Part shown: piece after piece, positions 1-64,000 of the stretch
How the letters are laid out: every line of letters starts with the position of its first letter
Numbering within the stretch: position 1 is the first letter of the stretch
Source: Deltaproteobacteria bacterium
GTDB lineage: Bacteria > Desulfobacterota > Binatia > HRBIN30 > CADEER01
Assembly: GCA_029262455.1 (NCBI GenBank)
Contig: JAJCZJ010000020.1
Coordinates: 325,078 to 389,077, forward strand
Direction of reading: 5' to 3'
Length of the DNA: 64,000 bases
Notes under the pieces: generated by a model
What the model saw: only the letters and a program-made list of their open reading frames with translations
The model's database searches: none
What the model was told of the DNA's origin: nothing
Made by a program: the position numbers and the translations under genes

Positions 1-3000
1 GTCAGATTCCAGAGTGAGAAACGTGACTGTGTCGCGCCCGACTCGATACGGGACTCGCGGATCACATGCCTCAAAGCGGCAAGGTACGATGGCCTGGCCA
101 CTTGGGACAACCTGGCGGGCCTCAAGGTCATACACGTACAGGACGTCGTCCTCGACGTCTCCGTCATCGTTTAGAGGCTTTCCGCCCTGAGAGGCCTCGC
201 TGACTCGATAAGCGAGCAAGGTGGGTGCACAACGATCTTCGTCTCCGCAGTCAGCCTCGGAAGCGCAGGGGCAGCCCGTCGCCCAACAGAACTTTGGACC
301 GAAGACGAAATCCTCGACTGCGAATCCCCCGCCAATGCTCAAGGGGGCATCGCGTTCCGCGTCATAGAGCTGCAGAACCCGATCCTCGACGTCATCGTCC
401 CCATTCAGGTCTTCAGAGCTGGTCTCGGACCGCTCTTCGGCGATGAACGCAACGAACGGCCCCGACGCTTCAATCACGTCGGCTCTCATTTCGACATTGA
501 CCCACGACTCCGGCGCAAGCATCGCCTCGACACCGTGAACACGAACAAAACCATCGCCATCGATCACAGCGATCCACTCAGAAGACATGGATACGTCGGT
601 CGCGATCAATTCCAAACTGACGTCCTCGCCGCCGACAAATCGATGCACCACACCACCATTGAAACTCCCGGTTGCCTCCAAATTCGCCACCGACCCAGCA
701 GGTCCTTCGGGAACCAGATAGCTCGCTCCGCCATTCGCCACCGACACAATCCCAGCAGGACCCAGGATCCGAGTCTCATGGTTACCCGTATCCACTACGT
801 AGAGAACCGTGTCGTTGAAGTCTCCATCCCCCGAATGGTCTACATCACTGCCCTGGATCTGATCACAGCCATGCACAAACACCTGAACAGACTCGTCGCC
901 GTCCGGGCCTAAAACCGCCTGCACTTTAGATTCGAAGACGACAAAATCGCCATCTGCGGAAATCGTCGGAGTAATATGATCAGTCGATCCCAGCACATCG
1001 GCGAACGAAAAAGAGCTGGTCTTGCTAACGAGGGCTGTCATGCCGGTCAACGAATCGTGAATGAACACACCGCCGACGCCTGGGGAATCAGACGGCAGCA
1101 AGGCCGTTGAATTGGTCTCGAAGACTACGAATCGACCATCAGCAGAAATCGACGGCCGATCACTCAATCCGCTCGCTTGCTCACCGCCGGAACCAACAGA
1201 CACACGGCGCGTTACGCCCTCCCCCCGATCTCGAACGAAAACGTCGAAGTCGTTGTTCGTGTCCCCGGCAACGTGCAAAGACCCGTGATCTGCGAACGCA
1301 ACAAATCGCCCATCGCGAGATAGGACGGGAAAGATCCCGCCCGTCGGAACCCGCCGGCCTGACGGGTCAAGCGTTAATCTCTCGTTGGCAGCCGTCCGAT
1401 CATTGAACTCACCGTCGCCATCCGGGTCCCTTTCACGCACATAGAGGGCAAGCCCATTACCAGAGTTTGGACCGCTAGTATCGTTGGGGGTCATGAGCTC
1501 ATCAACAGCCTGAAACACCGCCACCTTCCCGTCTGCCGAGAGTGCGGGTGGGCGAACCGCGGATCTTGTCACCTCGAAGTTCTGGTCCCGGTTGAGGATC
1601 TCACTCGCATCGACATCGTAGTTCCAAACACGCGCATTTTTGAGCGTGCCAAACGCTACAGACCGACCATCGCTCGAAACAAACGAAAGCCCATCAGACA
1701 CGCGGGTACTACCAAATTGCTCTCCGTTTTCATCGACGCTGACCAGCTCCGTATAGACAGAGTCGGGCTCGTCGAATATTCCATCGCCGTCAAAATCTCG
1801 GTCATGAAGAAAGACGTCCCAGCCACACGCGCCCTCACGCGTGTCCCAGTCGACAGAGCACTCGTTCCGGCAGTCCTCGTCAAGACAGAGAGCTACACAC
1901 TTTTCGAAAACTTGACAAGAATTCTCCGCACAGTTGACATCGCCGACAGCGAGATTCGAAGCGAGGCTTTGAAAGACAACGAACCTCCCGGTTTCGGAGA
2001 GCACCGGATCCACACTGAAACAGTTTGCTGGCTCGCGATTCAACCCTCGATTGATCAAGATATTCGCTACATCGCCTGCTTCATCAAAAGTACCATCGCC
2101 GCCAACGTCACGATCACGGACGAAAACACCGCCCCAAAAAGGCGTCTCAACGTCAGCCGCAATCGCCTCGCTGAGCGAAACGAACGCAACATATCTCCCG
2201 TTCGCCGAAATCGAAGGAAGCCCCGCACCCCCGGTGGGATTGAGATCCGGGTCAGTGCTCACGATATGCACGTCGTCGCTCCGACATGCCGCCCGTTCGC
2301 TCGTGCGTACGAAAACCCGCCCCTCCGATACCACGACGCTTCTGCCGTCTACGATTGGAGCAGCATCGACAGCGATAGACTTCGAGAGGTCCACCGAATT
2401 TCCCCCGATCTCGTAAACACGAAGAATCGAGTCAAACTCATCGCCGTCCTGGTTCTTGTCCCTATTCCCTGGTGCCCCCTGAGCAGGTTCGGATTCGAGA
2501 ATCGCGAGAACACCTCCGTCAGTTGCAAGTGCCGGCAAACGAAATGGCCCCTGGGAGACACGCACCACCGCACGACCGCTTTCAGCCTCCTCGCCCAATG
2601 CCTGCACCTCCCCCGTGCTGCGGTCGAATAGGAGAACAACATCATCGTCGGCGTCCTCATCACCGTTCACATCGCGACCGTCAACTCCCTCATCCAGCAC
2701 AACAACCAAGGCTTCGTCACTCAGTGTCAGCCCATCAATCGCGACCGGAAACCCCGCTGTCATCTGGAAGCCAACACAACGACTCCCCGCGCACTGGGCG
2801 TCACTGGTGCAAGGGGCCCCCGAGGCCACACCGGCCTGACAGATACCCTGCTCGAGTCCTGCCGATCCTGAGGTCGCCAGGTCGCCAGTGTCCTGTTCGA
2901 GCAACCGCCGGACCAGAATCGGCCCAAACCCCAAGTGATAACGCGAGGCGAAGTCAAATATTGGGTCGCACTCGTCGCCAGCACACCCTGGAGCGCGACG

Positions 3001-4053
3001 CAGGATGCGGAGCACGGTGCGCGCCGCGTCGACAGTGCCGAAGACGATCGATGCGTCCGACACGCTGCCGTCGGTCCGAGGGTCGAAAACGGGCGGGAGT
3101 AGAGACCCTTCTGGCGACAAGGACTGCAGGAAGTCATTGCTGGGGATTCGGATCGGCGCTGGGTCATCGGGAAACGCCGGGATCGCCAACGCCCCACTCA
3201 GGAGACGCCCGGCCCGTAACAATGGCGACGGCAATACGCCACTCCAGTCCATCGACAATAGGAGATTCCCTTCAGCGTCGGTTGTCATACGAAGCTGCGA
3301 GGCCCCGGGGGCGCAGGGCGGAACAGGATCAAAGCAAAGAGCCTGGAAGTTATTTTCGGGCGGGAGCGCAGTGAAGGATCCAAAGAGCTCGTGTGGCGAG
3401 TCGTCGCAGCTACCATTCGCGGCAAACAGCGAATCGATACACGCCAATCCCTGCGGCGCGGCGGTACAGTCAGCCGTCGCCGCGGCACAAGGCAAAGGAC
3501 TATTGGCAAGACTGACCACAATGCGTGCTGGACCTGCCAGAGTGAGATCGTCAGTGTCGGTACCCACCAGCTCATCCGTATCTGGGAAGACAAACCGAAG
3601 CTTCTTGTCGCCCTCAAGGCTGATCGACGGCACTGCCGCTCCCGGGTCAATCTCGACGCACGAAGTCCCACCAGTCAGGGCCATACACTGCGCGAGCTGC
3701 GGTCGGAGGGAGCTGCAATCGGTAGCCAACGTAACCGCACTAGGCGGCCCACCTGGCGGGATAAAGAAGACCGTAACAACAAGATCTTCGACCAGATCCC
3801 CAAAGGTCGGCACATCCCCATCACACAATGGGCTCAACGTGACTTCGACAACATCGCCAGGGCCAGCGTGCGGACGATCCAGGCTCCCGACTGAGCCGCG
3901 GAGATTCTTCGACACACCCGGAATCACGTTACACGCCGCACCCGCATCCCGAGGCGCCATCAACAACACAGTCACGATCAGCAACGGAACGAAACAGCGG
4001 TACGAGTCGAGATCGGTACGATTCGTGACGAGACTTGCAGCAAACTGAAACAT
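1..4053 (-). CDS. Large secreted repeat protein, C-terminus cut by the window edge; PD40/TolB-like beta-propeller blades plus Asp-rich DxDGD loops
   Basis: Absent from the ORF track because it has no in-window stop. My reverse translation from ATG 4053 gives MFQFAASLVTNRTDLDSYRCFVPLLIVTVLLMAPRDAGAAC (signal-like) and remains in frame to nt 1 (...KPLNDDGDVEDDVLYVYDLEARQVV...TFLTLESD). Repeats SADGRFVVFES, SRDGRFVAFAD and DPDGDGEFND. All listed minus-strand ORFs here are in another frame. Confidence 0.75.
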   Translation of the reverse strand, partial: MFQFAASLVTNRTDLDSYRCFVPLLIVTVLLMAPRDAGAACNVIPGVSKNLRGSVGSLDRPHAGPGDVVEVTLSPLCDGDVPTFGDLVEDLVVTVFFIPPGGPPSAVTLATDCSSLRPQLAQCMALTGGTSCVEIDPGAAVPSISLEGDKKLRFVFPDTDELVGTDTDDLTLAGPARIVVSLANSPLPCAAATADCTAAPQGLACIDSLFAANGSCDDSPHELFGSFTALPPENNFQALCFDPVPPCAPGASQLRMTTDAEGNLLLSMDWSGVLPSPLLRAGRLLSGALAIPAFPDDPAPIRIPSNDFLQSLSPEGSLLPPVFDPRTDGSVSDASIVFGTVDAARTVLRILRRAPGCAGDECDPIFDFASRYHLGFGPILVRRLLEQDTGDLATSGSAGLEQGICQAGVASGAPCTSDAQCAGSRCVGFQMTAGFPVAIDGLTLSDEALVVVLDEGVDGRDVNGDEDADDDVVLLFDRSTGEVQALGEEAESGRAVVRVSQGPFRLPALATDGGVLAILESEPAQGAPGNRDKNQDGDEFDSILRVYEIGGNSVDLSKSIAVDAAPIVDGRSVVVSEGRVFVRTSERAACRSDDVHIVSTDPDLNPTGGAGLPSISANGRYVAFVSLSEAIAADVETPFWGGVFVRDRDVGGDGTFDEAGDVANILINRGLNREPANCFSVDPVLSETGRFVVFQSLASNLAVGDVNCAENSCQVFEKCVALCLDEDCRNECSVDWDTREGACGWDVFLHDRDFDGDGIFDEPDSVYTELVSVDENGEQFGSTRVSDGLSFVSSDGRSVAFGTLKNARVWNYDVDASEILNRDQNFEVTRSAVRPPALSADGKVAVFQAVDELMTPNDTSGPNSGNGLALYVRERDPDGDGEFNDRTAANERLTLDPSGRRVPTGGIFPVLSRDGRFVAFADHGSLHVAGDTNNDFDVFVRDRGEGVTRRVSVGSGGEQASGLSDRPSISADGRFVVFETNSTALLPSDSPGVGGVFIHDSLTGMTALVSKTSSFSFADVLGSTDHITPTISADGDFVVFESKVQAVLGPDGDESVQVFVHGCDQIQGSDVDHSGDGDFNDTVLYVVDTGNHETRILGPAGIVSVANGGASYLVPEGPAGSVANLEATGSFNGGVVHRFVGGEDVSLELIATDVSMSSEWIAVIDGDGFVRVHGVEAMLAPESWVNVEMRADVIEASGPFVAFIAEERSETSSEDLNGDDDVEDRVLQLYDAERDAPLSIGGGFAVEDFVFGPKFCWATGCPCASEADCGDEDRCAPTLLAYRVSEASQGGKPLNDDGDVEDDVLYVYDLEARQVVPSGQAIVPCRFEACDPRVPYRVGRDTVTFLTLESD

Positions 4054-4393
4054 TCCCACCCCCGTCGTGCGTCTAGTCTAACAGATAGTACTCGTTCTCT
4101 ACTGAGCAATTCCCGCGCCACCCCGAAGACCCGCTTAGCACTAAAGCTCACTTCGACCGGAGTGGGCAAACGTCTTCTCACTCGATCCGCCGACGAGCAG
4201 ATTGCTACCCGGTGCCATCCGCCCGGCATCGCCCAGGCCGAGCTGAGTGAGGGCGGCACGAAACTTGACCTCCCTCCAAGCCATGACTCGACACAGCTTC
4301 GGTTCGATCGAAAAGGCTTACGAAACGATCGGCCCCCGAGAGCTCAATCAGGGAAGGGAACGCTCGGCGAGCGGCCCAAGGAGAGGAGCACCA

Positions 4394-5590
4394 ATGACAA
4401 ATCTTGTTCAAGGACTCGTAAACGATCAGCGATCACGGATAGCCAAAATCGAACATGCCTCGGCGCCGAGGCATCGGACCAACCGGGCCAGCCGGTACGT
4501 CCTAGCCGCGTACGCCGCCCTCGCGATCGGCTTGGCTGGCACTTCCATCGCCTACGCCGAGTGCACAACTCGGATCGAAGGCAACAACTTCATCATTGAG
4601 GGGTGCAACGTTCACGTCCGGGATGGCAGCGGCGGTACCGACTGCGACACTTTGGCCGGCTGCAGCGGTCTCGGCAACATCGTACTCGGCTACAATGAAG
4701 ACACCGGGGACCCAAGCCCCAGAGGCGGCCAGCACAACTTGGTGGTCGGCCCTGACCACAGCTACACGAGCTCGGGAGGCTTGGTTGCCGGCCGGTCGAA
4801 CACTGTGAGTGGTGCAAACTCTTCGGTGTTTGGCGGCGGCGGGAATGTCGCTAGCGGCCTTGCTTCGTCGATCACTGGGGGAGGACTAAACATCGCAAAC
4901 GGCTGGGCCGTCACTGTCGGCGGCGGAATCAGGAATAAAGCCACCGGACCGTTCTCGACAGTTGCCGGCGGGTCCGACAATTGGACCCCCGGTCTCTTCA
5001 GCTCGGCCACGGGAGGCTTCGGAAACACAGCAGCCGGAGACCGGTCAGCAGTCACAGGCGGGTCCGAAAACACCGCGTCAGGATTCGCTTCAAGTGTCGT
5101 CGCTGGAATCGACAACGCAGCCACCGGAGCTGGTGCTTCGGTGGTCGGCGGTCGGACGAACATCGCTAGCGGCAACGGCAGCACGGTCTCGGGCGGCGAG
5201 AACAACACCGCGCAGGGCATCTCTTCCTCTGTGTCCGGTGGTGGCGACTCAGATCCAGCCAACGGGAACATAGCGTCTGGCGACTATGCGTCGGTATCCG
5301 GCGGAGGAAAGAACCAAGCAAGCGGCCCGTACGCTGCCGTCAGCGGCGGCGCAAACAACAATGCTAGCGCGGAACTGTCGAGCATCAACGGCGGCGCCGG
5401 CAACATCGCGAGCGGACAGTCCGCGACGGTCAGCGGTGGCGTTTCGAACGAGGCGTCGGGTTTGGAGTCGGTCATCAGCGGCGGCGTCCAGAATACGGCC
5501 GACGACATCGGTTCGACAGTAAGCGGCGGCGATCAACTGACGACGACGAGCCTCTTCGATCATCAGCCAGCTTGCAGCTGCGGGCCTTGA
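4394..5590 (+). CDS. Secreted or membrane-anchored protein made of 14-15-residue Gly/Ser/Asn repeats (YadA-head / Hep_Hag-like beta-roll), no autotransporter anchor
   Basis: ORF 4247..5590. Start moved to ATG 4394, preceded by GGAGAGGAG. N-terminal hydrophobic segment YVLAAYAALAIGLAGTSIAYA. About 20 repeats of the type S.VSGG..N.A.G.. Confidence 0.7.
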   Translation: MTNLVQGLVNDQRSRIAKIEHASAPRHRTNRASRYVLAAYAALAIGLAGTSIAYAECTTRIEGNNFIIEGCNVHVRDGSGGTDCDTLAGCSGLGNIVLGYNEDTGDPSPRGGQHNLVVGPDHSYTSSGGLVAGRSNTVSGANSSVFGGGGNVASGLASSITGGGLNIANGWAVTVGGGIRNKATGPFSTVAGGSDNWTPGLFSSATGGFGNTAAGDRSAVTGGSENTASGFASSVVAGIDNAATGAGASVVGGRTNIASGNGSTVSGGENNTAQGISSSVSGGGDSDPANGNIASGDYASVSGGGKNQASGPYAAVSGGANNNASAELSSINGGAGNIASGQSATVSGGVSNEASGLESVISGGVQNTADDIGSTVSGGDQLTTTSLFDHQPACSCGP

Positions 5591-5692
5591 TTCGGGCTCC
5601 GTCCACACTCCGAAGCACTGTCTTGCAGCCGTCGAGCCCATTCCGTGGCCAGCAAGTTCAGTACACATCGCGCACCTATCGGGAGGAAGACA

Positions 5693-7879
5693 ATGAAACA
5701 GCGAACAAAACACGTCCGCAAACCCGCGACCTCAAAATCGATGGTGATCATCGTATCGGTCGCACTCTCGTTGTCGCTACACGTCGCGACGGCCGACGCA
5801 GCTGTCTGTAACGCTGCGGATCTCTGCAGCCCAGGTCTGACCCTCTGCACGATCAACGGCACACACGAAATCGGCGACTTCTGCGAGCTCGATTTTCGCG
5901 GTCTGGCCGTTGCCAAGGTCGTACTGAACGGAACGCTGCAATCCGAAATCCCTGGTGGAGGTTTCGACATTCTCTCCAACGAGTTCACCCTGAACGGGAC
6001 GATCGCTGCATCTGGATCGATCGACGACACCGGCGGATCTATTTGGATCAACGCCGCGGGCGATTTCATACTCGCCAGCGGAAGGATCAATGTCTCCGGC
6101 CCGTCAGGCGCCGGAGACATTGACATCACCGCGACCGGGTCTGTCGACCTCCTGTCCGGCAGCGGCGCTGGGTTGCGCGCCGAGGGAACTACGCGAGAGG
6201 CTGACGGCGGAGCCGTCGCGATTGATGCCACGGGCCCCCTGCGCATTCATCGCAAGATCGCTACCTCCGGCGGCAACGACTCGAGCGGCGGCGACATCAA
6301 TCTCCGCGGCGCCACGATTGATATCGACGCTGAGCTCGATGTCCGCGCAAACTCCTCCGGATTGATCGAAGTGCTGGCAACTGGCGACCTGGAGATCGGC
6401 CCTAGCGGTCGCCTGCTGACGAAGGCCGTGCCCTTCGAGGACTCGGCGTCGTCCGCCGGAGATGTCGACCTCTTCTCTTTCGAAGGTAGCATCCTCATCG
6501 ACGGACAGATCGATGTCGACGGCGCCGCCGACACCGACGGCGCCGTCGTTTACCTCGACGCCGAGACCGACCTCACAGTGAACGGCGAGATTTTCGCAAG
6601 AGGAGGCAGCCTCTCAGCGAGTGGCGGTAGTATCGAAGCCTTCGCTAAGGGCGATCTGTCACTCTCCGGAAAGCTGTCGGTCGACGGCAACGGCGGCGAG
6701 AACGACGCCGGAGCCATCTCGATCGATGTCGACGGAGTTGCGCAAGTCACGGGTGAAGTGTCGGCAAACGGCGGTGCTCTATTCGGAAGCGGCGGATACA
6801 TCGACATCTTCGCAGACCAACTAAGCGTTCAGTCGCCAAGTAGTCTCCAAGTCAACGGTGGCGGCGGCGGCGGCTCTATCTTCGCAGAATCCCGCGCCGG
6901 CGACGCGATAGTCGGCGGTACTATGAAAGCAAACGGAACGGGAGGTAGCTTTGCCGGCGACATCGAGGTCCAAGCTCGCTGCCTGGTCGAAATCGGCGGA
7001 ACTGTAGAGGCCAAAGGAGAACCCGACGGTGCGATAACCCTCCAAGGCGAACAGATCTCAATTCTCTCCAACGCCAAGTTGATGGCAGCCTGCGGTCCCG
7101 CCGCTGACTGTATCCTCTTCCGAATCCGCCAAGTTTCTCCGACGAATCCAGACGTTCATCCACAGGCCATGGTCGATCCTCCTCCAACCGTCCAAGAGAT
7201 CCCCACGCTTCCAGCCTGTATCCCGCCAACACCGACACCAACCAGCACGCCGACAGCGACGCCCACCGCGACGCCGACCGCGACCGCAACCCCGACGGCG
7301 ACAGAATTACCCAGCGCAACCGCGACACCGACCCTAAGCACTCTGTGCGATACGGAGCCTAGGGACGATTGCGCCGAAGCGACGAGATCGTCCCTGTTGA
7401 TAAGGACGGACGCCGATCCAGAGCGCCAGAAGCTCATTTGGAAATGGTTGGGCGACGACCCCAACGGTTCTTTTTCGTTCGGCGCTCCCGACTCCATGAC
7501 GCGGTACCAATTCTGTGTGTACGAACAAATCGACCTCTTCGCGGCGCTTGAAATACCTCCCGCAACGACTTGCGGAACGAAACCGTGCTGGAAGCGCCTC
7601 GGGCCTACCTCCGAGCCACGGGGCTTTCGCTACAAAGATACCGATCTATCTTCAGACGGAATTCGCGTCCTACTCCTCAAAGCCAGCCAGGCAGGGACAA
7701 CGAAAGCAAAGGTCCTAGCAAAGGACGAAAACCTTCCATTCCCGTCTGCACTGGCGCTGGCACCTGAGGTCACGGTACAACTCGTCAACGATCTGGCCGC
7801 TAGTCCCTGCTGGTCGACGACGTATCAAGAAGAAGATGTGGTTCGGAACGACGACTCGCAGTTCAAAGCAAAACGTTGA
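5693..7879 (+). CDS. Secreted beta-helix-like repeat protein with a Pro-Thr linker and a Cys-containing C-terminal domain
   Basis: ORF 5645..7879. ATG 5693 follows GGGAGGAAG. Signal-like MKQRTKHVRKPATSKSMVIIVSVALSLSLHVATADA. Repeats GG.I.I.A.GDL.L.G.L.VDG. PT linker PTPTPTSTPTATPTATPTATATPTA at about nt 7223-7337. Confidence 0.75.
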   Translation: MKQRTKHVRKPATSKSMVIIVSVALSLSLHVATADAAVCNAADLCSPGLTLCTINGTHEIGDFCELDFRGLAVAKVVLNGTLQSEIPGGGFDILSNEFTLNGTIAASGSIDDTGGSIWINAAGDFILASGRINVSGPSGAGDIDITATGSVDLLSGSGAGLRAEGTTREADGGAVAIDATGPLRIHRKIATSGGNDSSGGDINLRGATIDIDAELDVRANSSGLIEVLATGDLEIGPSGRLLTKAVPFEDSASSAGDVDLFSFEGSILIDGQIDVDGAADTDGAVVYLDAETDLTVNGEIFARGGSLSASGGSIEAFAKGDLSLSGKLSVDGNGGENDAGAISIDVDGVAQVTGEVSANGGALFGSGGYIDIFADQLSVQSPSSLQVNGGGGGGSIFAESRAGDAIVGGTMKANGTGGSFAGDIEVQARCLVEIGGTVEAKGEPDGAITLQGEQISILSNAKLMAACGPAADCILFRIRQVSPTNPDVHPQAMVDPPPTVQEIPTLPACIPPTPTPTSTPTATPTATPTATATPTATELPSATATPTLSTLCDTEPRDDCAEATRSSLLIRTDADPERQKLIWKWLGDDPNGSFSFGAPDSMTRYQFCVYEQIDLFAALEIPPATTCGTKPCWKRLGPTSEPRGFRYKDTDLSSDGIRVLLLKASQAGTTKAKVLAKDENLPFPSALALAPEVTVQLVNDLAASPCWSTTYQEEDVVRNDDSQFKAKR

Positions 7880-9401
7880 TGCGCGCGGCGGAACCGCCAC
7901 TGGAGCACAGGCCATCTGCCTCCTGGTCGGTTCCGTCGTTGCCTATTCGACGACATTCGCACCCTGGAACGCTTCCGCACTGTCATGGATCGCCCTGACT
8001 CCCCTATTCTGGATCCTACAAAGCCAGACACCGGCCCAAGGCGCTCTCATTGGCCTGGCCTGGGGGACGGGCGCCATTTGGGGTGTCGGCTACTGGGTCC
8101 CTTCAGCCCTCGCGCATTACTACCAGCAGCCTCTGTGGTTCGGTTACCTGTTCGCCATCGGCGCGTCGCTTATCTTCGCGGGATCTTACACCGCTGGGTT
8201 CGCCGCCTGCGCGGCGTACGTCAGCTCGAAGCGATCGGGTTTGGCTAGAATCTTGACGGTCACTTGCCTGTGGGTCGCATGGGAACTAGCGCGAGCGCGT
8301 CTACTGACCGGCGACCCCTGGCTGCTCAGCGGATACGGCATCCTCACCTACAATCATCTGGCACAGACCGCAGACATCGGCGGTGTTTACATGCTTTCGT
8401 TCCTAATCGCACTGGTCAACGCAACCATGGCCGAGGTGATCGCGACCCGACCACTACAAAGAATTGTACCGCTTGCATTGATGACCGCCTGCATTCTGGT
8501 CGTCGCCAATGGTTACGGCTCTTTTCGGCTTCATCAACCTTTCCCATCTGAACCCGAGCTTGCCATCGCGGTCGTCCAGGGAAACAACGACGTCGGTTCC
8601 CAGTGGGAGTCCAAACATTACGGCCAAGGCTTGCGCACCTATCTTCAGCTCAGCACTGACGCTGCCGACAGCAAGCCCCGCTTGCTCGTATGGCCTGAAA
8701 ACGCGGTCACATTCTTTCTTGCGCACGAACCGACTTATCGATCGATAATCGGCAGAACCCTAAGTAGTCTCAACGCGGACCTGATCATCGGGACACCACA
8801 CTTCGAATCGGAAGATCCCGCACGACCGATCTATTTCAATTCAGCTTTCTACCTCTCAAAGAACGGCGAGATTCGCGACCGCTACGACAAAGTGCACCTG
8901 TTGCCCTTCGCAGAATATTTCCCACTCCACGCGATCGGGCTGTTGCGAAGAAACTTCGCGCGCGTCCGGTCGTTCGAAGAGGGGCGGGAGACCCGTCCCC
9001 TCGATACACAGTTCGGCCCAATCGCCACCTTGATCTGTTTCGAGGGCATCTTTCCTGAACTCGCACGCAGTCAGATGAACCAGGGAGCTTCCCTCCTTGT
9101 CAACCTATCAAACGACGCTTGGCTCGGCTCCACCATCGGTGCCGAACAGCACCTCTCGATGGTCGCTCTACGCGCCATCGAGAACCGTACATGGGTCATA
9201 CGCGCAACGACGACCGGCATCTCAGCGATCGTCGCCCCCGACGGACGCGTGGTGGCCCGAACAAACTCCCTCGAGAAAGCCTTGCTCCAGAAAACGGTAA
9301 TCCCGATGCAGATTTCGACTTTCTACAAACGGTGGGGCGATCTGTTCGCTTACGCGTGCTTGACATTCGCCGTCATCGGCACGGCAACTCGCCGCCACTG
9401 A
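7836..9401 (+). CDS. lnt: Apolipoprotein N-acyltransferase
   Basis: Multi-TM N-terminus plus CN-hydrolase motifs VVQGN, LLVWPENAV, FNSAFYL, YDKVHLLPFAEYFP, ICFEGIFPE, NLSNDAW. Start uncertain: 7836 overlaps the upstream stop by 44 nt. Confidence 0.85.
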   Translation: MWFGTTTRSSKQNVDARGGTATGAQAICLLVGSVVAYSTTFAPWNASALSWIALTPLFWILQSQTPAQGALIGLAWGTGAIWGVGYWVPSALAHYYQQPLWFGYLFAIGASLIFAGSYTAGFAACAAYVSSKRSGLARILTVTCLWVAWELARARLLTGDPWLLSGYGILTYNHLAQTADIGGVYMLSFLIALVNATMAEVIATRPLQRIVPLALMTACILVVANGYGSFRLHQPFPSEPELAIAVVQGNNDVGSQWESKHYGQGLRTYLQLSTDAADSKPRLLVWPENAVTFFLAHEPTYRSIIGRTLSSLNADLIIGTPHFESEDPARPIYFNSAFYLSKNGEIRDRYDKVHLLPFAEYFPLHAIGLLRRNFARVRSFEEGRETRPLDTQFGPIATLICFEGIFPELARSQMNQGASLLVNLSNDAWLGSTIGAEQHLSMVALRAIENRTWVIRATTTGISAIVAPDGRVVARTNSLEKALLQKTVIPMQISTFYKRWGDLFAYACLTFAVIGTATRRH

Positions 9402-9587
9402 ACTCGGGCTGTGATCTGGGGAAGCGATAGCGCATTCCGACACCATCTCGGGTACAACTGCCATGTCCAAAGCTACCGACAAGCCTGTATTGAAAACGAA
9501 GCGAGAAATTGTAGGCTCCTGAATGTCTCTGGGCCCGACGCGACTTTTCGCCGAAAACTGCCCAGCACTCTTTAAGGAGCGGTTCTC

Positions 9588-10637
9588 ATGCGCAGCGCCA
9601 AAGACTTCTTCAAACCCCTAGCGATCGGTGCCCCGGAGCCACTTCGCGAAGTTCCGTTCCGGCCTTCGCGCATGATCCATTTTTTCGATCCGAGCAATCC
9701 GAAGATGGCGGCGAAGGTGCCGGACATCGCGAAACGCTGCGATGTCGTCCTCGGCAATCTCGAGGATGCTGTCGCCGCCGACCGCAAGATTGCCGCGCGC
9801 GAGGGGCTGGTCAAGATCGGCCGCGACACCGATTTCGGCAATGCGCAGCTGTGGACACGCATCAACAGCTTGGACTCACCTTGGGCGCTGGACGATCTCA
9901 CCCAACTCATCTCTGAAATTGGCGACAAGTTGGACGTGATCATGATCCCCAAAGTCGAAGGCGATTGGGACATTCACTACGCCGACCGCCTGGTCGCCCA
10001 ACTCGAGGCCCGTGCCGGACTCAAGAAGCCTCTGCTCTTCCATGCAATTCTCGAAACGGCCACCGGCGTCAGCAACGTCGAAGAGATTTGTGGCGCTAGC
10101 CCGCGCATGCAAGGGCTCTCGCTCGGACCGGCTGACCTCGCCGCGTCGCGGCGAATGAAAACGACACGGGTCGGCGGCGGGCACCCAGGATATATCGTCC
10201 GCACCGATCCCGACCCGGCCAACGAAGACGCGCCCCGCCCTACCGCGCAACAAGATCTTTGGCACTACACCTTGGCGCGCATGGTCGACGCCTGTAACGC
10301 ACACGGCATCCTGCCGTACTACGGACCGTTCGGCGACATCAAAGACACCCTCGCTTGCGAGGACCAGTTCCGAAACGCCTTCCTCCTGGGATGTGTCGGG
10401 GCGTGGAGTTTGCACCCGGTTCAGATCGACATCGCCAAGAAAGTCTTCTCTCCCCCCGCCGAGGAAGTGCTGTGGGCCAAGCGGGTCATCGCCGAGATGG
10501 GTGACGGCACCGGCGCCGTCATGATCGACGGCAAGATGCAGGACGACGCCACGTTCAAGCAGTGCGTCGTCATGGTCGACCTGGCCGAAAAGCTCGCCGC
10601 CAACGACGACGATCTCAAGAAGGCTTACGAACTCTAG
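9588..10637 (+). CDS. mcl: L-malyl-CoA/beta-methylmalyl-CoA lyase (HpcH/HpaI aldolase / CitE-like family)
   Basis: Collinear with Chloroflexus/Rhodobacter Mcl as I recall them: [92 protein letters not shown] at 9574-9579. Confidence 0.9.
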
Positions 10638-10644
10638 TCGTCGC

Positions 10645-11640
10645 TCATCTCTGGGCGCCGGCGGCCACGTAGGCGACCGTGTGCCCATCATCGCGGAGAC
10701 TCGCAAAGACATCTTCGAGTCGGTCCCCGCCGCCGCTCAGGTATGTGTCGTAGAACGCAATCATCACCTCTGCGGCGACGTCGAGCAACGGATCCGGTTG
10801 CTCTAAGAAGCGTTCGATCATGTTGACGTGATTGCCGCCAACCATCTCGATGAGGATCTTGGGAGCCTCGAGTGCCGCGTGAAAATCGCGCGAAGCTTGT
10901 GGTGGGATTGGGAAATCGACGTCGCCCTGGAAGGTCAATGTCGGTGGACCAGCCGCGCCGAACGGTTCGCCAAAAAATGGAGCGACGGCGGTCGCGGCGG
11001 GCTCGACGAACACTGTGGCCGCGATCCGGGAATCGGCACAACAAGGCGATCGGGTTGCCGCGATCACAGTCGTTCCGCCGAGAGAGTGCCCCATGGCACC
11101 GACACCGCGGTCGTCGACGCGCTGATACAATGGATCGCCCGGATCGTTGCTCGCCTCGAGTAGCGCGTTGACAACAACCGACAGGTCCTGTGGTTGCTCG
11201 CGAACATCGCCAATGCCGCTATTAAAGCCCCCCGGGGCGTCCTGATTCGTCAGCGGGAAGGCAACGGCGACGGCTATGTAGCCGGCCGCCGCCAGACGTT
11301 GTCCGATCGCATCAAAGCGTTCCGTCCTGCCACCGAAACCGTGAGCGAGCAGGACGAGCCTGCAGCGACTACCGCGGCACGCCGGCCGACTCAGTGGCGT
11401 GGCGGCGTACCAGAGCCGGGTTTCCAGCACCCGATCAATGCGCCCCGCAAAGTCGCCGTTTGGCGGCGTTGCCCGTGTCGAGTCGGTGATCGTGCGTGTT
11501 TCTTCGATCACATCTTCAAGAGCGACGTCGGTCGGAAAACCGCCACCGTCGTCATCCCCACACGAGATTGCGAGCGACGCAGCCGCAACCACGACCACGA
11601 TTTGTTTCGCCATGAGCCGGTCGCTTGCCAGATACCTCAT
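10645..11640 (-). CDS. Lipoprotein alpha/beta-hydrolase (dienelactone hydrolase / PAF-acetylhydrolase / chlorophyllase-like)
   Basis: ORF 10645..11871 trimmed to ATG 11640, which has a GGGAGGA SD upstream. Lipobox-like LAISC. VLLAHGFGG and nucleophile elbow GHSLGG. Confidence 0.75.
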   Translation of the reverse strand: MRYLASDRLMAKQIVVVVAAASLAISCGDDDGGGFPTDVALEDVIEETRTITDSTRATPPNGDFAGRIDRVLETRLWYAATPLSRPACRGSRCRLVLLAHGFGGRTERFDAIGQRLAAAGYIAVAVAFPLTNQDAPGGFNSGIGDVREQPQDLSVVVNALLEASNDPGDPLYQRVDDRGVGAMGHSLGGTTVIAATRSPCCADSRIAATVFVEPAATAVAPFFGEPFGAAGPPTLTFQGDVDFPIPPQASRDFHAALEAPKILIEMVGGNHVNMIERFLEQPDPLLDVAAEVMIAFYDTYLSGGGDRLEDVFASLRDDGHTVAYVAAGAQR

Positions 11641-11741
11641 CGGGCGCAGTCCTCCCTGTAGCCATCGTTGAAGTCGAATGAACAGACCCGTGGATATACT
11701 TCGACGGCTGCGAGCAGTACAGCACCGCGATCCGAACCCGA

Positions 11742-13133
11742 TCACAGTGCAGGCGACGGTCTCGAGACCCACCACAACCGCGCGCTCAACAAGCACGCTG
11801 CCGTGGCGAGACCAGCGAGTAAGCCATACCACACACCCGTAGCACCAATCGGGGTAAAAAGCCCGAGCCAAGCGGAGACGGGAAACCCGACCAACCAGTA
11901 GCTGACGAATGTGATGTACATCGGCAAGCGAACATCTTTCAGCCCACGCAGCGCTTGGTTGGCGGAAACCTGTGTCGCGTCAAAGAGGGCGAAGGTCGCC
12001 GCAATCGGCAGGAACGACGATGCAAGACCGAGCACTGTCGCGTTCAACGGGTCAGCCGCATCGAGGTAGAGTCCCGCGATCCCGGTGGGGACCGTCATCG
12101 CCGGCACCGCTACGAACATGATCGCTCCGATGCAAGACAGGATGGAAACCACCGCTGCGCGGCGCACCCCCGCTGCGTCGCGCGCACCCGCCATGAGTCC
12201 GACGCGCACCCCGCCGGCCATCGACAAGCCCAACGGCATCATGAACGCAAGCGCCGCGACATTGAGCGCAACTTGGTACGCAGCCATTTCGTCGATGCCG
12301 ATGCGTCCCATCAGGAAGACAGCCGCGTTGAACAACATCGCCTCGAAAAACATGGTGAAGCCGATGGGCCAGCTCAGCTGCACCAACTCATCGAGGCTCA
12401 CCCAACAGGGCTTGGAAAAGTTCGAGAAGAGCGCAAAGCGCCGGCTCGCAGATTCCAGATTGATGTAAGCGACGAGAGAGAAGAAGCCAGCGGCGTGCGA
12501 GATCGAGGACGCGATCCCAGCTCCCACGAGTTCGAGCCGGGGAAATCCCCAATTGCCGTAGATGAGCAGCCAATTGAGGAGCGCGTTGAGCAACGTCGAA
12601 ATGACGATAATGACAAGCGGTGCGCGCGTCCGTTCGATCGCAGCAAGAAAATTGCGCAGCGCCACGACTCCGAGAGCAAACGGCAATCCCGCGGCGAGCG
12701 CTAACACGTAGGGCTCGGCCATCGCAGCCGGGAGAGCCGGCTGACCGAGAATCTGGGCGATCTCCTCCGTAAAGAGAAAGGTGATCGACAGGATCGGGAT
12801 ACAGACGCCAATCGTCCACAACCCCATGCGCACCGCTCGTCGCACGCTCGCGGTATCATCTGGATCGGCACCGAGCGCCTGGGAGACCATCGGCGACACG
12901 GCCATCGCCGGACCGAAGCCGAAAAGAAACATCGCGTAAAAAATGACTTGGCCAAGTGACGCGCTCGCCAACGCCTCCGGCCCGAGCCGACCGATCATCA
13001 AGACGTCCACGGTGTTGATGGAGAACTGGACGAGCTGCGTCAGTCCCATCGGGATGCCGATGGCCAGGAGCGCAAGAAATTCGCGCCGCCAGGGGCCCGC
13101 TGGAGTGTTCGATCGGTTCGCTGAAGTCGCCAT
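11742..13133 (-). CDS. MATE family efflux transporter
   Basis: 463 aa, about 12 hydrophobic helices. N-terminus REFLALLAIGIPMGLTQLVQFSINTVDVLMIGRLGPEALAS is typical of NorM/DinF-type MATE. Confidence 0.85.
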   Translation of the reverse strand: MATSANRSNTPAGPWRREFLALLAIGIPMGLTQLVQFSINTVDVLMIGRLGPEALASASLGQVIFYAMFLFGFGPAMAVSPMVSQALGADPDDTASVRRAVRMGLWTIGVCIPILSITFLFTEEIAQILGQPALPAAMAEPYVLALAAGLPFALGVVALRNFLAAIERTRAPLVIIVISTLLNALLNWLLIYGNWGFPRLELVGAGIASSISHAAGFFSLVAYINLESASRRFALFSNFSKPCWVSLDELVQLSWPIGFTMFFEAMLFNAAVFLMGRIGIDEMAAYQVALNVAALAFMMPLGLSMAGGVRVGLMAGARDAAGVRRAAVVSILSCIGAIMFVAVPAMTVPTGIAGLYLDAADPLNATVLGLASSFLPIAATFALFDATQVSANQALRGLKDVRLPMYITFVSYWLVGFPVSAWLGLFTPIGATGVWYGLLAGLATAACLLSARLWWVSRPSPAL

Positions 13134-13445
13134 GATATTCGACCGAAGATGCTACAAGAGGCTAGCTGGCGATAGGGCCTCGATTTCGACGATCGACGAA
13201 CCATCGCGCGCGATCGCGCATGAGACCAGAAGTGGCGGCGAACCACGACGTGTGCAGTCGGCCAGCTTAATCCCAACCTACGTCAACCCAAAATCCTGGC
13301 TCGCTTCCTTGCAAGCCAGGGAACTTCCGAGTCAGATCGTTGGTTCTCCTGTCGGCAATACGCTTTGACGAACCGTCCAAAGAATTGGACGCGGTGCAAT
13401 CTGCCAACGGTCATCAATTCCCACACCAATCAAAGGAGCATACTC

Positions 13446-15086
13446 ATGAAGGCAAGTGACCTATTGGTCCGCGCCCTGGAGAACGAGGGGGTCGAGTACA
13501 TCTTCGGCATTCCCGGCGAAGAGAATCTCGATTTACTCGAATCACTCAGATCCTCAAAAATCCGCTTGATCCTGACACGCCACGAACAGGCAGCTGGATT
13601 CATGGCCGCAACGGTCGGCCGGCTCACCGGCAAGGTCGGCGTGTGTCTATCGACGCTCGGACCAGGCGCGACCAACTTCATGACCGCCGCATCCTACGCT
13701 TTGCTGGCCGGACTGCCGGTCTTGTTCATCACAGGTCAAAAGCCAATCAAGAAGAGCAAACAGGGACGTTTTCAGATCATCGACATCGTGCGGATGATGG
13801 AGCCGGTAACCAAGCTCAGCAAGCAGATCGTCGACGGCAACAACATCCCCTACTTCGTACGCGAAGCCTTCCGCGTCGCCCGACAAGAGAAACCCGGGCC
13901 AATCCATCTGGAACTACCGGAGGATATCGCGGCCGAAGAAGTCGACCGCCATCCGTTTGCAGTGACCGAGCCGACACCGCCGGGAGCGAGTCACTCCGCT
14001 CTCAAACACGCCGCAGAATTGGTCATGCAAGCCAAGCGCCCGCTGCTCTGCGTCGCGGCCGGCGCAAACCGGCAAGACACACGCGCCGCGCTCGAGCAGC
14101 TGATCAACAACACCGGACTATATTTCGTAACCACTCAAATGGGCAAAGGCGCGGTCGACGAACGCCACGACCGTTTTCTCGGCACGACAGCTCTTTCGAG
14201 TGACGACTACGTTCATTGCGCCATTGAGCGTGCGGACCTCATCGTCAACTTCGGTCACGACCTGAGCGAAAAACCGCCGTTCTTCATGAAGGAGGGGGGT
14301 CGAACCGTGATCCACGTGTCCTACTCACCGGCCGAAATGGACGACGTGTACTTCCCGCAACACGAGGTGATCGGCTGCACCGCGGCCAACGCGACATCCC
14401 TGAGCGATCTCATCAAGCCCTCGGAGCATTGGGATCTCGACTACTTCGCAAGGGTCAAAGAGCAGGTCGATACGCACGTACTGCACCACTTCGGCGACGA
14501 ACGCTTTCCGTTCCTGCCACCGCGCGCTGTGCACGAGGTGCGCTCCGCGGTGAAGAGCGACGCCATCCTTTCGCTGGACAACGGTATGTACAAGATCTGG
14601 TTCGCCCGAAACTACCAGGCGCACGCCCCGAACACCGTGCTGCTCGACAATGCCCTGGCGACCATGGGCGCCGGTCTACCGGTCGCGATCGGGGCCAAAC
14701 TTCTCCGGCCCGATCGCCAGGTGATAGCCGTCTGCGGCGATGGCGGCTTTATGATGAACTCACAGGAATTGGAAACCGCGGTCCGACTCGAACTGGATCT
14801 CGTCGTCCTCGTGCTACGCGACGACTCCTACGGAATGATTCGCTGGAAGCAGGAGTCCGTCGGCTTCCCCGACTGGGGGTTGGAGTTCAAGAACCCCGAC
14901 TTCGTTCGCTACGCCGAATGCTACGGCGCCACGGGACACCGCGTGAAAGAAATCGGCGGTCTCGAAGAAACAATGCGCCGGGCGTTGGCCGCGGGCGGAG
15001 TCCATCTGATCGAAGCGCCGATCGACTACTCGGAAGACAATCACGCGCTCGGAGAGGCCCTGCGCGAAAGAACATGTGCAATCTGA
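13446..15086 (+). CDS. Thiamine-diphosphate enzyme, acetolactate synthase large-subunit-like
   Basis: ATG 13446 follows AAAGGAG. GIPGEENLDLL, RHEQAAGFMA, GPGATN, ThDP-binding GDGGFMMNSQELET. Confidence 0.85.
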   Translation: MKASDLLVRALENEGVEYIFGIPGEENLDLLESLRSSKIRLILTRHEQAAGFMAATVGRLTGKVGVCLSTLGPGATNFMTAASYALLAGLPVLFITGQKPIKKSKQGRFQIIDIVRMMEPVTKLSKQIVDGNNIPYFVREAFRVARQEKPGPIHLELPEDIAAEEVDRHPFAVTEPTPPGASHSALKHAAELVMQAKRPLLCVAAGANRQDTRAALEQLINNTGLYFVTTQMGKGAVDERHDRFLGTTALSSDDYVHCAIERADLIVNFGHDLSEKPPFFMKEGGRTVIHVSYSPAEMDDVYFPQHEVIGCTAANATSLSDLIKPSEHWDLDYFARVKEQVDTHVLHHFGDERFPFLPPRAVHEVRSAVKSDAILSLDNGMYKIWFARNYQAHAPNTVLLDNALATMGAGLPVAIGAKLLRPDRQVIAVCGDGGFMMNSQELETAVRLELDLVVLVLRDDSYGMIRWKQESVGFPDWGLEFKNPDFVRYAECYGATGHRVKEIGGLEETMRRALAAGGVHLIEAPIDYSEDNHALGEALRERTCAI

Positions 15087-15096
15087 GGAGATAGGG

Positions 15097-16482
15097 ATGT
15101 CCATCCGAATCGAAGCGGCCTACGACGGAAGCCTGATCGAGGAACTGCCACTGCACACAGAAGCCGAGGCCATCGAGATGATGAGCGCTGCCCACGCCGC
15201 GTACATGGATCGCACTCGGTGGCTGCCGGCCCACCAGCGCATCGCCATTCTCGAGAAAGTAGCCGACGCAATTTCGTCACGCACGGAAGAGTTGGCCCTG
15301 CAGGCAGCCCGAGAAGGAGGCAAGCCGCTGCAAGATTCCCGCGTCGAAGTCGCCCGGGCTGTAGACGGTGTGAAGACCGCGATCGAGACATTGCGGCAAT
15401 TGGGTGGCACAGAAATTCCGATGGGCATCACCCCTTCGTCTGCGGGACGGACTGCGCACACCTACCGCGAGCCACGCGGTGTGGTGCTGGCGATCAGCGC
15501 CTTCAACCACCCCTTCAACCTGATCGTGCACCAAGTCGTCACCGCAGTGGCGGCAGGATGTCCGGTGGTGGTCAAGCCCGCCGCCACCACTCCCTTGTCT
15601 TGCCGATCCCTCGTACGGATCGTGCAAGAAGCGGGACTGCCGACCGATCTGTGCCATTTCGTCTTGTGCGAGCGAGATGTTGCTGAACGCCTTGTGACCG
15701 ATCGGCGAACGGCTTTTCTCACATTCATCGGCTCAGCCCGGGTCGGCTGGAGTCTGCGCTCGAAGTTACCACCCGGGGCGGCATGTGCCCTCGAGCACGG
15801 CGGTGTGGCACCAGCAGTCGTCGATGCTACGGCCGACATCGACGATGCCCTGCCGCTCCTCGTCAAAGGCGGCTTCTACCACGCCGGCCAGGTCTGCGTG
15901 TCGGTCCAGCGCATCTACGTCGACGACACGATCGCAGACGACTTCGTGCAGGGCTTCGAGCAGCAAGTGCGCGACCTGAAGGTCGGCGATCCTACGGATC
16001 CCGGTACCGAGGTCGGCCCGTTGATCCTGCCGCGCGAGGTCGACCGTGTAGACGAGTGGGTCAAGGAAGCTGTCGCCGCGGGCGCCGAACTGCGATGCGG
16101 CGGCGAGAGAGTTTCACCCCACGTCTACGCCCCAACGATTCTCGTCGATCCACCCGACGACGCACGCGTCACAACTTCCGAGATTTTCGGGCCCGTGGTT
16201 TGCGTCTACCGATACAAAGATCTCGACGAGGCGGTGCGGAGGGCCAACGCCCCCGACAGCTACTTCCAGGCGTCGGTCTTTACGCAGCGACTCGATGTCG
16301 CCTTGGATCTGTCCAGGCGCTTGAATGGCATGGCGGTGATGGTCAACGATCACACCGCCTTTCGCGTCGACTGGATGCCGTTCGGCGGGCACCGCCAATC
16401 CGGTCTCGGTCGCGGCGGCATCGGATACACGATCGAAGACATGTCGATCGAGCGCATGGTGGTCTTCCGAACGCCGCATTGA
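15097..16482 (+). CDS. NAD(P)-dependent aldehyde dehydrogenase
   Basis: ATG 15097 follows GAGGAG. VVKPAATTPLS, LEHGGVAP, GQVCVSVQR (catalytic Cys context), EIFGPV. Confidence 0.85.
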   Translation: MSIRIEAAYDGSLIEELPLHTEAEAIEMMSAAHAAYMDRTRWLPAHQRIAILEKVADAISSRTEELALQAAREGGKPLQDSRVEVARAVDGVKTAIETLRQLGGTEIPMGITPSSAGRTAHTYREPRGVVLAISAFNHPFNLIVHQVVTAVAAGCPVVVKPAATTPLSCRSLVRIVQEAGLPTDLCHFVLCERDVAERLVTDRRTAFLTFIGSARVGWSLRSKLPPGAACALEHGGVAPAVVDATADIDDALPLLVKGGFYHAGQVCVSVQRIYVDDTIADDFVQGFEQQVRDLKVGDPTDPGTEVGPLILPREVDRVDEWVKEAVAAGAELRCGGERVSPHVYAPTILVDPPDDARVTTSEIFGPVVCVYRYKDLDEAVRRANAPDSYFQASVFTQRLDVALDLSRRLNGMAVMVNDHTAFRVDWMPFGGHRQSGLGRGGIGYTIEDMSIERMVVFRTPH

Positions 16483-16732
16483 GAAAGCCCGTGTGGCATA
16501 CGCGGTTTGACGAATCGGCAGAATGGGCTAGTTCTTCCACAATGGTTAGACTCCTGCCTCCCACTGCCACAACGATGTTCTCGTCGACCTACCCGGCGGC
16601 TCTTTCGAACGCCGAGGCGACGTCATTGGCGGCGTTCGCCATGCTAGGGGTTTACCGACTCGGAAAGCCAGGCCACTGGGCCTGAGAAACCGCCCGCTCG
16701 GCCTCAACATCTAAGACCACGACAAAGGGCGT

Positions 16733-18856
16733 ATGGTTTCAGAAAACCAAGTCGGTTCGAGTTTGCGCTGGTGGGCCATCGTCGGGCTTGGGATCGCAGG
16801 ATATCTCGCTGCCTTCGCCCTATGGCAGATCTCGGACACCGAGCTGCCGGCAACCGGACCACCGGGACGCGGCGCTGATCTGAAGTCGTACTTCCTTCCC
16901 GGTATGGCTTTCATTCGCCAGTCATTGCTCGACGGCGAGCTGCCGCTTTGGAATCCATACGCACTGGCCGGCTCTCCGTTCATCGCGCTACACCACCCGG
17001 GCGCTCTTTACCCACTGCTCGTCGCCTTCGCTCCCCTGCCCCCACACCTAGCCATCGCTGCGCACGGACTCCTCCACCTCGCACTCGCGGGCATTTTCAC
17101 CGCCGTCTACGCGAGAAAAGTCGGCCTGCAGGCCGGAGCCTGTCTCGCTGCAGGCCTTGCGTACATGGGTTCCGGGCCCTTGATTACGGCCCTGTTCAAC
17201 ACTGCCTACCTGTCGACCTTCGTCTGGCTTCCGGCGATCCTTTGGGCCATCGAGCACCTTTGCGACAGGCCAGGTCGACTTGCAGCGGTGCGAATGGCTG
17301 GCGCGATCGCCCTTTGCTTTCTCGCCGGGCACGTACAGGCCTTTGTCTATTCAGTCCAATTCGCTGCGCTCTATGGAGCCGCCCGGTTGTTCGCCTCACA
17401 ACCGAGACAACGCTGGCTAGCCACCATCGGGTGGAGCTTTGCAGCGGGCCTACTAGCTGTTGGATTAATCGCCATACAGCTACTCCCAACGGCAAGCCAT
17501 GCAGCTTCGGCGGCTCGCAGTTTGGAGGGCCTTGTATACAATCTAGCCCGCTGGTCTCAGCTGCGATGGACGGCACTGCCGGAAATTCTCGCCGGCCAAG
17601 GCCACTACCCGTTCAGTCTGCCGTTCCTTTTCGCCCCTTTGGTCGTCGCAGCGCTGTTGTCGAGCCAGCGCATGGTCGCCGCAACGCTCTTGGCGATCTT
17701 CCTCCTTTGCTTCGACTTCATGACCGGGGGGCATGCCTTTGGTTCCAGATTCTACTACGCCCTCCCCGCTGGAAATCTGTTTCGCTTCCCCACGCGCATG
17801 GACTTTGCCTATCACTTCGCAGCCGCCACACTTATCGGATTCGGGGCGAATTTCTTTATCCTGCAGGCCAAGCGACGGAGTTCCCGATTCGCGCTCATCG
17901 CTAGCATCCTGATTCCTTCGCTCCTGGCGATCGACCTATTCTCGCGCAATCGTCTCCCGTATCACTACGACCTCTGGAGCGACCCGTTCTCAACCAGTGC
18001 CGTAGACAACACGGTCGATCTAGCCGCGACCGCCGGCTACGATCGGATGTTCATTCAGAACCACGCCTGGGTGACCGTACCGCTCAAGTTCGGGACGCTG
18101 CGCGGCGTTTTCGCTCTGCCGGATTACGATCCGATGCCACCTGGCCTCTACACTGAGTTCTTCGAAGTGCCAGGTGCGCTGTGGCACGGCCGACTCGAAG
18201 TCGTCGATCCGTGGCCAGGAAAGCAGAAAAACCGAAACCTGCAGCCGGCCAGCAGGCTCGACCTACTCAGTGTTCGTTACTACGTTGACGCACGGACAAA
18301 CGCTGTCAGAACCGGCCCCAACGGCATGGCTACCGTGGCCAAAGCCCACCGCATTCGCAGAGGCCCCCCCGCGGCTTACAAGCGCGAATCGGCCCTGCCT
18401 CGGACCTACATCGTCAAGGACGTTATCGCAGCGACGTCGGACGATGAAGCCTTGGCGCGAGTCAAAGCGCTCGACTTTGACCCCAGGCAAACCGCTGTTG
18501 TCATCGGCACCGACGCATTTCCATCAACACCGCTGAGCCCTGACGACAGCGCCCGGATCACCGCCTTCAGGCGCAACGATGTCTCGATCGAAGCCTCTTG
18601 CACTTCCGATTGCCTGCTCGTACTCACAGACCTCTACGACCCAGACTGGTCCGTGCACGTCGACGGAGCACCGCGCGAACTCCTGCGCGCCAACTACCTG
18701 GTGCGCGGAGTCCGACTCGAGGCGGGAACCCACAGGGTCGACTTCCACTACCGCGCGCCCGCGTTCTGGACCGGCGCGGCGACCACCTTGATCACCATGA
18801 CCATCGCCATATACCTGGCCGCAAGCGGACGACGGAGGCCCTCTCGTGAGCCCTGA
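16733..18856 (+). CDS. YfhO-like polytopic membrane glycosyltransferase (GT-C-like), paralog 1
   Basis: LKSYFLPGMAFIRQSLLDGELPLWNPYALAGSPF, many TM helices. C-terminal DLYDPDWSVHVDGAPRELLRANYLVRGVRLEAGTHRVDFHYRAP is typical of the YfhO C-terminal domain. Confidence 0.7.
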   Translation: MVSENQVGSSLRWWAIVGLGIAGYLAAFALWQISDTELPATGPPGRGADLKSYFLPGMAFIRQSLLDGELPLWNPYALAGSPFIALHHPGALYPLLVAFAPLPPHLAIAAHGLLHLALAGIFTAVYARKVGLQAGACLAAGLAYMGSGPLITALFNTAYLSTFVWLPAILWAIEHLCDRPGRLAAVRMAGAIALCFLAGHVQAFVYSVQFAALYGAARLFASQPRQRWLATIGWSFAAGLLAVGLIAIQLLPTASHAASAARSLEGLVYNLARWSQLRWTALPEILAGQGHYPFSLPFLFAPLVVAALLSSQRMVAATLLAIFLLCFDFMTGGHAFGSRFYYALPAGNLFRFPTRMDFAYHFAAATLIGFGANFFILQAKRRSSRFALIASILIPSLLAIDLFSRNRLPYHYDLWSDPFSTSAVDNTVDLAATAGYDRMFIQNHAWVTVPLKFGTLRGVFALPDYDPMPPGLYTEFFEVPGALWHGRLEVVDPWPGKQKNRNLQPASRLDLLSVRYYVDARTNAVRTGPNGMATVAKAHRIRRGPPAAYKRESALPRTYIVKDVIAATSDDEALARVKALDFDPRQTAVVIGTDAFPSTPLSPDDSARITAFRRNDVSIEASCTSDCLLVLTDLYDPDWSVHVDGAPRELLRANYLVRGVRLEAGTHRVDFHYRAPAFWTGAATTLITMTIAIYLAASGRRRPSREP

Positions 18857-21008
18857 GAACCCCGACGCGAGTTCAGATGCCGTTCGGAACAACCGCCACG
18901 CAACCTTGCGATGGTGGTTGGTCGTCGGGCTCGGGATCGGGGGATTCCTCGCTGCGTTTATCGTCTTCCGCCTACTCGACCAGAGCCTTCCGCTCACCGG
19001 CCCGCCGGCGAACGGCGCCGACCTAAAGTCCTATTTCATTCCGGCGATGGCGTTCATGCGACAGGCCTTCTTCGACGGCGAGCTGCCCCTGTGGAACCCG
19101 TACCAACTCGCCGGGTCTCCGTTCATTGCGCTCCATGGACCAGGCGCGCTCTACCCGTTGCTCTTCATCTTCACTCCACTACCGCCCCACGTCGCGCTGA
19201 TCGCACACGCCCTGCTCCACTACGTTCTCGCTGGACTGTTCAGCGCGCTGTACGCGCGAAAGATCGGTCTACCAAGTGCCGCATGTCTCGTGGCTGGACT
19301 CGCGTACGTGGGCTCGCCGCCACTCGTCGACGCCGCATTCAACACGGGATACCTGTCGACCTTCGTCTGGCTTCCGGCGATCCTGCTGGCAGTCGAGAGC
19401 ATCTGCGACACGCCCGGGCGTCGGACGGCGGTTCTCCTAGCCGGAGTCCTGGCGCTCTGCTTTTTGGCCGGACACCCCCAGGCGTTCGTTTATTCCGTCT
19501 TCATCGCCGCACCCTACGGCGCCCTGCGCCTGTTGACCTCCCAACCTTCTGCAAAGTGGGTGTCGATTCTCGTCTGGAGTACGACAGCAGGCTTGCTGGC
19601 GGCTGGTCTGATGGCGATACAGATCCTACCGACCGCCAGCCACGCCAACACCGCCGCCAGAAACCTCGACGGTCTCAACTATCATCTCGCACGATGGTCG
19701 GCCCTGCGATGGCATCATCTACCTAGCCTTCTCACCGGCCAAGACGGCCCCCCGCTCGGTCTACCATTTCTCTTCGCGCCCCTAACCATCGCTGCGCTCT
19801 TCTCGCGCCAACGCGTACTCGCGCTGACTCTGCTGTCGATCTTTCTATTGTCCTTCGACTACATGACCGGCGTCAGCGCACTCGGGTCAAAACTCTACTA
19901 TGCCTTGCCTGCGGGGAATCTGTTTCGTCTCCCCCAACGAATGGCATTTGCGTACCACGCGCTTGCCGCTGCATTAATGGCGCTCGGCGTGAGCGCCGTA
20001 ATCTCCGGAGCCAAACGCTGGGGATCTACCCTCGCGATCATCGCGGCAATCACGATCCCGGCGATCCTCGCACTCGATCTCTTCGTCCGTAATCCACTTC
20101 GTTTTCGCTACGACCTCTGGCGCGCCCCCTGGTCGGTCCCCGGAGCCGCAGAAACCTCACCCCTATTGAACGCAGCCGGCTTCGACCGACTTTTCATCCA
20201 GAATCGGGCCAAAGTAACAATACCGCGAAAATTTGGAATGTTGCATCGAGCGTTCATCCTGCCGGACTACGATCCGTTGCTCCCCGGCATCTACCGCCCG
20301 TTCTTTCAGATCCCGCCGAAAGGGCTGTGGCACGGTACCCTCGACATTGTCGATCCGTGGCGCGGCAGACCGCTAAATTCTGTGCGCAAGCCGATTCTGC
20401 AACCCCCAACACGCCTCGATTTACTCAGCGTTCGCTACTACGTGGATGCTCGCCACGGAGCCGCTAGCGACCCGAAAAAACTAGGCCCGGCCTCCCAACT
20501 CGCGGACATCCACGTCGGGCAACACGCTGTCTACAAACGTGAGACGGCAGTGCCCCGCACGTACATCGTGAAGGACATCGTCGGTGTGAATTCGGAGGCA
20601 GATGCCTTGGCGAGAGTGCACGCCCTCGACTTCGACCCTGCTCGGACGGCCATTGTCGTCGGTCCCCCTGCACAATCCTCAGAAACTCCGGCGGCGAACG
20701 AAGGGGCGCGCATCACGTCTTTTCGCCGCAACGACGTTCGCATCGAAGCATCCTGCAATTCGGATTGCCTGCTCGTCCTGACCGACCTGTACGACCCCGA
20801 TTGGTCAGTTCAGGTCGACGGGCAACCTACAACGTTGCTGCGCACCAACTACTTGGTTCGTGGCGTCCGGCTCAACCCTGGAACCCACACCGTAGATTTC
20901 CACTATCGCGCCCCCGCCTTCTGGACCGGTGCTGCGATCACGCTTGCGGCGCTGCTGGTGTCAGGCTACCTCGCCCTGTCCGGAAGAGAACATAAGCGAG
21001 TCGGCTAG
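18846..21008 (+). CDS. YfhO-like polytopic membrane glycosyltransferase, paralog 2
   Basis: GTG start overlaps the upstream stop by 11 nt. Long blocks identical to paralog 1, for example a 34-nt identical DNA stretch at about 17209-17242 and about 19351-19384. Confidence 0.7.
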   Translation: MSPENPDASSDAVRNNRHATLRWWLVVGLGIGGFLAAFIVFRLLDQSLPLTGPPANGADLKSYFIPAMAFMRQAFFDGELPLWNPYQLAGSPFIALHGPGALYPLLFIFTPLPPHVALIAHALLHYVLAGLFSALYARKIGLPSAACLVAGLAYVGSPPLVDAAFNTGYLSTFVWLPAILLAVESICDTPGRRTAVLLAGVLALCFLAGHPQAFVYSVFIAAPYGALRLLTSQPSAKWVSILVWSTTAGLLAAGLMAIQILPTASHANTAARNLDGLNYHLARWSALRWHHLPSLLTGQDGPPLGLPFLFAPLTIAALFSRQRVLALTLLSIFLLSFDYMTGVSALGSKLYYALPAGNLFRLPQRMAFAYHALAAALMALGVSAVISGAKRWGSTLAIIAAITIPAILALDLFVRNPLRFRYDLWRAPWSVPGAAETSPLLNAAGFDRLFIQNRAKVTIPRKFGMLHRAFILPDYDPLLPGIYRPFFQIPPKGLWHGTLDIVDPWRGRPLNSVRKPILQPPTRLDLLSVRYYVDARHGAASDPKKLGPASQLADIHVGQHAVYKRETAVPRTYIVKDIVGVNSEADALARVHALDFDPARTAIVVGPPAQSSETPAANEGARITSFRRNDVRIEASCNSDCLLVLTDLYDPDWSVQVDGQPTTLLRTNYLVRGVRLNPGTHTVDFHYRAPAFWTGAAITLAALLVSGYLALSGREHKRVG

Positions 21009-21114
21009 GCGAAACGACCTTCCGCCGTCCAGCGCAGGATCGGCTCTTGCGAGCCGAACAATCGCCGAGGCCCCCGACGCACGTAACCCCTGGAAGCGTG
21101 AAATCATCCAGACT

Positions 21115-21939
21115 ATGTTATCTCGGATGAGCCAAGGAGCGACATTCCCAACTCCCCCCCTCTCTGTGGTAATACCGGCCTTCGAGGAGTCCAGTCGCAT
21201 CGGCCCTCCACTCGCAAAAATTTGCCAGTATATTGCACAGAACCACCCGGGCACTGAGATCATCATCGTCGACGACGGCAGTCGCGACAGTACCTCGGAA
21301 ACGGTTGAGAAGCTCGCCCCGGATCTGCCATGCCCGGTCACCCTGTTGCGCTATGAGAAAAATCGCGGCAAGGGCTACGCGCTGCGCGTAGGTTTCGCGC
21401 ACAGCAGCGGGCAGCGCGTCCTGTTTACCGATTGCGATCTTTCGACGCCGATCGAGGAACTCGATCGGCTTCTCCCCGCGATCGAGGATGGCGCCGATGT
21501 GGTGATCGGCTCGCGGAAGATGACCGGTGCCGACATCGTCGTTCATCAAAAATGGTACCGCGAGCGGCTCGGCAAAGTCTTTACGTTTCTCGTCAACATC
21601 GCAATCGCCAACGTCAGCGACGCAACGTGCGGTTTCAAGCTCTTCGACGGTGACGTTGGCCGGAAACTCTTCGCACTCGGTCAAATCGACGACTGGAGTT
21701 TCGACGCCGAAATCCTCTTCCTAGCCAGCCGACAGAACCATCGCATCGTCGAGATTCCCGTAACCTGGCGCGATGCCGAGGGCACAAAAGTCCGCCTTGG
21801 CCGCGACGCGCTCGCGGCCCTGACTGGGCTGATGCGCATTCGATGGCTGGCGCTGCGCGGCGTCTATCGGGAGGCTGCTTCTCCGAGCCTGGACTCCTCC
21901 GTCGAAGTCAAGATGCTGCCTGACCGGCTCATATCGTGA
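21115..21939 (+). CDS. GT2 polyprenol-phosphate glycosyltransferase (DPM1/GtrB/CsbB/ALG5-like)
   Basis: ORF 20929..21939 trimmed to ATG 21115. LSVVIPAFEE, IIIVDDGSRDST, NRGKGYAL, FTDCDLSTP, DAEILFLA. Confidence 0.8.
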   Translation: MLSRMSQGATFPTPPLSVVIPAFEESSRIGPPLAKICQYIAQNHPGTEIIIVDDGSRDSTSETVEKLAPDLPCPVTLLRYEKNRGKGYALRVGFAHSSGQRVLFTDCDLSTPIEELDRLLPAIEDGADVVIGSRKMTGADIVVHQKWYRERLGKVFTFLVNIAIANVSDATCGFKLFDGDVGRKLFALGQIDDWSFDAEILFLASRQNHRIVEIPVTWRDAEGTKVRLGRDALAALTGLMRIRWLALRGVYREAASPSLDSSVEVKMLPDRLIS

Positions 21940-24116
21940 GCACAGGTAGTTCCCCGCAACTCGTCAAGCAGACAAACGTCGATTCCTGGCAGTGGTGGAC
22001 ACTCGTAGGGCTGGGGCTCGGCGCCTTCCTCGCGGTATTCATAGCACTTCGGCTCACGGACCCCACATTGCCTCCAAGCGCGCCGCCGGCCCGCGGTTCC
22101 GACCTCAAGTCCTACTTCCTCCCCTCGATGGTGTTCATTCACCAATCACTGATGGATCTCGAGCTGCCACTCTGGAACCCGTTCCAGCTCGCCGGCTCTC
22201 CGTTCATCGCCAGCCATCACCCCGGCGCCCTCTATCCCCTGCTCGTCGTGTTCGCACCGCTACCTCCACATCTGGCGCTCGCCGCCCACGCACTCCTCCA
22301 CTACGCACTCGCCGGTATATTCACTGCCCTATACGCACGAAAAATCGGCGCCCAGGCCGGTGCTTGCCTCGCTGCCGGAGTTGCCTACATGGGTTGCGCA
22401 CCAATGGTGAACGCCGCCTTCAACACCGCCTATCTGTCGACCTTCATCTGGCTGCCGGCGATTCTGCTGGCCATCGAGCACATGTTTCAGAAACCCGGCC
22501 GCCGGGCAGCCGTGATATTGGCCGCCACACTTTCCCTCAGCTTTCTGGCCGCGCATGCGCAGGCATTCGTTTACTCGGTCGAAGTTGGCGCACTCTACGG
22601 AATCGCACGACTGGCCGCGTCGCAGCCAAGAGCGCAATGGCCACGCATCGCGGGTTGGAGTATCGCTGCCGGATTGATCGCCGCGGGGCTGGTCGCGATC
22701 CAGTTGCTTCCCGCAGTCGAACACGCATCCGCCGGCGGGCGCAATCTCGAAGGCGTCAACTACGGTATCGCTCGTTGGCCTGGTCTCTATTGGCAGCAGG
22801 TCCCTCGAATCCTCTCCGGACTCGACCATCGAGGCACAGGTGTCCCCTTCCTTTTCGTCCCCTTAGCCATCGCGGCAATTTTTTCCCGCTGGCGGACACT
22901 TGCCCTCACGTTCCTCGTAATCTTCTTTCTCTGCATCGATTTCATGGCCGGATCCACCGGATTCGGGTCAAAGTTGTACTACGCTCTTCCCGCCGGAAAT
23001 TTGTTTCGCTTTTCAACCCGAATGGGATTCGCATATCAGCTCGTCGCCGCTGTCATCATGGGCCTCGGCACCAGTGCGGTCATCACGCGATCACAACGAT
23101 GGGGCCCAAAAGCAGCAGGCGCCGTCGGCATCGCACTTCCTGCCCTCCTCGCTCTCGATCTCTTCTGGCGCAATCCCCTGCCCTACCGATTCGACCTGTG
23201 GAGCGACCCGTGGGACGTGAGCGCCGTCAACGCCACCGCCGATCTAGCGAAAACCACCGAATACGACAGACTCTTCATTCAGAATCACGCGTGGGTGACC
23301 GTTCCAACGAAAGTCGGGATGCTGCACAGTGCCTTCGTCGTCCCGGACTATGACCCGCTACTGCCGGGGGCTTACAAGCACATGTTCGGGTCTGGTTCGA
23401 AAGTTGTCTGGCAAGGGCGCCTCGATATGGTCGATCCATGGCCTGGCGAGAGAAAGAAAAACCACAAGCCCCCCGTCCTCCAACCACCCACGCGACTCGA
23501 TCTGCTCAGTGTTCGGTACTACGTCGACGCCCGCACAATCGCGAGGCTAGGTCCTACCAAGCTGGGATCCGTTTTAGACGCCAAACAGATCCGCGAGGGA
23601 CCACCGCCGGTCTACGAACGCACGACTGCGTTGCCGCGTACCTACATCGTCAAGAATGTGATTGCCGTCGCGTCCGAGGACGATGCTCTGAAGCACGTGC
23701 ACGAGCTCGCCTTCGACCCGACCGAAACGGCTATCGTCGTCGGGAACACCACCCTAGACACGCAGCCGCTGACTGCAGACGATCAGGCTCACATCACGTC
23801 GTTCCACCGCAACGACGTATCCATCGAAGCATCCTGCACTTCGGAATGTTTGCTCGTCCTAACCGATCTCTTCGATCCCGATTGGACTGTGCATGTAAAC
23901 GACCAGCCGCACGAAATATTGCGCACGAACTATCTGGTACGTGGCGTCCGCTTGGAAGCGGGTACCCATCGCGTCGATTTCCACTACCGCGCGCGAGAGT
24001 TCTGGAAAGGCGCAATCATCACTCTCGCAGCACTCCTGGTTTCGGCGTACCTGCTGGCAACGGGCGACCCGACTCTCCACCGCCCTGCGACCAACACCGC
24101 TCGCAGTACCGGCTGA
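21936..24116 (+). CDS. YfhO-like polytopic membrane glycosyltransferase, paralog 3
   Basis: GTGA start/stop overlap with the GT2 gene. Same conserved N- and C-terminal blocks as paralogs 1 and 2. Confidence 0.7.
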   Translation: MSTGSSPQLVKQTNVDSWQWWTLVGLGLGAFLAVFIALRLTDPTLPPSAPPARGSDLKSYFLPSMVFIHQSLMDLELPLWNPFQLAGSPFIASHHPGALYPLLVVFAPLPPHLALAAHALLHYALAGIFTALYARKIGAQAGACLAAGVAYMGCAPMVNAAFNTAYLSTFIWLPAILLAIEHMFQKPGRRAAVILAATLSLSFLAAHAQAFVYSVEVGALYGIARLAASQPRAQWPRIAGWSIAAGLIAAGLVAIQLLPAVEHASAGGRNLEGVNYGIARWPGLYWQQVPRILSGLDHRGTGVPFLFVPLAIAAIFSRWRTLALTFLVIFFLCIDFMAGSTGFGSKLYYALPAGNLFRFSTRMGFAYQLVAAVIMGLGTSAVITRSQRWGPKAAGAVGIALPALLALDLFWRNPLPYRFDLWSDPWDVSAVNATADLAKTTEYDRLFIQNHAWVTVPTKVGMLHSAFVVPDYDPLLPGAYKHMFGSGSKVVWQGRLDMVDPWPGERKKNHKPPVLQPPTRLDLLSVRYYVDARTIARLGPTKLGSVLDAKQIREGPPPVYERTTALPRTYIVKNVIAVASEDDALKHVHELAFDPTETAIVVGNTTLDTQPLTADDQAHITSFHRNDVSIEASCTSECLLVLTDLFDPDWTVHVNDQPHEILRTNYLVRGVRLEAGTHRVDFHYRAREFWKGAIITLAALLVSAYLLATGDPTLHRPATNTARSTG

Positions 24117-24157
24117 GCATCGGCTCACCCAACAAACCGGCCCCACACGCCAAGCCT

Positions 24158-24916
24158 TCACAGGATCTCCCAGCCTTCACAATAGAGATCCTGCCAATTT
24201 CGAGGGCCTGCCGGTTTGAACCAAGTGCGTGGGGCGACAGTCGGCCCACCGCCAAGCCAAGCCGCCCACCAGCTATAGGTACTGTTCGCAATGACATGGG
24301 CGTGGCACAGCGCCATCGCGCACATGTCGACATGTGCGTCGTTCCCCGAGACGACGACCTGGCTGTCAAAGTGCCGACGACACCAGTCAGGGTCATCAGA
24401 GAAGACAATCGGGCTGTGACCTTCGAACCTTGCCAACGCTTGCCTGTACCACGACAAAGGCAGATTGGAGTGGATCCGGCTCTTATCCGTGTAATCGCCC
24501 CGACGCACGTGAACCGACACACGTGAAGTGCGAACGCCGGCAAGCACCTCCTCTGCCCGTTCCCGCACTTCGTCGGTGAATGTGAAGTTGCTTCGCACAA
24601 TCTCTTCGCAATGCGCGAAATACTTGGGACTCTGGTAGTAACCCAAGAGATCGAAGTCGCGCCGCTCGCTGAGGCCGAACACCTCCCGCGAGAACGAGAA
24701 GCGAGGCTCGCGAAAGCTTTCTACGGGCGGCGGGACAGATTCGTCGAGAACCGAACCGAGGATGAAACCCCGAGCAAGATCGGACGCCGAGATCGGCGCG
24801 CACGGATCGTGGCCGGTAATGATCGATGCACCCAAGACGGCAGCATATTGAAACATCTGGTTTCCCAAACGCCCCTGAATCCCAATAGAGTTATGTCCGA
24901 GTCTCGCCACGTTCAA
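24158..24916 (-). CDS. GT11 alpha-1,2-fucosyltransferase-like
   Basis: GRLGNQMFQYA, VSVHVRRGDY, IANSTYSWWAAWLG. Confidence 0.8.
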   Translation of the reverse strand: MNVARLGHNSIGIQGRLGNQMFQYAAVLGASIITGHDPCAPISASDLARGFILGSVLDESVPPPVESFREPRFSFSREVFGLSERRDFDLLGYYQSPKYFAHCEEIVRSNFTFTDEVRERAEEVLAGVRTSRVSVHVRRGDYTDKSRIHSNLPLSWYRQALARFEGHSPIVFSDDPDWCRRHFDSQVVVSGNDAHVDMCAMALCHAHVIANSTYSWWAAWLGGGPTVAPRTWFKPAGPRNWQDLYCEGWEIL

Positions 24917-24940
24917 CCATGAGTGAATCAGCGCGGGCGG

Positions 24941-27472
24941 TCAAAGTCCGATCACGTGCGTAATGGCGGGAATGGGCTTCGCCAAGGCCGGCAGGCGGAT
25001 CCCAATGTGGACCGTCGCCAACTCGCCTGTCGTTCCGGGAGCGAAACGCGGCTGCACCTCGACACACTTGCCGTTTCGAATCGGACGCGGCGCCGACGCC
25101 GGCTTCTTGCCGTCGAGGAGGAACTTGACGCCGGCCTCCAACATCGCCTGGCCGCACTTCTTCTTCGAACAACACACCGCAACAAATCCCAAGCGCATCT
25201 GCGGCATCGAGAACGTCAGCCAGCCTGCCTGCTGCGAAGCGCGTGTCACCAGCCCCGCGCACGCTGCGGGGTGCCGGCACTCGGGCATGCTGCGTTCGTT
25301 GTCGGGAATGTAGCGCCCGCCCTCCTCCGCCTTCCATCGTGTCCAACCCGCGTCCGAAGTTTGCGCAAGAGCCCGGTGCGGATTCTTCTCAGCCATCGCA
25401 TCGAGGCGCGCGAAGTGCTGTTCTCCAAACGTCGGCACTTCGTAGTTGGTACACCGCGGCGGTTCAGAAACCGCACACCACTCCGCCGGGCAAGCCAGCG
25501 GCTTGGGCAGGACCGAGGCCGACGGCTGACGGGGACGCTTCGGCCAGCGCACAGTCGGATAAGGCTCAGCAGAAACTCGACCCAACGCCAGGAGCAACGC
25601 GTCCGAAAGTTTGTACGCCAGCGCGTCGGCAGTCGTCTGAAACAGAAGCGGACCGGGATGCCAATTGCGGAACACGACGCCCAACGACTGGCGGCGCCGT
25701 TCAGACACGCCCGCTGCCTCCCCCTCCCGCGTCGTCTCGTGAAGCGTGTCACCAACCACACCCCACTCCTTGCCGGGGTAGCCAACGCTCTTGATGCCAC
25801 GCTCCATACAGAGCACATCCGCGCCAAACGGACCGTAGACATCAAGCAACACCTGGTCCTCGGCCGGCAGACGCGAGCAGTCATGCGTATAAAGAATCTG
25901 CGGCACCGGGCTGCGCTCCATCAGCAGCGACCAGCGATAGAATAGCTCGTGGTAGAGCTGGAGATCTTCCGCGGAGCTGCCGGCCTCGAAATAGGTCCAC
26001 GAGTAGTGCGTCATGTCGACGTCGTCGCCCACCAGCGTGCGCAAACACCAAACCTGGTTATCGAACGAGTCGCCGCAATCCCCACCCTGGCCGGTGTTCC
26101 GCACTTCAAACTCGACGCCGGCGGTATTCCAGACCGGAGCCATCAGGCGTTCGAGCTGGAGCTGGTAAGAATCGTAGTGACAGTTGTCGAAACCCGCGGT
26201 CACCGAGCTTCCGATCGTGCCGATGACGAAGCGGTCTCGCCAAACCAGGGCCCGCGCAAGCTTGTCAGCCAAGAAGTCGATTCCTTGCTGGTAGCGGCGG
26301 TCGTTTGGTTGCAAATACCAAGTCTTACGCAACACATCGGGACCACCGTAATAGTCCTCGAGCATCGAGCGCATCTTCTCCACCTCGGCCCGGATTACGG
26401 CATAGCGGGCGCCCTCTGCGTCGGAATCGCCGGCACCGCCTCCTTGTCGCAGCGAGAGTTTCTCGCGAACTGCCGGAACAGCGATCAGCTCCCGCCAAAA
26501 CGCACGCGCAAAGCGCTCGCCACTGTCGCGATTCAGGTGTGAGCCGTCGCTCGTTGCCAAGTCCGCGACGTCGGGCAAAACGACCGGAACCCCGAGAGCA
26601 TCGCCCAAATGAGGAAGATGGCCGGTCTGGGTTTGCGCGTAGGGAGTGAGAGTCACCACCATGAGAGCACCGCGCGATCTCAGTTCACTCTGGAGTTCTC
26701 GCGCTGCCGGCACCACTCGGTCGTAGTTCCGGTCCTCCCGAGTCCAGCCAACCGCATAACTCGCAGCCGGCTCAACTGCGGGTCGCCACCAACCAGTTCG
26801 CGAAGACCGATAGATGACCCATTGCGAAGCGATCTCATCGCCAAACCAATCCAGCTTCGGCACAATGGTGTGAAGCCAACGCTGCAAGCCCCACCGAGCC
26901 CGGGTCTCGATCCATAGCTTGTGGGCCTGCCACCAAGTCAACTGCATCGCCGCGACCGCACGATCCGACACTCGATCGCCGAAGAAGTGCGGCCCGCCGG
27001 CGACGACCACCACCTTCGGTCGCAGATCATGTCGACGGATCAGCTCCAGGGCAAAACCCAGCCCTTCCGAGTGCCCCATGCCGAGAGAAAAGACTCTTGA
27101 CCCCATCACCTCAGCGGCAGGCACTATACCGTCCTCACGCAGACCGAGCGGCATGCGCGAATTACCGATGAAGAGAACATCGGCCCGGCGCGCGTTTGAA
27201 ACCGAGTCTCCGATGTCGTGAAACAGCGCGACATGACTCAGTTCATCACCAACCGAATACGTGAAGAACGCGTCGTCCCCCGGCACCTCGAACGACGGCA
27301 TCCACTGCATCCGGGCCTGGCGCCCATCGGGCAAGGACAACTTCGGTAAGAGCAATGCCGTCAGCACAAAAGAAGAAAGAAAAAGAAGAACCGCGGATGA
27401 ACGCTGATCAACGCTGATGCGCCGCGGGAAGCCACGGCTGACATCGGACGATCTGCGTTCACCTGCGTTCAT
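24941..27472 (-). CDS. Membrane-anchored protein with two SGNH/GDSL-like domains and a Cys-rich C-terminal domain; probable partner of the adjacent MBOAT
   Basis: ORF 24941..27571 trimmed to ATG 27472 to avoid a 74-nt overlap. TM SSAVLLFLSSFVLTALLLP. Domain 1 has FIGNSR ... DGSHLN, domain 2 has IGTIGSSVTAGFDN ... GQGG. Tail is rich in Cys. Confidence 0.65.
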   Translation of the reverse strand: MNAGERRSSDVSRGFPRRISVDQRSSAVLLFLSSFVLTALLLPKLSLPDGRQARMQWMPSFEVPGDDAFFTYSVGDELSHVALFHDIGDSVSNARRADVLFIGNSRMPLGLREDGIVPAAEVMGSRVFSLGMGHSEGLGFALELIRRHDLRPKVVVVAGGPHFFGDRVSDRAVAAMQLTWWQAHKLWIETRARWGLQRWLHTIVPKLDWFGDEIASQWVIYRSSRTGWWRPAVEPAASYAVGWTREDRNYDRVVPAARELQSELRSRGALMVVTLTPYAQTQTGHLPHLGDALGVPVVLPDVADLATSDGSHLNRDSGERFARAFWRELIAVPAVREKLSLRQGGGAGDSDAEGARYAVIRAEVEKMRSMLEDYYGGPDVLRKTWYLQPNDRRYQQGIDFLADKLARALVWRDRFVIGTIGSSVTAGFDNCHYDSYQLQLERLMAPVWNTAGVEFEVRNTGQGGDCGDSFDNQVWCLRTLVGDDVDMTHYSWTYFEAGSSAEDLQLYHELFYRWSLLMERSPVPQILYTHDCSRLPAEDQVLLDVYGPFGADVLCMERGIKSVGYPGKEWGVVGDTLHETTREGEAAGVSERRRQSLGVVFRNWHPGPLLFQTTADALAYKLSDALLLALGRVSAEPYPTVRWPKRPRQPSASVLPKPLACPAEWCAVSEPPRCTNYEVPTFGEQHFARLDAMAEKNPHRALAQTSDAGWTRWKAEEGGRYIPDNERSMPECRHPAACAGLVTRASQQAGWLTFSMPQMRLGFVAVCCSKKKCGQAMLEAGVKFLLDGKKPASAPRPIRNGKCVEVQPRFAPGTTGELATVHIGIRLPALAKPIPAITHVIGL

Positions 27473-27497
27473 CTGCGGTTCAAATCCCTTGCTCGGC

Positions 27498-28907
27498 TCA
27501 AAACTGGAAGTAAATGAACTGCTGTTCCGTCGTGTACAGCGCAAGGACCGCCGCCAACATGGCACCGGCATAGATCGGCATCTCGAAGCGCTTCATTCCG
27601 AGTCCCGAGCTCCGGATCATTGCGGACCGCAAGTGAAGCGCCACGACCGGAGCGACGAAATACCAACCGAGTACTGTCAGATCGTCTAGGGAGCCAAGCC
27701 CACCACCAACCAACGAGACGATCCCCGCCACTGCATTGCCGACAACTCGCGTGCTCTGCGATAGATCCTCGGCGCGGAACAGGCCCATGCTCAGGATCCA
27801 CGTCACTTGCACGACGAGATACCAGCCCATCGAGGCCAGACGTCCCTGAGGTCCGCGCGAGAAACCCAAGGTCCGCTCGATCGCGAGCGCCAGCCCGTGC
27901 AACGCCCCCCACATCACGAAGGTCCAACTCGCACCATGCCAAAGTCCAGCGATCACCATGACCGCTGTGACGTTCACCAACGTGCGAGCTCGTCCGTGCC
28001 GGTTCCCCCCCAACGGGATGTACAGGTAGTCGCGGAACCAACGCGAGAGCGTGATGTGCCAACGACGCCAGAAATCGCTGAAGGTTGCCGCGATGTAGGG
28101 AGCGTCAAAATTGATCGGCAAGCGAAAGCCAAGCTGATAGGCAAGCCCGCGCGCAATGTCGGTATATCCCGCGAAGTCACAGAACAGCTGGCAGGAGAAA
28201 AAGGCGAGCATCGAGAGAGCCAGCAATCCGCCACCGGTTTCCGACGCGGCGCTCTCCCAATGCGTATCGACGACGCGTCCGAGGTTGTCAGCGACGACGA
28301 CCTTGAGAAACAGGCCGCGAACGATCAGGTAGGCGCCTTCGAAGAAGACTCTACCTCTGAAACCACGGTCGCGTTCCAACTGATAGAGAAAATCCCGCGC
28401 TCGAACGATCGGGCCCGCGACGAGCTGCGGAAAGAAGGCGATATAGCAGGCGAGTCGGACAAAGCTTTTCTCAGCCGGGATGTCGCCGCGGTAAACGTCG
28501 ATCGTGTAGCTCATCGACTGAAACGTATAGAACGAGATCCCAATCGGGAGGACAATCTCCGGATCCACAAACTGCCAAAGGCCCGAGGTCGCAATGTTCT
28601 GCGCCACAAAGCCACCGTACTTGAAGTAGCCGAGCAGCCCCAGATTGAGCAGCAGAGAAAGCGAAAGAATGCCCTTGCGCCGTGCCGTAGCCGACCCTGG
28701 CGCAGCGGCAATCACGCGGGCAGCGAAATAGTCGACACACGTGCTGAAGAGAATGAGGGCGAAGTACTTGGGGACGTGCCAGGAATAAAACGCCCAGCTC
28801 AGCAACAAGAGCCCGAAGACGTACGATCGGTTCGATCGGCGCGTCGCACCGCGCAGCGCCAACGCCAAAAAGAACAGGAACAAGAAAGAGACAGAAAGAA
28901 AGCTCAC
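27498..28907 (-). CDS. MBOAT family O-acyltransferase (AlgI/DltB/PatA-like)
   Basis: 469 aa polytopic protein. FWRRWHITLSRWFRDYLYIPLGGNR with the conserved His. Confidence 0.85.
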   Translation of the reverse strand: MSFLSVSFLFLFFLALALRGATRRSNRSYVFGLLLLSWAFYSWHVPKYFALILFSTCVDYFAARVIAAAPGSATARRKGILSLSLLLNLGLLGYFKYGGFVAQNIATSGLWQFVDPEIVLPIGISFYTFQSMSYTIDVYRGDIPAEKSFVRLACYIAFFPQLVAGPIVRARDFLYQLERDRGFRGRVFFEGAYLIVRGLFLKVVVADNLGRVVDTHWESAASETGGGLLALSMLAFFSCQLFCDFAGYTDIARGLAYQLGFRLPINFDAPYIAATFSDFWRRWHITLSRWFRDYLYIPLGGNRHGRARTLVNVTAVMVIAGLWHGASWTFVMWGALHGLALAIERTLGFSRGPQGRLASMGWYLVVQVTWILSMGLFRAEDLSQSTRVVGNAVAGIVSLVGGGLGSLDDLTVLGWYFVAPVVALHLRSAMIRSSGLGMKRFEMPIYAGAMLAAVLALYTTEQQFIYFQF

Positions 28908-29405
28908 GTTTTCGGCGCCGGATTGAAGTGCGAAAACACATAGCGGCCGGAGAGGCAGATGTCAGCGACCGAGGACATCGGGGGTAGTGGGTCACTTTGA
29001 TCCTGAGCTCGGCGCAACCGGAGCGAAGTTGGGAGGGCACGGCACCGCCGAGCCTTTCCGGGGTGGAGTCTTGTCACAGCTACCACCCGCAGGAGCTATG
29101 CGCGGCTCGGCGGCGCCGCGCCCTCCCGGGACCCGGCTGCTCCCGTCCGCTTCGATCAAACCGACCCACCACCGGACATCGAACGCGGTACGCGTATTCT
29201 CCCTCGAAGGCCCGTTCCAAGGCGGCCTCATTCACACCCCGGTCGTAACGCAGCAAGGAGCCGTCTGCATACGCGCGCTGCGCTGTTTCCGGGTCTATGG
29301 AAATGCCACTCCGTTCCGCATTCATTTCCGTCATTTGCAGTTTCCGACACAAACCAATCCGCCCTCTTGCGGAGCCACCCAGGTCGCGCCAGGATCGCAT
29401 CCCTT

Positions 29406-30590
29406 ATGCCGAAAGAAGAGATCGAGGTCGAGGTTCGGGTTCGGCTGCGCGGAGGGCATTCCTACGATCTCACCCTATCATCCAACTCCGCTCTTCTGCG
29501 CGACTTGATCACGACGCTCGGCGGGTCGAGAAACTCGGTCCAGCCCCGACTCTTCCAGCTACCCCTCGACGGCGGCCAAACCTCCGCAACATTCGCCAGC
29601 GATCAGATATCAGCGATCGACACCCGTCCGCCACTCGACTGGAACACCATCACAACTGGTACGGAAGAGCGGTCCGCAAAAAGCCTCGGCGATGGTCCGC
29701 CTCTCGTCCTACGCGGCGCCCGCAACATTACACGCCAGCCATCCTACGAGGCAGCAGAGCGACGAGCGCGGCGGCTGATGGAACCGTTCGTGGCGCATCG
29801 ACAAGCCCGCCGTGCCGCACTGAAGAGCACTTGCGACGAGCTCGGCGGAAACACCTTCGTCGTCTCCCCCTTCAACCAAGGCTTCGTCCCGCTACTGCGC
29901 AACTGGGCCGCATCCTGTGATCGTTCCGGCATCGACTGCCGCGCCAGGACGGTACTGTTTCCGACCGACAACGGCGCCGACACTGCAGCACGCGAGCTCG
30001 GATTCGCAACCCTCTTCGACGGCGTCTCGTTTGACGGTGCCCCGCGCGACGCTATCAAAGTCTACGGGGACGCCCACTTTGCCGATTGTGTCTTCGCCAA
30101 GCTCGGCGCAGCAATCGACATGCTCGCTCTCGGCTACGACATCCTACTCCAGGATATGGATCTCGTCTGGTTCAAAGACCCGCTCCCCGGACTCAAAACT
30201 CGAGCGATGGCCGACGATCTGGACTTACAGTTCATGCGCGACATGAATCCGCGCTTCCAGCCGCTGTACTACAACTCCGGCTTCGTATTTATGCGCAACA
30301 ACGAATTCACCCGCCAAACCTGGAACACCATCTTCGACGCCTTTGCGGCGGTCGTGTTCTACCGCTCCGATCAAACCGTCGTGAACCAGGTCGTCGACTG
30401 CTACAAAGAGCGAGGATTGCGAGCCGCCCGTCTTCCAGATCGCTACGTAGATGGACAACTGCTGATCCGGGCCCAAACAAAACGCCGGCCTCTACCGCCA
30501 GATTCGATCGTGGCTCACGTCAACTGGACCGGAAACCTTGCCGAGAAGATCGCTCGGCTCAAAGCACTCGAACTGTGGTTCATCGACTGA
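29406..30590 (+). CDS. Unassigned N-terminal ~75-aa domain fused to a GT77/PF03407-like nucleotide-diphospho-sugar transferase
   Basis: ORF 29367..30590, ATG 29406. ILLQDMDLVWFKDPLPGL (DxD) and PLYYNSGFVFMRN are typical of Nucleotid_trans/GT77. N-terminus is described in the findings. Confidence 0.65.
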   Translation: MPKEEIEVEVRVRLRGGHSYDLTLSSNSALLRDLITTLGGSRNSVQPRLFQLPLDGGQTSATFASDQISAIDTRPPLDWNTITTGTEERSAKSLGDGPPLVLRGARNITRQPSYEAAERRARRLMEPFVAHRQARRAALKSTCDELGGNTFVVSPFNQGFVPLLRNWAASCDRSGIDCRARTVLFPTDNGADTAARELGFATLFDGVSFDGAPRDAIKVYGDAHFADCVFAKLGAAIDMLALGYDILLQDMDLVWFKDPLPGLKTRAMADDLDLQFMRDMNPRFQPLYYNSGFVFMRNNEFTRQTWNTIFDAFAAVVFYRSDQTVVNQVVDCYKERGLRAARLPDRYVDGQLLIRAQTKRRPLPPDSIVAHVNWTGNLAEKIARLKALELWFID

Positions 30591-30673
30591 TCGATGCAAA
30601 TCACTTGCCGTGTCACAAGTTTTCCCCTTTTAAGCTTGACAGGAAGTCAGCGAACGTCGAGACTGCCTCCCGG

Positions 30674-31942
30674 ATGCCGACATTTGTTGGCGACACCTTA
30701 CCGGAGGCGCTTCGAGCCTTGGACTGCTCAAAATCCATCGAAACTCGTGTCCTGCCGCGCGCAGTGGCCTTCGGTCGCTTGCTTCTCGCTATCGCGGCGG
30801 CACTTGCCGTGGTGACAGCTCCGCATAGGGCGCCGGCAGCCCAGATCAAGTTCACGGGATTTGCCCAAATCAACGGCGCCCCGAGCGGACCGTTCGCAGC
30901 ATTCACAATGAATGAGGTCGTCGATATGACGATCACGATCGACGAGACTACGGCCGATTCGAATGGCGCCGGCGGCGCCGGATCATACAGCGATCCGACC
31001 TCGACCGCATTGTTCGAGGGACAGACCTCCGTGCAGATGGTCACTTTCACCGGCTTCGGCTTCGAACTCCTCGATTCGACGCGACTCGACCCGGCCAACG
31101 GCCTCGTCTCATCGAGCCCGAGCGCGGCGTACGTCGAGGACTGGGACCTGACCAACCTGTCGCCGATTTCGAACGTCGACGACCTTCCGACCATCATTGC
31201 CGAGTTGCCCAATGTGAACATTGGAACCGTCAGCGCCAACTTTTCGATACAACAACTGCCCGCCGGCCCGACCACGCTCTTCCTCGGGCTCAAGCCAACC
31301 GTCACGGTCACCGACTTTTGCGGCAACGGCATCGTCGAGGCCCCGGAAGCGTGTGACGATCCGGTGTGTTGCAACCCGACCTGCACCGCAATCATAGCGA
31401 ACGGAACTGAATGCCGCGCTTCAGCCGGCGTCTGTGATGTGGCCGAGACCTGCAGCAACGGCGCATGCCCCGTCGACGGCTTCGCCTCGATCGGCACCGT
31501 GTGCAACCCGTCATTGGGCGTCTGTGATCCAGAGGAAGTGTGCAGCGGCTCGAGCGCGGAATGCCCGCCGGACACGCTGACTCAGTTCACCTGTGGCACG
31601 ATCTGCGGCGCCCCGGTAGACGAGTGCGACGTTGCCGACATCTGCGTCTCCGGCAACGTCGATTGCCCACCGATGGGGACAATGTGCACACCGACACCGG
31701 TTCCGACTCCGACGCCCACGCCCGTTCCCGAAAATGGGTCCGGGGACGGGGCTTGCAGCGACGGTCTCGACAACGACAACGACAACCTCATCGACTGCGA
31801 CGACCCTGATTGCCTCGACGTCGAGGCATGCGAAACCGTGCACGCACCGACGCTCTCGCCAGGTGGATTGACGATCACCGTGCTCATCCTCGCCCTCATC
31901 GGCTTGTTGGCGATGGGGCGGGCAGTGCTCCGGAAGAACTGA
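30674..31942 (+). CDS. Secreted Cys-rich protein with disintegrin-like motifs, a PT linker, a DxDxD motif and an IPTL-CTERM-like tail
   Basis: Inner part of ORF 30086..31942. Start is ATG 30674 or GTG 30764 (MAFGRLLLAIAAALAVVTA signal). CGNGIVEAPEACDD, three copies of C-x5-CD-x2-E-x-C-x(4,5)-CP-x-D, TPTPVPTPTPTPVP, DGLDNDNDNLIDCDDPDC, APTLSPGGLTITVLILALIGLLAMGRAVLRKN. Confidence 0.7.
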   Translation: MPTFVGDTLPEALRALDCSKSIETRVLPRAVAFGRLLLAIAAALAVVTAPHRAPAAQIKFTGFAQINGAPSGPFAAFTMNEVVDMTITIDETTADSNGAGGAGSYSDPTSTALFEGQTSVQMVTFTGFGFELLDSTRLDPANGLVSSSPSAAYVEDWDLTNLSPISNVDDLPTIIAELPNVNIGTVSANFSIQQLPAGPTTLFLGLKPTVTVTDFCGNGIVEAPEACDDPVCCNPTCTAIIANGTECRASAGVCDVAETCSNGACPVDGFASIGTVCNPSLGVCDPEEVCSGSSAECPPDTLTQFTCGTICGAPVDECDVADICVSGNVDCPPMGTMCTPTPVPTPTPTPVPENGSGDGACSDGLDNDNDNLIDCDDPDCLDVEACETVHAPTLSPGGLTITVLILALIGLLAMGRAVLRKN

Positions 31943-31962
31943 CGGCCGAGGTGCCTGATCAA

Positions 31963-32469
31963 ATGAGCGACTCCAAAAAGACAAGAAAGCAGCTAATCGA
32001 AGAACTCGAACAACTTCGTGGTCAAGTCGCGCAGCGACAGCAGTCGCAGTCGGACAACAGTGCACCGGCGCTTGCCGGCGACGTTTCACGACGCACCGCG
32101 CTAAAGGTCGCCTGGACCGCGCCGGTCATTTTGGCAATCCCTCTCCAGGCCGATCGCTCTGGCGCCCAACCTCCGGTCGGAACGGTGGCCCCGGGCTGTC
32201 CCACCATGACCCCGACCAACGCGGCCCCTCCGACTAGCTCGCCGACCTTGTTCCCAACGACCGCTGAGCCGACGATTTCGCCGACTCAACCAGTCCCGAC
32301 CACCAGGTTGCCAACGTCCAGTCCCACGAACGACCCGACATTGCGTCCGACCACCAGCCCGACGATCCCTGCCCCGACGGCTATGCCGACGGCGAGGCCG
32401 ACCACCAGCCCGACGATCCCTGCTCCGACGCTTTCCCCGACCCCTGGTTTCCCGACGCTTTCCCCGTAA
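31963..32469 (+). CDS. Pro/Thr-rich small protein with a conserved N-terminal helix and an SRRTALK Tat-like motif; candidate substrate/precursor 1
   Basis: Inner part of ORF 31810..32469, ATG 31963 lies 20 nt after the upstream stop. MSDSKKTRKQLIEELEQLRGQV...DVSRRTALKVAWTAPVILAIPL, then about 90 aa with about 26 Pro, mostly as P-T. Paralog of 45413..45892. Confidence 0.7.
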   Translation: MSDSKKTRKQLIEELEQLRGQVAQRQQSQSDNSAPALAGDVSRRTALKVAWTAPVILAIPLQADRSGAQPPVGTVAPGCPTMTPTNAAPPTSSPTLFPTTAEPTISPTQPVPTTRLPTSSPTNDPTLRPTTSPTIPAPTAMPTARPTTSPTIPAPTLSPTPGFPTLSP

Positions 32470-32473
32470 TCAT

Positions 32474-32520
32474 CGGCGGTCAGCCCGCAATTCGGTTGAG
32501 AAACCGCCGTCGCTTTCTTC
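32474..32520 (+). terminator. Weak stem-loop directly after the candidate precursor gene (possible attenuator)
   Basis: CGGCGGT (32474-32480) pairs with ACCGCCG (32503-32509) across a 22-nt loop, followed by TCGCTTTCTTC. Not a canonical intrinsic terminator. Confidence 0.2.
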
Positions 32521-32611
32521 AGAGGACTTTCATCGTCCCCGCCCAATCGTGTCGAACACCATACCGGGCCTCATCCGCGTCAGCGCAAGCACCGTTCCGA
32601 AAAGCTAGCAA

Positions 32612-33976
32612 ATGTCGTCAGGAAACAGCGTAGAAACGCCGCCTACCAACTCTGGAGACTCCCCACGAGCACGGGGTGCGGCGGCTCGGCGGGTACGTCC
32701 GCGGCAGCGGGGCGGGCTCGAGACTTTCGAAGTACACAACGAAATCGTCGTGCTTCCCGGCGAGGGGGACCGCGTTTACGCGCTGAACGAGTCCGGTAAG
32801 GAGATCTTCGGCCTCTGCGACGGTCGCCACACCCTAGAGGCAATGGTCGACCAACTGGCGTCGAGGTACGACGCGCCTGACGTCGCGATCATGGGCGACG
32901 TGTCCGCAGCGATATTCGACCTCCACGGCCTCGGGCTGGTCGATATTCCTCCACCGGCTGACGCAGCTGCATCGATCGAGCCGCAGACCTCGGTCAAGGC
33001 ACGACCCAACGTGCGTTTCGTCTTCGGCATAGAGGACGTGCCCTATTTCCACTGGCAGCTTGCCATCCTCTTCGAGTCGCTCGTCGGCCAATTGCCCGAC
33101 GGTTGGGACGTCACCGTCGTCGTTTGCAACGACGAAGCACCGATTTCCGACGAGCTCATGAAGATCGTTTCCGAGTACGGTGTTCGCATCATGACCGGCA
33201 CCAGTCTCGCCGATCGCCACAGTCTCGACTTCGCCGGCGGCGGTGATCGCTACGTTCCGATGAACCGAGTCGAAGCACTCAGCGTCATTCGGCAAATCGT
33301 CGAACCCGAAGACGTCGTTTGCCTTCTGGACACCGACGTCTTCCTGTACGGCAACCTTCAAGAACAACTCTTCCCGACCGGCAACGCAATGGCCCGCAAC
33401 TGGATCATCTCCGAAGATCGGTACTTCGCGTTCTCGACCAACAACGAACGAGGACTGTCGCTCCCGAAGCTGCTCGAAGCCCTGGGGTGCGAGCAGGAGT
33501 TCAAACCCGGTGGCGTAGCGGTCTTCTTGACGGGAGAGACGATCCAACGCGAGCGCGTCATCCCCGACATTTTCCGTTTCCTTCAGGTTCTGTTCCTGCT
33601 CGGGAAAATCGTCGACGCACCAGCGCACGGCGTTTGGGTCGCCGAAATGGCATGCTTCGCAATGGCCATGTACCCCAACGAAATCGACTACGAGCTTCTC
33701 GACATCCCGCAATTCGCCGTCCAGGAGCAGCATGCTGAAGTCGCCCCCGACGGTTCGTTCTTCCACTACTACACCGACATCAACGACGGCGGGGGATCAA
33801 ATGGTCCGTTTTTCGAATCGCAGTGGCATAAACAGTTATTTCACCAGTCCAACATGCTCCTCGAAGACTTCGACAGCTTCAGAGTGAACGCCAAAGGCCG
33901 CCTCGAGCAGCGCTTCTTCGAAATCGCCGACAAGGCGAGAAAGCGCCTTTACGGCATCGAACGCACGGGCAAGTAG
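32612..33976 (+). CDS. PqqD-like domain fused to a GT95/GT96-like (HPAT / peptidyl-Ser galactosyltransferase-like) glycosyltransferase
   Basis: PqqD-like VYALNESGKEIFGLCDGRHTLEAMVDQLASRYD...AIFDLHGLGLV. GT part: FVFGIEDVPYFHWQLAILFESL, VVCLLDTDVFLYG, VWVAEMACFAMAMY. Confidence 0.6.
   Translation: MSSGNSVETPPTNSGDSPRARGAAARRVRPRQRGGLETFEVHNEIVVLPGEGDRVYALNESGKEIFGLCDGRHTLEAMVDQLASRYDAPDVAIMGDVSAAIFDLHGLGLVDIPPPADAAASIEPQTSVKARPNVRFVFGIEDVPYFHWQLAILFESLVGQLPDGWDVTVVVCNDEAPISDELMKIVSEYGVRIMTGTSLADRHSLDFAGGGDRYVPMNRVEALSVIRQIVEPEDVVCLLDTDVFLYGNLQEQLFPTGNAMARNWIISEDRYFAFSTNNERGLSLPKLLEALGCEQEFKPGGVAVFLTGETIQRERVIPDIFRFLQVLFLLGKIVDAPAHGVWVAEMACFAMAMYPNEIDYELLDIPQFAVQEQHAEVAPDGSFFHYYTDINDGGGSNGPFFESQWHKQLFHQSNMLLEDFDSFRVNAKGRLEQRFFEIADKARKRLYGIERTGK
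32717..32947 (+). other. PqqD-like (RRE-type) domain, copy 1, N-terminal
   Basis: aa 36-112 of ORF 32612; pattern L.LN..g..IW.LCDG..T..EI...L matches PF05402 by eye. Confidence 0.6.
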
Positions 33977-33980
33977 AGCC

Positions 33981-34598
33981 GTGTTGTCAATGTTCGATAC
34001 GCCCGCACACCTCGAGCAGCAGACGCGCGAGCAACAGGCCGCAGCCCGGTACTGCGGGCTCGGCTTCAAAAAGGCCACGCTGCCCTCCGAGGTCTTGCAA
34101 CGGTTGCGCCAACACCTGGAAACGAACAGCCGCCGATTCCGCGCCGAGGAGCCCATCGACTACCTCGTCAACCCGGACCCCGGGAAGATTCCGGCCCTTT
34201 ATTTCGAGGACAAAGAATTCAACGCCACCCTAAGTCGCGAGCTACAAGGATTGCACGAAGAGTGGGCCGGAAGGAGTCTGACCGAGTCCGCCTGCTACGG
34301 CATCCGCGTCTATCAACGCGGCAGCTTTCTCTACAACCACGTCGACCACACCGACACACACATCATCAGCTCTTCGATCTGCGTCGACCACCGCCTCGAC
34401 AAGCCGTGGCCCCTCTACGTCGAGGATATCGACGGCAATCCCCACCAGATCGATCTCGACCCTGGCGACATACTGTTCTACGAGGGAGCCCGCCTGCGAC
34501 ACGGCCGTGCCTATCCACTCGAGGGTGACTACTACGCATCCATTTTCGTCCACTATCGACCCGCAAATCTCTGGTCTTCGCGGCTCGTTGGCACCTAG
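33981..34598 (+). CDS. 2OG-Fe(II) oxygenase, prolyl 4-hydroxylase-like
   Basis: YGIRVYQRGSFLYNHVDHTD (HxD) and distal GDILFYEGARLRHGRAYPLEGDYYASIFVHYRP. Lies 4 nt after the upstream stop. Confidence 0.7.
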   Translation: MLSMFDTPAHLEQQTREQQAAARYCGLGFKKATLPSEVLQRLRQHLETNSRRFRAEEPIDYLVNPDPGKIPALYFEDKEFNATLSRELQGLHEEWAGRSLTESACYGIRVYQRGSFLYNHVDHTDTHIISSSICVDHRLDKPWPLYVEDIDGNPHQIDLDPGDILFYEGARLRHGRAYPLEGDYYASIFVHYRPANLWSSRLVGT

Positions 34599-34640
34599 TC
34601 GCCGATTTCGTTAAGAACACCCGAAAACGCAGTATTACTC

Positions 34641-36644
34641 GTGAGACATCTACTCTATACAAACTACCAGTCCGGTCAGTCGGGTTTGAGCAACGGCATC
34701 ATGTCGATCGAGCTGGGCGTGGTCCTCGCGTTCCTGACGAATCGGTTTCTCCTGCTCGATGGCAACATCTCCCCGCCGGCCAATATCGTGTCGTACGGCG
34801 ATCGAGTCGACAACAGCCAGCCGAGCCGCGTCACCGACCTGATCGACCTACCGGTCGCCTGGAGTGAGCCAGGAAGCGTCGACGTGTCCAAGTTGCCGTT
34901 CCTCGAATTGAGCGACGACCATCTGGGGAGTGCCGCGTTCTATGTCCCCGGCACCGTCGACATCCGATCCGCCGACGCGGAAGCGTTCGCCAACGGCAGG
35001 ACAGTGTGGCTCAACGCTGGCGGCTCGCTCGACGAGATCCCGGTGCTGCGAGTGTCCGAGGATCACAGCAAAGACAATCTTCGATACAATCTCAACTACT
35101 ACTCGTACTTCTTCTACCTCGACGACGAAACGCGTCGCTCCGTCTACCGCATGCTCGAGCGGATGCAACCAAAGCAGGACCTAGGGGAGCTGGCGAAGCG
35201 CGTCGCCGGCGATCTCGGAGCATTCAACGCGGTGCACTTGCGACGCGGTGACTTCAAGGTGACCTATGGAGTCACCACCCTCGACCGTCAACCTTGGGAA
35301 GCAATCGAGGCGCTCGAGCATCACTTCAAACGCGACGACACTCTGGTCTTCGTGACCGACGAGCGCGACGACCCGTTCTTCGACGAGATCAAGAAGGTCT
35401 ATACGCATCACGTATTCATCGATCACCACATCCTCGACGACTACGAGAAGGACTTCGCCGCATTGCAGCACCGCGACAGCATCGCCTTGGCCTATCTTTC
35501 CCAGCTCGTGGCGGCCGAATCCGCCGACTTCATTGGCACCATGACCAGCACGTTCACCGCCATCATCCAGCGCTACCGCGGCAATCGCGGCAAGGCCGAG
35601 AGTTTCAAGTACCTTTGGAACGAGCTCCCGGACGACGGCGATCGTCTCGAACGCGGCCGTCATCCGGTTAGTGAGTGCGTCCCGATGGACCGCGGCATGA
35701 TGGTCGAAGAGTCGTCGGGTCCGTACTCATGGAATCGCTACAACAAGAGGATCGCCGCCAACTGGATGCGCGAATGGCCCGAAAGTTTTCTGACCCAAGA
35801 GAGCCTCGAAACCGGCAAATTGACGACCGGGGCCAGCCCCGTTGCCCGCCCCATCGTTCTGGTTCGTCCCGAAAGGACGAAAGTCGAGGTCGCGTTCGAC
35901 GGCTTGAGCATCATTCTAAACTCGCAAGTGCCTCGCGTTGCGACCAAGCTGAGCGAAGCCTTCGAATCACGCCAAGCTGCGAGTCCAGCGAACGTCATCG
36001 GGGAGTTCGAGGTTGCTGAAGAAGACGGCGACTTCCGTCTTCTGCAACGCGGCCAGGAAATCGCCACCGCAGCAAGCTACGAGGAGTTGGCGCGCACGTT
36101 AAAACTCCGCATGGTGCCGATCTTTGTCGGTGCGCGCCGCCGGCACGTGTGGCTGGAAGCTTTTTCCTTCCGTAGAGCAGGCCATGCGCTGGTTCTCGCC
36201 GGCGACATGGGTCCTCCATCGGACTGGCTGCCGGACGCCATGTGCTCGAACGGCTGGGAGCTGCTGTGGGACGAGATCGTCCCGATCCGCCTGGAAGACT
36301 GTACCGTCACACCGTTCGGCCGCACGACCTGGCCGAAGGGCGCAGCCCTGCGCATCGACCGTACGCCCTGTCGCGTCAGCGGCCTGATCGTCACCAGCCG
36401 ACAAGTCCAGCGCCGCGACACCTTGACCGTCTTGTCCCCAGCCACCGGGGTGGCGGAGTTGATCGGCCGCTGCGTCGACTTCCGCACCGACCGCAAGCGG
36501 GCGGTAGAACGCCTGTGCAAGCTGGTCGAGAAACGAACCGTAGGCAGACTGTCCTTCAGCCGCGCCGAGACCGCTGTCGATCTCCTCACGCGCCCCTTCC
36601 TCGACGCGGAGCGTGAGTCCGCCCACGGTACAAAGTCTGCATGA
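34641..36644 (+). CDS. O-fucosyltransferase-like (PF10250-type) GT domain fused to an HprK-related-kinase-like domain with a degenerate P-loop
   Basis: GLSNGIMSIELGVVLAFLTNRFLLL, FNAVHLRRGDF, ADFIGTMTSTFTAIIQRYRG. C-terminal half: VEVAFDGLSIILNS...HVWLEAFSFRRAGHALVLAGDMGPPSDWLPDAMCSNGWELLWDEIVPI. Confidence 0.55.
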   Translation: MRHLLYTNYQSGQSGLSNGIMSIELGVVLAFLTNRFLLLDGNISPPANIVSYGDRVDNSQPSRVTDLIDLPVAWSEPGSVDVSKLPFLELSDDHLGSAAFYVPGTVDIRSADAEAFANGRTVWLNAGGSLDEIPVLRVSEDHSKDNLRYNLNYYSYFFYLDDETRRSVYRMLERMQPKQDLGELAKRVAGDLGAFNAVHLRRGDFKVTYGVTTLDRQPWEAIEALEHHFKRDDTLVFVTDERDDPFFDEIKKVYTHHVFIDHHILDDYEKDFAALQHRDSIALAYLSQLVAAESADFIGTMTSTFTAIIQRYRGNRGKAESFKYLWNELPDDGDRLERGRHPVSECVPMDRGMMVEESSGPYSWNRYNKRIAANWMREWPESFLTQESLETGKLTTGASPVARPIVLVRPERTKVEVAFDGLSIILNSQVPRVATKLSEAFESRQAASPANVIGEFEVAEEDGDFRLLQRGQEIATAASYEELARTLKLRMVPIFVGARRRHVWLEAFSFRRAGHALVLAGDMGPPSDWLPDAMCSNGWELLWDEIVPIRLEDCTVTPFGRTTWPKGAALRIDRTPCRVSGLIVTSRQVQRRDTLTVLSPATGVAELIGRCVDFRTDRKRAVERLCKLVEKRTVGRLSFSRAETAVDLLTRPFLDAERESAHGTKSA

Positions 36645-37630
36645 CAGACCAAGCAACCGCACCGCGCCAGATCGACATCCGCATCTCCACCATCGGCGGG
36701 CACGAGTATCGGTTGAATCTCCGCGAAGACGCCGTCCATTTGCGCGACCTCTTTACTCGATTCGTCAACCGACCGGCGACTGGGGCTGTCCGAGCTCCTG
36801 AATTCATCCAACTGCCCCTCGACGGAGGCAACGCTTCCTGCACGATCGCCGTCGATCAGATTGTGTCGATCGTCACCACGCCACCAGTCGTCATCGAAGT
36901 GCAACAACCCGCCGTCGAGCCAAACGTAATTCCAGATGTGCCGGCAGTGGTCGCGCCACCCCAGATCCGGCGCGCACACTACACGGTGATCGACGACTTT
37001 CTCACCGTCGATGAGCACCGAGACATGCTGGCGTTGGCATTGAGCGAGAAGGACAGCTTCGAACCCGGTACGGTGCAGGGTGAACCGAGTCCACACCGAC
37101 GAAACAGCGTCATCATGAACTTCGCAGACTCGGCGCACGGAACACTGCTGACAAGTCGTCTGCTCGTTTGGTTTCCATTGATCGCAAAGGCGCTGAAGGA
37201 ACCACTGTTTCCGCTCAAGACGGTCGAGTCGCAACTGACCGCCGCCAACGACGGAGACTACTATAAGCCTCACCTCGATACCGACGGGAAGACCCCCGAT
37301 TTCCGGGTCATCGCGTGCGTCTACTATTTCTTCCGCGAGCCAAAAGGGTTCACGGGCGGCGACCTACGCCTCTATGATTCCATCGAAACAGGTGGCGAAA
37401 TCTGTCAGGCGGATTCCTTCCAAGACATTCGGCCGGCAAGCAATCGCTTGGTCGCATTCACCTGCGAGACCTTCCACGAGCTGCTCGCGACTCGCTGCCC
37501 GTCCAAGGATATCGAAGACAGTCGTTTTGCGGTGACCGCGTGGTTTCACCGCAGCGGCGCACCGGACCCCGACGCCAAGTTCGGTTGGGGACATTATCGT
37601 TGCGGCGAAGTTCCGGAGGCACTGCGGTGA
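36641..37630 (+). CDS. Unassigned N-terminal ~80-aa domain fused to a 2OG-Fe(II) oxygenase (PF13640-like)
   Basis: ATGA overlap with the upstream stop. YYKPHLDTDG (HxD), GGDLRLYD, NRLVAFTCETFHEL, RFAVTAWFH. Confidence 0.7.
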   Translation: MTDQATAPRQIDIRISTIGGHEYRLNLREDAVHLRDLFTRFVNRPATGAVRAPEFIQLPLDGGNASCTIAVDQIVSIVTTPPVVIEVQQPAVEPNVIPDVPAVVAPPQIRRAHYTVIDDFLTVDEHRDMLALALSEKDSFEPGTVQGEPSPHRRNSVIMNFADSAHGTLLTSRLLVWFPLIAKALKEPLFPLKTVESQLTAANDGDYYKPHLDTDGKTPDFRVIACVYYFFREPKGFTGGDLRLYDSIETGGEICQADSFQDIRPASNRLVAFTCETFHELLATRCPSKDIEDSRFAVTAWFHRSGAPDPDAKFGWGHYRCGEVPEALR

Positions 37631-37802
37631 GCAACGCGAGGGCTCGCTGCTCGAGACCACCGATCCTCGCGCTTTCGACCAAAGGTAGCGAAGGCGCGCC
37701 CCCCGCCGCACCGGGTACTGTCATCAGCAGCCGGCGAGTCAGCCACCTCGCTTTCGCAGGCTTGACCGAAGCCCCCGGGATCAGAGGCAGAGTGCGTTTG
37801 TC

Positions 37803-38930
37803 ATGATCTTCACGGTTTTCGTCGCACCGGTCGAACCAACGCAACAGTGGCGTGCCGATCTCCTCGAATACTCATGGCGACGCATCAAGCAGAGCGGCGA
37901 ACTGATCCGGCTGGCGCCAACCGCCCCCGGACGCGCACCAGGTAGCAGAGGGAGAGTCGGGAGAACCGTCAAAACGTTCGACTGGAACCCCCACCCGTAC
38001 ACCCAGGACGTGTACGCCGGCTATCAGACAACCGCCGGCGTACTCGAGTGGTTGTTCAACGAGCCGGCCGAAGGAACAGTCCTTTTGCTGGATTCGAGCT
38101 GCATCCTACGCCACCCGGTTACAGCAGAGGTCGAACCAGGCCACGTGCGCGGGTCGTCGTGGCCGGAGATCCCACTTGGCACGGACGGCCCATTCGGCCT
38201 GCATGATGATCTGAAGTTTCTCGAATCCTATTGCGTCAACCGCAAGCTCCCCCTCGCTCCCGTGCGGATGCCGATTTTGATCCACACGGCGGACCTGCGA
38301 AAAATCGCGGCGCGCTGGCTCGAGCTTACGGCGTTGATTCGATCCCATGCCGTAGGCGTTCACGGAAAATACCTTCATGCAGATCGCGTCGCCTACACCG
38401 TCGCCGCCGCCGAATACCGCATCCTCCACACCCTTGACGACCTCGGCACTACGACGTCGGATACCGGCAAAGACGTTCCGATCGTCGACTACAGCACACC
38501 GATCAAGTCCAAACAGGGAGAGATCGTCTGGGACCGAAAGGTCTATCGACCATGGGAGGCAGTCTACACCGAAAATGCGCGCGCAGGCGCAGGCAGAGAC
38601 GTACTCGGGATCCTGAACGAGATGGTGACGCGCCGCGAATCGGGAGCCGAGCTTGCGGCAACACGTCCACAGCGGTGCTACGGGGTGCGGGAAGCACGAA
38701 TTCTCGACGACATTCATCTCGAAGTACCTGGGTGTGCCGACTTGATGTCGCTGAATCAATCCGCGGCTGCCATCTGGGAGCTGTGCAACGGCGAGAACAC
38801 ACTCGCCGAGATCGTCAGCGAGCTCGAGAGACAATTCGACGCGTCACGCGAAACCCTCATGACATCCGTCGAATCGACGGCGAGGGATTTGGAAAGCTCA
38901 GGTGCCATCGAGCTGGAGGAGCTGTTCTGA
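37803..38930 (+). CDS. GT95/GT96-like glycosyltransferase fused to a C-terminal PqqD-like domain
   Basis: IFTVFVAPVEPTQQWRADLLEYSWRRIKQSGELIRL, AGVLEWLFNEPAEGTVLLLDSSCILRHPV, ILIHTADLRKIAARWLELT, ADRVAYTVAAAEYRILH. C-terminus: LMSLNQSAAAIWELCNGENTLAEIVSELERQFD. Confidence 0.6.
   Translation: MIFTVFVAPVEPTQQWRADLLEYSWRRIKQSGELIRLAPTAPGRAPGSRGRVGRTVKTFDWNPHPYTQDVYAGYQTTAGVLEWLFNEPAEGTVLLLDSSCILRHPVTAEVEPGHVRGSSWPEIPLGTDGPFGLHDDLKFLESYCVNRKLPLAPVRMPILIHTADLRKIAARWLELTALIRSHAVGVHGKYLHADRVAYTVAAAEYRILHTLDDLGTTTSDTGKDVPIVDYSTPIKSKQGEIVWDRKVYRPWEAVYTENARAGAGRDVLGILNEMVTRRESGAELAATRPQRCYGVREARILDDIHLEVPGCADLMSLNQSAAAIWELCNGENTLAEIVSELERQFDASRETLMTSVESTARDLESSGAIELEELF
38679..38927 (+). other. PqqD-like domain, copy 2, C-terminal
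   Basis: Last ~82 aa of ORF 37803..38930. Confidence 0.6.
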
Positions 38931-40156
38931 TGGCATCCAAAGCAAAACCAAGCGCCAAAAAGTCCGTGCCGACCACAAAAACAAAGCACGCAGCAAAACG
39001 TGCCAAAGCCTCGGCCAAGAAAACAGCCAAAGCGCCGCCCGGAAAAGCCACGACAGCACGGGCGAAGAAGACCACCAAGACTCCGGCCTCCAAGAGCCCC
39101 AAAACCCGGACCCAAAGGACCCGGGCCCAAAAGCCCCGGGCCCGCAAAGCCGCGCTCAAAGTATCGCAAACGGTGTCGCCCAAAGGATCGCAAACGACTT
39201 CGAAGACGGAGCGAACGACCCCATCGCCTCGCGCAAAGTCGCGGCAGGCCACAAAACAACCCCAGATCTTCGTGTCGATCGCCTCCTACCGCGACCAGTT
39301 TCTTCACTTCACCATCGAGTCGGTGCTCAAACAGGCGACGTACCCAGAACGGTTGACCTTCGGCCTCTGCTGGCAAGCCGACGACACCGAGCAACTCGAT
39401 CAATACCTGCACGATCCGCGTTTCCGCATTCGCAAGTACCCGTACTACGCGAGCCTCGGCTACGGTTGGGCAAGAGCCGAGATCCAAAAACTATACGCCG
39501 GCGAAGAGTACCATCTACTGATCGATTCTCACACGTATCTCGCCAAGGGGTGGGACGAGAATCTGATCGCGCAACTCGAGAGCAAGCCGGGCGAGAAGCC
39601 GCTACTGACGACCAGCTCACCCCCTTTCACCTTCGACAATGACGGCAACGTCGTAATCCCGTGGCAAGGGACCGAACACGACGGCGTGCCGCTGATGAAG
39701 TGCGCACGAATCCAACCGGCAGGGTGGGTCGACATCCAGATGTCCAATGAGCGCAAGTCCACCAAACATCAAACCACCGGATTGGTGTGCTGTAACTTTG
39801 TCTTCACGCACGGGGCTTGGATCCGCGAAGTGCCCGAGGATCCGGCGATGATCAACGCCGGCCACGAGTCAGCCCTTTCGGTTCGTACCTTCACCCACGG
39901 ATACGACATCTACCTGCCCGACGAAATTCAAATCTGGCACCTCGACTACAACAACTACCCGAACGGTGAGCGCAACAAGGTATGGGAAGCAAAGTCCGAC
40001 AGTTGGCAGTCTGAGGGCACCGAGATCATGCTGCGGCGGCTGCAAGCGCTGTTCTACAACCGCGGCGACCGCGCCTCGCTCGGCCGCTACGGACTCGGTC
40101 GATCCCGCACCGTAGCCGACTGGGCGGAGATCACCGGACTCGACCTCAGTGACTGA
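38930..40156 (+). CDS. Lys/Ala/Thr/Pro-rich basic N-terminal extension (~111 aa) fused to a GT60 Gnt1-like (PF11397) glycosyltransferase
   Basis: Inner part of ORF 38552..40156. ATGA overlap with the upstream stop, GGAGGAG SD at 38915-38921. MASKAKPSAKKSVPTTKTKHAAKRAKASAKK..., then QIFVSIASYRDQFL, LLIDSHTY. Confidence 0.65.
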   Translation: MASKAKPSAKKSVPTTKTKHAAKRAKASAKKTAKAPPGKATTARAKKTTKTPASKSPKTRTQRTRAQKPRARKAALKVSQTVSPKGSQTTSKTERTTPSPRAKSRQATKQPQIFVSIASYRDQFLHFTIESVLKQATYPERLTFGLCWQADDTEQLDQYLHDPRFRIRKYPYYASLGYGWARAEIQKLYAGEEYHLLIDSHTYLAKGWDENLIAQLESKPGEKPLLTTSSPPFTFDNDGNVVIPWQGTEHDGVPLMKCARIQPAGWVDIQMSNERKSTKHQTTGLVCCNFVFTHGAWIREVPEDPAMINAGHESALSVRTFTHGYDIYLPDEIQIWHLDYNNYPNGERNKVWEAKSDSWQSEGTEIMLRRLQALFYNRGDRASLGRYGLGRSRTVADWAEITGLDLSD

Positions 40157-41942
40157 CGTCGACTCCGCACTACTGCCAATTCCCCAACCCGAGTGGCGTG
40201 CTTCTTTATCCGGCGACGGCGCGGCAGTTGATGTCCTGATTTTAAGCAAGGACCGCGCCTGCCAACTCGACGGACTGCTGCGCACGATGCGCGCGTTCCT
40301 GACCATCCCACACCGGAAATACGTACTGTACAAGACGTCTAATTTGGCGTTCGAGCGCGGCTACGACATGCTCCGCCGGTGGAATCCCGAGGTCGAGTTC
40401 ATCGACGAGGCGCAAACGTTTCGACAATGCTACCTCGACCTCGTGGCAAGGATCGCCGCCGGGCCTGGTCGCTACTGGATGCCGGTGATGGACGACATGA
40501 TCTTCACTCGCACGTTCACCGCACAGCCACTCATCGACCTCCTCGACACAGACGAGGACGTGCTGGCGATCTCTCTGCGCCTCGGCGAGAACATTACCTA
40601 TTGCTACACCCGAAACGCTCCAACCACACCTCCGGACTTCAGCAACGGACACCGTTGGGAATGGAGAACAGCCAGCCCAGGCTACTGGAACTATCCAATG
40701 TCCGTCGACGCCAACATCTACCGCACGGCGGAAATGGCCGAATACATCCCGACCCTCCAATTCGGCAAGGCTGAAGTCATCGAGGCACGCATGGCCGGGG
40801 TGCCCTTGAACCGCCCCCATATGCTGTGTGAACCGACCCCCAGCGTACTCAATCTCGCGATCAACCGCGTTCAACACACCTTCAAGAATCGGCACGGCAC
40901 AATCACGCCAGAAGCCCTGAACGGCGCTTTCCTCGCGGGTTTCGCGATGGATGTGCGCCCGTTGCTGGGTCGAACCTTCAACGCCTGTCACGTCGAGGTC
41001 GAGCTGTCCTTGGTCCCCGATGCGCGCGAGCGCCCCGGCGCAACGCCCCTCTCTTCGACCGGCTGGAAACCACAGCGAAACGGCGCCGTCGTCGTGACCG
41101 AGAGCCATGCTGTCGTGACGCTCAAGAGGAACGGAACGAAGCTCAAACTCAATCAGAGCGCCGAAGAGATCTGGAAACTGTGCGACGGAACACGAACGCC
41201 CGAGGACATCCAAAACGAGCTCGCGCAACATTTTGACGCAACCCCGCGCCAGCTTCACAGCGGCGTACGAAGCGCCCTGGCGAATTTCATCAATCACGGC
41301 CTTCTCCGTCAGGAACGCCCGGAAGGCGCATACCGCCGCATCGACCTGCGCCAGATTCCCTGCTTCGTGATCAATTGCGAAGCCGATGCTGAGAAGGACA
41401 CGTTGATGAAGCGTCAGCTCGCTGAGCTCGGGATACCGTACGAACGTGTACCCGGGATCGCCGCAAGCCCGGATTGGGTCGGCGTCGCGCTGTCGCACCT
41501 CAAAGTGCTTCGCCTGACCCGCTCGACGACACCCTTCCTGGTGCTCGAGGACGATTGCTTGTTCAACGACCGCTTCCAACCAGTGTGGCAAGTACCGGTC
41601 GAGGCCGACGCCCTGTATCTCGGCGTTTCCGAGTTCGGCCTCGAGACCCCCGGTCACTTCAGCTGGGGCCGCCGGCGCAAGAACCAATGGAGACCCTACG
41701 ACCGGTCCTTCCTCCGCATTTTCAACATGCTCGCACGCCATGCGGTCGTGTACCTTTCCAACGACTACTGCGAGCAAGTCATCCAATCGCAAATCGAAGC
41801 ACTGACGAATCGAAGTTTGCCGTACCCTGGGGACATCGGCTGCGCGATGCTGCAAGCATCGCACGTCGTCCTGACCCCGAACGAACCGATCTGCCGGCAA
41901 ACCGGTCGTGACTCGACCGTGCGTCCGTTGCCGGAGCTCTGA
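40149..41942 (+). CDS. Three-domain protein: GT-A-like domain, central PqqD-like domain, GT25-like domain
   Basis: VDVLILSKDRACQLDGLLRTM; central KLKLNQSAEEIWKLCDGTRTPEDIQNELAQHFD; C-terminal IPCFVINCEADAEKDTLMKRQLAELGIPYERVPGI...FLVLEDDC. Confidence 0.6.
   Translation: MTDVDSALLPIPQPEWRASLSGDGAAVDVLILSKDRACQLDGLLRTMRAFLTIPHRKYVLYKTSNLAFERGYDMLRRWNPEVEFIDEAQTFRQCYLDLVARIAAGPGRYWMPVMDDMIFTRTFTAQPLIDLLDTDEDVLAISLRLGENITYCYTRNAPTTPPDFSNGHRWEWRTASPGYWNYPMSVDANIYRTAEMAEYIPTLQFGKAEVIEARMAGVPLNRPHMLCEPTPSVLNLAINRVQHTFKNRHGTITPEALNGAFLAGFAMDVRPLLGRTFNACHVEVELSLVPDARERPGATPLSSTGWKPQRNGAVVVTESHAVVTLKRNGTKLKLNQSAEEIWKLCDGTRTPEDIQNELAQHFDATPRQLHSGVRSALANFINHGLLRQERPEGAYRRIDLRQIPCFVINCEADAEKDTLMKRQLAELGIPYERVPGIAASPDWVGVALSHLKVLRLTRSTTPFLVLEDDCLFNDRFQPVWQVPVEADALYLGVSEFGLETPGHFSWGRRRKNQWRPYDRSFLRIFNMLARHAVVYLSNDYCEQVIQSQIEALTNRSLPYPGDIGCAMLQASHVVLTPNEPICRQTGRDSTVRPLPEL
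41079..41315 (+). other. PqqD-like domain, copy 3, internal
   Basis: aa 311-389 of ORF 40149..41942. Confidence 0.6.
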
Positions 41943-41977
41943 TCGAACGAGCCGTTCCTCCAAGCCGGATCCATACA

Positions 41978-44900
41978 GTGAAAAAGGGCACAATCCACGA
42001 TCTCTTCTCCCGCACCGCTTGCGTCGTGTCCGACAGGCACCGATTCATCTATTTGACGGCGCAAAACGCCACGTCTTCCCTGAAGGCCGAGCTGTCGAAC
42101 GAGCACTGCGGCGGCGTTGTCCTCGCCCGCGCACAGGTGGCTGATAAACTCTGGAACCAATACTTTACGTTCGCCTTCCTGCGCGACCCGCTGACGCGCT
42201 TTCTCTCCGCCTATCAGGAAGTGTCTCTGCACATGGAGCGTGACAAACTCGAACCGCGCCCTTTCGGCCGGATGCCCGACGGCCTCGATCGCTTTCAGGC
42301 ATTTCTCGCGGACGTCGAGCAGAACGGTCCGTGGAACGAGCACATTGCACTCCAGCTAGCCTTCGTCGAGCGCCGAAGAATCGACTTTTGGGGGCTCGTC
42401 GAAACGCTGCAAGACGACTTCCAACAAATCTACACCCGGCTGGGATTGGGGACCTGTCCCGTTCTGCCAAAACGCCGCTCTCGCAGCGGCCGTGAGGAAA
42501 AGGACGGCATCTCGCGCTTCGCCTTCCATCCGGAGGACCTCGATGCGACGACAATTGAGCGCATCTACGACCTCTACCGTGAGGACGTCTTGCTGATTCG
42601 AGCGGTTCGCCCCGACGCACCTGAAATGCAGCCGCACTCAACCCGTGCCGCACCGCCCCCCGGAATGGTGCAGGTGGCGATCGCCCTGGCCAACGGCGGC
42701 GAATACTCCCTCGAACTTCCGCCCGGCCAACCAGAGCTGGGCGCTCTGCAAGCTGTGGTATCACCACAACAATCCGATGGACGTTTTCTCGGCCCGCAAG
42801 TTCTGCAGGTTCCACTGCGTGGTGGCAATTCCGCGCTGACGTTTTCCACGCAGCACCTCGTTCGTCTCGAGCTACGCCCCCCCGACGCCCGAGAACTGCG
42901 CCGAATCGAGGCGCCGGCCACCGGCACGGGCAACTCCGGAGTGAATCTAATAAACGTCGGGAACAAGCGGCCGCCAACCGAGGACCCATCGAGCAATATC
43001 GACGAGGCGCATCTCGGTGGCTACATTCGTGCGGCCAATACACCGATTCTCCACAGCGCCGCAGGCCCACACGGGGACCGGGGAACCTGGAATCCGCTGC
43101 TGTGGCGTTGGGCAATCGAAGATCTCGACGTGCGATCAGTGATCGATATCGGATGCGGCGAGGGACACGCCGCCGGATTTTTCTCCGACGGCGGGTGTGA
43201 AGTGCTCGCGCTCGATGGCAGCCTTCAAGCGCGCTATTCCAGCGTTGTTCCAGATCGCCACGTCGTACACGACTTCGTCGAGGGACCTTTCGTCCCAGAG
43301 AAAAGCTTCGACATGGCCTGGACCTGCGAGTTCGTCGAACACGTCGAGGCGCGTTTTCTCCACAATTTCCTGGCTACGATCGCATCGAGCCGCAAGTACG
43401 TGATGATGACGTTCGCCAGCCCGACACAAACAGGCTGGCATCACGTCAATTGCCAAGAACAGGGTTACTGGGTCGATCAGTTGGGACGCCTCGGGTTTCG
43501 CCTGGACGACGATCTAACCGAGAGAGGCCGAGCCTTGGCTCACTCTCATTTTCGCGAACGTGGCCTGGTCTTCGTCCGGCACCATCGAAAAGGCGAGTCA
43601 TCGAAGTCCACAGAACCGTCGCTGCGCGCGACTGCCGAGAGTCACTGTCTCGACCCGCTGCCGGTCCAATCCATGCAGGTCGCACAGCGCGAGAGCGATG
43701 CCTTCTACCTGTTTGTCGACATCTTCGTGCATCCGACCGCACCGAGAATCGTGGCGATCTCACCACCCTATGGCGAAGACTGGAATCCTAACGTTGTCGG
43801 CATCGACTACGATGCCGTCGACCTTGTATTCGGTGACATACGCGTCCGCGGCCGCTGCCTGCGGCACCGTCTCGACTCCTGGGAGCCTTGCATGCTTCTC
43901 GAGTTCGAGGACGAAGACCTAACAGAGCGCATTCGGGCCAACGACGAGATCAACGTCACGATCGAGGCCGGCTCGCATTCGTCGTCCTTCGTCCTGACGA
44001 CCCGCCCAGCGCCAGCCTACGATGTCGCAATGAGCCTCGTCGTACGCAACGAAAACCGCTGGATCCGCACGTTTCTCGACTACTACCTCGACTGCGTCAA
44101 AGCCGACCACGTCTTCATCTACGACAACGGAACGTCGGAACAAGACCAGCTGCTTTCCATTCTTCACCCGTACCGAGAGCGCGGGCAAGTGACGTACATC
44201 CCGTGGGATTTTCGCTGGCGCAACCGCATCGACCGCAAGATGATCGGCCAACCGACACAGGAGGCTCACTCCCTTGCAAGATTCGCAAACACCGGGTGGA
44301 TCGGCTTTCTCGACATCGACGAGTTCCTGCGCTTGCCGCACAGCACCCTGCCACAATTTCTCGCTCGCTTCGCGTCCGCGGAGGTCGACGGACTCTCGTT
44401 CGGTATCCGGTGGTTTTCTTACGAGGGCCCGCTTGCACTCGATGAGATTACGAGTGTGCCACTGCAATTCCTCCACTCGCGCCGCAATGAGCTCGGCCGA
44501 AAACGGCAGAAGTTCTTCGTCAAAGGCGGCGGCTCGAAGTTTCTTCGCTTGCATTGGCTCGAAGACGGAGGTCGCGAACTGCCCATCGACGACACCGAGA
44601 TCTACTTTCACCACTACGATCAACGTCCCGGCCGTTTCGAAGAAGGAAAGCAAATCGGAGGAGCGCGCGACGAATACATGCTGCGCTTCGCCGACCAGCT
44701 CTCGCGCCCCGAGCGGCACAGAGCCCCTCTAACCGAGAGAGGATGGATCACCCACATCAACTCTTCGATCGAACGCGCCGAACGCGACACCTCCAAACTC
44801 ACCCCGGAAGTCCTCGCCGTCGACGGCATGTGCGGGCGCTACACCCGTCACTTCTACAACAACCTCTGCAGCTTCGGAGGATGCCGCTACCTCGAGATCG

Positions 44901-45385
44901 GCAGCTATCACGGGGCCAGCACCTGCGCGGCAATCTTCGGCAACGACGTATCCGCCGTGTGCATCGACAATTGGACACAGTTTCACGGCAAGCGAAGCCG
45001 CTTCGAGGATGCCCTACGACGCTTCCGAGGAGATCGCTCGGTCCGAGTCATCGAGCAAAACTGCTTCGAAGTAGACGCCTCAAGCCTCGGCCCATTCGAC
45101 ATCTATCTCTACGATGGCGACCACAGCCAGCAGAACCAGTACCGAGCCTTGCAGCACTTCGTTCAGACGCTGGCCAAGCTCGCCGTAGTCGTCATCGACG
45201 ACTGGAATCGTCGGCATATCCGTCGGGGGACACAGGACGCGATTCGGGACCTCGAACTCGATGTAATCTTCGACCGAGAGATCCTACTGCCAACCGACCA
45301 GACGGCGGATGAAAACCGTGACGCTGGAGCGCGAACTTGGTGGAACGGACTCTACATCATGCTCGTTCGCAGTAGAACGCAGTAG
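41978..45385 (+). CDS. 1135-aa five-module enzyme: sulfotransferase, shared ~75-aa domain, class I SAM-MTase, GT92/Glyco_tranf_2_4-like, second SAM-MTase (Methyltransf_24-like)
   Basis: FTFAFLRDPLTRFLSAY; MVQVAIALANGGEYSLELPP...LQVPLRGGNSALTF; VIDIGCGEGHAAGF; SLVVRNENRWIRTFLDYYL...FIYDNGTS...FLDIDEFL; YLEIGSYHGAST...IYLYDGDHS...VVIDDWN. GTG start has a weak SD. Confidence 0.65.
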   Translation: MKKGTIHDLFSRTACVVSDRHRFIYLTAQNATSSLKAELSNEHCGGVVLARAQVADKLWNQYFTFAFLRDPLTRFLSAYQEVSLHMERDKLEPRPFGRMPDGLDRFQAFLADVEQNGPWNEHIALQLAFVERRRIDFWGLVETLQDDFQQIYTRLGLGTCPVLPKRRSRSGREEKDGISRFAFHPEDLDATTIERIYDLYREDVLLIRAVRPDAPEMQPHSTRAAPPPGMVQVAIALANGGEYSLELPPGQPELGALQAVVSPQQSDGRFLGPQVLQVPLRGGNSALTFSTQHLVRLELRPPDARELRRIEAPATGTGNSGVNLINVGNKRPPTEDPSSNIDEAHLGGYIRAANTPILHSAAGPHGDRGTWNPLLWRWAIEDLDVRSVIDIGCGEGHAAGFFSDGGCEVLALDGSLQARYSSVVPDRHVVHDFVEGPFVPEKSFDMAWTCEFVEHVEARFLHNFLATIASSRKYVMMTFASPTQTGWHHVNCQEQGYWVDQLGRLGFRLDDDLTERGRALAHSHFRERGLVFVRHHRKGESSKSTEPSLRATAESHCLDPLPVQSMQVAQRESDAFYLFVDIFVHPTAPRIVAISPPYGEDWNPNVVGIDYDAVDLVFGDIRVRGRCLRHRLDSWEPCMLLEFEDEDLTERIRANDEINVTIEAGSHSSSFVLTTRPAPAYDVAMSLVVRNENRWIRTFLDYYLDCVKADHVFIYDNGTSEQDQLLSILHPYRERGQVTYIPWDFRWRNRIDRKMIGQPTQEAHSLARFANTGWIGFLDIDEFLRLPHSTLPQFLARFASAEVDGLSFGIRWFSYEGPLALDEITSVPLQFLHSRRNELGRKRQKFFVKGGGSKFLRLHWLEDGGRELPIDDTEIYFHHYDQRPGRFEEGKQIGGARDEYMLRFADQLSRPERHRAPLTERGWITHINSSIERAERDTSKLTPEVLAVDGMCGRYTRHFYNNLCSFGGCRYLEIGSYHGASTCAAIFGNDVSAVCIDNWTQFHGKRSRFEDALRRFRGDRSVRVIEQNCFEVDASSLGPFDIYLYDGDHSQQNQYRALQHFVQTLAKLAVVVIDDWNRRHIRRGTQDAIRDLELDVIFDREILLPTDQTADENRDAGARTWWNGLYIMLVRSRTQ

Positions 45386-45412
45386 AAACGCCGCAAATAT
45401 CGAAACCGGGAA

Positions 45413-45892
45413 TTACTCCTCGCCCTTGGTTTCTTTTCCCACGGGAGCCGGTCGGCCCTCGTCGTCATCCGAAGCAATGAGCTTTTTAGCACCGAAGCCA
45501 AAGAGCGCCGCTGCGGCCACAGCCGCGGCGCCGCCTGAAACCACAGGCGCATCGACTGCTGCCTGAAAGGCGGTCGGAACCGCCGTACTGGGAAGGCCCG
45601 GATCGAGGACCGTCGGGACCTGCGTCGGTGCGGCAGTAGGATTGAGGCAAAGTGACGGCGAATTGGTACATTGCGTCGTCCCAGCTTCGACAGGCGCGAC
45701 GAATCCAAGATCAGACGAGACCGGTACCGATAAGATCACCGGCGTTACCCAGGCAATCTTGAGCGCCGAGCGCCTTGAAATATCGTCGGAAAAAGTCGGC
45801 CGCGCCGCCTTCCCGTCCGTCACCAGCTCGCCCCGCAGCCGCTCGATCTCCTCGAGAAGCTCCTTTTTCGTCTTCGTTCCGTCACCCGCCAT
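45413..45892 (-). CDS. Pro/Thr-rich small protein, paralog of 31963..32469, with a C-terminal hydrophobic anchor and acidic tail; candidate substrate/precursor 2
   Basis: ORF 45413..45997 trimmed to ATG 45892, which has a GGAGAGGG SD upstream. MAGDGTKTKKELLEEIERLRGEL...DISRRSALKIAWVTPVILSVPV, P/T/S/A-rich middle, GGAAAVAAAALFGFGAKKLIASDDDEG. Confidence 0.65.
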   Translation of the reverse strand: MAGDGTKTKKELLEEIERLRGELVTDGKAARPTFSDDISRRSALKIAWVTPVILSVPVSSDLGFVAPVEAGTTQCTNSPSLCLNPTAAPTQVPTVLDPGLPSTAVPTAFQAAVDAPVVSGGAAAVAAAALFGFGAKKLIASDDDEGRPAPVGKETKGEE

Positions 45893-46048
45893 TATAGACC
45901 CTCTCCAATGCTGCCGCTGCCATAGCAAGAATCCGACCCAAATCCCAGGCCTGCGACATCGATTTCCTGGATTCGCGGTGAGACACCCCCTGCGCACTCG
46001 TAGCAGCGGCTCGGCAGCCTATCCCGATCAAGTGGGAGAATGGGCGTG

Positions 46049-46744
46049 TCATCCCACCCCGCAGACCTCCCGACCCGTGGCTTCACGATAGTAGGACACA
46101 TCCTCGGCGCAAATGCGCAAAGCCAGTTCTCGCGTCTCCCCATCATAGAAAAGCTCCGGAACCGGCATCCCGTGCCGGCGAAGCCAGCCCGGGGAACGAT
46201 CTGTCGCGCGCTCTCGAATCGTCACGTCCTGCGGCGAAGGATTCTCGTGCAGGACCGGCGCGGAAACCGAAACTCTCTCGTTTAAGCTCGCCAGCCCCCG
46301 CGAGAGATCTTCCACCGCAACGACTTCGTCGAAGTCTATCTGATGCGTGTTTCGGACCTGCGGCACCAAATGGTGCTGGGGTTCGATCCCGCGGGTCTGA
46401 ACATGCTGCAAGGTGTAGAGGAACTTGCGAAAGCTCTTGTCCCGCAGCGAGAGCTTCCGGTCATCGTCGGCAAAGCACCACAACGTTTCATCGCGCACGA
46501 CCCACAAGGTGTAGAACCCGACGAGTCGGCGAAGCGGATCGCGCACAAAGAAGACCTTCCAATAGTCACGACAGCGGTCGATGTCGCCGTGCCAAATCAG
46601 GAAAGCGTCAAGGTCTTCGACCGGTTGCTTCGTCTTCTCCTCAATCGCTGCCTTGCACCACGATCGGATGCTGTTCGAACCACACTTGGGACTATAGACG
46701 GCAAGTACTTCGAGTGGATCCGCGGCTAGGAAGAAGTGGGCCAT
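46049..46744 (-). CDS. Sulfotransferase (Sulfotransfer_2-like)
   Basis: MAHFFLAADPLEVLAVYSPKCGSNSIRSW (5'-PSB-like), KVFFVRDPLRRLVGFY (3'-PB-like). The frame stays open upstream through the heptamer repeat to GTG 46900, so an N-terminal HESPVTS-repeat extension cannot be excluded. Confidence 0.65.
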   Translation of the reverse strand: MAHFFLAADPLEVLAVYSPKCGSNSIRSWCKAAIEEKTKQPVEDLDAFLIWHGDIDRCRDYWKVFFVRDPLRRLVGFYTLWVVRDETLWCFADDDRKLSLRDKSFRKFLYTLQHVQTRGIEPQHHLVPQVRNTHQIDFDEVVAVEDLSRGLASLNERVSVSAPVLHENPSPQDVTIRERATDRSPGWLRRHGMPVPELFYDGETRELALRICAEDVSYYREATGREVCGVG

Positions 46745-46759
46745 GGGGATTCTATGTGT

Positions 46760-46878
46760 GTGATTGGTGACTGGTGATTCGTGACTGGTGACTGGTGATT
46801 CGTGACTGGTGACTGGTGATTCGTGACTGGTGACTGGTGATTCGTGACTGGTGACTGGTGACTGGTGACTGGTGATTG
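46760..46878. repeat. 17 tandem heptamers GTGAYTS, with a 21-bp super-repeat GTGACTGGTGACTGGTGATTC
   Basis: Counted by hand from the sequence: 119 bp = 17 x 7, lying between the GT60-like stop (46893) and the sulfotransferase ATG (46744). Confidence 0.9.
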
Positions 46879-46892
46879 GTTGGGCAAAAGTT

Positions 46893-47900
46893 CTACACAC
46901 CGGCGCCGGCCTGGTACTCTTCGAAAGTGACGCAGCTCTCCCAGTCGGACGGCGACCGGATTGTCACTGGGTCGGGGTTCGCGCCACTAAACGCATCCGG
47001 ATGCGCGCGTTTGGCTCGGAAGTCAAAGCCCGAAAAAATCTCGTAGTCCCGCAAGGTCCGCACCCGACCGAAACCGTACGGTCCGGGCAGCGGTGATTCA
47101 TAGCTCGAGAGCAGCTGTTCCAAACGGGCAAACGCCTCGCGGTTGCGGCGCTCGACGACGTCTTCCCCCTGCTCCCAATGGCGCCGCGGCGGCCCGTCGT
47201 TGTGCTGCATGTGCCATGCCACGACTTCCGTTGGAAGAAAGAAGTCGTACCCCCAGGTGTACGAACGAATGGTCACATTCAGCTCTTCGCCCCAATAGTA
47301 TTGTCCGGGATCCTGCGGCACCTCGACATTCCAGATGCCGCGCGAGAACGCGAAGTTGCCGTTGACAAACCGTGTACGCCCCGGCTTCTTGACGTTGGGG
47401 GCTCCAAAGTCGAACCACGGCGCCCAATGGTCCGACGCGCTCCAGCCGCTCACCTTGGTCGTCGGCACACCCATTTCAGTACGACGCTGCGGCACACCAT
47501 CCTCGTCGTACCAGAATAGGGGAGCATTCATGCTGAGAACGGGTTTCTCACTGGGGAGAGCCTCCAGCATCTCGATCAGCCGCGCGTCCCAGTCGGGCTC
47601 GAGCTTCATATGGGAATCGATCTGCAGAGTGTAGGGTTCACCTCGCCACAGAGACTGCGCAATATTACGCGCCCAGGGGCCGCCCTGGCTTGCCGCAATC
47701 GTCGTATCCACAAACCGAAACCGCGGATCTCGGCGAAAATCCTCCAACGGCACCGGCGCTTTTGGGTCACGCTGCCAGCAAATTCCGAAACGCAGCGAAT
47801 CTGGAGCACTTGCCGTTTCGATCGCGTCACGCAAGGTGCGCGGCAACTCGGGGTCCGTGTACGACGCGATCGCGACGAAGATCTGAGGGTGGGAAGCCAC
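46893..47900 (-). CDS. GT60 Gnt1-like (PF11397) glycosyltransferase, paralog of 38930..40156 without the basic extension
   Basis: MASHPQIFVAIASYTDPEL, LQIDSHMKL, and the C-terminal GFGRVRTLRDYEIFSGFD parallels GLGRSRTVADWAEITGLD. Confidence 0.65.
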   Translation of the reverse strand: MASHPQIFVAIASYTDPELPRTLRDAIETASAPDSLRFGICWQRDPKAPVPLEDFRRDPRFRFVDTTIAASQGGPWARNIAQSLWRGEPYTLQIDSHMKLEPDWDARLIEMLEALPSEKPVLSMNAPLFWYDEDGVPQRRTEMGVPTTKVSGWSASDHWAPWFDFGAPNVKKPGRTRFVNGNFAFSRGIWNVEVPQDPGQYYWGEELNVTIRSYTWGYDFFLPTEVVAWHMQHNDGPPRRHWEQGEDVVERRNREAFARLEQLLSSYESPLPGPYGFGRVRTLRDYEIFSGFDFRAKRAHPDAFSGANPDPVTIRSPSDWESCVTFEEYQAGAGV

Positions 47901-48115
47901 GATTCATACTCTTGCCGAAGCCAAGGTCGCACCGCAAGTGACAGAGACACCCGTCTATAGCCGCTCCACCGCTTGAATCTTGGTCGAGGACTCGGGATTC
48001 CAAACAACCTCCTCATGGCTCCAAGATCGGGATCTTCGCAGACAATCGACCCGCAAGGTTGCCCGAGCCACTGCGAGCGCGGCCGCAAACCCACCCGATC
48101 CACTCGACCCCCGGA

Positions 48116-49114
48116 TCAGACCTTGTGGGCGAGCCCCTTTTCCCGCGCCGTGTACTGATCGAAGATCCAGGCGTAGGTTTTCTCGATACCGTCGCGCAAT
48201 GAAGTAGACGGAGCCCAACCGAGCTTCTCAATGATCATCGTGTTGTCGCTGCTCCGCCCGTCGACACCCTTCGGAGCATCCAGTTTATAGGTTCGCTCGA
48301 GCCGAATTCCGGCAATCTCTTCGACGACATCGACCAGATCATTGATGGACACTGTCTCACTTGAGCCGAGATTGATCGGGTCCGAGACACTGCTCTCCAT
48401 CAGCCGACGAATTCCCTCGATGCAGTCATCGATGTACGTAAACGAGCGACCCTGGTTTCCATCGCCCCAGATTTCAATGCGATGATCGCCGCGGACTTTT
48501 GCTTCGATCACCTTTCGACAGATCGCCGCGGGTGCCTTCTCGCGACCACCGTCCCAGGTCCCATGAGGCCCATACACATTGTGGAAGCGAGCCACTCGCG
48601 TCCGCATCCCAAAGTCCTCCATGAAATGGCGGCACATACGCTCGGAGAACAGCTTCTCCCACCCGTACCCATCTTCCGGCATCGCCGGGTACACGTCGTC
48701 CTCTTTCAAGGGAGTGACATCATAGCCACGTTGCTTGTCCGCCCTGTATACGCATGCCGACGACGCGTAGAAAAAGCTCTCGGTGCCGCACACATTCGCA
48801 GCTTCCAACAGATGGGTATTGATCAAGACGTTGAGCATGCACAGAGCCTTGTTGCTCTCGATGAAGCCCATGCCGCCCATATCACAGGCCATCTGGTACA
48901 CGACTCCGACCCCCTCGCAGACATCCATGCACGGACTCCGCAACCGCAGATCCAGCTGCCGATTGTCGACGTCGTCGAAGCACTGGTACCACTCTTCGAT
49001 CGGTTTGAGATCGACCGCGCGTAGGTTGGGCTCACCACGCTGGCGCAAGTCGGCAACAATCTGCCCCCCGATAAACCCGCCCGCGCCTGTGACTAGAACA
49101 GTAGAAGCAACCAT
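48116..49114 (-). CDS. GDP-mannose 3,5-epimerase-like extended SDR
   Basis: VTGAGGFIGG, ACDMGGMGFI, FFYASSACVY, RFHNVYGPHGTWDGGREKAPAAICRK, EIWGDGNQGRSFTYIDDC, GVDGRSSDNTMIIEKLGWAP. Collinear with plant GME as I recall it. Confidence 0.8.
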   Translation of the reverse strand: MVASTVLVTGAGGFIGGQIVADLRQRGEPNLRAVDLKPIEEWYQCFDDVDNRQLDLRLRSPCMDVCEGVGVVYQMACDMGGMGFIESNKALCMLNVLINTHLLEAANVCGTESFFYASSACVYRADKQRGYDVTPLKEDDVYPAMPEDGYGWEKLFSERMCRHFMEDFGMRTRVARFHNVYGPHGTWDGGREKAPAAICRKVIEAKVRGDHRIEIWGDGNQGRSFTYIDDCIEGIRRLMESSVSDPINLGSSETVSINDLVDVVEEIAGIRLERTYKLDAPKGVDGRSSDNTMIIEKLGWAPSTSLRDGIEKTYAWIFDQYTAREKGLAHKV

Positions 49115-49228
49115 GGTCAGTCTGTATTTGCCTCTAACAGCTCACGTTGCAAGGATCAGCCGGGAACAATCGATGCATTCACTTCCTCATGCTTCGCCCG
49201 AAAGAGTAGACTCGAAGGTCAGGCAACA

Positions 49229-51316
49229 ATGACTGAGAAATCGCCCTGGCATGACGCTCTGAAGCTGGCGGCGTCAGGAAGTCGCAACGGAGTAGCGGCC
49301 ATCGTAGACGAGGCGCTCGCGGCTTCTGCTGTCAGCTCGAAGTACGAAACTATAGCTGCGAGAATCTTCCTTCTCGCCGCAGACTTCCCAAAGGCCGTCG
49401 CAGCTTGGGAACGTGCTCGACAAAAGGCGCAGACGGACGAAGACACTCGTGAGGTGAACATCGTGCGCGCGCTCGTTTCAGGGATGCTCGGAGACTTCGC
49501 GACCTCTCTGGACACCTACCACCAAGTCGTCAACGAGGGTTCCGACATCGCAACAATCCTCGCCGCAATCGAGGTCGCAGTGCGCGCCGAAGCCTGGGAA
49601 AAAATCCAACGTTGGCAACCGATCCTGGAAAAGCACGCGTCAGCAAAGCTCGAGCACAACCTGCGCCTCGCCGATCAGCTTCGACTCGCTGGCCGAGTCG
49701 ACGATGCTCGAGCGCTCATCCTCAGAGCCGTCGCGGCATCGACAGATCCGAAGGTCGCCAGGCCAGCGGCCGCACAACTTCTGATCGTCTGCGGCGCCTA
49801 CGACGAAGCGAGGCAGCTGTTCGAAGCACAGATCTCAGCAGGCGTAGCCTGTGCTTCGTCTCATGCGGGCATGTCTACCCTTCAGCTGTGGCACGGAGAC
49901 GTGGGCACCGCGTTGCAGGCCGCAGCAAACGCCTGCCGAATCAATCCGGAACTGAAGACAACGCGAAAAGTTGAGGCCATTGGGAAACTTCTCGACGGGG
50001 AGCACGCAGCGGCCATCGAGGCTTTGGACTCTTTGGTGAACTCCGGCGAAGCAAACGATGCTGAAACTCATGCATGGCGCGCTGAAGCGCTTGTGAGACA
50101 GGGCAAACACGATCTCGCAATGGCTGCCGCGCGCAACGCTGGAGATCTCAGTCCAGATCACGCCACTTTCATCGCGGTGCGCGTCATCGAAGCGCTCACG
50201 GCAGTACGCAGCGGGCGACGACCAACGGGAGACGGCACACTCGTCCGTGCCGTTGAGGTGCTCTGCGGTGCGCGCGACGCGTCTCTGCTACGAAAAACAA
50301 TGCGGCGCGTCGCGGCCGGTCCCTGGATGGGTCCGGACAGAGTATTGGCAGCTGGGACACGGTGGCTCCGCCGCATCGGGATCCCTGTCGCCGAAATCGC
50401 CACACCGGCGGAGGTCGAATCCATTTTGGAACGAAGTCTGGAGGCCATGGGTGGAAATCGTAGCCCCTTTCATCCGACACGAGTGGAGGGTGGAAAGCTC
50501 AAGCCGCTGCGCGTCGAAGCGCCGCCGCGCACACTCGTGAGAGATGCCCAACACGCGGTTCGGTTCGGCGGCTACGAGACCGCGCGCCGACGGCTCGACC
50601 TATTGATCGAGCGTTACCCTGGCTGGCCGCAGCCTTGGTACTACCGCGCCGAGATCTTGATGTGGCTCGGTCGCTACGACGAAGCTCGGGAAGACCTGGA
50701 GATCGCCCTGTCCCGGAAGCACAGTGATCCGGAAATCGAACACGGATACTGGCACCACATCGGCCTCGCCGGCGTGCATCTCATGCAAGGGAGACCCGAG
50801 ATCGCGCTGCGAACCATTGATCGCGTGCGGCGCCGTATGATCGGATCTCCGGCCCAACCGTACTACGCCTGGCGCGGCGAGATCCTTCGAGCCTTGGGAC
50901 GAAGCGAAGAAGCAAGGGATGCGCTGCAGGAGGTTTGCCCACCTGGCGGTCGCCGTCTCGGTTCGTGGCTTACGTTGGCAATGGTCTGCCACGATCTCGG
51001 AGAAACTCAGCGAACCAGGCAGATCCTCGTGCAAGCGGCGGAGAGCGCACCATCCTTGATGCTCGACCTTGCGCGGTCACCACAAGTCGCCCGATCTCTC
51101 AATCGGCTACAAGGTCAATCCGGCTGCGACACACTGTCGGACCGGGAGGTTCTCGAACTCCTAGCTCGAATGACAAAAGCTCTGCGCGGCAATCGCAGTG
51201 CCTCTTGTGTCACCTTTGTCGACTCCGATGGGAGTCTCCGTGCGATCCCACCGAACGGCTTCTACGAAAACGTCGCCCGACACATCGAGATTGATGGCAT
51301 TCGCGCCAAGTTGTAG
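49229..51316 (+). CDS. TPR-like all-helical repeat protein, function unknown
   Basis: 695 aa, Ala/Leu/Arg-rich helical repeats (for example YYRAEILMWLGRYDEAREDLEIAL). Divergent from the epimerase gene. Confidence 0.6.
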   Translation: MTEKSPWHDALKLAASGSRNGVAAIVDEALAASAVSSKYETIAARIFLLAADFPKAVAAWERARQKAQTDEDTREVNIVRALVSGMLGDFATSLDTYHQVVNEGSDIATILAAIEVAVRAEAWEKIQRWQPILEKHASAKLEHNLRLADQLRLAGRVDDARALILRAVAASTDPKVARPAAAQLLIVCGAYDEARQLFEAQISAGVACASSHAGMSTLQLWHGDVGTALQAAANACRINPELKTTRKVEAIGKLLDGEHAAAIEALDSLVNSGEANDAETHAWRAEALVRQGKHDLAMAAARNAGDLSPDHATFIAVRVIEALTAVRSGRRPTGDGTLVRAVEVLCGARDASLLRKTMRRVAAGPWMGPDRVLAAGTRWLRRIGIPVAEIATPAEVESILERSLEAMGGNRSPFHPTRVEGGKLKPLRVEAPPRTLVRDAQHAVRFGGYETARRRLDLLIERYPGWPQPWYYRAEILMWLGRYDEAREDLEIALSRKHSDPEIEHGYWHHIGLAGVHLMQGRPEIALRTIDRVRRRMIGSPAQPYYAWRGEILRALGRSEEARDALQEVCPPGGRRLGSWLTLAMVCHDLGETQRTRQILVQAAESAPSLMLDLARSPQVARSLNRLQGQSGCDTLSDREVLELLARMTKALRGNRSASCVTFVDSDGSLRAIPPNGFYENVARHIEIDGIRAKL

Positions 51317-51498
51317 TGCCCGCTCAAATCCTCCGATACCAGCCGACTGCTACGGAGCAAAGCAAGTAGTGCGCTTGGCCCGTTTTGCGAGACAGGAGCC
51401 TGCTATTCGGGGGCCGGGGGTGGATACGGCTGGGTGCGCCGAACTCGTGGGCATCACCGGGTGGGCGCTCGCACCGTCGGCCTGCTATCGTGTCGGTC

Positions 51499-52260
51499 AT
51501 GAACGAGAACCTCTCGAAAAATCCACACCTGGCAGCGCTCCTCGTAGCCATGCTCGCGACGACCTCCGCCCTAGCCGAACCGCCGCCAGCCTATTTGAGC
51601 GCGGCAGTTGCCAATCCCGATCGCAACGCCGCCGACCGTGCCAGGGATGAGAATCGCAATCCCGCTGAAGTGCTTGCGTTCTTCGGGATCGAACCAGGCA
51701 TGACGGTGGTCGACCTCATGGCGGGTCGGGGCTACTACTCGGACCTGCTGTGTCGCGCTGTCGGCGACACAGGCAAAGTCTTCGTACATAACAATCGCTT
51801 CGTGCTAGAGCGCTTCGCCGAGAAAGCCGTCGCCGAGCTGGTTGCAAAGCCCGAGTTCGCTCATTGCAAGAGGTTGGATCGCGAGCTGGACAATCTCGGC
51901 CTTGGCGACGGGACCCTCGACGCTGCCGTCATGGTGTTGTTCTACCACGACACCTATTGGCAGAAGACTGATCGGACAAAGATGAACGCGGGCATCCTTC
52001 GAGCGCTGAAACCAGGCGGCGTTTTTGGAGTCGTCGACCACCACGCTGAGCCGGGCTCCAAAGACCGCGATGTGAGCACACTACATCGAGTCGAGGCCAC
52101 CATCGTGAAGCGTGAAATCATCGACGCCGGATTCGTTCTCGAAGCGGAGAGCGAGCTACTCCGCCATCCCGACGATGATCGCACGCTCAACGTCTTCAAG
52201 CCGGAGATACGCGGCAAAACAGACCGCTTTATCTACCGCTTCCGCAAGCCGACCGAGTAG
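51499..52260 (+). CDS. Secreted class I SAM-dependent methyltransferase-like protein
   Basis: ORF 51385..52260 trimmed to ATG 51499. Signal LAALLVAMLATTSALA. VVDLMAGRGYYS, LKPGGVFGVVDH. Confidence 0.65.
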   Translation: MNENLSKNPHLAALLVAMLATTSALAEPPPAYLSAAVANPDRNAADRARDENRNPAEVLAFFGIEPGMTVVDLMAGRGYYSDLLCRAVGDTGKVFVHNNRFVLERFAEKAVAELVAKPEFAHCKRLDRELDNLGLGDGTLDAAVMVLFYHDTYWQKTDRTKMNAGILRALKPGGVFGVVDHHAEPGSKDRDVSTLHRVEATIVKREIIDAGFVLEAESELLRHPDDDRTLNVFKPEIRGKTDRFIYRFRKPTE

Positions 52261-52266
52261 CACGAC

Positions 52267-53163
52267 ATGACTTCCAGTGACACGAACGGCAAGCGGGTCC
52301 TCGTCGCCGGGGCAACAGGTTACCTCGGCAAGTTTGCAGTCCAGCAGTTCAAGCGGCGCGGATACTGGGTTCGAGCTCTAACCCGCAGCGAGGAGCGACT
52401 GCGACGCGGCGGCCCGTTCACGGCTCCCGCCATCGCACCAGAAGACTGCGACGAAATCTTTGTGGGTGAGGCTACAAAACCGGAGACGCTCGCAGGCCTG
52501 CTGGACGGAATCGACATTGTCTTCTCGTCGATTGGGATCTCGCGCCAACGCGACGGCCTGACCTTCGAGCAGGTCGACTATCAGGCCAACCGCAATCTGA
52601 TCGACCTTTGCTCAGGGACGTCGGTCGAAAACTTCGTCTATGTCTCCATGCTCGGGGCAGAGCAGATTTCCAACCTTGCCATCACCATCGCGCACGAACG
52701 GGTCGTCGAAACATTGCGCACCTCTGGTCTCGAATACACCATTGTCCGGCCCTCCGGGTACTTCTCCGATATGGGAGTACTGCTGGATATGGCAAAGCGT
52801 GGTCGGGCGTTGTTGGTCGGCAGCGGGAACAACCGCTTTACCCCTATCCACGGTCGCGACCTCGCCGATGTTTGCGTCGACGCGGCCGCCGGAAGTGATC
52901 GAGAGGTCGAAGCCGGCGGCCCTGAGACGATGACCCAACGCGAAGCCGCCGCGCTGGCATTCGACGTTGCGGGCAAGCCGGTGAAGATGACCGTCATACC
53001 CCTGTGGCTGGCCAAAGGATTGGCCCGAACCATCGGGCTGCTCAACACACAGTTCGGCGATCTCGCAGAGTTCATCGTCACCGCCGGTGAAGTCGACGCC
53101 GTCGCTCCAACACGCGGCAGAACCACCCTGCGCAGCTACTTCGAGAGCTTGAACGATAGTTGA
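52267..53163 (+). CDS. NAD(P)-binding NmrA/atypical SDR family protein
   Basis: VLVAGATGYLGKFAVQQFKRRGYWVRALTRS Rossmann motif. Confidence 0.75.
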   Translation: MTSSDTNGKRVLVAGATGYLGKFAVQQFKRRGYWVRALTRSEERLRRGGPFTAPAIAPEDCDEIFVGEATKPETLAGLLDGIDIVFSSIGISRQRDGLTFEQVDYQANRNLIDLCSGTSVENFVYVSMLGAEQISNLAITIAHERVVETLRTSGLEYTIVRPSGYFSDMGVLLDMAKRGRALLVGSGNNRFTPIHGRDLADVCVDAAAGSDREVEAGGPETMTQREAAALAFDVAGKPVKMTVIPLWLAKGLARTIGLLNTQFGDLAEFIVTAGEVDAVAPTRGRTTLRSYFESLNDS

Positions 53164-53226
53164 GGACGCCGGCACAACGAGGTGCCAACGCGCCGACATT
53201 GCTCAGCACCCCGCAACGGCCTGCGG

Positions 53227-54837
53227 CTAGTGGTCCCGAGCTTTCCCAGCCGAACCCGGTCGCCCTTGGGCAAACCAGGCGTGCTCGGGACGAGCGAGGA
53301 TCTCTGCAATCAGCGTATCGATCGCCGACGCCGCCACACCCTCACCGCGCGCTGCCGCATGCTCGGCGATCTCACGCGCTTGCGGCAGTAGCTCCTGATA
53401 AAATCGTTCCGCAACCTCGTACATCCCGTGCCACTGAGTGTAGTCCGGCGCCATCATCGCCGCACCCATGCGCGCGCGACGGCCTTCGTGGTGCCAGAGG
53501 TAGAACCAGGTCCATTCGATCTCCTCATCAAAGGGAGTCGCCGTGATCAGATCGTTCGTCTTGAGCGCCTTCATGATCGACTGACCTGGCGCTGCAAACT
53601 TCTCGTTGTAGAGAGTCACGAGATCGTCATACTGCCGGTAAAACCCGCTCGTGTGGTCGTCCGTGTGGCAGTGCGAGCAAACTTCGCGCATCCGTCCGCG
53701 CTTATCGGCGGCGCTATCGGTCACCAGCTCACGCCGCTTCTGTGGGTCGAGCTCACGTACAATCGCCCCATCTTTATCGGTGTCCATCTGCAGACTCAGA
53801 GGCGGTCGGTTGTTCCAAGAGATCCGCTCGCGCGGATCATGCGTGATCTTGCCACCGTTTCGTGAGTGTCCAGACATGTGGCAGGTAGCGCAGGTCGGTG
53901 CCTGCGCGTAGTCGCGGCCGAGCACCCAGCTGTCGCCGTCCAGGTCCATGTCTTCGCGCAGGTCGCGGTAGGCGACACCGTGCTTCGACTCCTCATAGAT
54001 CTCCTTTTGCGGATGGTCGGGTCCGAGGTGGCATTTGCCGCAATTCTCCGGCTGTCGCGCACGTCGCGGCGAAAAATCGTGACGGCTGTGGCAGGCGGAA
54101 CACGAGCCGCGTGATCCGTCGAGGTTCAACCGGCCAATTCCCGTATTCGGCCAAGTCCCGGTGTCGAGGAGCGGACGGCCATTGTCGTCGCGCAGCACGC
54201 GAGCAACCGCGTCGAGGTCCGTTGGCTTGCCGTCAACGCCAGGCTTCAAGTCCACAAACGTGATCGACTCCCCGGTGGTCGCTCGCAGTGCGACCTTGCT
54301 CCCGTGGCATTGCTGGCAGCCAGAGAGGGCTGCGGCCATACCGTCGACTTCATCTCCTCGCGCAATTGCTTCGGGCGAATGTGGTGAAAAAGCCACGCGA
54401 GAGCCCTCGACCGTCTCGGCGAGAAAGTTGTCCAACGAGGCAAGGATGTTGCCGGCCGCAGCGTGATGACTCCGCTCGAACTCGTCGGCCACCTGCGGGT
54501 GACATCCCGCACAATCGCGCGGCGTTACGATCGTCGCTATGTCTGCGCCGTAATGGGAGAACGCATCCGCCTCATCGCGTTCGGCTCGGTGACAGTCTAG
54601 GCAGGCGACACCGACCTCCGCGTGCTTGCTGCTGCGCCAGTGCGTCACGATGCCGGGATGTGCTTGACTGTGGCAGGCTACACAGCCCTCGCTACTCGAA
54701 GCCACCGAAATGATCGGCTCGCGCATCCCACCCTCTACTTCGCGTCGTACGATCTCCATGCGTTGCACGAAGAACAGAGAACCGACGAAGATCAGGGCCG
54801 CTGCGATCAGCACCAGTCGTTTGGCGTTCAAATCCAT
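53227..54837 (-). CDS. Membrane-anchored octaheme cytochrome c, hydroxylamine-oxidoreductase (HAO) family-like
   Basis: Eight CxxCH motifs: CVACH, CLDCH, CAGCH, CQQCH, CSACH, CGKCH, CATCH, CSHCH. N-terminal TM LVLIAAALIFVGSLFFV. HAO-like WRSSKHAEVGVACLDCH, PTCATCHM, LWHHEGRRARMGAAMMAPDYTQWHG. Confidence 0.65.
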   Translation of the reverse strand: MDLNAKRLVLIAAALIFVGSLFFVQRMEIVRREVEGGMREPIISVASSSEGCVACHSQAHPGIVTHWRSSKHAEVGVACLDCHRAERDEADAFSHYGADIATIVTPRDCAGCHPQVADEFERSHHAAAGNILASLDNFLAETVEGSRVAFSPHSPEAIARGDEVDGMAAALSGCQQCHGSKVALRATTGESITFVDLKPGVDGKPTDLDAVARVLRDDNGRPLLDTGTWPNTGIGRLNLDGSRGSCSACHSRHDFSPRRARQPENCGKCHLGPDHPQKEIYEESKHGVAYRDLREDMDLDGDSWVLGRDYAQAPTCATCHMSGHSRNGGKITHDPRERISWNNRPPLSLQMDTDKDGAIVRELDPQKRRELVTDSAADKRGRMREVCSHCHTDDHTSGFYRQYDDLVTLYNEKFAAPGQSIMKALKTNDLITATPFDEEIEWTWFYLWHHEGRRARMGAAMMAPDYTQWHGMYEVAERFYQELLPQAREIAEHAAARGEGVAASAIDTLIAEILARPEHAWFAQGRPGSAGKARDH

Positions 54838-54859
54838 GGAATCCCCCGTGGTCTTCGCC

Positions 54860-55906
54860 TCAGTGGGCGACGGCCGCCTCCCAAATCATGAGAACCGAGA
54901 TCAGGACAACGGCCAACAGACCAATCCAAACACTCGCTTCGGAAAATCTCGTTTTTCGACGAATCAAGTCGTCGATAAAAGGCCAACAGAACATCGTGAA
55001 GACCACGAAGCCCATGCTGAGAATGGCCACGGTTCCGGAAAAAAGTTTCAGCCAACGAAACGCCACATAGAAGAACCACTCGGGTTTGATCACTTCGGGA
55101 GTCGTCAACGGATCGGCCAAAGGACCCATCGTGGCCGGGAACACAGTCGCCAACGCGCTCAGGAGAACCATCAACGACAGTCCGATGGTCAGCTCCATAT
55201 AGACGTGATCGGGGAACAGATTGAACGTTCCACCTCCGTCCGGCTCCTCCTCGAACGAGAGCTCGCTGACACCCTGCAACCGGACGATCGCGATGTGCAC
55301 AACGATCAACAGAGTCAGAATGATCGGCAACACCGCTCCGTGAAGGACAAAGAAGCGCGCCAGGGTATGGCTATTGTACGAATCGCCTCCGAGCAGCATG
55401 CGCTTGACGGTCGACCCGATCAGGGGAACGCCATCGGCGATGTTGGCGCCGACCGTCGCCCCCCAGTAGCTCAGCTGCTCATAGACGAGGCTGTAGCCGG
55501 TGAAGGCAATCGTCAGAGTGCAGACGAGCATCGACATACCGATCATCCAGTTGATCTCGCGCGGCTTGCGATAAGCCCCGGAAAAAAACACCCGCATCTG
55601 ATGGAGCACGATCGCGGCGATCATGAAGGTTGCGCCCCACTTGTGCACGCTCCGGACGTACCAACCAAATGGGACTTCGTCGGTGACATAGGCCACCGAC
55701 TGGTACGCGCGCGACGGCGACGGTTCGTAGTAAAAGGCGAGCAACAACCCCGTCACGATCTGAATCGCGTAGAGGTACGCCGGCGTACCTCCGAGGGCGA
55801 ACCACCATCGCTTCATGTGATTCGGCACCGGCTCGTTGGTGAGCCAACGTAAATCCTCACCGCTCACATCGAGTCGTTCCCCGAACCAATGGCGCACCGA
55901 CATCAT
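54860..55906 (-). CDS. Cytochrome b of a Rieske/cyt b complex (b6 plus subunit IV-like fusion)
   Basis: WFALGGTPAYLYAIQIVTGLLLAFYY, VRSVHKWGATFMIAAIVLHQMRVFFSGAY, YWGATVGANI, RFFVLHGAVLP. Confidence 0.85.
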   Translation of the reverse strand: MMSVRHWFGERLDVSGEDLRWLTNEPVPNHMKRWWFALGGTPAYLYAIQIVTGLLLAFYYEPSPSRAYQSVAYVTDEVPFGWYVRSVHKWGATFMIAAIVLHQMRVFFSGAYRKPREINWMIGMSMLVCTLTIAFTGYSLVYEQLSYWGATVGANIADGVPLIGSTVKRMLLGGDSYNSHTLARFFVLHGAVLPIILTLLIVVHIAIVRLQGVSELSFEEEPDGGGTFNLFPDHVYMELTIGLSLMVLLSALATVFPATMGPLADPLTTPEVIKPEWFFYVAFRWLKLFSGTVAILSMGFVVFTMFCWPFIDDLIRRKTRFSEASVWIGLLAVVLISVLMIWEAAVAH

Positions 55907-55915
55907 GCTCTGCCC

Positions 55916-56455
55916 CTAGGTCCGAAGCGCGCCCGTAGTGGACGGGATCAAGTCGGCTTCCGCCAACTCGATGAAAAGAAGGTTTCCTTCGACCTTTAGA
56001 TTGTACGGGATCAGATCGAGCCCCTGCTCCCCTGGCGGGCCACCCGTACCCTTGCCGGTCGAATCAAACACACCATTGTGACAGGGACAGAAATAGCGTT
56101 GGTCCCTACTCTGCCAATGAACCTTGCACCCGAGATGCGGGCAGACGTCCGAAAGCGCAGTGAATGTCACCGCGTCGACGTCATCGGCCTGGCGCGCAAT
56201 CACGACAGTCGCGCCGCTCGGTGTCGTATACTGAATCGTGCCCTCGACTCCCAGCCGGTCCAAGTCGCCGACATAGAGCCATTGCCCGAGGTTGCGCTGC
56301 GGCGGATAGAGGAACCTCGCGGCCAGTGAGGCAAACCCACCATAGGCCGTGACTAGGCTGACGAACAAACCACCCGACAAGAGCCTGGCAAAAAAGGCGC
56401 GACGCGGCGGTTGCTCCGGAATCTTCTTCCCCGATGACTCCTGCAGTATTGCCAT
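55916..56455 (-). CDS. Rieske [2Fe-2S] protein
   Basis: CPHLGCKVHW ... CPCHNGVF. N-terminal PRRAFFARLL followed by a TM segment. Confidence 0.85.
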   Translation of the reverse strand: MAILQESSGKKIPEQPPRRAFFARLLSGGLFVSLVTAYGGFASLAARFLYPPQRNLGQWLYVGDLDRLGVEGTIQYTTPSGATVVIARQADDVDAVTFTALSDVCPHLGCKVHWQSRDQRYFCPCHNGVFDSTGKGTGGPPGEQGLDLIPYNLKVEGNLLFIELAEADLIPSTTGALRT

Positions 56456-56458
56456 GAC

Positions 56459-56908
56459 CTATGCGACAGCCGACGACGCGTTTGCCAGACGCTGTCCAAG
56501 AAAACGCAGGCAATCGGTTTCGCTAACCAGGCCCACGATCTCGTCCCCCGCCGCACCGCCGACGACAGGCAAACAACCGATGCGCTTCTCCAACATCGTC
56601 GCGACAGCATGCCGAAGCGGCGTCGTCTCGCGCGCGGTTTCGACATGCCTGGTCATCACGTGGCGAACTTCAATCTTTGAAAGCCATTCACGTTGTGGCC
56701 CCGGCTCGAACTCAAGCACTGACGAGATCGCAGCGCGGAATAAATCTCGCTGCGAAAGGATTCCGGCAAGGCGGTTGTTGACCACTACAGGCATATGGCG
56801 GATTCGGCCAAGCCGCATGATGTCATCGGCCAGATCGAGGGCGTCATCCACCTTTAGAGTGACGACCTCGCCCTGCATGATGTCTCTCAGAATCGGTTCA
56901 TCAGACAT
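56459..56908 (-). CDS. CBS-domain pair protein
   Basis: ILRDIMQGEVVTLKVDD...IRHMPVV...LAGILSQRDL and a second CBS repeat. Lies 4 nt upstream of the Rieske gene. Confidence 0.75.
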   Translation of the reverse strand: MSDEPILRDIMQGEVVTLKVDDALDLADDIMRLGRIRHMPVVVNNRLAGILSQRDLFRAAISSVLEFEPGPQREWLSKIEVRHVMTRHVETARETTPLRHAVATMLEKRIGCLPVVGGAAGDEIVGLVSETDCLRFLGQRLANASSAVA

Positions 56909-57393
56909 GACAGTGACATCAGCAATTGTCGTACCGTCATTCCGCTGGTCCGTACGAACAGCGAACGAGAACAGGGATTCTCAAAATCACTGCTGGCAGC
57001 CGCTGGGTTTCTCACGTATGGGAAACCTGAATTCCAAATTCTCTGACCTGCGCGGTGGGTGGTACGACAAATCTAGTAGGGTCAGTGCGAGTCGTGCGCC
57101 GGCATCGAGGCAAAGGTATTTCGCCAAGTCGATCAAGCTTCTCTACGCCGCTTACTTCGGCGCGCTGAACACCTATTCAGCAGCAGCGCTCCAGTCGATC
57201 CAGAAGAAGGTGCCGATCTACGTACCCGACTTGGCGTTCGGCGTGCTAGGCGTCAGCCCTACCGAAGTAGCCCGACGCACTCGTCCGCGCAGGTGAACAA
57301 CCCGTCCGACGAATAACGTCGGCCGATGCCGCCCTCAGATCGTTGGTAACATTTTCTTGCTGCAATCCAGCAATCCTGGTCTACTTCGAACTG

Positions 57394-58962
57394 ATGAAAC
57401 AGACTCACCTCGTATTCCTCGCGCTGGGCCTCAGCACCCTATGCACGCACCCGATCGCGGCGCAGATCGAACCCATTGGCAACAGTATTCAAGTCGGTAC
57501 CAACGACGGCACCAACCAATTTCTGCCAACGGTCGCCGCGGCGCCGAACGGCAACTTTGTGGTTGCTTGGAGTCGTGCATTTGACTTCCCATTCATGGGG
57601 CAGATGATCCCGGTGCGCCAGCTACAAGCGCGCGCCTTCGACAGCGCCGGAGCGCCAGTGGGCTTCGAATTCAACATTCGTTCGGGGTACCAAACCGCGT
57701 TCATTCCAGACGCCACCGCGATCGATGGCGGATTCGTTGTGGCTTGGGAAAAACAGTTTGACTACGGCGTCCACGCGATAAAGCTCGACGCGTCGGGAAG
57801 CGCGCCCACCGGAGCGGAGTTTCTCGTCGACTCCACGGTTGTTTACAACAACCCGCCCGGCGAACCCGGCGACACCCTCAACCCGGAACAACCTGTCGTC
57901 GCTGCGACTGCCAACGGCGGTTTCGTCGTCGTGTGGTCCCGCGTCTACCTCGAGTGGCCCCCCACTGGAATCAGAGAGGGGCGTGGTGTGCACGGACGTC
58001 TCTATGACAGCAACGGCACGCCGGGTTCGAAGTTTCAGGTAAACACCACCCAACCAATGGAACACGCAGCCGCGGGACGCGACGTCGCCTCGGATCCCTC
58101 TGGAAACTTCGTTGCCGTCTGGGACTTTGAGAACGACGACGCAATCTTCGGGCAACGGTTTAACTCGAACGGGACACCGGTCGGCACCGAATTCTCAGTG
58201 AGCGGTCCGCCGGACACTCGCACCGACCCATCGACCTGCATGCACTCTGACTCCAGCTTCGTCGTCGAGTGGACGGCAACGGACGGCTCGGGGAACCCAC
58301 GCATTCAAGCCCAACGCTTCGACAGCGGTGGCACTTCCCAAGGCACAGATTTTCGAGTCAGCTTACCTTCGGCGACCTCAGCGCAGTACGGAGAGATTGT
58401 TTGCACCGGCGATGGCGGCTTCACCATTGCCTGGGACGAGCCCAGCGGCTTCTTCGGCCGTCGTTACGACGCCGCGGGCGATCCAGTCGGGACACGGGTA
58501 TCGTTACATGCGTCCGGACAGTCGCTTGACTCGCGTCCGCGCCTCGCGGCGCAGACGTTTCCCAATCTACTGATGGTGCATGACAGCAGCGCTATTACCG
58601 CTCAGCGAATGCGGGCGTCAGGAGAGGGATTCCCGGTCGACAGCTTCAAATGCTACAAGGCTATCGACCGAGAGGCGCCGCCGTTTCAGTCGCTGAGTGT
58701 AACGCTGGCGGACCAGTTCGCCATCAACGACGGCACTTTCAAGGTCGTCAAACCGCGCCTCCTCTGCAACCCCGTGGCAGTGGACAGCGAGGGGATTAAC
58801 CGACCTGACGAACACCAGGTTTGCTATAAGATCCGCGGACCAAGAATAGACCGCGACGAGAGACCCCTCATCTCCGTGAGCAGCGACTTCGGGGTTTCGC
58901 AGCTGGAGATCGTCAGACCATTGTACTTGTGCATACCTTCTCTCAAGACGGTACTTCCCTAG
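57394..58962 (+). CDS. Secreted beta-propeller-like repeat protein with a 4-Cys C-terminal domain
   Basis: ORF 57343..58962 trimmed to ATG 57394. Signal MKQTHLVFLALGLSTLCTHPIAAQ. Repeats G.EF.V......P.VA....G.FVV.W....QRF...G. Tail: FKCYKA...LLCNP...QVCYKI...LYLCIP. Confidence 0.7.
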   Translation: MKQTHLVFLALGLSTLCTHPIAAQIEPIGNSIQVGTNDGTNQFLPTVAAAPNGNFVVAWSRAFDFPFMGQMIPVRQLQARAFDSAGAPVGFEFNIRSGYQTAFIPDATAIDGGFVVAWEKQFDYGVHAIKLDASGSAPTGAEFLVDSTVVYNNPPGEPGDTLNPEQPVVAATANGGFVVVWSRVYLEWPPTGIREGRGVHGRLYDSNGTPGSKFQVNTTQPMEHAAAGRDVASDPSGNFVAVWDFENDDAIFGQRFNSNGTPVGTEFSVSGPPDTRTDPSTCMHSDSSFVVEWTATDGSGNPRIQAQRFDSGGTSQGTDFRVSLPSATSAQYGEIVCTGDGGFTIAWDEPSGFFGRRYDAAGDPVGTRVSLHASGQSLDSRPRLAAQTFPNLLMVHDSSAITAQRMRASGEGFPVDSFKCYKAIDREAPPFQSLSVTLADQFAINDGTFKVVKPRLLCNPVAVDSEGINRPDEHQVCYKIRGPRIDRDERPLISVSSDFGVSQLEIVRPLYLCIPSLKTVLP

Positions 58963-59031
58963 CGCGAACTCAAGGACGCCAATGCGGCGGCACAGACGGC
59001 ACCACCCGTCGCGGAGGCAATCAACTAAGCT

Positions 59032-60456
59032 ATGGGCGACGAGATCAATCAGCGCTACTACGACGCCGATGACTTCAGCGACTTTCGACACAATCTCGAT
59101 GAGGAAACAGCGCTACTCGGCAATCTCTTTCAACAAGACGACTTCAGCAAGCGCGGAGACATGGCAGGCTTCGAGCTCGAAGCCTGGCTGATCGACGACC
59201 AGGGGGATCCATTCCCGGACAACGAAAGTTACCTGAAGGCCCTCGACAACCCACTCGTCGTTCCCGAGCTCGCTAGGTTCAACGTCGAATTGAACGGAAG
59301 CCCGACTGCCCTCACTGGCCGGGTGTTTTCACGCTTGCAAGATGAACTCGATGCAACCTGGCGATCCTGCCGCAAAGCAGCGGACCGATTGAAGTGTCAC
59401 CTCCTGACAATCGGTATCCTGCCGACCGTCAAGGAAGCCATGTTGTCGGACGAGTACATGTCGCACATGGTCCGCTATCAGACGTTGAATGATCGGGTCA
59501 TGGCGCTGCGCGACGGAAAGCCGCTCGAGCTCAACATCGAAGGCACGCCCAACCTCCTCGCGACACATTCCGACGTCATGCTCGAGGCCGCCGCCACGTC
59601 GTTTCAGGTCCACCTGCAATGCCTGCCCGACCGGGCGGTGCGCGACTTCAACGCGTCGCTGATCGCGTCTGCACCGATGGTCGCCGTCTCGGCGAATTCA
59701 CCCTTTCTGTTCGGACACGCGCTCTGGGACGAAACCCGCATCCCGCTATTTGAACAGGCAGTTGACCTCGGCGAGCGATTCCCGTCCAGAGTCAGTTTCG
59801 GCAAGAGCTATGTAAACGAGTCGCTCTTCGAAATCTTCGAAGAGAACCAGCGCGAGCATCCGATCCTGATTCCGGCGGTCCAGGAGCAACCGGCGAACCA
59901 ATTCGCTCACGTGCGCTTCCACAATGGGACACTGTGGCGTTGGAATCGCCCCTTGATCGGCTTCGATTTCGACGGCCAGGTGCATCTGCGGATCGAACAC
60001 CGGGTCATTCCAGCCGGCCCCACGATCAAGGATTGTATCGCCAATTGCGCCTTCTACTTTGGTTTGGTGCGCGGCTGGGGCCTGGACAAGGAGCCACTGG
60101 AGAACCACATCCCCTTCGAAGTCGCGCGCGACAACTTCTACAACGCCGCCCGATACGGTTTGGGCGCTCGGGTCCGATGGTCGCGCGATGGCACCGAGAG
60201 TGAAGTCTCGATTCGATCCCTGATCATCGACGAACTATTGCCAATCGCTCGCGCCGGCCTTCAGTCGAGATCAATTCCGGACTCGGAGATCGACGACTAC
60301 CTGGGAGTGATCGCAGCGCGCGCCGAATCGTCACAGAACGGCGCGGCCTGGCAACGGCGTTGGATCGAAGAGAACGGTCCAGACTTCAACGGTCTGGTCC
60401 TCGCATACCGCGAACAACAGAACCGGGGTTGCCCGGTTCACGAATGGACGCTTTAA
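59032..60456 (+). CDS. Glutamate-cysteine ligase family 2 (carboxylate-amine ligase)-like protein
   Basis: GFELEAWLID, RFNVELNGSP, ATSFQVHLQ, VSANSPFLFG. Confidence 0.65.
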   Translation: MGDEINQRYYDADDFSDFRHNLDEETALLGNLFQQDDFSKRGDMAGFELEAWLIDDQGDPFPDNESYLKALDNPLVVPELARFNVELNGSPTALTGRVFSRLQDELDATWRSCRKAADRLKCHLLTIGILPTVKEAMLSDEYMSHMVRYQTLNDRVMALRDGKPLELNIEGTPNLLATHSDVMLEAAATSFQVHLQCLPDRAVRDFNASLIASAPMVAVSANSPFLFGHALWDETRIPLFEQAVDLGERFPSRVSFGKSYVNESLFEIFEENQREHPILIPAVQEQPANQFAHVRFHNGTLWRWNRPLIGFDFDGQVHLRIEHRVIPAGPTIKDCIANCAFYFGLVRGWGLDKEPLENHIPFEVARDNFYNAARYGLGARVRWSRDGTESEVSIRSLIIDELLPIARAGLQSRSIPDSEIDDYLGVIAARAESSQNGAAWQRRWIEENGPDFNGLVLAYREQQNRGCPVHEWTL

Positions 60457-60465
60457 GTCCGTCTC

Positions 60466-61461
60466 GTGCAAGAGCTTACAACCCTCCCGAAGCACCTACT
60501 GGAATGCCCTGCGACCGAGCTCAAGGCGCTGCTGGGTGGACCAACTCTGCTGCACTTGCAGGGAGAGAAAGAGCCGGCGCTCTTCGTCTCACTGCTCCTC
60601 CACGGTAACGAGGTGAGCGGATGGGACGGCCTTCGCCGCCTGCTGGCGGCGAATCCGGACTTGCCGCGGTCGATGTCGATTTTCATTGGAAACATAGACG
60701 CCGCGGAGCAACGCGTCCGCACACTGCCGAATCAGCAAGACTTCAACCGAATCTGGCGCGGTGCGACCGGCCCAGAAGGACAGATGGCGGCATCCGCCCT
60801 CCGGTCGATGACCGCGCGCAAGCTCTTTGCCGCCGTAGACTTGCACAACAATACTGGACGCAACCCCCACTACAGCGTGCTCACTGACCTGAGCGCCAGC
60901 AACTTCGGGCTGGCGTACCTGTTCTCAAACAATGCCGTCTACATCCGAGAGCCCGACACGGTGTTGACCAGCGTGCTCTCCGAACACTGTCCAGCAATCG
61001 CGCTGGAACTCGGCCCGGTCGGCGATCCGAGATGCGCCGAACGCTCGTACGACTACCTCACAAGACTTCTCCAACTCGAAGAGGTGCCCACGGCAACCCC
61101 CGACAACTTCAACCTCTTCCGTACCGTCGTACGCGTACACATCCCCGAGGGCATCGAGTTCTCGTTCGCTGACACCCCCACAGACAGCGGCGAGCTCGTA
61201 CTCACCGCGGGCATCGAGAGCATCAACTTCCACGAGATGCCCGCCGGCACGAGCTTCGGCCTCACCAACCGGCCCCTGAACGAGTCCCTCCGGGCCCTCG
61301 ACGTGGTTCACGACGATGTTACCGACCGGTACTTTCAGGTGACGGACAACGAGATCCGCACAAGAAAAAGTATCGTACCCGCCATGTACACCACCGACCC
61401 TCAGGTCATTCGGCAGGACTGCTTGTGCTACTTCATGGAACGAATCACCGGGCTTGTTTGA
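60466..61461 (+). CDS. Succinylglutamate desuccinylase/aspartoacylase (AstE/AspA, M14-like) family protein
   Basis: PALFVSLLLHGNEVSGW (HxxE zinc motif), DLHNNTG. Confidence 0.65.
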   Translation: MQELTTLPKHLLECPATELKALLGGPTLLHLQGEKEPALFVSLLLHGNEVSGWDGLRRLLAANPDLPRSMSIFIGNIDAAEQRVRTLPNQQDFNRIWRGATGPEGQMAASALRSMTARKLFAAVDLHNNTGRNPHYSVLTDLSASNFGLAYLFSNNAVYIREPDTVLTSVLSEHCPAIALELGPVGDPRCAERSYDYLTRLLQLEEVPTATPDNFNLFRTVVRVHIPEGIEFSFADTPTDSGELVLTAGIESINFHEMPAGTSFGLTNRPLNESLRALDVVHDDVTDRYFQVTDNEIRTRKSIVPAMYTTDPQVIRQDCLCYFMERITGLV

Positions 61462-61541
61462 CGGATCAGAGCCAACCGTCTTCATGACGACACGGGATGG
61501 AATGGCGTTCAACTGGTTGAACGCCAGCCGTTGGCCGTGGC

Positions 61542-62876
61542 CTAACGAATCGGTTGGAAATCGAGATTCGGGAGCTCACGTATTGCCGGCCGCAGCAGCA
61601 GCTCCTGCATCAGGGTTCGCCGATGCAGGCAACGGATCAACTCTGCATCGCGACTGCGGTCATCTTCCCAGACGAAACGCTCGAGTTCCGAGTCGGCCTC
61701 AGCCCAATCGCCGACGGATTTTCCAACGAGAACCGACACCAGCGCGAGATCTTCCTTGTCGGCAGCATCGCCCCAGAGGTCGACGGAGCGCGCCGCCTGC
61801 GCCATACGCAGCGCGGTTCCGAACTCATAGTCGGTCCTTTCGCGCTCGAGGGTTTTCACGAGCAGCTCGAACATTCCCGCGTGCCGCGATTCGGCCGCCT
61901 CGGGCAGCGCCACGGAATCGAGCTCAACTCCCTCGACACCGGCAATCGTCTCGATCGCCATGCGCCCAAACACCAGATACCAACTGAGGTACTGCGGAAG
62001 ATTCAGTCCGGCGAAAGGCTTGGCACACACTGCGGCCACCGCCATCGGCGTGTTCAACGAGAATCGCGCCGAGTGGTAGGCAATGACGCCGAGATCGATC
62101 TCTTCTCCGGTAATCTCTGCGTACTTGCGATACGCCCGTGCGATATCCCCGAGTGGTTCCGAAACATCGCGACCACGAAAAGCAGCCAGGTCGCCGAGCG
62201 GATCGCCGAGATGCGATAATTCAAAATCGAGAACAGCCGTCACCTTTCCGTCGTCGAAGAGAAACTGCGCCGCGTCCCCGGTTACGAACGTCGTCCGACT
62301 GCGATGCATCGGCACATTGCGCTTGAGCCAAAGCAAAGCAAACTCGATCAGCGGCTCCGGTCTCTGCTTGCCCTGTCGATAGCCCTTTTCCCAGACCGGC
62401 AAGTCGTCGAGCCCGATCTGCCGTGCCCCCTCGGGGCGTTGCAGACCGATCGCGTCGAACGCCGCCAGATCGATCGAGTGCATGCGTGCCAAGATAGCGA
62501 CGTACTCGTCCATCACCGCGCAACGCTCCGCTTCGTCCTGAGCGGTTGCCAGGTTCGCCCGACCGGGGGCACAGGCCATGACGATACCGCGAGGATCTTC
62601 GCAGAAACCGTAGAGCCGAGGCACAGGAATCCCGTGGTCTTCGAGAACCCGCATCACCTCGTACTCATGCCGGATGTCGTATGTCCCCTGCCCCATCTCA
62701 CGGTCGCCACGGTAGTAGACTCGCACGACCTCACCGTCGCATTCGACCTCGAGAAACCACGCCGGACGCCAGCGCGGTTGGCGTTCGACGCGAAGCGCCC
62801 GACCGCCAACCATGCGGCCAACTTCCGCGAACACGCGCTGCCAGCGATCCTCCTTTACTTGCTCGACTGGGATCAT
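61542..62876 (-). CDS. Phosphotransferase (APH/choline-kinase-like) family protein
   Basis: ORF 61542..62990 trimmed to ATG 62876, which has a CAGGAGGGG SD. FVTGDAAQFLFDDGKVTAVLDFELSHLGDPLGDLA. Confidence 0.7.
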   Translation of the reverse strand: MIPVEQVKEDRWQRVFAEVGRMVGGRALRVERQPRWRPAWFLEVECDGEVVRVYYRGDREMGQGTYDIRHEYEVMRVLEDHGIPVPRLYGFCEDPRGIVMACAPGRANLATAQDEAERCAVMDEYVAILARMHSIDLAAFDAIGLQRPEGARQIGLDDLPVWEKGYRQGKQRPEPLIEFALLWLKRNVPMHRSRTTFVTGDAAQFLFDDGKVTAVLDFELSHLGDPLGDLAAFRGRDVSEPLGDIARAYRKYAEITGEEIDLGVIAYHSARFSLNTPMAVAAVCAKPFAGLNLPQYLSWYLVFGRMAIETIAGVEGVELDSVALPEAAESRHAGMFELLVKTLERERTDYEFGTALRMAQAARSVDLWGDAADKEDLALVSVLVGKSVGDWAEADSELERFVWEDDRSRDAELIRCLHRRTLMQELLLRPAIRELPNLDFQPIR

Positions 62877-63096
62877 ACCCCTCCTGGGTTGCAAGGTCCG
62901 ACTCTGAGTTGGCTCGACGCACCGCACAATGCAAGCGAGCAAGCGATGACAAGCGAAGAAACCCAGATATCGGTTCACTGGGCGCTCCAAATCTGGGTCG
63001 ACGCCGAAAGGTTGCGTCCTTACCTGGGGAGGCGTTATTGTCCGAAAGCGTGTCGCATTTTTGACCGCGAGCTAGGCAACCAAGGGGGGACATCGC

Positions 63097-64000
63097 ATGA
63101 AGACTCGGACCAGGAGTTTTGTGTTTGCGTTAGCTGCGTCGATCGTGATCGCCAGCGGAAGCGCCAGCGCCAATACCGTTACACAAAACACATCGTGGAC
63201 GATTGACCGCAGCGGCACCGGCACAACCTACCGCGTCGTCGCCTACGGCGATTCAATCTACGCTGGGTACTACGGCTCGATCTCGAGGGTAGCCCGGCGA
63301 GCCGCACCCTGGATCGAGGGCGAATACCTCTCGGCACATTGGAACGCCGACATCGAAGTCATCCGCCGCACGAAGTCAGGAGCTGTCGCCTCCGACATTT
63401 ATCAAAACAAAATCGTCGCGGAAGATTCCCACATGCAAAGCGCGAACACCCGCGTCGTCACGTTCGAGATGTGCGGTAACGACGGCCTGCAAGCGCGGTC
63501 GGACTTCGCCGGCCAGTCGGGAACCTGCAACTACGCCCCGTTGGACAATGCGTTGGCGAACTGCACGACCTACCAAGAGCTAGCGATGCAGTACATCAAT
63601 GCCAACGCCCATGCCAACACCGAACTCAAGATCGTCGCCAACCTTTACTATCCGGGTTACGACGCCGACAACGGCTTGGCGAACTGCAACGATCCAACGA
63701 CCGGCCAGCCACCGAGCAGGCAAGACATCATGATGCCGTATCTCGTGCGCATGAACTGGCGGGCCTGCAACTTCGCCAACACTTACGGCTTCGAGTGCGC
63801 CGACAGTTTCGCGGAGTACATGGGCGCCGACTACGACACCAACGGCGACAGCCTGATCGACTCGGACGCGCTGCGCTACGTGCAAGGCGAGAGTGAAGCG
63901 GACTACGTGACCCGGCTGACACAAACTCTGCGCTCAACGGTGCGTGACGCCAGCTTCCACTTCGTAAACAACACGACTAGCTTCGACTACATCCAGTCGG
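63097..64000 (+). CDS. Secreted SGNH/GDSL hydrolase, 3' end cut by the window edge
   Basis: Not in the track (no stop). My translation from ATG 63097 (AAGGGGGGA SD) gives MKTRTRSFVFALAASIVIASGSASA...RVVAYGDSIYAGYYG...VTFEMCGNDG... Confidence 0.75.
   Translation, partial: MKTRTRSFVFALAASIVIASGSASANTVTQNTSWTIDRSGTGTTYRVVAYGDSIYAGYYGSISRVARRAAPWIEGEYLSAHWNADIEVIRRTKSGAVASDIYQNKIVAEDSHMQSANTRVVTFEMCGNDGLQARSDFAGQSGTCNYAPLDNALANCTTYQELAMQYINANAHANTELKIVANLYYPGYDADNGLANCNDPTTGQPPSRQDIMMPYLVRMNWRACNFANTYGFECADSFAEYMGADYDTNGDSLIDSDALRYVQGESEADYVTRLTQTLRSTVRDASFHFVNNTTSFDYIQS

Follow-up and report, generated by a model that had tools for sequence, protein, structure and literature searches.

A predicted extracytoplasmic glycosylation operon with three YfhO-like GT-C paralogs and an embedded GT2 in a Deltaproteobacteria/Binatia-like bacterium

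A 64-kb stretch of bacterial DNA, the whole of which was analysed and which we refer to as the window, contains four plus-strand genes arranged as an operon, three of them encoding paralogous YfhO-like GT-C glycosyltransferases and the other a GT2 enzyme with a GT-A fold. From the family and fold assignments, the gene order and its conservation in relatives, we consider it probable that a single polyprenyl-phosphate-sugar donor feeds the three GT-C paralogs, which may be acceptor- or site-specific transferases.

Organization of the Operon

The original prediction described three tandem paralogs of 707-726 aa with a GT2 gene between the second and the third, and the ORFs bear out its coordinates, lying at 16733-18856, 18846-21008, 20929-21939 (the longest GT2 ORF, 336 aa) and 21936-24116. 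The source annotation calls the same proteins: copy 1 (16733..18856, + strand, 707 aa), copy 2 (18846..21008, + strand, 720 aa), a 270-aa GT2 (21127..21939, + strand, PF00535) and copy 3 (21936..24116, + strand, 726 aa). Two of the junctions are translationally coupled. The end of copy 1 and the GTG start of copy 2 share 11 nt, a GGAGG sequence preceding that start, and the GT2 stop overlaps the GTG start of copy 3 by 4 nt (GTGA). The genes had been described as overlapping, which holds at these two junctions but not between copy 2 and the GT2, where the overlap is a product of choosing the longest ORF. The GT2 proteins of the relatives and the source annotation are 265-275 aa long, pointing to a start at ATG 21127 (270 aa, as in the source annotation) or at the alternative ATG 21115 (274 aa), either of which leaves a gap of ~106-118 nt after copy 2.

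Three YfhO-like Proteins with a GT-C Fold

All three paralogs exceed the gathering threshold of the Pfam YfhO family (PF09586, 28.5 bits), with scores of 73.2, 69.3 and 66.4 bits for copies 1 to 3, and these scores, together with GT-C structural matches, bear out their earlier assignment to the YfhO/GT-C class. The Pfam matches are confined to two partial stretches per copy, in the N-terminal TM region and at the C terminus, and the NCBIfam PgfM1/PgfM2 equivalog models score just 18-27 bits, over the C-terminal stretch only, against cutoffs of 1400-1500. By sequence comparison, they are distant homologs of the characterised PgfM1 and PgfM2 and not their orthologs. Hydropathy and AF2 secondary structure reveal the architecture typical of YfhO proteins, a polytopic N-terminal domain followed by a large soluble domain and a terminal TM helix; in copy 1, ~10-12 TM helices occupy residues 1-410, a beta-rich soluble domain spans residues 410-676 and a TM helix closes the protein. 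The basic C-terminal tail and GT-C precedent suggest that the C-terminal domain is extracytoplasmic. The proteins have the GT-C membrane fold, with PglB, STT3 and AglB among their best structural matches and AftD, ArnT, PMT and ALG enzymes matching as well or better; heteromeric GT-C assemblies, Pmt1-Pmt2 (6p25/6p2r) and EmbA-EmbB (7bvc), are also among the matches.

The family-wide conserved residues D49, H115, R262, R351, R355, R381, D401, R438, R557, D633, R658 and H667 occur in each of the three copies, each position being retained, in residue class, in 88-96% of 120 homologs (78% for R351). All 15 clade members have Asp at position 49, directly following TM1 where the first loop helix begins, and 91% of the 120 homologs are acidic there; D49 would supply the acidic residue that GT-C enzymes carry in their first extracytoplasmic loop, and it may have a catalytic role. 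Every copy retains D49 and the PLWNP loop as well as the shared motif blocks reported earlier, with the one exception that copy 3 reads ECLLV where DCLLV had been given. Position 255 is acidic in 86% of homologs. Within the clade, 13 of the 15 members have Glu or Asp there, among them the sister protein P0004 and copy 3, which keeps the family-consensus Glu, whereas copies 1 and 2 carry Ser. Copies 1 and 2 may not be equivalent catalysts to copy 3.

A GT2 Related to Polyprenyl-Phosphate Glycosyltransferases

The GT2 harbors the motifs DDGS (49-52) and DCD (102-104), both invariant in 60 homologs. Its nine best PDB sequence matches are DPMS (5mlz, the best, at 1.5e-17), ArnC, GtrB and a related archaeal GT2 mannosyltransferase. 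The AF2 model (pLDDT 93.6) ends in a single terminal helix, residues 224-243, and a Foldseek search with this model returned DPMS, ArnC and GtrB as the top 23 matches, with TM-scores of 0.55-0.71; soluble GT-A enzymes such as GpgS rank close behind (E 2e-11 versus 7e-16). The best NCBIfam models are ArnC, PgfS and an archaeal Dol-P-hexose transferase, at 52-57 bits and well below their cutoffs of 375-529. JGI names the orthologs "dolichyl-phosphate beta-glucosyltransferase," an automatic annotation. In sequence and predicted structure, the enzyme is closest to the polyprenyl-phosphate glycosyltransferases DPMS, ArnC and GtrB. Its description as GtrB/CsbB/DPM1-like stands in this respect but needs qualification in another, as hydropathy shows no hydrophobic segment in the protein: the C-terminal TM helices of GtrB, CsbB, ArnC and PfDPMS are missing, and in this feature the GT2 resembles DPM1 or GacI rather than GtrB or CsbB. 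No clear amphipathic anchor was found in the protein.

Old Duplications within a Conserved Module

The paralogs share 60-62% protein and 62-64% nucleotide identity, copy 2 being 62% identical to copy 1 and copy 3 60-61% identical to both. Identity is unevenly distributed: 67% of positions are three-way identical in the predicted catalytic loop (residues 46-100), compared with 40-45% in residues 261-600. In the paralog phylogeny that the original prediction had proposed for dating the duplications, the three copies form one clade (100% bootstrap), sister to the single-copy, GT2-linked YfhO-like gene of locus L001 (96.5%). Synonymous sites are saturated (dS 1.6-2.0), dN/dS lies at 0.16-0.20 and the monophyletic copies have a single-copy sister, which marks the duplications as old, lineage-specific and under purifying selection. 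An assembly duplication is excluded by the saturated synonymous sites and by the longest exact nucleotide match between copies, which is 35 nt.

GT2 orthologs of 50-58% identity adjoin a YfhO-like gene in eight independent relatives (L001, L003, L010, L011, L015, L016, L087 and L088), a linkage recovered whether the search started from YfhO or from the GT2, so that, as the coupled junctions also show, the GT-A and GT-C genes are co-encoded and co-conserved. In each of these relatives the GT2 accompanies one YfhO-like gene, and in most also two conserved SAM methyltransferases. These methyltransferases are absent from the 64-kb window, which instead has three transferases. We read the cluster as derived from a widespread module of four genes (GT2, methyltransferase 1, methyltransferase 2, YfhO-like); the compact GT2/YfhO pairing spans Myxococcota-, Binatia- and probably planctomycete-like genomes. 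Other close YfhO relatives (L007-9, L012-14, L017-18) have no GT2 within 10 kb. Outside the Firmicutes, YfhO-like GT-C proteins are abundant; a single query at E<=1e-10 retrieved 15,922 representatives of 50%-identity clusters.

Host, Flippase, and Neighboring Genes

The YfhO, GT2 and Lnt proteins of the window have their closest relatives in Deltaproteobacteria, Myxococcota and Binatia MAGs, which, together with the presence of Lnt, point to an uncultured Deltaproteobacteria/Binatia-like diderm as host. Since the host appears to be such a diderm, teichoic acids are unlikely acceptors, and the Firmicute teichoic-acid frame in which the operon was originally placed is probably inapplicable.

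In line with the earlier remark that no flippase was recognised nearby, a GtrA-matching small multi-TM ORF is absent from the whole 64 kb, as is a Wzx-type flippase, the sole MOP-superfamily protein being a NorM-type MATE exporter. This is no departure from the norm, because characterised YfhO systems also encode the flippase away from the pair; indeed, in B. subtilis, Listeria and L. lactis its locus tag is distant from those of the GT-A/GT-C pair (PMC8035078). By analogy with the B. subtilis and Listeria systems, the flippase may be encoded elsewhere in the genome.

Downstream of the operon, on the minus strand, lie a GT11-family (fucosyltransferase-type) glycosyltransferase (24158..24916; PF01531, 99.7 bits), convergent with copy 3, an 876-aa protein with one N-terminal TM segment (24941..27571) and a DltB/AlgI-like MBOAT O-acyltransferase (27498..28907; PF03062), which scores 155 bits with TIGR04091 DltB, below the 375-bit cutoff. 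MBOAT orthologs (40-44% identity over full-length matches) are found ~3-7 kb from the YfhO gene in L003, L011 and L015, and the gene co-occurs with YfhO-GT2 loci in four lineages. Because it is the only other gene that the window shares with YfhO-GT2 loci of relatives, it is probably functionally associated with the operon. The GT11 gene is not conserved among the related loci, and its link to the operon is tentative; Nucleotid_trans, PF11397 and O-FucT-like genes are further cytoplasmic glycosyltransferases near the operon. The 876-aa protein has no Pfam or NCBIfam match even at E=5 and no homolog in 85 related loci; by eye it contains two SGNH-like GNS/GSS motifs. It is possible, with considerable uncertainty, that it partners the MBOAT.

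The window also encodes three exported proteins with P/T-rich tracts, one with a (TPTA)n linker (5645-7879), one with a TPTP linker (30086-31942) and one with a Tat-like signal and a ~100-aa P/T/S tail (31810-32469).

A Shared Donor and Its Alternatives

In the mechanism that we propose, a soluble or peripheral GT2 would act on the cytoplasmic side of the inner membrane, loading polyprenyl (undecaprenyl) phosphate with a hexose taken from a nucleotide sugar. We leave the hexose unnamed, although the orthologs are automatically annotated as Dol-P-Glc synthases. The lipid-linked sugar would then be flipped to the periplasmic face by a protein encoded outside the window, and the YfhO-like copies are predicted to move the sugar from the lipid carrier onto a target outside the cell membrane. 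Precedents exist for several GT-C enzymes per GT-A, as PgfS serves PgfM1 and PgfM2, and GttA serves GtlB and GttB (PMC12041528; PMC8035078). The acceptor that we favor is an envelope glycan that would also be O-acylated by the neighboring DltB-like MBOAT, with exported Ser/Thr/Pro-rich proteins as second choice. Several observations were counted against the shared-donor reading: the low NCBIfam scores, the partial Pfam matches, the GT2 without TM helices or a clear amphipathic anchor, the close ranking of soluble GT-A enzymes such as GpgS, the lack of a flippase in 64 kb, the YfhO relatives without a GT2 within 10 kb and Ser255 of copies 1 and 2.

The same chemistry could instead be directed at exported Ser/Thr/Pro-rich protein segments, amounting to Pgf/PgtC2-like O-glycosylation in a diderm, each paralog taking its own proteins or sites. 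In streptococci, the YfhO-domain proteins PgfM1, PgfM2 and PgtC2 attach sugars to disordered regions rich in Ser and Thr (PMC12041528), and the three P/T-rich proteins of the window offer candidate substrates. However, their genes are 8-9 kb from the operon with unrelated genes between, the one at 31810 adjoins a separate cluster of predicted cytoplasmic modification enzymes with which it would more obviously be paired, a screen of seven GT2-linked relatives gave a P/T-rich ORF in L015 and none in the other six, and the PgfM1/PgfM2 equivalog scores fall far under cutoff. We regard protein acceptors as unlikely. The related proposal, that within this derived module the transferase was triplicated to diversify acceptors and that at least one copy could O-glycosylate the exported P/T-rich proteins, is doubtful to a similar degree; if true, this would be the first case of extracytoplasmic protein glycosylation of the YfhO type in a diderm.

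Other arrangements would change the role of the proteins themselves. The coupling of copies 1 and 2 through their 11-nt overlap, the Ser that both carry where 13 of 15 clade members have Glu or Asp, and the Pmt1-Pmt2 and EmbA-EmbB matches are consistent with subunits of a hetero-oligomeric GT-C complex rather than independent acceptor-specific enzymes, the sites of copies 1 and 2 being altered or non-catalytic. Such a complex is nonetheless improbable, as each copy retains every other residue that the family conserves, D49 and the PLWNP loop among them, purifying selection is similar on all copies and single-copy relatives show that the enzyme needs no paralogous partner. It is less credible still that the GT2 is an ordinary glycan-building transferase and that the YfhO-like proteins act on Und-PP-linked oligosaccharides, in the manner of an oligosaccharyltransferase, ligase or polymerase, supplied by the nearby cytoplasmic glycosyltransferases. 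The abundance of such enzymes close by, the PglB, STT3 and AglB matches and the near ranking of GT-A enzymes that do not use polyprenyl phosphate would fit this scheme. Yet enzymes with polyprenyl-monophosphate donors (AftD, ArnT, PMT and ALG) match the GT-C proteins as well or better, the GT2 is nearest to Pren-P glycosyltransferases in sequence and structure, the compact GT2/YfhO module recurs in relatives with its two methyltransferases but without the other glycosyltransferases of the window, and characterised YfhO-family enzymes all use C55-P-monosaccharides (PMC8035078).

Relation to Known Systems

[quoted passage not shown] In contrast, the window proteins are shorter (~710 aa) and match the YfhO profile partially, their GT2 lacks TM helices and accompanies three GT-C paralogs, and the diderm host makes teichoic acids unlikely acceptors. 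The Streptococcus mutans Pgf system (PgfS, PgfM1, PgfE, PgfM2), with GtrB/PgtC2, also has one GT2 synthase serving more than one YfhO-domain GT-C from a single operon, and the window proteins have NCBIfam PgfS, PgfM1 and PgfM2 among their top named matches; these scores are weak and lie far under the equivalog cutoffs, and the window has no epimerase and no adjacent adhesin substrates. ArnC/ArnT and GtrA/GtrB/GtrC, whose GT2 enzymes are structurally close to that of the window, modify the diderm envelope in the periplasm via Und-P-sugars, but their GT-C partners belong to different families (PMT_2-like for ArnT, various for GtrC). TM helices are present in ArnC and GtrB but not in the GT2 of the window, and Gtr operons include GtrA, which the window lacks. 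For a Pren-P-sugar synthase catalytic subunit without its own TM anchor, GacI/GacJ/GacK/GacL of S. pyogenes and human DPM1 provide precedents, as GacK does for a non-GtrA flippase; no GacJ- or DPM3-like small membrane partner was found in the window.

By description, the window proteins also fit "Component 27," a large set of bacterial TM proteins, median ~665 aa, annotated YfhO, distinct from Firmicute YfhO and placed close to STT3/PglB in the GT-C superfamily (Durairaj et al. 2023, Nature, PMC10584680). The same survey flagged YfhO-like proteins as a large, functionally dark family (PMC10584680). The locus belongs to a recognisable type of system, here in an unstudied branch, and does not define a new one; its glycosylation logic, well known from Gram-positive bacteria and the Arn/Gtr systems, will not surprise a specialist. 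YfhO-like GT-C proteins outside Firmicutes nevertheless form a very large family, for which this locus and its relatives are a concrete, testable handle, and the triplicated version provides natural paralogs for mapping the determinants of acceptor specificity.

Gene organization and age of the YfhO-like paralogs

The three tandem YfhO-like GT-C paralogs, copies 1 (16733-18856), 2 (18846-21008) and 3 (21936-24116), are ORFs of 707, 720 and 726 aa. Together with the GT2 gene between copies 2 and 3, whose longest ORF spans 20929-21939, they lie on the + strand at the coordinates given in the original prediction, and the gene calls on the 410,815-bp NCBI contig comprise the same 707-, 720- and 726-aa proteins plus a 270-aa GT2. 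The genes had been described as overlapping. This holds for copies 1 and 2, which overlap by 11 nt, with GGAGG preceding the GTG start of copy 2, and for GT2 and copy 3, which share 4 nt (GTGA), but not for copy 2 and GT2. Because GT2 orthologs are 265-275 aa long and the source annotation starts the gene at ATG 21127, leaving a gap of >100 nt after copy 2, the latter overlap is an artifact of the longest ORF. A promoter and terminator scan gave no signal above shuffled expectation.

A three-way alignment of the copies (60-62% pairwise amino acid identity) reproduces the motif blocks first read by eye, except that copy 3 carries ECLLV rather than DCLLV. Nucleotide identity is just 62-64%, the longest exact string in common is 35 nt, and synonymous sites are saturated (dS 1.6-2.0; dN/dS 0.16-0.20), which excludes an assembly artifact as the source of the paralogs. 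In the paralog phylogeny that had been proposed as a check, a neighbor-joining tree of 683 columns with 200 bootstraps, the copies are monophyletic (100% bootstrap), and they are sister (96.5% bootstrap) to a gene present in single copy on a metagenomic contig, the nearest relative at 42% identity. As judged from these sequences, dS saturation, the low dN/dS and monophyly indicate that the triplication is old, lineage specific and kept by purifying selection. Separate tandem duplications in the same family are found in other MAGs, with two copies each at loci L009 and L017 and three at L020. Three-way identity peaks in the first extracytoplasmic loop (67%) and the last beta-sandwich (66%) and is lowest, at 40-45%, across residues 261-600, a pattern that would be compatible with a common donor site and diverged acceptor-facing parts.

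Architecture of the YfhO-like GT-C proteins

All three copies exceed the gathering threshold of the Pfam YfhO family (PF09586), scoring 66-73 bits versus 28.5, with matches over partial stretches only. The curated streptococcal PgfM1 and PgfM2 models match the copies only remotely, and a profile of the YfhO clade showed no detectable sequence similarity to solved structures. According to hydropathy and the structure model, which supply the topology prediction called for originally, a polytopic N-terminal domain (residues ~1-410) is followed by a soluble, beta-rich domain (~410-676), a terminal TM helix and a basic tail. Residue D49, directly after TM1, does not vary within the 15-member clade, and 91% of 120 homologs have an acidic residue at this position; it is followed by an almost invariant loop, G-x-x-P-L-W-N-P...G-x-P. 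All three copies retain the family-conserved charged residues D49, H115, R262, R351, R355, R381, D401, R438, R557, D633, R658 and H667. The sole exception among those checked is position 255: where 86% of homologs have an acidic residue, as do copy 3 (Glu) and the sister protein (Asp), copies 1 and 2 carry Ser. Some YfhO-like homologs carry extra Pfam domains, PF01943 in P0102 and PF20176 or PF09594 in others (P0015, P0087). PF01943 is the Polysacc_synt/Wzx-type flippase family, and its presence in P0102 would be a hint that some family members rely on MOP-type flipping.

GT2 as a predicted polyprenyl-phosphate hexose synthase

GT2 carries a PF00535 GT-A domain, and its DDGS and DCD motifs show no variation among 60 homologs. 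Hydropathy revealed no hydrophobic segment in the protein and hydrophobic-moment analysis no convincing amphipathic membrane anchor. Its nine best PDB sequence matches are the Pyrococcus Dol-P-Man synthase (1.5e-17), ArnC, GtrB and a related archaeal GT2 mannosyltransferase, with other GT2 enzymes 4-5 orders of magnitude behind. The top curated families are ArnC, PgfS and an archaeal Dol-P-hexose transferase, every score being below cutoff. In a Foldseek search with the confident structure model (pLDDT 93.6), DPMS, ArnC and GtrB occupy the top 23 ranks (TM-score up to 0.71, 26% identity), followed at somewhat weaker E-values by soluble GT-A enzymes such as GpgS. Many of the orthologs at 50-59% identity bear the automated JGI name "dolichyl-phosphate beta-glucosyltransferase." Collectively, the domain and motifs, the lack of a hydrophobic segment, these matches and the ortholog names indicate that GT2 is best described as a DPM1-like, TM-less, predicted polyprenyl-phosphate hexose synthase. 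Thus, of the initial label "GtrB/CsbB/DPM1-like," the DPM1 likeness stands, whereas GtrB and CsbB have TM helices and GT2 has none. The GacI/GacJ pair provides a precedent for a catalytic subunit that relies on a separate membrane partner (PMC8035078).

Host and flippase

The named nearest homologs of the YfhO-like proteins, GT2 and the apolipoprotein N-acyltransferase (Lnt) belong to MAGs of Deltaproteobacteria, Myxococcota and Candidatus Binatia. These homologs, along with the Lnt, multihaem cytochrome and cytochrome b that the window also encodes, point to an uncultured diderm as the host. The Firmicute teichoic acid frame in which the genes had been placed is therefore an analogy of mechanism, not of substrate.

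Two hydropathy screens of small hydrophobic ORFs, at two stringencies, and Pfam scans found no GtrA-like ORF in the 64 kb, in agreement with the first reading that no flippase lies nearby. We weighed the MATE protein encoded at 11742-13133 as a possible MOP-type flippase and discarded it, since its scores are those of a NorM-type efflux pump and its gene lies on the opposite strand, split from the operon by acetolactate synthase-like and aldehyde dehydrogenase genes. By analogy, the absence of a flippase from the cluster would be expected rather than anomalous, since in the best-studied YfhO systems, those of B. subtilis, Listeria and L. lactis, the flippase locus tag is distant from the GT-A/GT-C pair (PMC8035078).

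A four-gene module in related genomes

The context search covered 85 loci from the YfhO side and three long contigs from the GT2 side. In eight independent lineages (L001/2, L003-6, L010, L011, L015, L016, L087 and L088/9), an orthologous GT2 (50-58% identity) and a single YfhO-like gene are no more than a few kilobases apart. In all eight, two class-I SAM methyltransferases lie between or beside these genes; they form two orthologous sets, 53-64% identical between lineages, with generic family matches, and neither is found anywhere within the 64-kb window. A more distant GT2 (44% identity) abuts a YfhO-like gene at L045, from an Acidobacteriota MAG. However, linkage is not universal, as the GT2 ortholog at L086 has no YfhO neighbor and a GT2 is lacking within 10 kb of several close YfhO relatives.

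The module, comprising a DPMS-like GT2, the two methyltransferases and a YfhO-like GT-C (e.g., L088:8001-12472), spans several phylum-level MAG labels, and we found no described function for it. Genes resembling one methyltransferase set, MT2, also adjoin more distant YfhO-like genes without GT2 nearby (L009, L025, L030, L031 and L071). Two genes downstream of the YfhO-like gene, L088 encodes a DedA/VTT-domain protein (14686-15399). DedA proteins have been linked to Und-P recycling, and this one may be relevant to carrier-lipid turnover.

The sole further window gene in common with the YfhO/GT2 loci of relatives encodes a DltB/AlgI-like MBOAT O-acyltransferase (27498-28907), whose orthologs in L003, L011 and L015 lie close to the module. 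Its neighbor on the - strand (24941-27571) encodes an 876-aa single-pass protein that matches neither Pfam nor NCBIfam families and lacks homologs in the 85 related loci. This protein has two SGNH-like motifs by eye, FIGNSR and GTIGSSVTAG, and may be a novel MBOAT partner.

Proposed mechanism and candidate acceptors

In the mechanism that we consider most likely, and on balance probable, GT2 would make a polyprenyl-phosphate hexose, an unlinked protein would flip the lipid-linked hexose, and the three GT-C paralogs would move the hexose onto periplasmic acceptors. The recurrence of the MBOAT near the module suggests that the acceptor is an envelope glycan that is also O-acylated. Alternatively, the acceptors could be the exported P/T-rich proteins encoded within the window, as streptococcal YfhO-domain enzymes glycosylate Ser/Thr-rich protein segments (PMC12041528). 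Yet the genes for these proteins are not adjacent to the operon, and no P/T-rich ORF occurs in six of the seven GT2-linked relatives screened, the one match being in L015. A real alternative regarding the paralogs themselves is that they form a hetero-oligomer, like Pmt1-Pmt2 or EmbA-EmbB, for which the coupling of copies 1 and 2 through their overlap and the Ser255 that these two share both speak. We consider Und-PP-oligosaccharide donors the least probable of these possibilities.

Several repeat-rich proteins are encoded on the + strand: a Gly/Ser/Asn-repeat protein with a weak ice-binding beta-roll match (4247-5590), an exported, apparently beta-helix-like (by eye) repeat-rich protein with a (TPTA)n linker and a C-terminal domain (5645-7879), and a Cys-rich disintegrin-like repeat protein with a TPTP linker (30086-31942), which ends in a hydrophobic helix and basic tail resembling a C-terminal sorting signal. 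A small protein (31810-32469, + strand) combines a Tat-like twin-arginine signal (SRRTALKVAW) with a ~100-aa Pro/Thr/Ser-rich tail. Its gene immediately precedes a dense cluster for predicted modification enzymes (32612-49114), for which the protein is a plausible substrate. The cluster encodes three PqqD/RRE-domain fusion proteins (32612-33976, 37803-38930 and 40149-41942), an O-FucT-like protein (34641-36644), a P4H-type 2OG-Fe(II) oxygenase (36641-37630), two PF11397 "GlcNAc" glycosyltransferases (38552-40156; 46893-47900, - strand), a 1135-aa sulfotransferase/methyltransferase/GT92-like/methyltransferase fusion (41978-45385), a further sulfotransferase and an NAD epimerase. Its combination of P4H, PF11397 and fucosyltransferases is reminiscent of eukaryotic Skp1 hydroxyproline glycosylation, and the RRE domains suggest that it acts on a peptide or protein.

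Relation to known systems

The logic of the operon is that of the multicomponent transmembrane glycosylation systems CsbB/YfhO, PgfS/PgfM1/PgfM2, ArnC/ArnT and GtrABC, and several GT-C enzymes per GT-A have precedents in Pgf and in Listeria GttA. It differs from these systems in its remote, uncharacterized YfhO-like clade in diderms, its TM-less GT2 and its three tandem paralogs, and from the module elsewhere in the local absence of the two accompanying methyltransferases. The family is large: the YfhO-like query finds 38,831 cluster representatives (50% identity) at E ≤ 1e-3, of which 754 remain at E ≤ 1e-30. There is probably overlap with the "dark" YfhO-like family to which Durairaj et al. 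2023 (PMC10584680) drew attention. A literature search on YfhO yielded almost only Firmicute work, and none of the papers retrieved when Gram-negative taxa were added mentioned YfhO. We value the locus mainly as a way into an unstudied, widespread module.

Follow-up and report, generated by a model that had tools for sequence, protein, structure and literature searches.

A probable PatA/PatB-type MBOAT-SGNH O-acyltransferase with a periplasmic partner in which two unrelated SGNH modules are naturally fused

Three consecutive genes on the minus strand were found to form an operon-like unit in the window, the term used here for the whole stretch of 64,000 nucleotides analysed. The MBOAT gene expected from the initial annotation is present at its predicted place and is followed by a gene encoding a fused protein with two SGNH modules, referred to here as the N-module and the C-module, and 24 nt downstream of this by a glycosyltransferase gene on the same strand.

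27498-28907, minus strand: MBOAT membrane acyltransferase, 469 aa (Pfam MBOAT, E = 1.6e-28)
27936-27938, minus strand: His324 of the MBOAT in a W-H-G motif (W323-H324-G325), read from the sequence
27501-27518, minus strand: FIYFQF hexapeptide, residues 464-469, the exact C-terminus of the MBOAT; an FxYxxF acyl-shuttle motif
24941-27472, minus strand: fused gene, 843 aa plus stop, with TM anchor, SGNH module 1, linker, SGNH module 2 and beta-sandwich tail
24158-24916, minus strand: GT11-family glycosyltransferase, 252 aa (Pfam Glyco_transf_11, E = 2.3e-28), third gene of the unit

The MBOAT is predicted from its sequence to carry an acyl group across the membrane. His324 corresponds to the invariant catalytic histidine of MBOATs, with a role as for His315 of C. 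jejuni PatA, and Tyr466 within FIYFQF is the predicted acyl-Tyr carrier; the FxYxxF motif, which defines the PatA-type MBOATs, and its acyl-Tyr shuttle mechanism were demonstrated for PatA (PMC12148441). The ending F[IL]YF[QH]F was observed at the C-terminus of every MBOAT adjoining an N-module relative (36/36), and the window MBOAT shares 59-67% identity with the MBOAT found upstream of each relative, whether fused or unfused. Assignment to DltB was rejected, as the NCBIfam DltB model gave 155 bits, far below its 375-bit cut-off. A Dlt system was likewise rejected: the partner gave no DltD family match, the scan of cluster genes revealed neither a carrier protein nor a ligase, and a DltX-like microprotein is not needed because the Tyr motif is part of the C-terminus of the MBOAT itself.

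Between the MBOAT stop codon (TGA, 27498-27500) and an ATG at 27472 lies a spacer of 25 nt, in which AAGGGA resembles a Shine-Dalgarno element, which agrees with the earlier description of an approximately 843-aa protein 25 nt downstream. Two alternative starts exist. The mechanical open reading frame, of 876 aa, begins at an ATG further upstream and overlaps the MBOAT, and a 789-aa public gene call (P0001) begins at Met55. The 843-aa start is favoured because the N-terminal hydrophobic segment is kept in five relatives (P0002, P0003, P0004, P0007 and P0008) and in the stand-alone N-modules. This segment holds the single TM anchor that had also been noted before; six K/R residues precede it and two follow it, a positive-inside pattern, so that the fused protein is predicted to have a type II anchor with the N-terminus inside and the catalytic domains outside. 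No Pfam, NCBIfam or PDB sequence match was obtained for the fused protein, and eight full-length relatives were found at 60-67% identity.

27338-27394, minus strand: one TM helix, spanning residues 27-45 with a hydropathy of 2.12 across its 19 residues, conserved in relatives
26450-27310, minus strand: SGNH-fold N-module (residues 55-341) with the blocks in canonical order, the direct MBOAT partner
27158-27160, minus strand: Ser105 of the G-N-S-R motif, which is predicted to be the N-module nucleophile
26537-26548, minus strand: Asp309-Gly-Ser-His312, block V DxxH of the N-module
26393-26449, minus strand: Gly/Asp/Ala-rich linker, residues 342-360, the fusion joint; poorly conserved among full-length relatives
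25553-26392, minus strand: catalytic part of the C-module, residues 361-640, a leading helix and then the second SGNH fold
26204-26212, minus strand: Gly421-Ser422-Ser423, block I of the C-module, placed after beta-strand 1 of the model, with Ser423 as predicted nucleophile
25739-25750, minus strand: Asp575-x-x-His578, first candidate acid/base motif of the C-module
25649-25666, minus strand: Asn603-Trp-His605-Pro-Gly-Pro, second candidate catalytic His of the C-module
24944-25552, minus strand: Cys-rich beta-sandwich tail, residues 641-843, with about 11 strands predicted at high confidence

Both SGNH-like domains proposed for this protein were recovered as SGNH folds, and alignment of each half, as had been suggested, revealed conserved Ser, His and Asp candidates in both. 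In the N-module, for which the structure model is moderately confident (pLDDT 74), G103, S105, D309 and H312 do not vary among 41 relatives with identities down to 27%. The module matched no Pfam family and showed no sequence-level similarity to PatB or to any PDB chain; its best PDB profile match is AlgJ at a non-significant E = 0.15. Weak matches to DUF1574 (PF07611), an SGNH-clan Pfam family without known function or structure (PMC9487903), occur in 12 of the 41 relatives (best E = 2.8e-4) and not in the window protein itself, which makes the N-module family at best an outlying relative of DUF1574. Co-conservation of the gene pair, which the initial annotation had named among the tests of its proposal, was borne out: the N-module relatives adjoin an MBOAT in all 18 informative loci (7/7 at 40% identity or more, 11/11 at 30-39%), as does the fused gene in all fused relatives.

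The C-module, with a structure model of high confidence, is highly conserved in its putative catalytic motifs. The GSS motif (G421 in 95, S422 in 93 and S423 in 94 of 95 sequences), N459, G464, D575xxH578 (D575 in 91, H578 in 94), R582 and NWH605PGP (H605 in 92) are each found in at least 91 of the 95 C-module sequences, with identities down to about 35%. Two candidates are predicted for the catalytic His. The spacing of Asp575xxHis578 after the fifth strand of the model would fit a canonical block V, and NWH605PGP immediately precedes the final long helix of this SGNH domain. In the degenerate sequence P0055, H605 is lost together with S423, D468, N472 and W604, and D575 and H578 are kept. 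The C-terminal segment of about 200 residues described earlier as Cys-rich does carry nine Cys, with five more in the second SGNH domain and none in the N-module; eight Cys of the C-module region, five of them in the tail, are at least 96% conserved. Judging from the model, the tail appears to be a CBM-like accessory beta-sandwich packed against the second SGNH domain. A search of the C-module family against Pfam up to E = 10 returned nothing except a faint NonGDSL match in two of 19 members, and no PDB sequence or profile match was found. Membership in CE17/Lipase_GDSL_2 by sequence was accordingly rejected.

The tandem SGNH protein is a fusion of two unrelated modules that occur as separate genes elsewhere. 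No sequence similarity between the two modules was detectable (hhalign E = 0.48), and the tandem halves are not a duplication. The stand-alone N-module ends at the linker and stand-alone C-modules start aligning at residues 341-361. In gammaproteobacterial genomes the two modules are separate genes within the same conserved glycosylation cluster, and two loci (L005 and L089) contain an MBOAT, an N-module of 325-326 aa and a C-module of 505-521 aa as separate genes in one cluster. Out of 1.84 billion representatives, the fused form accounts for a single cluster at 50% identity. At a further 23 MBOAT/N-module loci, each offering 3 kb or more of downstream sequence, the C-module is absent; the MBOAT/N-module pair therefore works without it elsewhere, and any relay through the C-module is not obligatory. 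The C-module thus appears as an add-on of one conserved cluster type and not as a general part of the MBOAT pair. A further fusion, seen on two contigs, is that of P0044, in which the C-module follows a multi-TM O-acetyltransferase domain of Cas1 type (PF07779, E = 5e-22). Together with its fusion to the N-module, the partner of the MBOAT, this gives two independent couplings of the C-module to membrane domains that translocate acyl groups.

The surrounding glycosylation cluster encodes fucosyl-, GlcNAc-, sulfo- and methyltransferases. Its eukaryote-type enzymes are a 2OG-dependent oxygenase, PF11397 GlcNAc-transferases, GT11, O-FucT and GT92 proteins, sulfotransferases and methyltransferases, and the MBOAT/fused-gene pair serves as a marker for this conserved set of glycosylation genes of eukaryotic character.

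Polymers on bacterial surfaces are decorated by MBOAT-SGNH systems, some of which use two SGNH-type proteins, such as AlgJ plus AlgX. The window system is a rare fused form of this well-known arrangement and most likely acetylates a cell-surface sugar chain. With a probability of roughly 70%, we consider it to be a PatA/PatB-type MBOAT-SGNH O-acyltransferase, most likely an O-acetyltransferase, in which the natural fusion serves as the periplasmic partner. Like PatA/PatB, the standard example of such pairs in bacteria (PMC12148441), it has an MBOAT in which both the invariant His and the C-terminal FxYxxF Tyr shuttle are present, together with an adjoining, co-conserved and membrane-tethered extracytoplasmic SGNH partner with canonical block order and a predicted Ser, Asp, His triad. 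It differs in the second SGNH domain plus beta-sandwich of the partner and in its context, which is a glycan/glycoprotein cluster instead of peptidoglycan metabolism. The earlier proposal that an MBOAT and an extracytoplasmic SGNH partner O-acylate an exported glycan or glycoprotein is thus supported by His324, FIYFQF, the SGNH folds and the gene linkage; acetyl is the presumed acyl group, although it could be another one.

In the proposed mechanism, the MBOAT would take an acyl group from cytoplasmic acyl-CoA and load it onto Tyr466, using His324. The acyl group would then pass to Ser105 of the tethered N-module with the help of His312 and Asp309, and would finally reach the acceptor glycan via the active site of the C-module (Ser423), which lies beside the putatively glycan-binding CBM-like beta-sandwich. 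The donor to the C-module might be the N-module, by a relay like that from AlgJ to AlgX, or the shuttle peptide of the MBOAT itself, and the acceptor would be the product of the surrounding glycosylation cluster.

A precedent for such an order of events is the AlgI/AlgJ/AlgX(/AlgF) system of alginate O-acetylation, in which one MBOAT also serves two SGNH-type catalytic modules (PMC4148444; PMC9487903); in the window the two modules form one chain. AlgJ is TM-tethered and does not bind the polymer, and AlgX, with an SGNH domain plus CBM, is the terminal transferase (PMC4148444). The N-module resembles AlgJ in its tether and lack of a binding domain, and the C-module resembles AlgX in its C-terminal beta-sandwich of carbohydrate-binding type and its presumed last place in the order. 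AlgJ and AlgX are, however, paralogues with a circularly permuted fold (H-S-G-N order, DxH motif), whereas the window modules are mutually unrelated and at least the N-module has the canonical order (S105 before D309xxH312). AlgX-family membership was rejected on this block order and on the absence of a Pfam ALGX match; no AlgF-like gene was identified and no alginate genes are present.

The two SGNH domains might instead draw acyl groups independently from the MBOAT Tyr shuttle and modify different positions, sugars or polymers with no transfer between them. Parallel action of this kind appears possible, if rather less than probable. The N-module works alone elsewhere, most C-modules, eukaryotic ones included, have their own anchor and no N-module, the Cas1 fusion implies that a C-module can be served by a membrane acyltransferase alone, and the many glycosyltransferases of the cluster make several acceptor sugars likely. 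On the other hand, AlgJ and AlgX act successively with one MBOAT, and only the CBM-bearing protein touches the polymer (PMC4148444). The present data fit serial and parallel use alike, and parallel action is a sub-variant of the favoured MBOAT-SGNH explanation more than a true rival to it. Serial and parallel transfer are separable with two point mutants of the fused protein, S105A and S423A, and this natural single-chain version provides a fixed 1:1 construct for asking why some MBOAT systems need two SGNH proteins.

A less likely arrangement is that the MBOAT and the N-module form a complete O-acetyltransferase and the C-module is an O-acetyl esterase, kept nearby by the fusion, that trims or edits the pattern. 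In structure the C-module is indeed closest to esterases (RiCE17 and Ape1), although SGNH esterases and transferases are not separable by fold similarity (PMC12148441; PMC9487903). RiCE17 (PDB 6hfz; PMC9487903), a CE17 acetyl-mannan esterase, shares the SGNH domain with an appended CBM35-type beta-sandwich and aligns over 294 residues, compared with 160-197 for single-domain SGNH matches. It has only 14% identity to the C-module in the structural alignment and no sequence or profile match, and it is a soluble degradative enzyme of a gut bacterium, whereas the C-module is rich in conserved Cys and membrane-tethered or fused to acyl-transfer machinery. Most MBOAT/N-module loci manage without any C-module, and known peptidoglycan O-acetylation clusters encode an esterase (PMC6174289); since an Ape1-type esterase is also encoded beside PatA/PatB, linkage alone is no proof of transferase chemistry. 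An eraser permanently tethered to its own writer would, however, lead to a futile cycle. A transferase role of the C-module is favoured because it also lies directly behind a Cas1-type acetyltransferase domain, a layout typical of the transferase domains of OatA and CASD1. In these, too, an SGNH transferase domain outside the cytoplasm is physically linked to a membrane domain that translocates acyl groups, with the difference that the window membrane component is an MBOAT encoded by a separate gene and that the CASD1 and OatA SGNH domains belong to other families.

That the C-module has no catalytic role and binds the glycan or acts as a scaffold, presenting the polymer to the N-module, is very improbable: its tail is CBM-like and W-T-Y-F-E apparently stands where canonical SGNH enzymes have their block III Asn, yet its putative catalytic residues are nearly invariant, and their joint loss in P0055 only is the pattern expected of a rare pseudo-enzyme in an active family.

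The C-module was also found in protists and algae (Bigelowiella, Norrisiella, Thalassiosira and MMETSP transcripts), which together with the Cas1-type fusion points to a possible new class of eukaryotic glycan O-acetyltransferases. A more tentative and broader proposal, which we regard as doubtful, is that the C-module represents an unrecognised glycan O-acetyltransferase family (SGNH plus disulfide-rich beta-sandwich) common to bacteria and the protist/algal secretory pathway and served either by an MBOAT or by an unrelated acetyl translocator of the Cas1/RWA type. The window protein would then be a covalent two-step acetyl relay in a cluster making an acetylated, sulfated and fucosylated O-glycan on a secreted Pro/Thr-rich protein, or on a peptide that PqqD domains recognise. 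The N-module and C-module families together comprise 1,237 representatives at 50% identity; both are missed by current domain databases, and many MBOAT partner genes are therefore now labelled hypothetical.

Three closely packed genes were found on the minus strand of the window in the order MBOAT, 843-aa protein and glycosyltransferase:

27498-28907, minus strand, MBOAT of 469 aa (Pfam E = 1.6e-28)
24941-27472, minus strand, ORF of the 843-aa protein, with its ATG at 27472 and its end at 24941
24158-24916, minus strand, GT11-family glycosyltransferase ORF, 24 nt after the 843-aa gene

The Pfam match agrees with the MBOAT call of the initial annotation, and the 25-nt junction reported there was recovered with the ATG at 27472; the spacer holds a Shine-Dalgarno-like AAGGGA. 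This start is supported because the N-terminal hydrophobic segment is kept both in the relatives and in stand-alone N-modules (the N-module, residues 55-341, being the first SGNH module and MBOAT partner). Residues 27-45 are the only strong TM helix, as the proposed single anchor would have it, and show an excess of K/R on the N-terminal side, which predicts a type II membrane anchor with the remainder of the protein outside the cytoplasm. A promoter and terminator scan gave no signal above chance.

The MBOAT and the N-module were found to be closely coupled, as had been supposed. An MBOAT lies immediately upstream in every fused relative with context. Using a 14-sequence alignment, we found and scored 80 metagenome loci encoding N-module relatives. 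The MBOAT was directly upstream in 7/7 informative loci for relatives of at least 40% identity, and directly adjacent in 11/11 for those of 30-39% (8 upstream, 3 downstream). Below 30% it was directly upstream in 11 of the 24 informative loci, and, counting all 51 loci in the band, five others have it about 2.4 kb downstream. The L049, L054, L065, L072 and L082 loci form a distant soil-type subgroup in this band where the MBOAT lies ~2.3-2.5 kb downstream and not directly upstream, pointing to another conserved order in which a single gene intervenes. The C-module (residues 361-843, the second SGNH domain and the Cys-rich tail) was absent in 23/23 unfused loci whose downstream sequence extended for 3 kb or more. 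The unit found generally is thus the MBOAT/N-module pair, to which the C-module is added in a single type of cluster. The 104-140-aa proteins, TPR protein and Peptidase_C25 found beside unfused pairs have no counterpart within the window.

The 843-aa protein is a fusion of two modules and not a duplication. An internal tandem duplication was rejected as hhalign gave E = 0.48 between the modules, with the alignments trimmed to module columns. In the gammaproteobacterial contig L005, an MBOAT 59% identical to that of the window directly precedes a 325-aa protein that matches the window protein over residues 20-341 (44% identity, E = 7e-99), and a stand-alone C-module of 521 aa is located 1.3 kb beyond it. 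L089 and a Halieaceae contig share this split layout. When 1.84 billion cluster representatives were searched exhaustively with HMMER, 1,237 relatives of either module were obtained (260 at E <=1e-30), among which P0005 is the only representative spanning both; the fusion is considered genuinely rare because any fused protein should have scored well enough to be listed. The genome scan found the fused form in two species genomes only, one of them labelled Candidatus Binatia. In L006, another gammaproteobacterial contig, an MBOAT match (query residues 116-266) runs directly into an N-module match (residues 280-342) at 2154-2789, which looks like a deletion destroying both genes or an assembly error, and the C-module downstream (3377-4927) is intact.

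No match to the 843-aa protein was found among Pfam and NCBIfam models or PDB sequences, and therefore the SGNH reading of the initial annotation was a motif-level guess beforehand. Only 34 relatives, all lacking a Pfam domain, came out of a word-indexed search across 5.8 billion proteins. The relatives fall into three classes: eight full-length proteins with 60-67% identity, many proteins of ~500 aa covering residues 350-843 only, and longer proteins again covering residues 350-843 only, some of which are eukaryotic (Bigelowiella, Norrisiella, Thalassiosira). Searching the fused protein and its relatives against Pfam and NCBIfam gave only sub-threshold DUF4434, weak DUF1574 and faint NonGDSL matches. 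Likewise, phmmer and three profile searches of solved structures gave nothing significant, and the matches of a fold search of viral structures were limited to distant SGNH domains of phage tail fibres (TM-score <=0.31). The logic of MBOAT and SGNH is already known, and each of the SGNH modules comes from a sizeable family without domain-database coverage. The layout of tandem SGNH domains with a Cys-rich segment, which the initial annotation did not recognise, is rare in its single-chain form, and no mention of any tandem-SGNH protein was found in the literature searched.

The alignments show conserved candidate catalytic residues in both modules. Among 41 N-module relatives with identities down to 27%, the invariant positions include G103, S105, D309 and H312, which form the block I GxS and block V DxxH motifs in canonical order. 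Conservation in the C-module is complete for G421, G464 and R582 (95/95), followed by S423 and H578 (94/95), S422 and N459 (93/95), H605 in the NWHPGP motif (92/95) and D575 (91/95). Ser423 is the obvious predicted nucleophile of this module. D575xxH578 is a canonical motif with canonical spacing after the fifth strand, and H605 is directly N-terminal to the terminal helix. In P0055, the sole degenerate C-module member, S423 and H605 are lost together; P0012 has Y in place of H578, and four bacterial C-modules that are intact in other respects have N or H in place of D575. H578 and H605 are two candidate bases, between which conservation and co-loss point both ways.

The window MBOAT resembles PatA in having a W-H324-G motif and a C-terminus of exactly FIYFQF, and an F[IL]YF[QH]F ending was found in 36/36 MBOATs adjoining N-module relatives. 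In PatA, the invariant Tyr of the C-terminal FxYxxF is auto-acetylated via the invariant MBOAT His, and PatB takes the acetyl onto its Ser before handing it to the polymer, a Tyr-shuttle scheme that the authors propose for all MBOAT-SGNH pairs (PMC12148441). Because it carries a Tyr motif of its own, the window MBOAT needs no DltX. A DltB/DltD identity was rejected, the NCBIfam DltB model scoring 155 bits against a cut-off of 375 bits.

The case in which one MBOAT serves two SGNH-type proteins has been studied best for alginate, where the TM-tethered AlgJ does not bind polymer and acts in succession with AlgX, which combines SGNH with a C-terminal CBM and is the terminal transferase (PMC4148444). 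By analogy, this division of labour may be reproduced by the window protein in one chain. However, AlgJ and AlgX are paralogues of each other with a circular permutation (PMC9487903); the window modules, by contrast, are mutually unrelated, and the N-module keeps the canonical order. Membership of the AlgX family was rejected on block order.

The two halves of the 843-aa protein were modelled separately, with excellent confidence for the C-terminal half (pLDDT 92, pTM 0.92) and usable confidence for the N-terminal half (pLDDT 74, pTM 0.77). The Cys-rich tail is modelled as a beta-sandwich set against the SGNH domain, much like the CBM35 in RiCE17, an SGNH and CBM35 protein (PMC9487903). The Cys-rich C-terminal segment described earlier was confirmed, with 14 Cys in the C-module, eight of them at least 96% conserved, against none in the N-module. 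This content fits a disulfide-bonded secreted domain.

It is unlikely that the C-module is an esterase, Ape1-like or RiCE17-like, rather than a transferase, although its fold alone would suit either. The C-module is connected with acyl transfer in three independent ways: it is fused to the MBOAT partner in the window, it occurs within the MBOAT/N-module cluster on four other contigs where the cluster is unfused, and in P0044 it follows a Cas1-type multi-TM O-acetyltransferase domain (PF07779, E = 5e-22), an arrangement found on two contigs. Most C-modules have their own single N-terminal anchor. P0044, an ENA metagenome protein of 1021 aa that is probably eukaryotic in origin, has ~7 TM segments in its PF07779 part and Gly/Ser-rich low-complexity inserts; P0182 has the same length. 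Another C-module protein, P0025 (628 aa), is encoded on an 18.6-kb ENA contig beside a portal-like protein, a dUTPase, a YqaJ-type exonuclease and a heliorhodopsin, a setting that points to a large virus with a microbial eukaryote as host. No close relative of P0025 was found in the viral structure library.

The acyl acceptor, either a polysaccharide or a glycoprotein or glycopeptide, is presumably a product of the surrounding glycosylation cluster, which occupies about 16.7 to 49.1 kb of the window (16733-49114, ~32 kb) and consists mostly of eukaryote-type enzyme families:

16733-18856, 18846-21008 and 21936-24116, three YfhO-family paralogues
20929-21939, GT2 gene flanked by YfhO paralogues
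24158-24916, 24941-27472 and 27498-28907, minus strand, the GT11 glycosyltransferase, 843-aa protein and MBOAT described above
overlapping 30086-31942, PF03407 nucleotide-sugar transferase
30086-31942, plus strand, Cys-rich secreted protein with a (Thr-Pro)n linker TPTPVPTPTPTPVP, a C-terminal hydrophobic segment and a disintegrin-like match
31810-32469, plus strand, Pro/Thr/Ser-rich ORF overlapping the preceding ORF
32612-33976 and 40149-41942, two PqqD-domain proteins
34641-36644, O-FucT-like protein
36641-37630, 2OG-Fe(II) oxygenase
38552-40156 and 46893-47900 (the latter minus strand), two PF11397 GlcNAc-transferases
41978-45385 and 46049-46900 (the latter minus strand), GT92, sulfotransferases and methyltransferases
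within 16.7-49.1 kb, epimerase or dehydratase

The three YfhO paralogues and the GT2 gene resemble CsbB/YfhO-type glycosylation of polymers outside the cytoplasm, here triplicated, and the pairing of the oxygenase with PF11397 recalls the eukaryotic hydroxyproline glycosylation of Skp1. Of the two sulfotransferase-domain proteins, one also carries methyltransferase and GT92 domains. The Cys-rich and Pro/Thr/Ser-rich proteins are candidate glycosylation substrates. The disintegrin-like match of the former has E = 1.2e-7, below the Pfam cut-off, and an internal true start is probable for this ORF because of its overlap with the PF03407 gene. A protein with a faint Disintegrin match was also observed close to the fused gene on contig L001.

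No description of the bacterial glycosylation cluster was found in the literature search. Its gene set recurs in the gammaproteobacterial contigs L005, L089, L006 and L004, and synteny with the unfused cluster of L005 extends over 37.8-45.4 kb. The PqqD protein of L005 matches 37803-38918 and the GlcNAc-transferase of the same contig 39266-40147 (75% identity); in the mechanical ORF at 38552-40156 (534 aa), two genes have probably been merged or given a wrong start.

Follow-up and report, generated by a model that had tools for sequence, protein, structure and literature searches.

A conserved bacterial cassette for the predicted hydroxylation and glycosylation of a dedicated Pro/Thr-rich protein

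What could a bacterium modify with a prolyl hydroxylase, a series of glycosyltransferases and peptide-recognition domains encoded side by side? This question is raised by the window (the whole 64,000-nucleotide stretch of DNA that was analysed), in which two gene runs converge, one on the plus strand (29406-45385) and one on the minus strand (49114-45413), as an earlier note had described. The answer that we favour, with a probability of about 0.6, is a leader-guided cytoplasmic hydroxylation of prolines and O-glycosylation of a dedicated envelope protein, followed by its export, probably by Tat; we infer the chemistry from the enzyme families. The central idea of the earlier note, modification in the cytoplasm through PqqD-leader contacts and then export, is thus supported, its chemistry being predicted. 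The features of the region are the following.

24941-27571, minus strand: 876-aa protein with one N-terminal transmembrane (TM) segment (TM-like at residues 57-81), probable accessory
27498-28907, minus strand: MBOAT (DltB/AlgI-like membrane O-acyltransferase; PF03062, 100 bits), probable accessory
29406-30590, plus strand: novel ~75-aa domain (residues ~5-85) and GT77-type nucleotide-sugar transferase (PF03407, 56.8 bits), accessory
30674-31942, plus strand: Cys-rich secreted or membrane-anchored protein with disintegrin-like repeats, PTPVPTPTPTPVP linker and C-terminal TM segment
31963-32469, plus strand: precursor (putative substrate) A, 168 aa (leader HMM, E 3.6e-24)
32612-33976, plus strand: RRE (PqqD PF05402, 52.2 bits) and GT-A glycosyltransferase with an invariant DTD motif, core
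33990-34598, plus strand: candidate second Fe(II)/2OG oxygenase, 202 aa (invariant residues in orthologs), core
34641-36644, plus strand: O-FucT-like GT-B (HLRRGDF; PF10250) and C-terminal HPr-kinase-like domain with degenerate P-loop, core
36641-37630, plus strand: novel domain (residues 10-80) and PHD/PhyA-type prolyl 4-hydroxylase (2OG-FeII_Oxy_3, 57 bits), core
37803-38930, plus strand: HPAT (GT95)-like GT-A and C-terminal RRE (PqqD, 51.0 bits), core
38930-40156, plus strand: GT60 (Gnt1/pp-alpha-GlcNAcT family; PF11397, 153 bits), core
40149-41942, plus strand: N-domain, RRE (PqqD, 43.7 bits) and GT25-like domain, accessory
41978-45385, plus strand: sulfotransferase, novel domain, SAM-MTase, GT92 and SAM-MTase (1135 aa), accessory
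45413-45892, minus strand: precursor (putative substrate) B, 159 aa (leader HMM, E 6.8e-22)
46049-46744, minus strand: sulfotransferase (PF03567, 34.2 bits), accessory
46893-47900, minus strand: second GT60 (PF11397, 150.4 bits), conserved companion of the core
48116-49114, minus strand: GDP-mannose 3,5-epimerase (SDR; plant GME structures, 317 bits, E 1.8e-93)

Looking at the two small Pro/Thr-rich ORFs, we found that they are true paralogs (39% identity across the first 112 residues, E 1e-21). The earlier note had placed both at the inner ends of the runs; this holds for B only, since A comes third in the plus-strand run. Common to the precursors are an N-terminal helix, [ST]RR with a W-x-A-P-V-I-L segment, an AxA-like site and x-P-T repeats. 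In A the helix, the SRRTALK motif and VAWTAPVILAIPLQA precede a Pro/Thr-rich region (29% P, 26% T, 20 PT dipeptides) that ends without a C-terminal anchor; B has the same leader, a shorter Pro/Thr/Ala-rich region, a C-terminal TM segment (113-135) and a charged tail. Across loci the precursor ORFs are P/T/A-rich (18% P, 17% T), SPT, APT, TPT and FPT being the most frequent tripeptides, and the same leader-plus-repeat design is found, in many of them, with C-terminal anchors that differ by lineage.

We then compared the locus with related ones. A core composed of the precursor, the RRE-GT, the 2OG oxygenase, the O-FucT-like enzyme, the P4H, the HPAT-RRE and the GT60 recurs in the same order in about 24 loci, which span at least seven major lineages (Alpha-, Beta- and Gammaproteobacteria, Myxococcota, Binatia, Nitrospirales and Thermodesulfobacteriota) and include the cultured strains Elongatibacter sediminis CH-27 and Tepidamorphus sp. 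3E244. Because the same gene set and order recur in some two dozen unrelated genomes, the locus is not a chance assembly. In every locus containing that region, the leader HMM detected a precursor homolog as a small same-strand ORF directly upstream of the first RRE enzyme, with E-values from 6e-33 down to a weak 1e-3 in alphaproteobacterial loci; the Pro/Thr-rich ORFs are therefore co-conserved with the enzymes, one of the points on which the earlier note had beforehand let its reading stand or fall. The 20-kb locus extends beyond the conserved core; its GT77, GT25, GT92, sulfotransferases and methyltransferases are lineage-specific accessories. The variants seen in actinobacteria retain the logic of the system, although there the substrate itself bears the fused RRE. 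No published description of such a cassette was found in the literature searched, in line with the earlier note, whose author knew of no bacterial system of this composition.

Among the core enzymes, the prolyl 4-hydroxylase (36641-37630) has the Dictyostelium Skp1 hydroxylase PhyA as its top sequence-profile match among solved structures (E 9e-14), and every one of its leading structural matches is a protein prolyl hydroxylase (PPHD, TaPHD, Tpa1, OGFOD1, PhyA and PHD2). This bears out one of two 2OG oxygenases proposed earlier; the other, 33990-34598, is less firmly placed. The window protein itself has no Pfam match, its orthologs match PF13640 weakly (4/29), and the best hit of their profile (A5) against solved structures, PiuC, was not significant (E 1.7). 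Residues H117, D119, H171 and R173 (HxD...H...R) are invariant in 29 orthologs, and judging from the sequence this protein is probably a second Fe(II)/2OG oxygenase.

For some of the glycosyltransferases, the window copy falls short of family cut-offs, and the assignment is weak or comes through the orthologs. The GT95/96-like protein at 37803-38930, which has more than 200 homologs, reaches only 12 bits on Pfam HPAT, while its orthologs pass (27.2 against a cut-off of 23.9); the O-FucT-like protein scores 25.5 bits against 31.5, and PF10250 is matched by 22/22 orthologs; the GT25-like domain (17.5 bits, below cut-off) has a stand-alone ortholog of 34% identity with a precomputed PF01755 match. 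A structure search showed that a GT8-like fold in the cassette resembles Skp1 alpha-GalT and the SRRP enzyme GlyE. The first GT60 has a window-specific, Lys/Ala/Thr-rich N-terminal extension of 125 aa, its orthologs (65-80% identity) measuring about 300 aa; most loci have an ortholog of the second GT60 (57-75% identity) close to the cassette. Since protist GT60 enzymes also initiate mucin-type Thr glycosylation (PMC8724618), the GT60 target may be Thr rather than hydroxyproline.

The remaining families named by the earlier note (three PqqD domains, two GT60, GT77, GT92, two sulfotransferases, two SAM-MTase domains and the epimerase) were confirmed by profile or structure searches. Pfam matched Sulfotransfer_2 twice in the locus, and Methyltransf_23, Methyltransf_24 and GT92 (PF01697) in 41978-45385, whose domains occur elsewhere in other fusion orders. 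The 40149-41942 protein has orthologs in only five loci, and a PDB search with its N-domain gave no meaningful match. The best solved relatives of the SDR are plant GDP-mannose 3,5-epimerases; it is predicted to supply GDP-L-galactose or GDP-L-gulose, and in 13 loci the cassette has a nearby ortholog that is at least 44% identical. The disintegrin-like protein at 30674-31942 (PF00200, 34.9 bits, slightly under cut-off; NF033662 repeat matched; TM-like segments at 26-51 and 391-421) is window-specific, with no homolog in the related loci examined. The MBOAT (TIGR04091 DltB, 155 bits, under cut-off), which adjoins the cassette in L005 and L021, is a probable accessory, and the 876-aa protein, which matched no family in Pfam or NCBIfam, probably works with it outside the cytoplasm; homologs of the latter adjoin the cassette in L001, L005, L006 and L021. 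These recurrent MBOAT partner genes had been missed by the earlier note, as had the novel fused domain, the HprK-like domain and the Tat-like motif.

Several enzymes carry non-catalytic modules. The three PqqD domains (PF05402), RiPP-recognition elements (RRE) apparently taken over from natural-product pathways, lie in 32612-33976, 37803-38930 and 40149-41942. An uncharacterised beta-beta-alpha-beta-beta-beta domain of about 75 residues is found in 29406-30590, 36641-37630 and 41978-45385 (residues ~230-310); the three copies are mutually alignable, the structure was modelled confidently and 120 representatives were collected at E<=1e-3, the fused members examined carrying cassette enzymes in shuffled orders. 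This domain is real and system-specific. The C-terminal domain of the O-FucT-like protein matched TIGR04352 (27.7 bits) and HprK 1ko7 (E 0.024), with a P-loop that is degenerate in the alignment. The three kinds of module probably bring the enzymes to the substrate, any pairing of a module with a leader motif being predicted.

How would the product leave the cell? No N-terminal hydrophobic, signal-peptide or TM segment was seen in the enzymes of the locus, as the earlier note had judged by eye; unlike them, the substrates carry an export-signal-like segment. The [ST]RR motif is present in 18/22 precursors, as SRRxALK in the window and its closest relatives and replaced by KR/KK in alphaproteobacterial ones. 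It is followed by an uncharged stretch of 11-31 residues (15-31 with a single exception) that has two prolines and a mean hydropathy of 1.1-2.1 (most 1.4-1.9), then, in 18/22, by a basic residue and in most by a TAQAQ/TAHAV-type site. Tat is the likely route because the h-region of the RR segment is weakly hydrophobic, its c-region is basic and it has an AxA-like site. Conservation of the W-x-x-P-V-[IV] motif far exceeds that of an ordinary signal h-region, and the motif is kept, together with charged residues, in L028 and L029; it may thus serve for recognition instead of, or besides, export.

The substrate and chemistry could also be as proposed while the PqqD and novel domains are docking modules that build an enzyme complex, the RR/W-x-A-P-V-I-L segment being an uncleaved signal-anchor (Sec/YidC or Tat) that leaves the leader helix in the cytoplasm. 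We consider this rather unlikely. In its favour, none of ten leader segments matched the Pfam TAT_signal profile, even at E<=10; the order in which the modules are fused varies, one chain combining novel domain, 2OG and PqqD; and the N-terminal helix is dispensable in some lineages, as in three alphaproteobacterial precursors that lack it though both module types are present there. In Acidimicrobiia, moreover, the sole PqqD domain sits on the substrate and the enzymes lack both modules, which fits PqqD enzyme docking at least as well as leader binding. Against it, the RRE can be superposed at 1.8 A on lasso B1 proteins, which bind leaders. The hydrophobic stretch, moreover, measures a short 15-17 residues in several precursors and contains two prolines, and in most precursors a basic residue and an AxA-like site come after it, an arrangement to be expected in a cleaved signal rather than in a TM anchor.

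Classical RiPP clusters are marked by RRE domains and by a precursor with leader and variable core encoded beside the tailoring enzymes; a cluster of this kind would cut the leader and release a relatively small, diffusible, glycosylated and possibly sulfated peptide as signal or antibiotic rather than an envelope glycoprotein. Some precursors are indeed short-cored and unanchored (A, L001 with about 40 residues, L018 and L019), and the HprK-like domain also occurs in lasso-peptide clusters, as its TIGR04352 match indicates. Yet no dedicated protease or ABC exporter is conserved in the cassette across the related loci compared, the leader includes a signal of the general-export type, and the precursors (100-350 residues) are far longer than classical RiPP precursors; many have repeat domains of 90-260 residues that end in a TM segment and charged tail or in a lineage-specific sorting-like tail, which points to envelope retention. 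A RiPP product thus seems improbable. Least plausible, indeed very improbable, is the synthesis of a lipid-linked polysaccharide or glycolipid (EPS, O-antigen or capsule) beside unrelated small envelope proteins. The many glycosyltransferases, the epimerase, the sulfo- and methyltransferases and the MBOAT would suit it, as would the three YfhO (GT-C) genes and the polyprenyl-phosphate-sugar-synthase-like GT2 that lie with the MBOAT directly upstream of 29406-49114, but these YfhO/GT2 genes are not conserved with the cassette. In agreement with the earlier note, family searches found no initiating phosphoglycosyltransferase, Wzx or Wzy within 29406-49114, nor any Wzz or ABC exporter there or any of these families in the cassette elsewhere. 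Such synthesis has no use for a protein prolyl hydroxylase or for three peptide-recognition domains, and the small ORF is conserved along with the enzymes at a constant place.

In the leader-guided pathway that we favour, A and B would be the substrates, with a leader made of an amphipathic helix and [ST]RR-x-A-L-[KST]-x-W-x-A-P-V-I-L ahead of the x-P-T repeats, and soluble cytoplasmic enzymes would use nucleotide-sugars, 2OG/Fe(II), PAPS or SAM. The PHD/PhyA-type enzyme, probably with the second 2OG oxygenase, would hydroxylate prolines; HPAT-like, GT8-like, GT60 and O-FucT-like transferases would then attach the first sugars of O-glycans to hydroxyproline and/or threonine. GDP-L-galactose from the linked epimerase is a plausible donor for the O-FucT-like enzyme. 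In this genome the GT77, GT25-like and GT92 enzymes would elongate the glycans, and the sulfotransferases and methyltransferases would decorate them. The bulky product would be exported, likely via Tat, B being kept by its C-terminal tail anchor and A released. Outside the cytoplasm, the MBOAT and the membrane protein that accompanies it may add O-acyl groups to the glycan. A cassette conserved over many phyla thus appears to hydroxylate and heavily glycosylate its own mucin- or extensin-like protein.

The locus comprises 11 plus-strand genes (29406-45385) that converge on 4 minus-strand genes (49114-45413), as read from ORF listing and translation. GC content is flat at about 0.60 over the window, and no Shine-Dalgarno-like sequence was seen upstream of the starts of the locus ORFs. 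The features needed below are the following.

Features of the locus (coordinates, strand, description)
29406-30590, plus, GT77-type enzyme
29406-29680, plus, novel domain of about 75 residues, residues ~5-85 of the GT77-type enzyme
31963-32469, plus, precursor A, small Pro/Thr-rich protein and predicted substrate
32612-33976, plus, RiPP recognition element (RRE, PqqD-like) and GT-A domain
33990-34598, plus, putative oxygenase of 202 residues
34641-36644, plus, O-FucT-like and HprK-like domains
36641-37630, plus, novel domain and prolyl 4-hydroxylase (P4H)
36641-36900, plus, novel domain, residues 10-80 of the P4H protein
37803-38930, plus, HPAT-like domain and RRE
38930-40156, plus, GT60
40149-41942, plus, RRE and GT25-like domain
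41978-45385, plus, five-domain enzyme
42650-42930, plus, novel domain, residues 230-310 of the five-domain enzyme
45413-45892, minus, precursor B, small Pro/Thr-rich protein and predicted substrate
46049-46744, minus, sulfotransferase
46893-47900, minus, second GT60
48116-49114, minus, GDP-mannose 3,5-epimerase

Pfam searches bore out most of the families that the earlier note had read from the sequence. The GT77/PF03407-like domain scored 56.8 bits, the three PqqD-like domains 52.2, 51.0 and 43.7 bits, the first of two proposed HxD...H 2OG oxygenases 57 bits (2OG-FeII_Oxy_3) and the two Gnt1/GT60-like proteins 153 and 150 bits (PF11397). Sulfotransfer_2 was matched twice, in agreement with two sulfotransferases, and the two SAM-methyltransferase domains and the GT92-like domain lie in one 1135-residue protein, where Methyltransf_23 and Methyltransf_24 stand on either side of GT92. 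For the GDP-mannose 3,5-epimerase-like SDR, the nearest solved structures are plant GDP-mannose 3,5-epimerases (317 bits, E 2e-93).

Several other family assignments lean on orthologs instead of the window protein itself. The O-FucT-like domain scored 25.5 bits, under the Pfam cut-off, whereas all of its 22 orthologs match; the GT25-like domain reached 17.5 bits, but a 34%-identical stand-alone ortholog has a precomputed PF01755 match. The proposed second 2OG oxygenase (33990-34598) has no Pfam match, although its H-x-D...H...R motif is invariant in 29 orthologs, 4 of which match PF13640 weakly; aligned with each other by hhalign, the two oxygenases gave no significant score, though their HxD motifs were aligned. 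Two GT95/96-like domains had also been claimed. For the 37803-38930 family, the HPAT cut-off of Pfam (23.9 bits) is passed by orthologs (P0017, 27.2 bits; P0025, 25.4 bits), the window protein itself scoring 12 bits (E 0.13). The other GT-A domain, that of the 32612-33976 family, gave a weak HPAT match in 7 of 21 orthologs, and since hhalign between the two putative HPAT-like domains was not significant, the claim is only partly supported. An AlphaFold2 model built from 45 homologs (pLDDT 84.5) divides 32612-33976 into two domains, and a D-T-D motif is invariant in this family. Sequence-profile searches against solved structures returned nothing meaningful for its GT-A domain, for 33990-34598, for the N-domain of 40149-41942 or for GT60. 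No N-terminal hydrophobic segment was found in any locus enzyme.

Some local features were also recorded. The GT60 at 38930-40156 is extended at its N-terminus by 125 residues rich in Lys, Ala and Thr and histone-H1-like (window 38930-39300), which are missing in orthologs of about 300 residues; a 15-bp repeat (3.3 copies, 39096-39143) lies within this extension region. On the minus strand, between the GT60 and sulfotransferase genes, positions 46760-46880 hold a 21-bp unit repeated 5.8 times (7-bp GTGACTG, 17 copies, 96% matches), which would read as SPVTSHE repeats if translation began at the upstream GTG. Inserted between the GT77 gene and precursor A is 30674-31942. Its Cys-rich product combines two kinds of repeat, disintegrin-like and acidic double-disulfide, with a PTPVPTPTPTPVP linker and, at the C-terminus, a TM segment; no counterpart exists among the related loci.

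We then looked at the distribution of these genes. For the HPAT-like/RRE protein (37803-38930) the number of homologs exceeds 200 (40-61% identity), and for the RRE/GT-A protein (32612-33976) it is 182. One scan of species-representative genomes yielded 35 loci, onto which the window domains were mapped, and a core appeared in fixed order: small ORF, RRE plus GT-A, 202-residue oxygenase, O-FucT-like plus HprK-like, novel domain plus P4H, HPAT-like plus RRE, and GT60. This core is present in about 24 loci, with a second GT60 close by in most of them, and in 13 loci the cassette has an ortholog of the GDP-mannose 3,5-epimerase (at least 44% identity) in its vicinity. The hosts of the core are Betaproteobacteria (Nitrotoga), Gammaproteobacteria (Elongatibacter sediminis CH-27, Lysobacterales, Thiohalocapsa), Alphaproteobacteria (Tepidamorphus sp. 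3E244, Rhodobiaceae), Polyangia, Binatia, Thermodesulfobacteriota, Nitrospirales, with rearranged gene order, and the source of a TARA ocean scaffold; E. sediminis CH-27 and Tepidamorphus sp. 3E244 are cultured strains. The GT77, GT25-like, GT92, sulfotransferase and methyltransferase parts are lineage-specific accessories.

Immediately upstream of the cassette and divergent from it (window 24941-28907) are genes for a DltB/AlgI-like MBOAT and for an 876-residue single-TM protein that has no family match. Because homologs of the MBOAT or of the 876-residue protein are again neighbours of the cassette in four further lineages (loci L001, L005, L006 and L021), the pair suggests O-acylation after export. 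Farther out, at 16733-24116, a GT2 similar to polyprenyl-phosphate-sugar synthases (ArnC-, PgfS-like) has around it three GT-C membrane proteins of the YfhO family. These genes look like an extracytoplasmic glycosylation set, and were rejected as core parts because they are missing near the cassette in other genomes.

The candidate substrates A and B are paralogs (39% identity over the first 112 residues, E 1e-21). The two Pro/Thr-rich ORFs had been placed at the inner ends of both operons; this holds for 45413-45892, but 31963-32469 is the third plus-strand gene. Their proposed co-conservation with the enzymes was confirmed: wherever a locus contains the region immediately before the RRE/GT-A gene, a homolog is encoded there on the same strand. 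BLAST, followed by a leader HMM run on related-locus DNA, found the leader family in more than 20 loci (E 6e-33 to 1e-3) and only two copies within the window; the two window leaders had no matches in a database of 5.8 billion proteins. The leader, the conserved N-terminal part, is composed of an N-terminal helix (residues 1-25), in most lineages of the K-T-K-E-Q-L-L-A-E-I-E-A-L-R-x-Q-L type, a variable linker and the SRRTALKVAWTAPVILAIPLQA segment, whose consensus is [ST]-R-R-x-A-L-[KST]-x-W-[VI]-A-P-V-[IV]-L-[ST]-[IVL]-P. Precursors are 108-350 residues long, many with TM anchors, and their core region varies in length and repeat unit; the repeat region contains 18% Pro, 17% Thr and 18% Ala, with SPT, APT, TPT and FPT as top tripeptides. 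C-termini are of several types. A TM segment with an acidic or charged tail ends window 45413-45892 and many others, two Gammaproteobacteria precursors (L006:3924-4931, L017:4363-4953) end in IPVELT[DE]FEV[DN]G, and no anchor is seen on window 31963-32469. Myxococcota tails read GSARA (L010, L012, L013, L035) or GAARA (L014, L020), with a Cys just ahead of the tail in 3 of the 6 (L012, L013, L014); such ends, where a Cys precedes a hydrophobic segment, resemble MYXO-CTERM.

The same leader segment also resembles an export signal. [ST]RR occurs in 18 of 22 precursors (SRRTALK and SRRSALK in the window copies), and alphaproteobacterial precursors have KR or KK in place of RR. The uncharged stretch spans 11-31 residues, and 15-31 if a single precursor is set aside; its mean hydropathy is 1.1-2.1 (1.4-1.9 for most); a basic residue comes after it in 18 of the 22, and then, in most, a site of the TAQAQ or TAHAV type. 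At the level of motifs the precursors display the Tat hallmarks, namely a motif like [ST]-R-R-x-F-L-K, a weak h-region, a basic c-region and AxA, and the AxA-like site suggests cleavage by the general signal peptidase. Pfam searches of 10 leader segments at E<=10 matched no family, TAT_signal included, and the full precursor did not match TIGR01409. Two divergent precursors, L028:1-195 and L029:14810-15196 (minus strand), retain W-x-x-P-V-[IV]-x-x-[IVL] within a charged segment (EWHRPVIEHIV, RWTKPVVDSVL). Because W-x-A-P-V-I-L is far more conserved than normal h-regions and is kept with charged neighbours in L028 and L029, it is our best candidate for the recognition sequence; the two charged precursors hint that it is not merely a hydrophobic signal core.

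Besides the RRE, two other modules are candidates for recruitment. The novel domain, modelled confidently as beta-beta-alpha-beta-beta-beta in the N-terminal 80 residues of 36641-37630, was found by alignment with this copy to open 29406-30590 and to lie inside 41978-45385. It has no match in Pfam or NCBIfam, and an exhaustive search of a 1.8-billion-protein library gave 120 representatives at E<=1e-3. Ten members were checked, and all 9 fused ones with Pfam matches carry cassette enzymes in shuffled domain orders (for example novel domain+2OG+PqqD, O-FucT+novel domain+2OG, novel domain+MTase+GT92+MTase). That it is a divergent RRE was ruled out by an hhalign probability of 0.1% and a differing topology; in fold searches with the whole model of the novel domain/P4H protein, matches were saturated by 2OG oxygenases. 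The C-terminal third of 34641-36644 (window 35850-36640) is similar to the HPr kinase C-domain (TIGR04352, 27.7 bits; 1ko7, E 0.024), and Pfam Hpr_kinase_C was matched in 3 orthologs. The Walker A loop (GPWGxGKS) is intact only in the alphaproteobacterial orthologs (L018, L019 and L023). The window copy and those of most lineages have it in a degenerate form (GDMGPPSD), a pattern suggestive of a pseudokinase retained for binding.

The loci of Acidimicrobiia are built differently. Their Pro/Thr-rich protein itself starts with a PqqD domain, which hhalign relates to the window RRE-enzyme family with a probability of 98.4% (E 9e-15); next come S-R-R-x-L-L-x-K-L-G, a stretch of hydrophobic residues and (P-x-P-T)n:

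RRE-fused substrates of Acidimicrobiia (locus and coordinates)
L030:12523-13623, Pro/Thr-rich protein with PqqD domain
L034:4146-4934, minus, Pro/Thr-rich protein with PqqD domain
L036:12993-13613, Pro/Thr-rich protein with PqqD domain
L037:4760-5572, Pro/Thr-rich protein with PqqD domain

Since the substrate carries the RRE and the enzymes of these loci have neither PqqD nor novel domains, recruitment polarity appears reversed. Such a fusion fits an enzyme-docking role of PqqD as well as leader binding.

We compared the cassette with the known systems that it recalls. The Skp1 pathway of Dictyostelium and Toxoplasma uses PhyA, Gnt1/GT60, PgtA and AgtA/GT77 or Glt1/Gat1. Its enzymes are soluble and cytoplasmic as here, and the cassette has a prolyl 4-hydroxylase of the PHD type, for which PhyA itself is the best relative of solved structure, GT60 enzymes (PF11397), a GT8-like fold resembling Gat1 and, in this window, a GT77-type enzyme. 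However, the place of Skp1 is taken in the cassette by a dedicated repeat protein that is rich in Pro and Thr and bears an export signal, and on which many sites are expected as against one in Skp1; the cassette enzymes carry RRE, novel or HprK-like modules, and GT77 is outside the conserved core. No Skp1-like or GT74 match (PgtA is GT2/GT74) was found among the locus proteins. The plant and algal HRGP pathway acts on extensins, AGPs and CLE peptides through P4H, HPAT/GT95, the GT77 enzymes RRA/XEG113 and SGT1/GT96. It shares with the locus the combination of prolyl hydroxylase, HPAT-like enzyme and GT77, and repetitive substrates in which, as in AGP glycomodules, Pro is non-contiguous and adjoins Ser, Thr or Ala; unlike the plant-type enzymes, which are lumenal and membrane-anchored, no cassette enzyme has an N-terminal hydrophobic segment.

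RREs serve RiPP pathways such as those of the lasso B1 proteins TbiB1 and TfuB1 and of PQQ (PqqD). The cassette likewise fuses a PqqD-fold domain to tailoring enzymes, includes a lasso-type HprK-like domain, and keeps beside its enzymes a precursor gene with conserved N-terminal and hypervariable C-terminal regions. In contrast to RiPPs, its precursors reach 108-350 residues with export and anchor signals, and a second, non-RRE module joins the RRE; neither a dedicated protease for the leader nor an ABC exporter belongs to the conserved cassette. A tailoring set of P4H, GT60, HPAT and O-FucT was unreported for RiPPs in the papers searched, and fusions of an RRE to a glycosyltransferase (PF00535) receive no more than a passing mention in an RRE survey of 2025. 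With regard to the serine-rich repeat glycoproteins of Gram-positive bacteria (Fap1, GspB, PsrP), exported by the accessory Sec system, the overall strategy is common, but the cassette repeats are Pro/Thr (x-P-T) instead of Ser, a prolyl hydroxylase, RRE modules and a Tat-like signal are present, and the hosts are mostly Gram-negative; none of the locus proteins matched the GtfA/GtfB or SecA2/SecY2 families. Hallmarks of a polysaccharide locus (initiating phosphoglycosyltransferase, flippase/polymerase, ABC exporter) were found neither in the 15 locus proteins nor in the Pfam-annotated orthologous loci. The cassette departs from the Skp1, plant HRGP, RiPP and serine-rich-repeat systems, each on a defining feature: it has no Skp1 or PgtA, is not lumenal, probably gives no small-peptide product and has no conserved dedicated protease/exporter, and has no GtfA/B or SecA2/Y2. 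In our judgement the system is remote from every kind so far described, and a full-text literature search, whose coverage left aside most subscription journals, found no description of it.

The observation in the earlier note is confirmed, and its central proposal, cytoplasmic leader-guided modification followed by export, is supported and extended by the families and folds, by a conserved cassette with which a leader-bearing repeat protein is co-conserved, and by enzymes that have no export signal, in contrast to the substrate. We give a probability of about 0.6 to the model in which a dedicated repeat protein is modified in the cytoplasm under the guidance of its leader and then exported, all its chemistry being predicted. 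RREs bind RiPP leaders, and the cytoplasm is the workplace of 2OG oxygenases, nucleotide-sugar-dependent transferases and PAPS- and SAM-dependent enzymes. The RRE, novel domain and HprK-like modules would recruit the enzymes to the leader, and prolines of x-P-T would be hydroxylated. Skp1 Hyp receives alpha-GlcNAc from GT60 enzymes, HPATs arabinosylate Hyp, and the product of GDP-mannose 3,5-epimerase, GDP-L-galactose, is the 6-hydroxy analogue of GDP-L-fucose. GT60 enzymes also put alpha-GlcNAc on Thr/Ser of protist mucins (PMC8724618). Hyp and/or Thr would be O-glycosylated, with GDP-L-Gal as a possible donor for the O-FucT-like enzyme, and accessory enzymes would extend, sulfate and methylate the glycans. 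Tat is the probable exit route for the bulky product, since in the RR segment the n-region is of Tat type, the h-region is weak and contains two prolines, and the c-region is basic, of the 'Sec-avoidance' kind. Cleavage at the AxA-like site by signal peptidase may follow, and the C-terminal anchor would retain the product, which the MBOAT pair may acylate. If W-x-A-P-V-I-L is the recognition sequence, it overlaps the Tat-like signal, and one may therefore speculate that bound enzymes mask this signal until modification ends.

We consider the broadest reading doubtful. According to it, the cassette would be a widespread bacterial equivalent of the pathways by which eukaryotes make hydroxyproline-rich and mucin-type glycoproteins, with the same enzyme families (PHD/PhyA-type P4H, GT60, HPAT/GT95, GT77, O-FucT, GT92), working in the cytoplasm with RiPP-style modules for targeting. 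Enzyme binding would mask the Tat-like signal until glycosylation is complete, a built-in proofreading comparable to that of the Tat chaperones TorD and DmsD, and the eukaryotic Skp1/HRGP toolkits would have in the cassette a candidate for their source or their sister.

To our knowledge, glycosylated hydroxyproline is held to be a eukaryotic invention, of plant cell walls, algal walls and protist Skp1, and HPAT/GT95, GT60, GT77, GT92 and O-FucT are held to be eukaryotic or Golgi families. Because two cultured strains, E. sediminis CH-27 and Tepidamorphus sp. 3E244, hold the cassette, the predictions are directly testable. If they are true, RiPP-type leader recognition would reach beyond small peptides to large proteins that are exported, a second recruitment domain, so far undescribed, would come to light, and a natural case of heavy cytoplasmic glycosylation before export would be at hand for glycoengineering. 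The cassette would also offer a concrete test of where eukaryotic pathways originated, and its products would form a new class of bacterial envelope glycoprotein.
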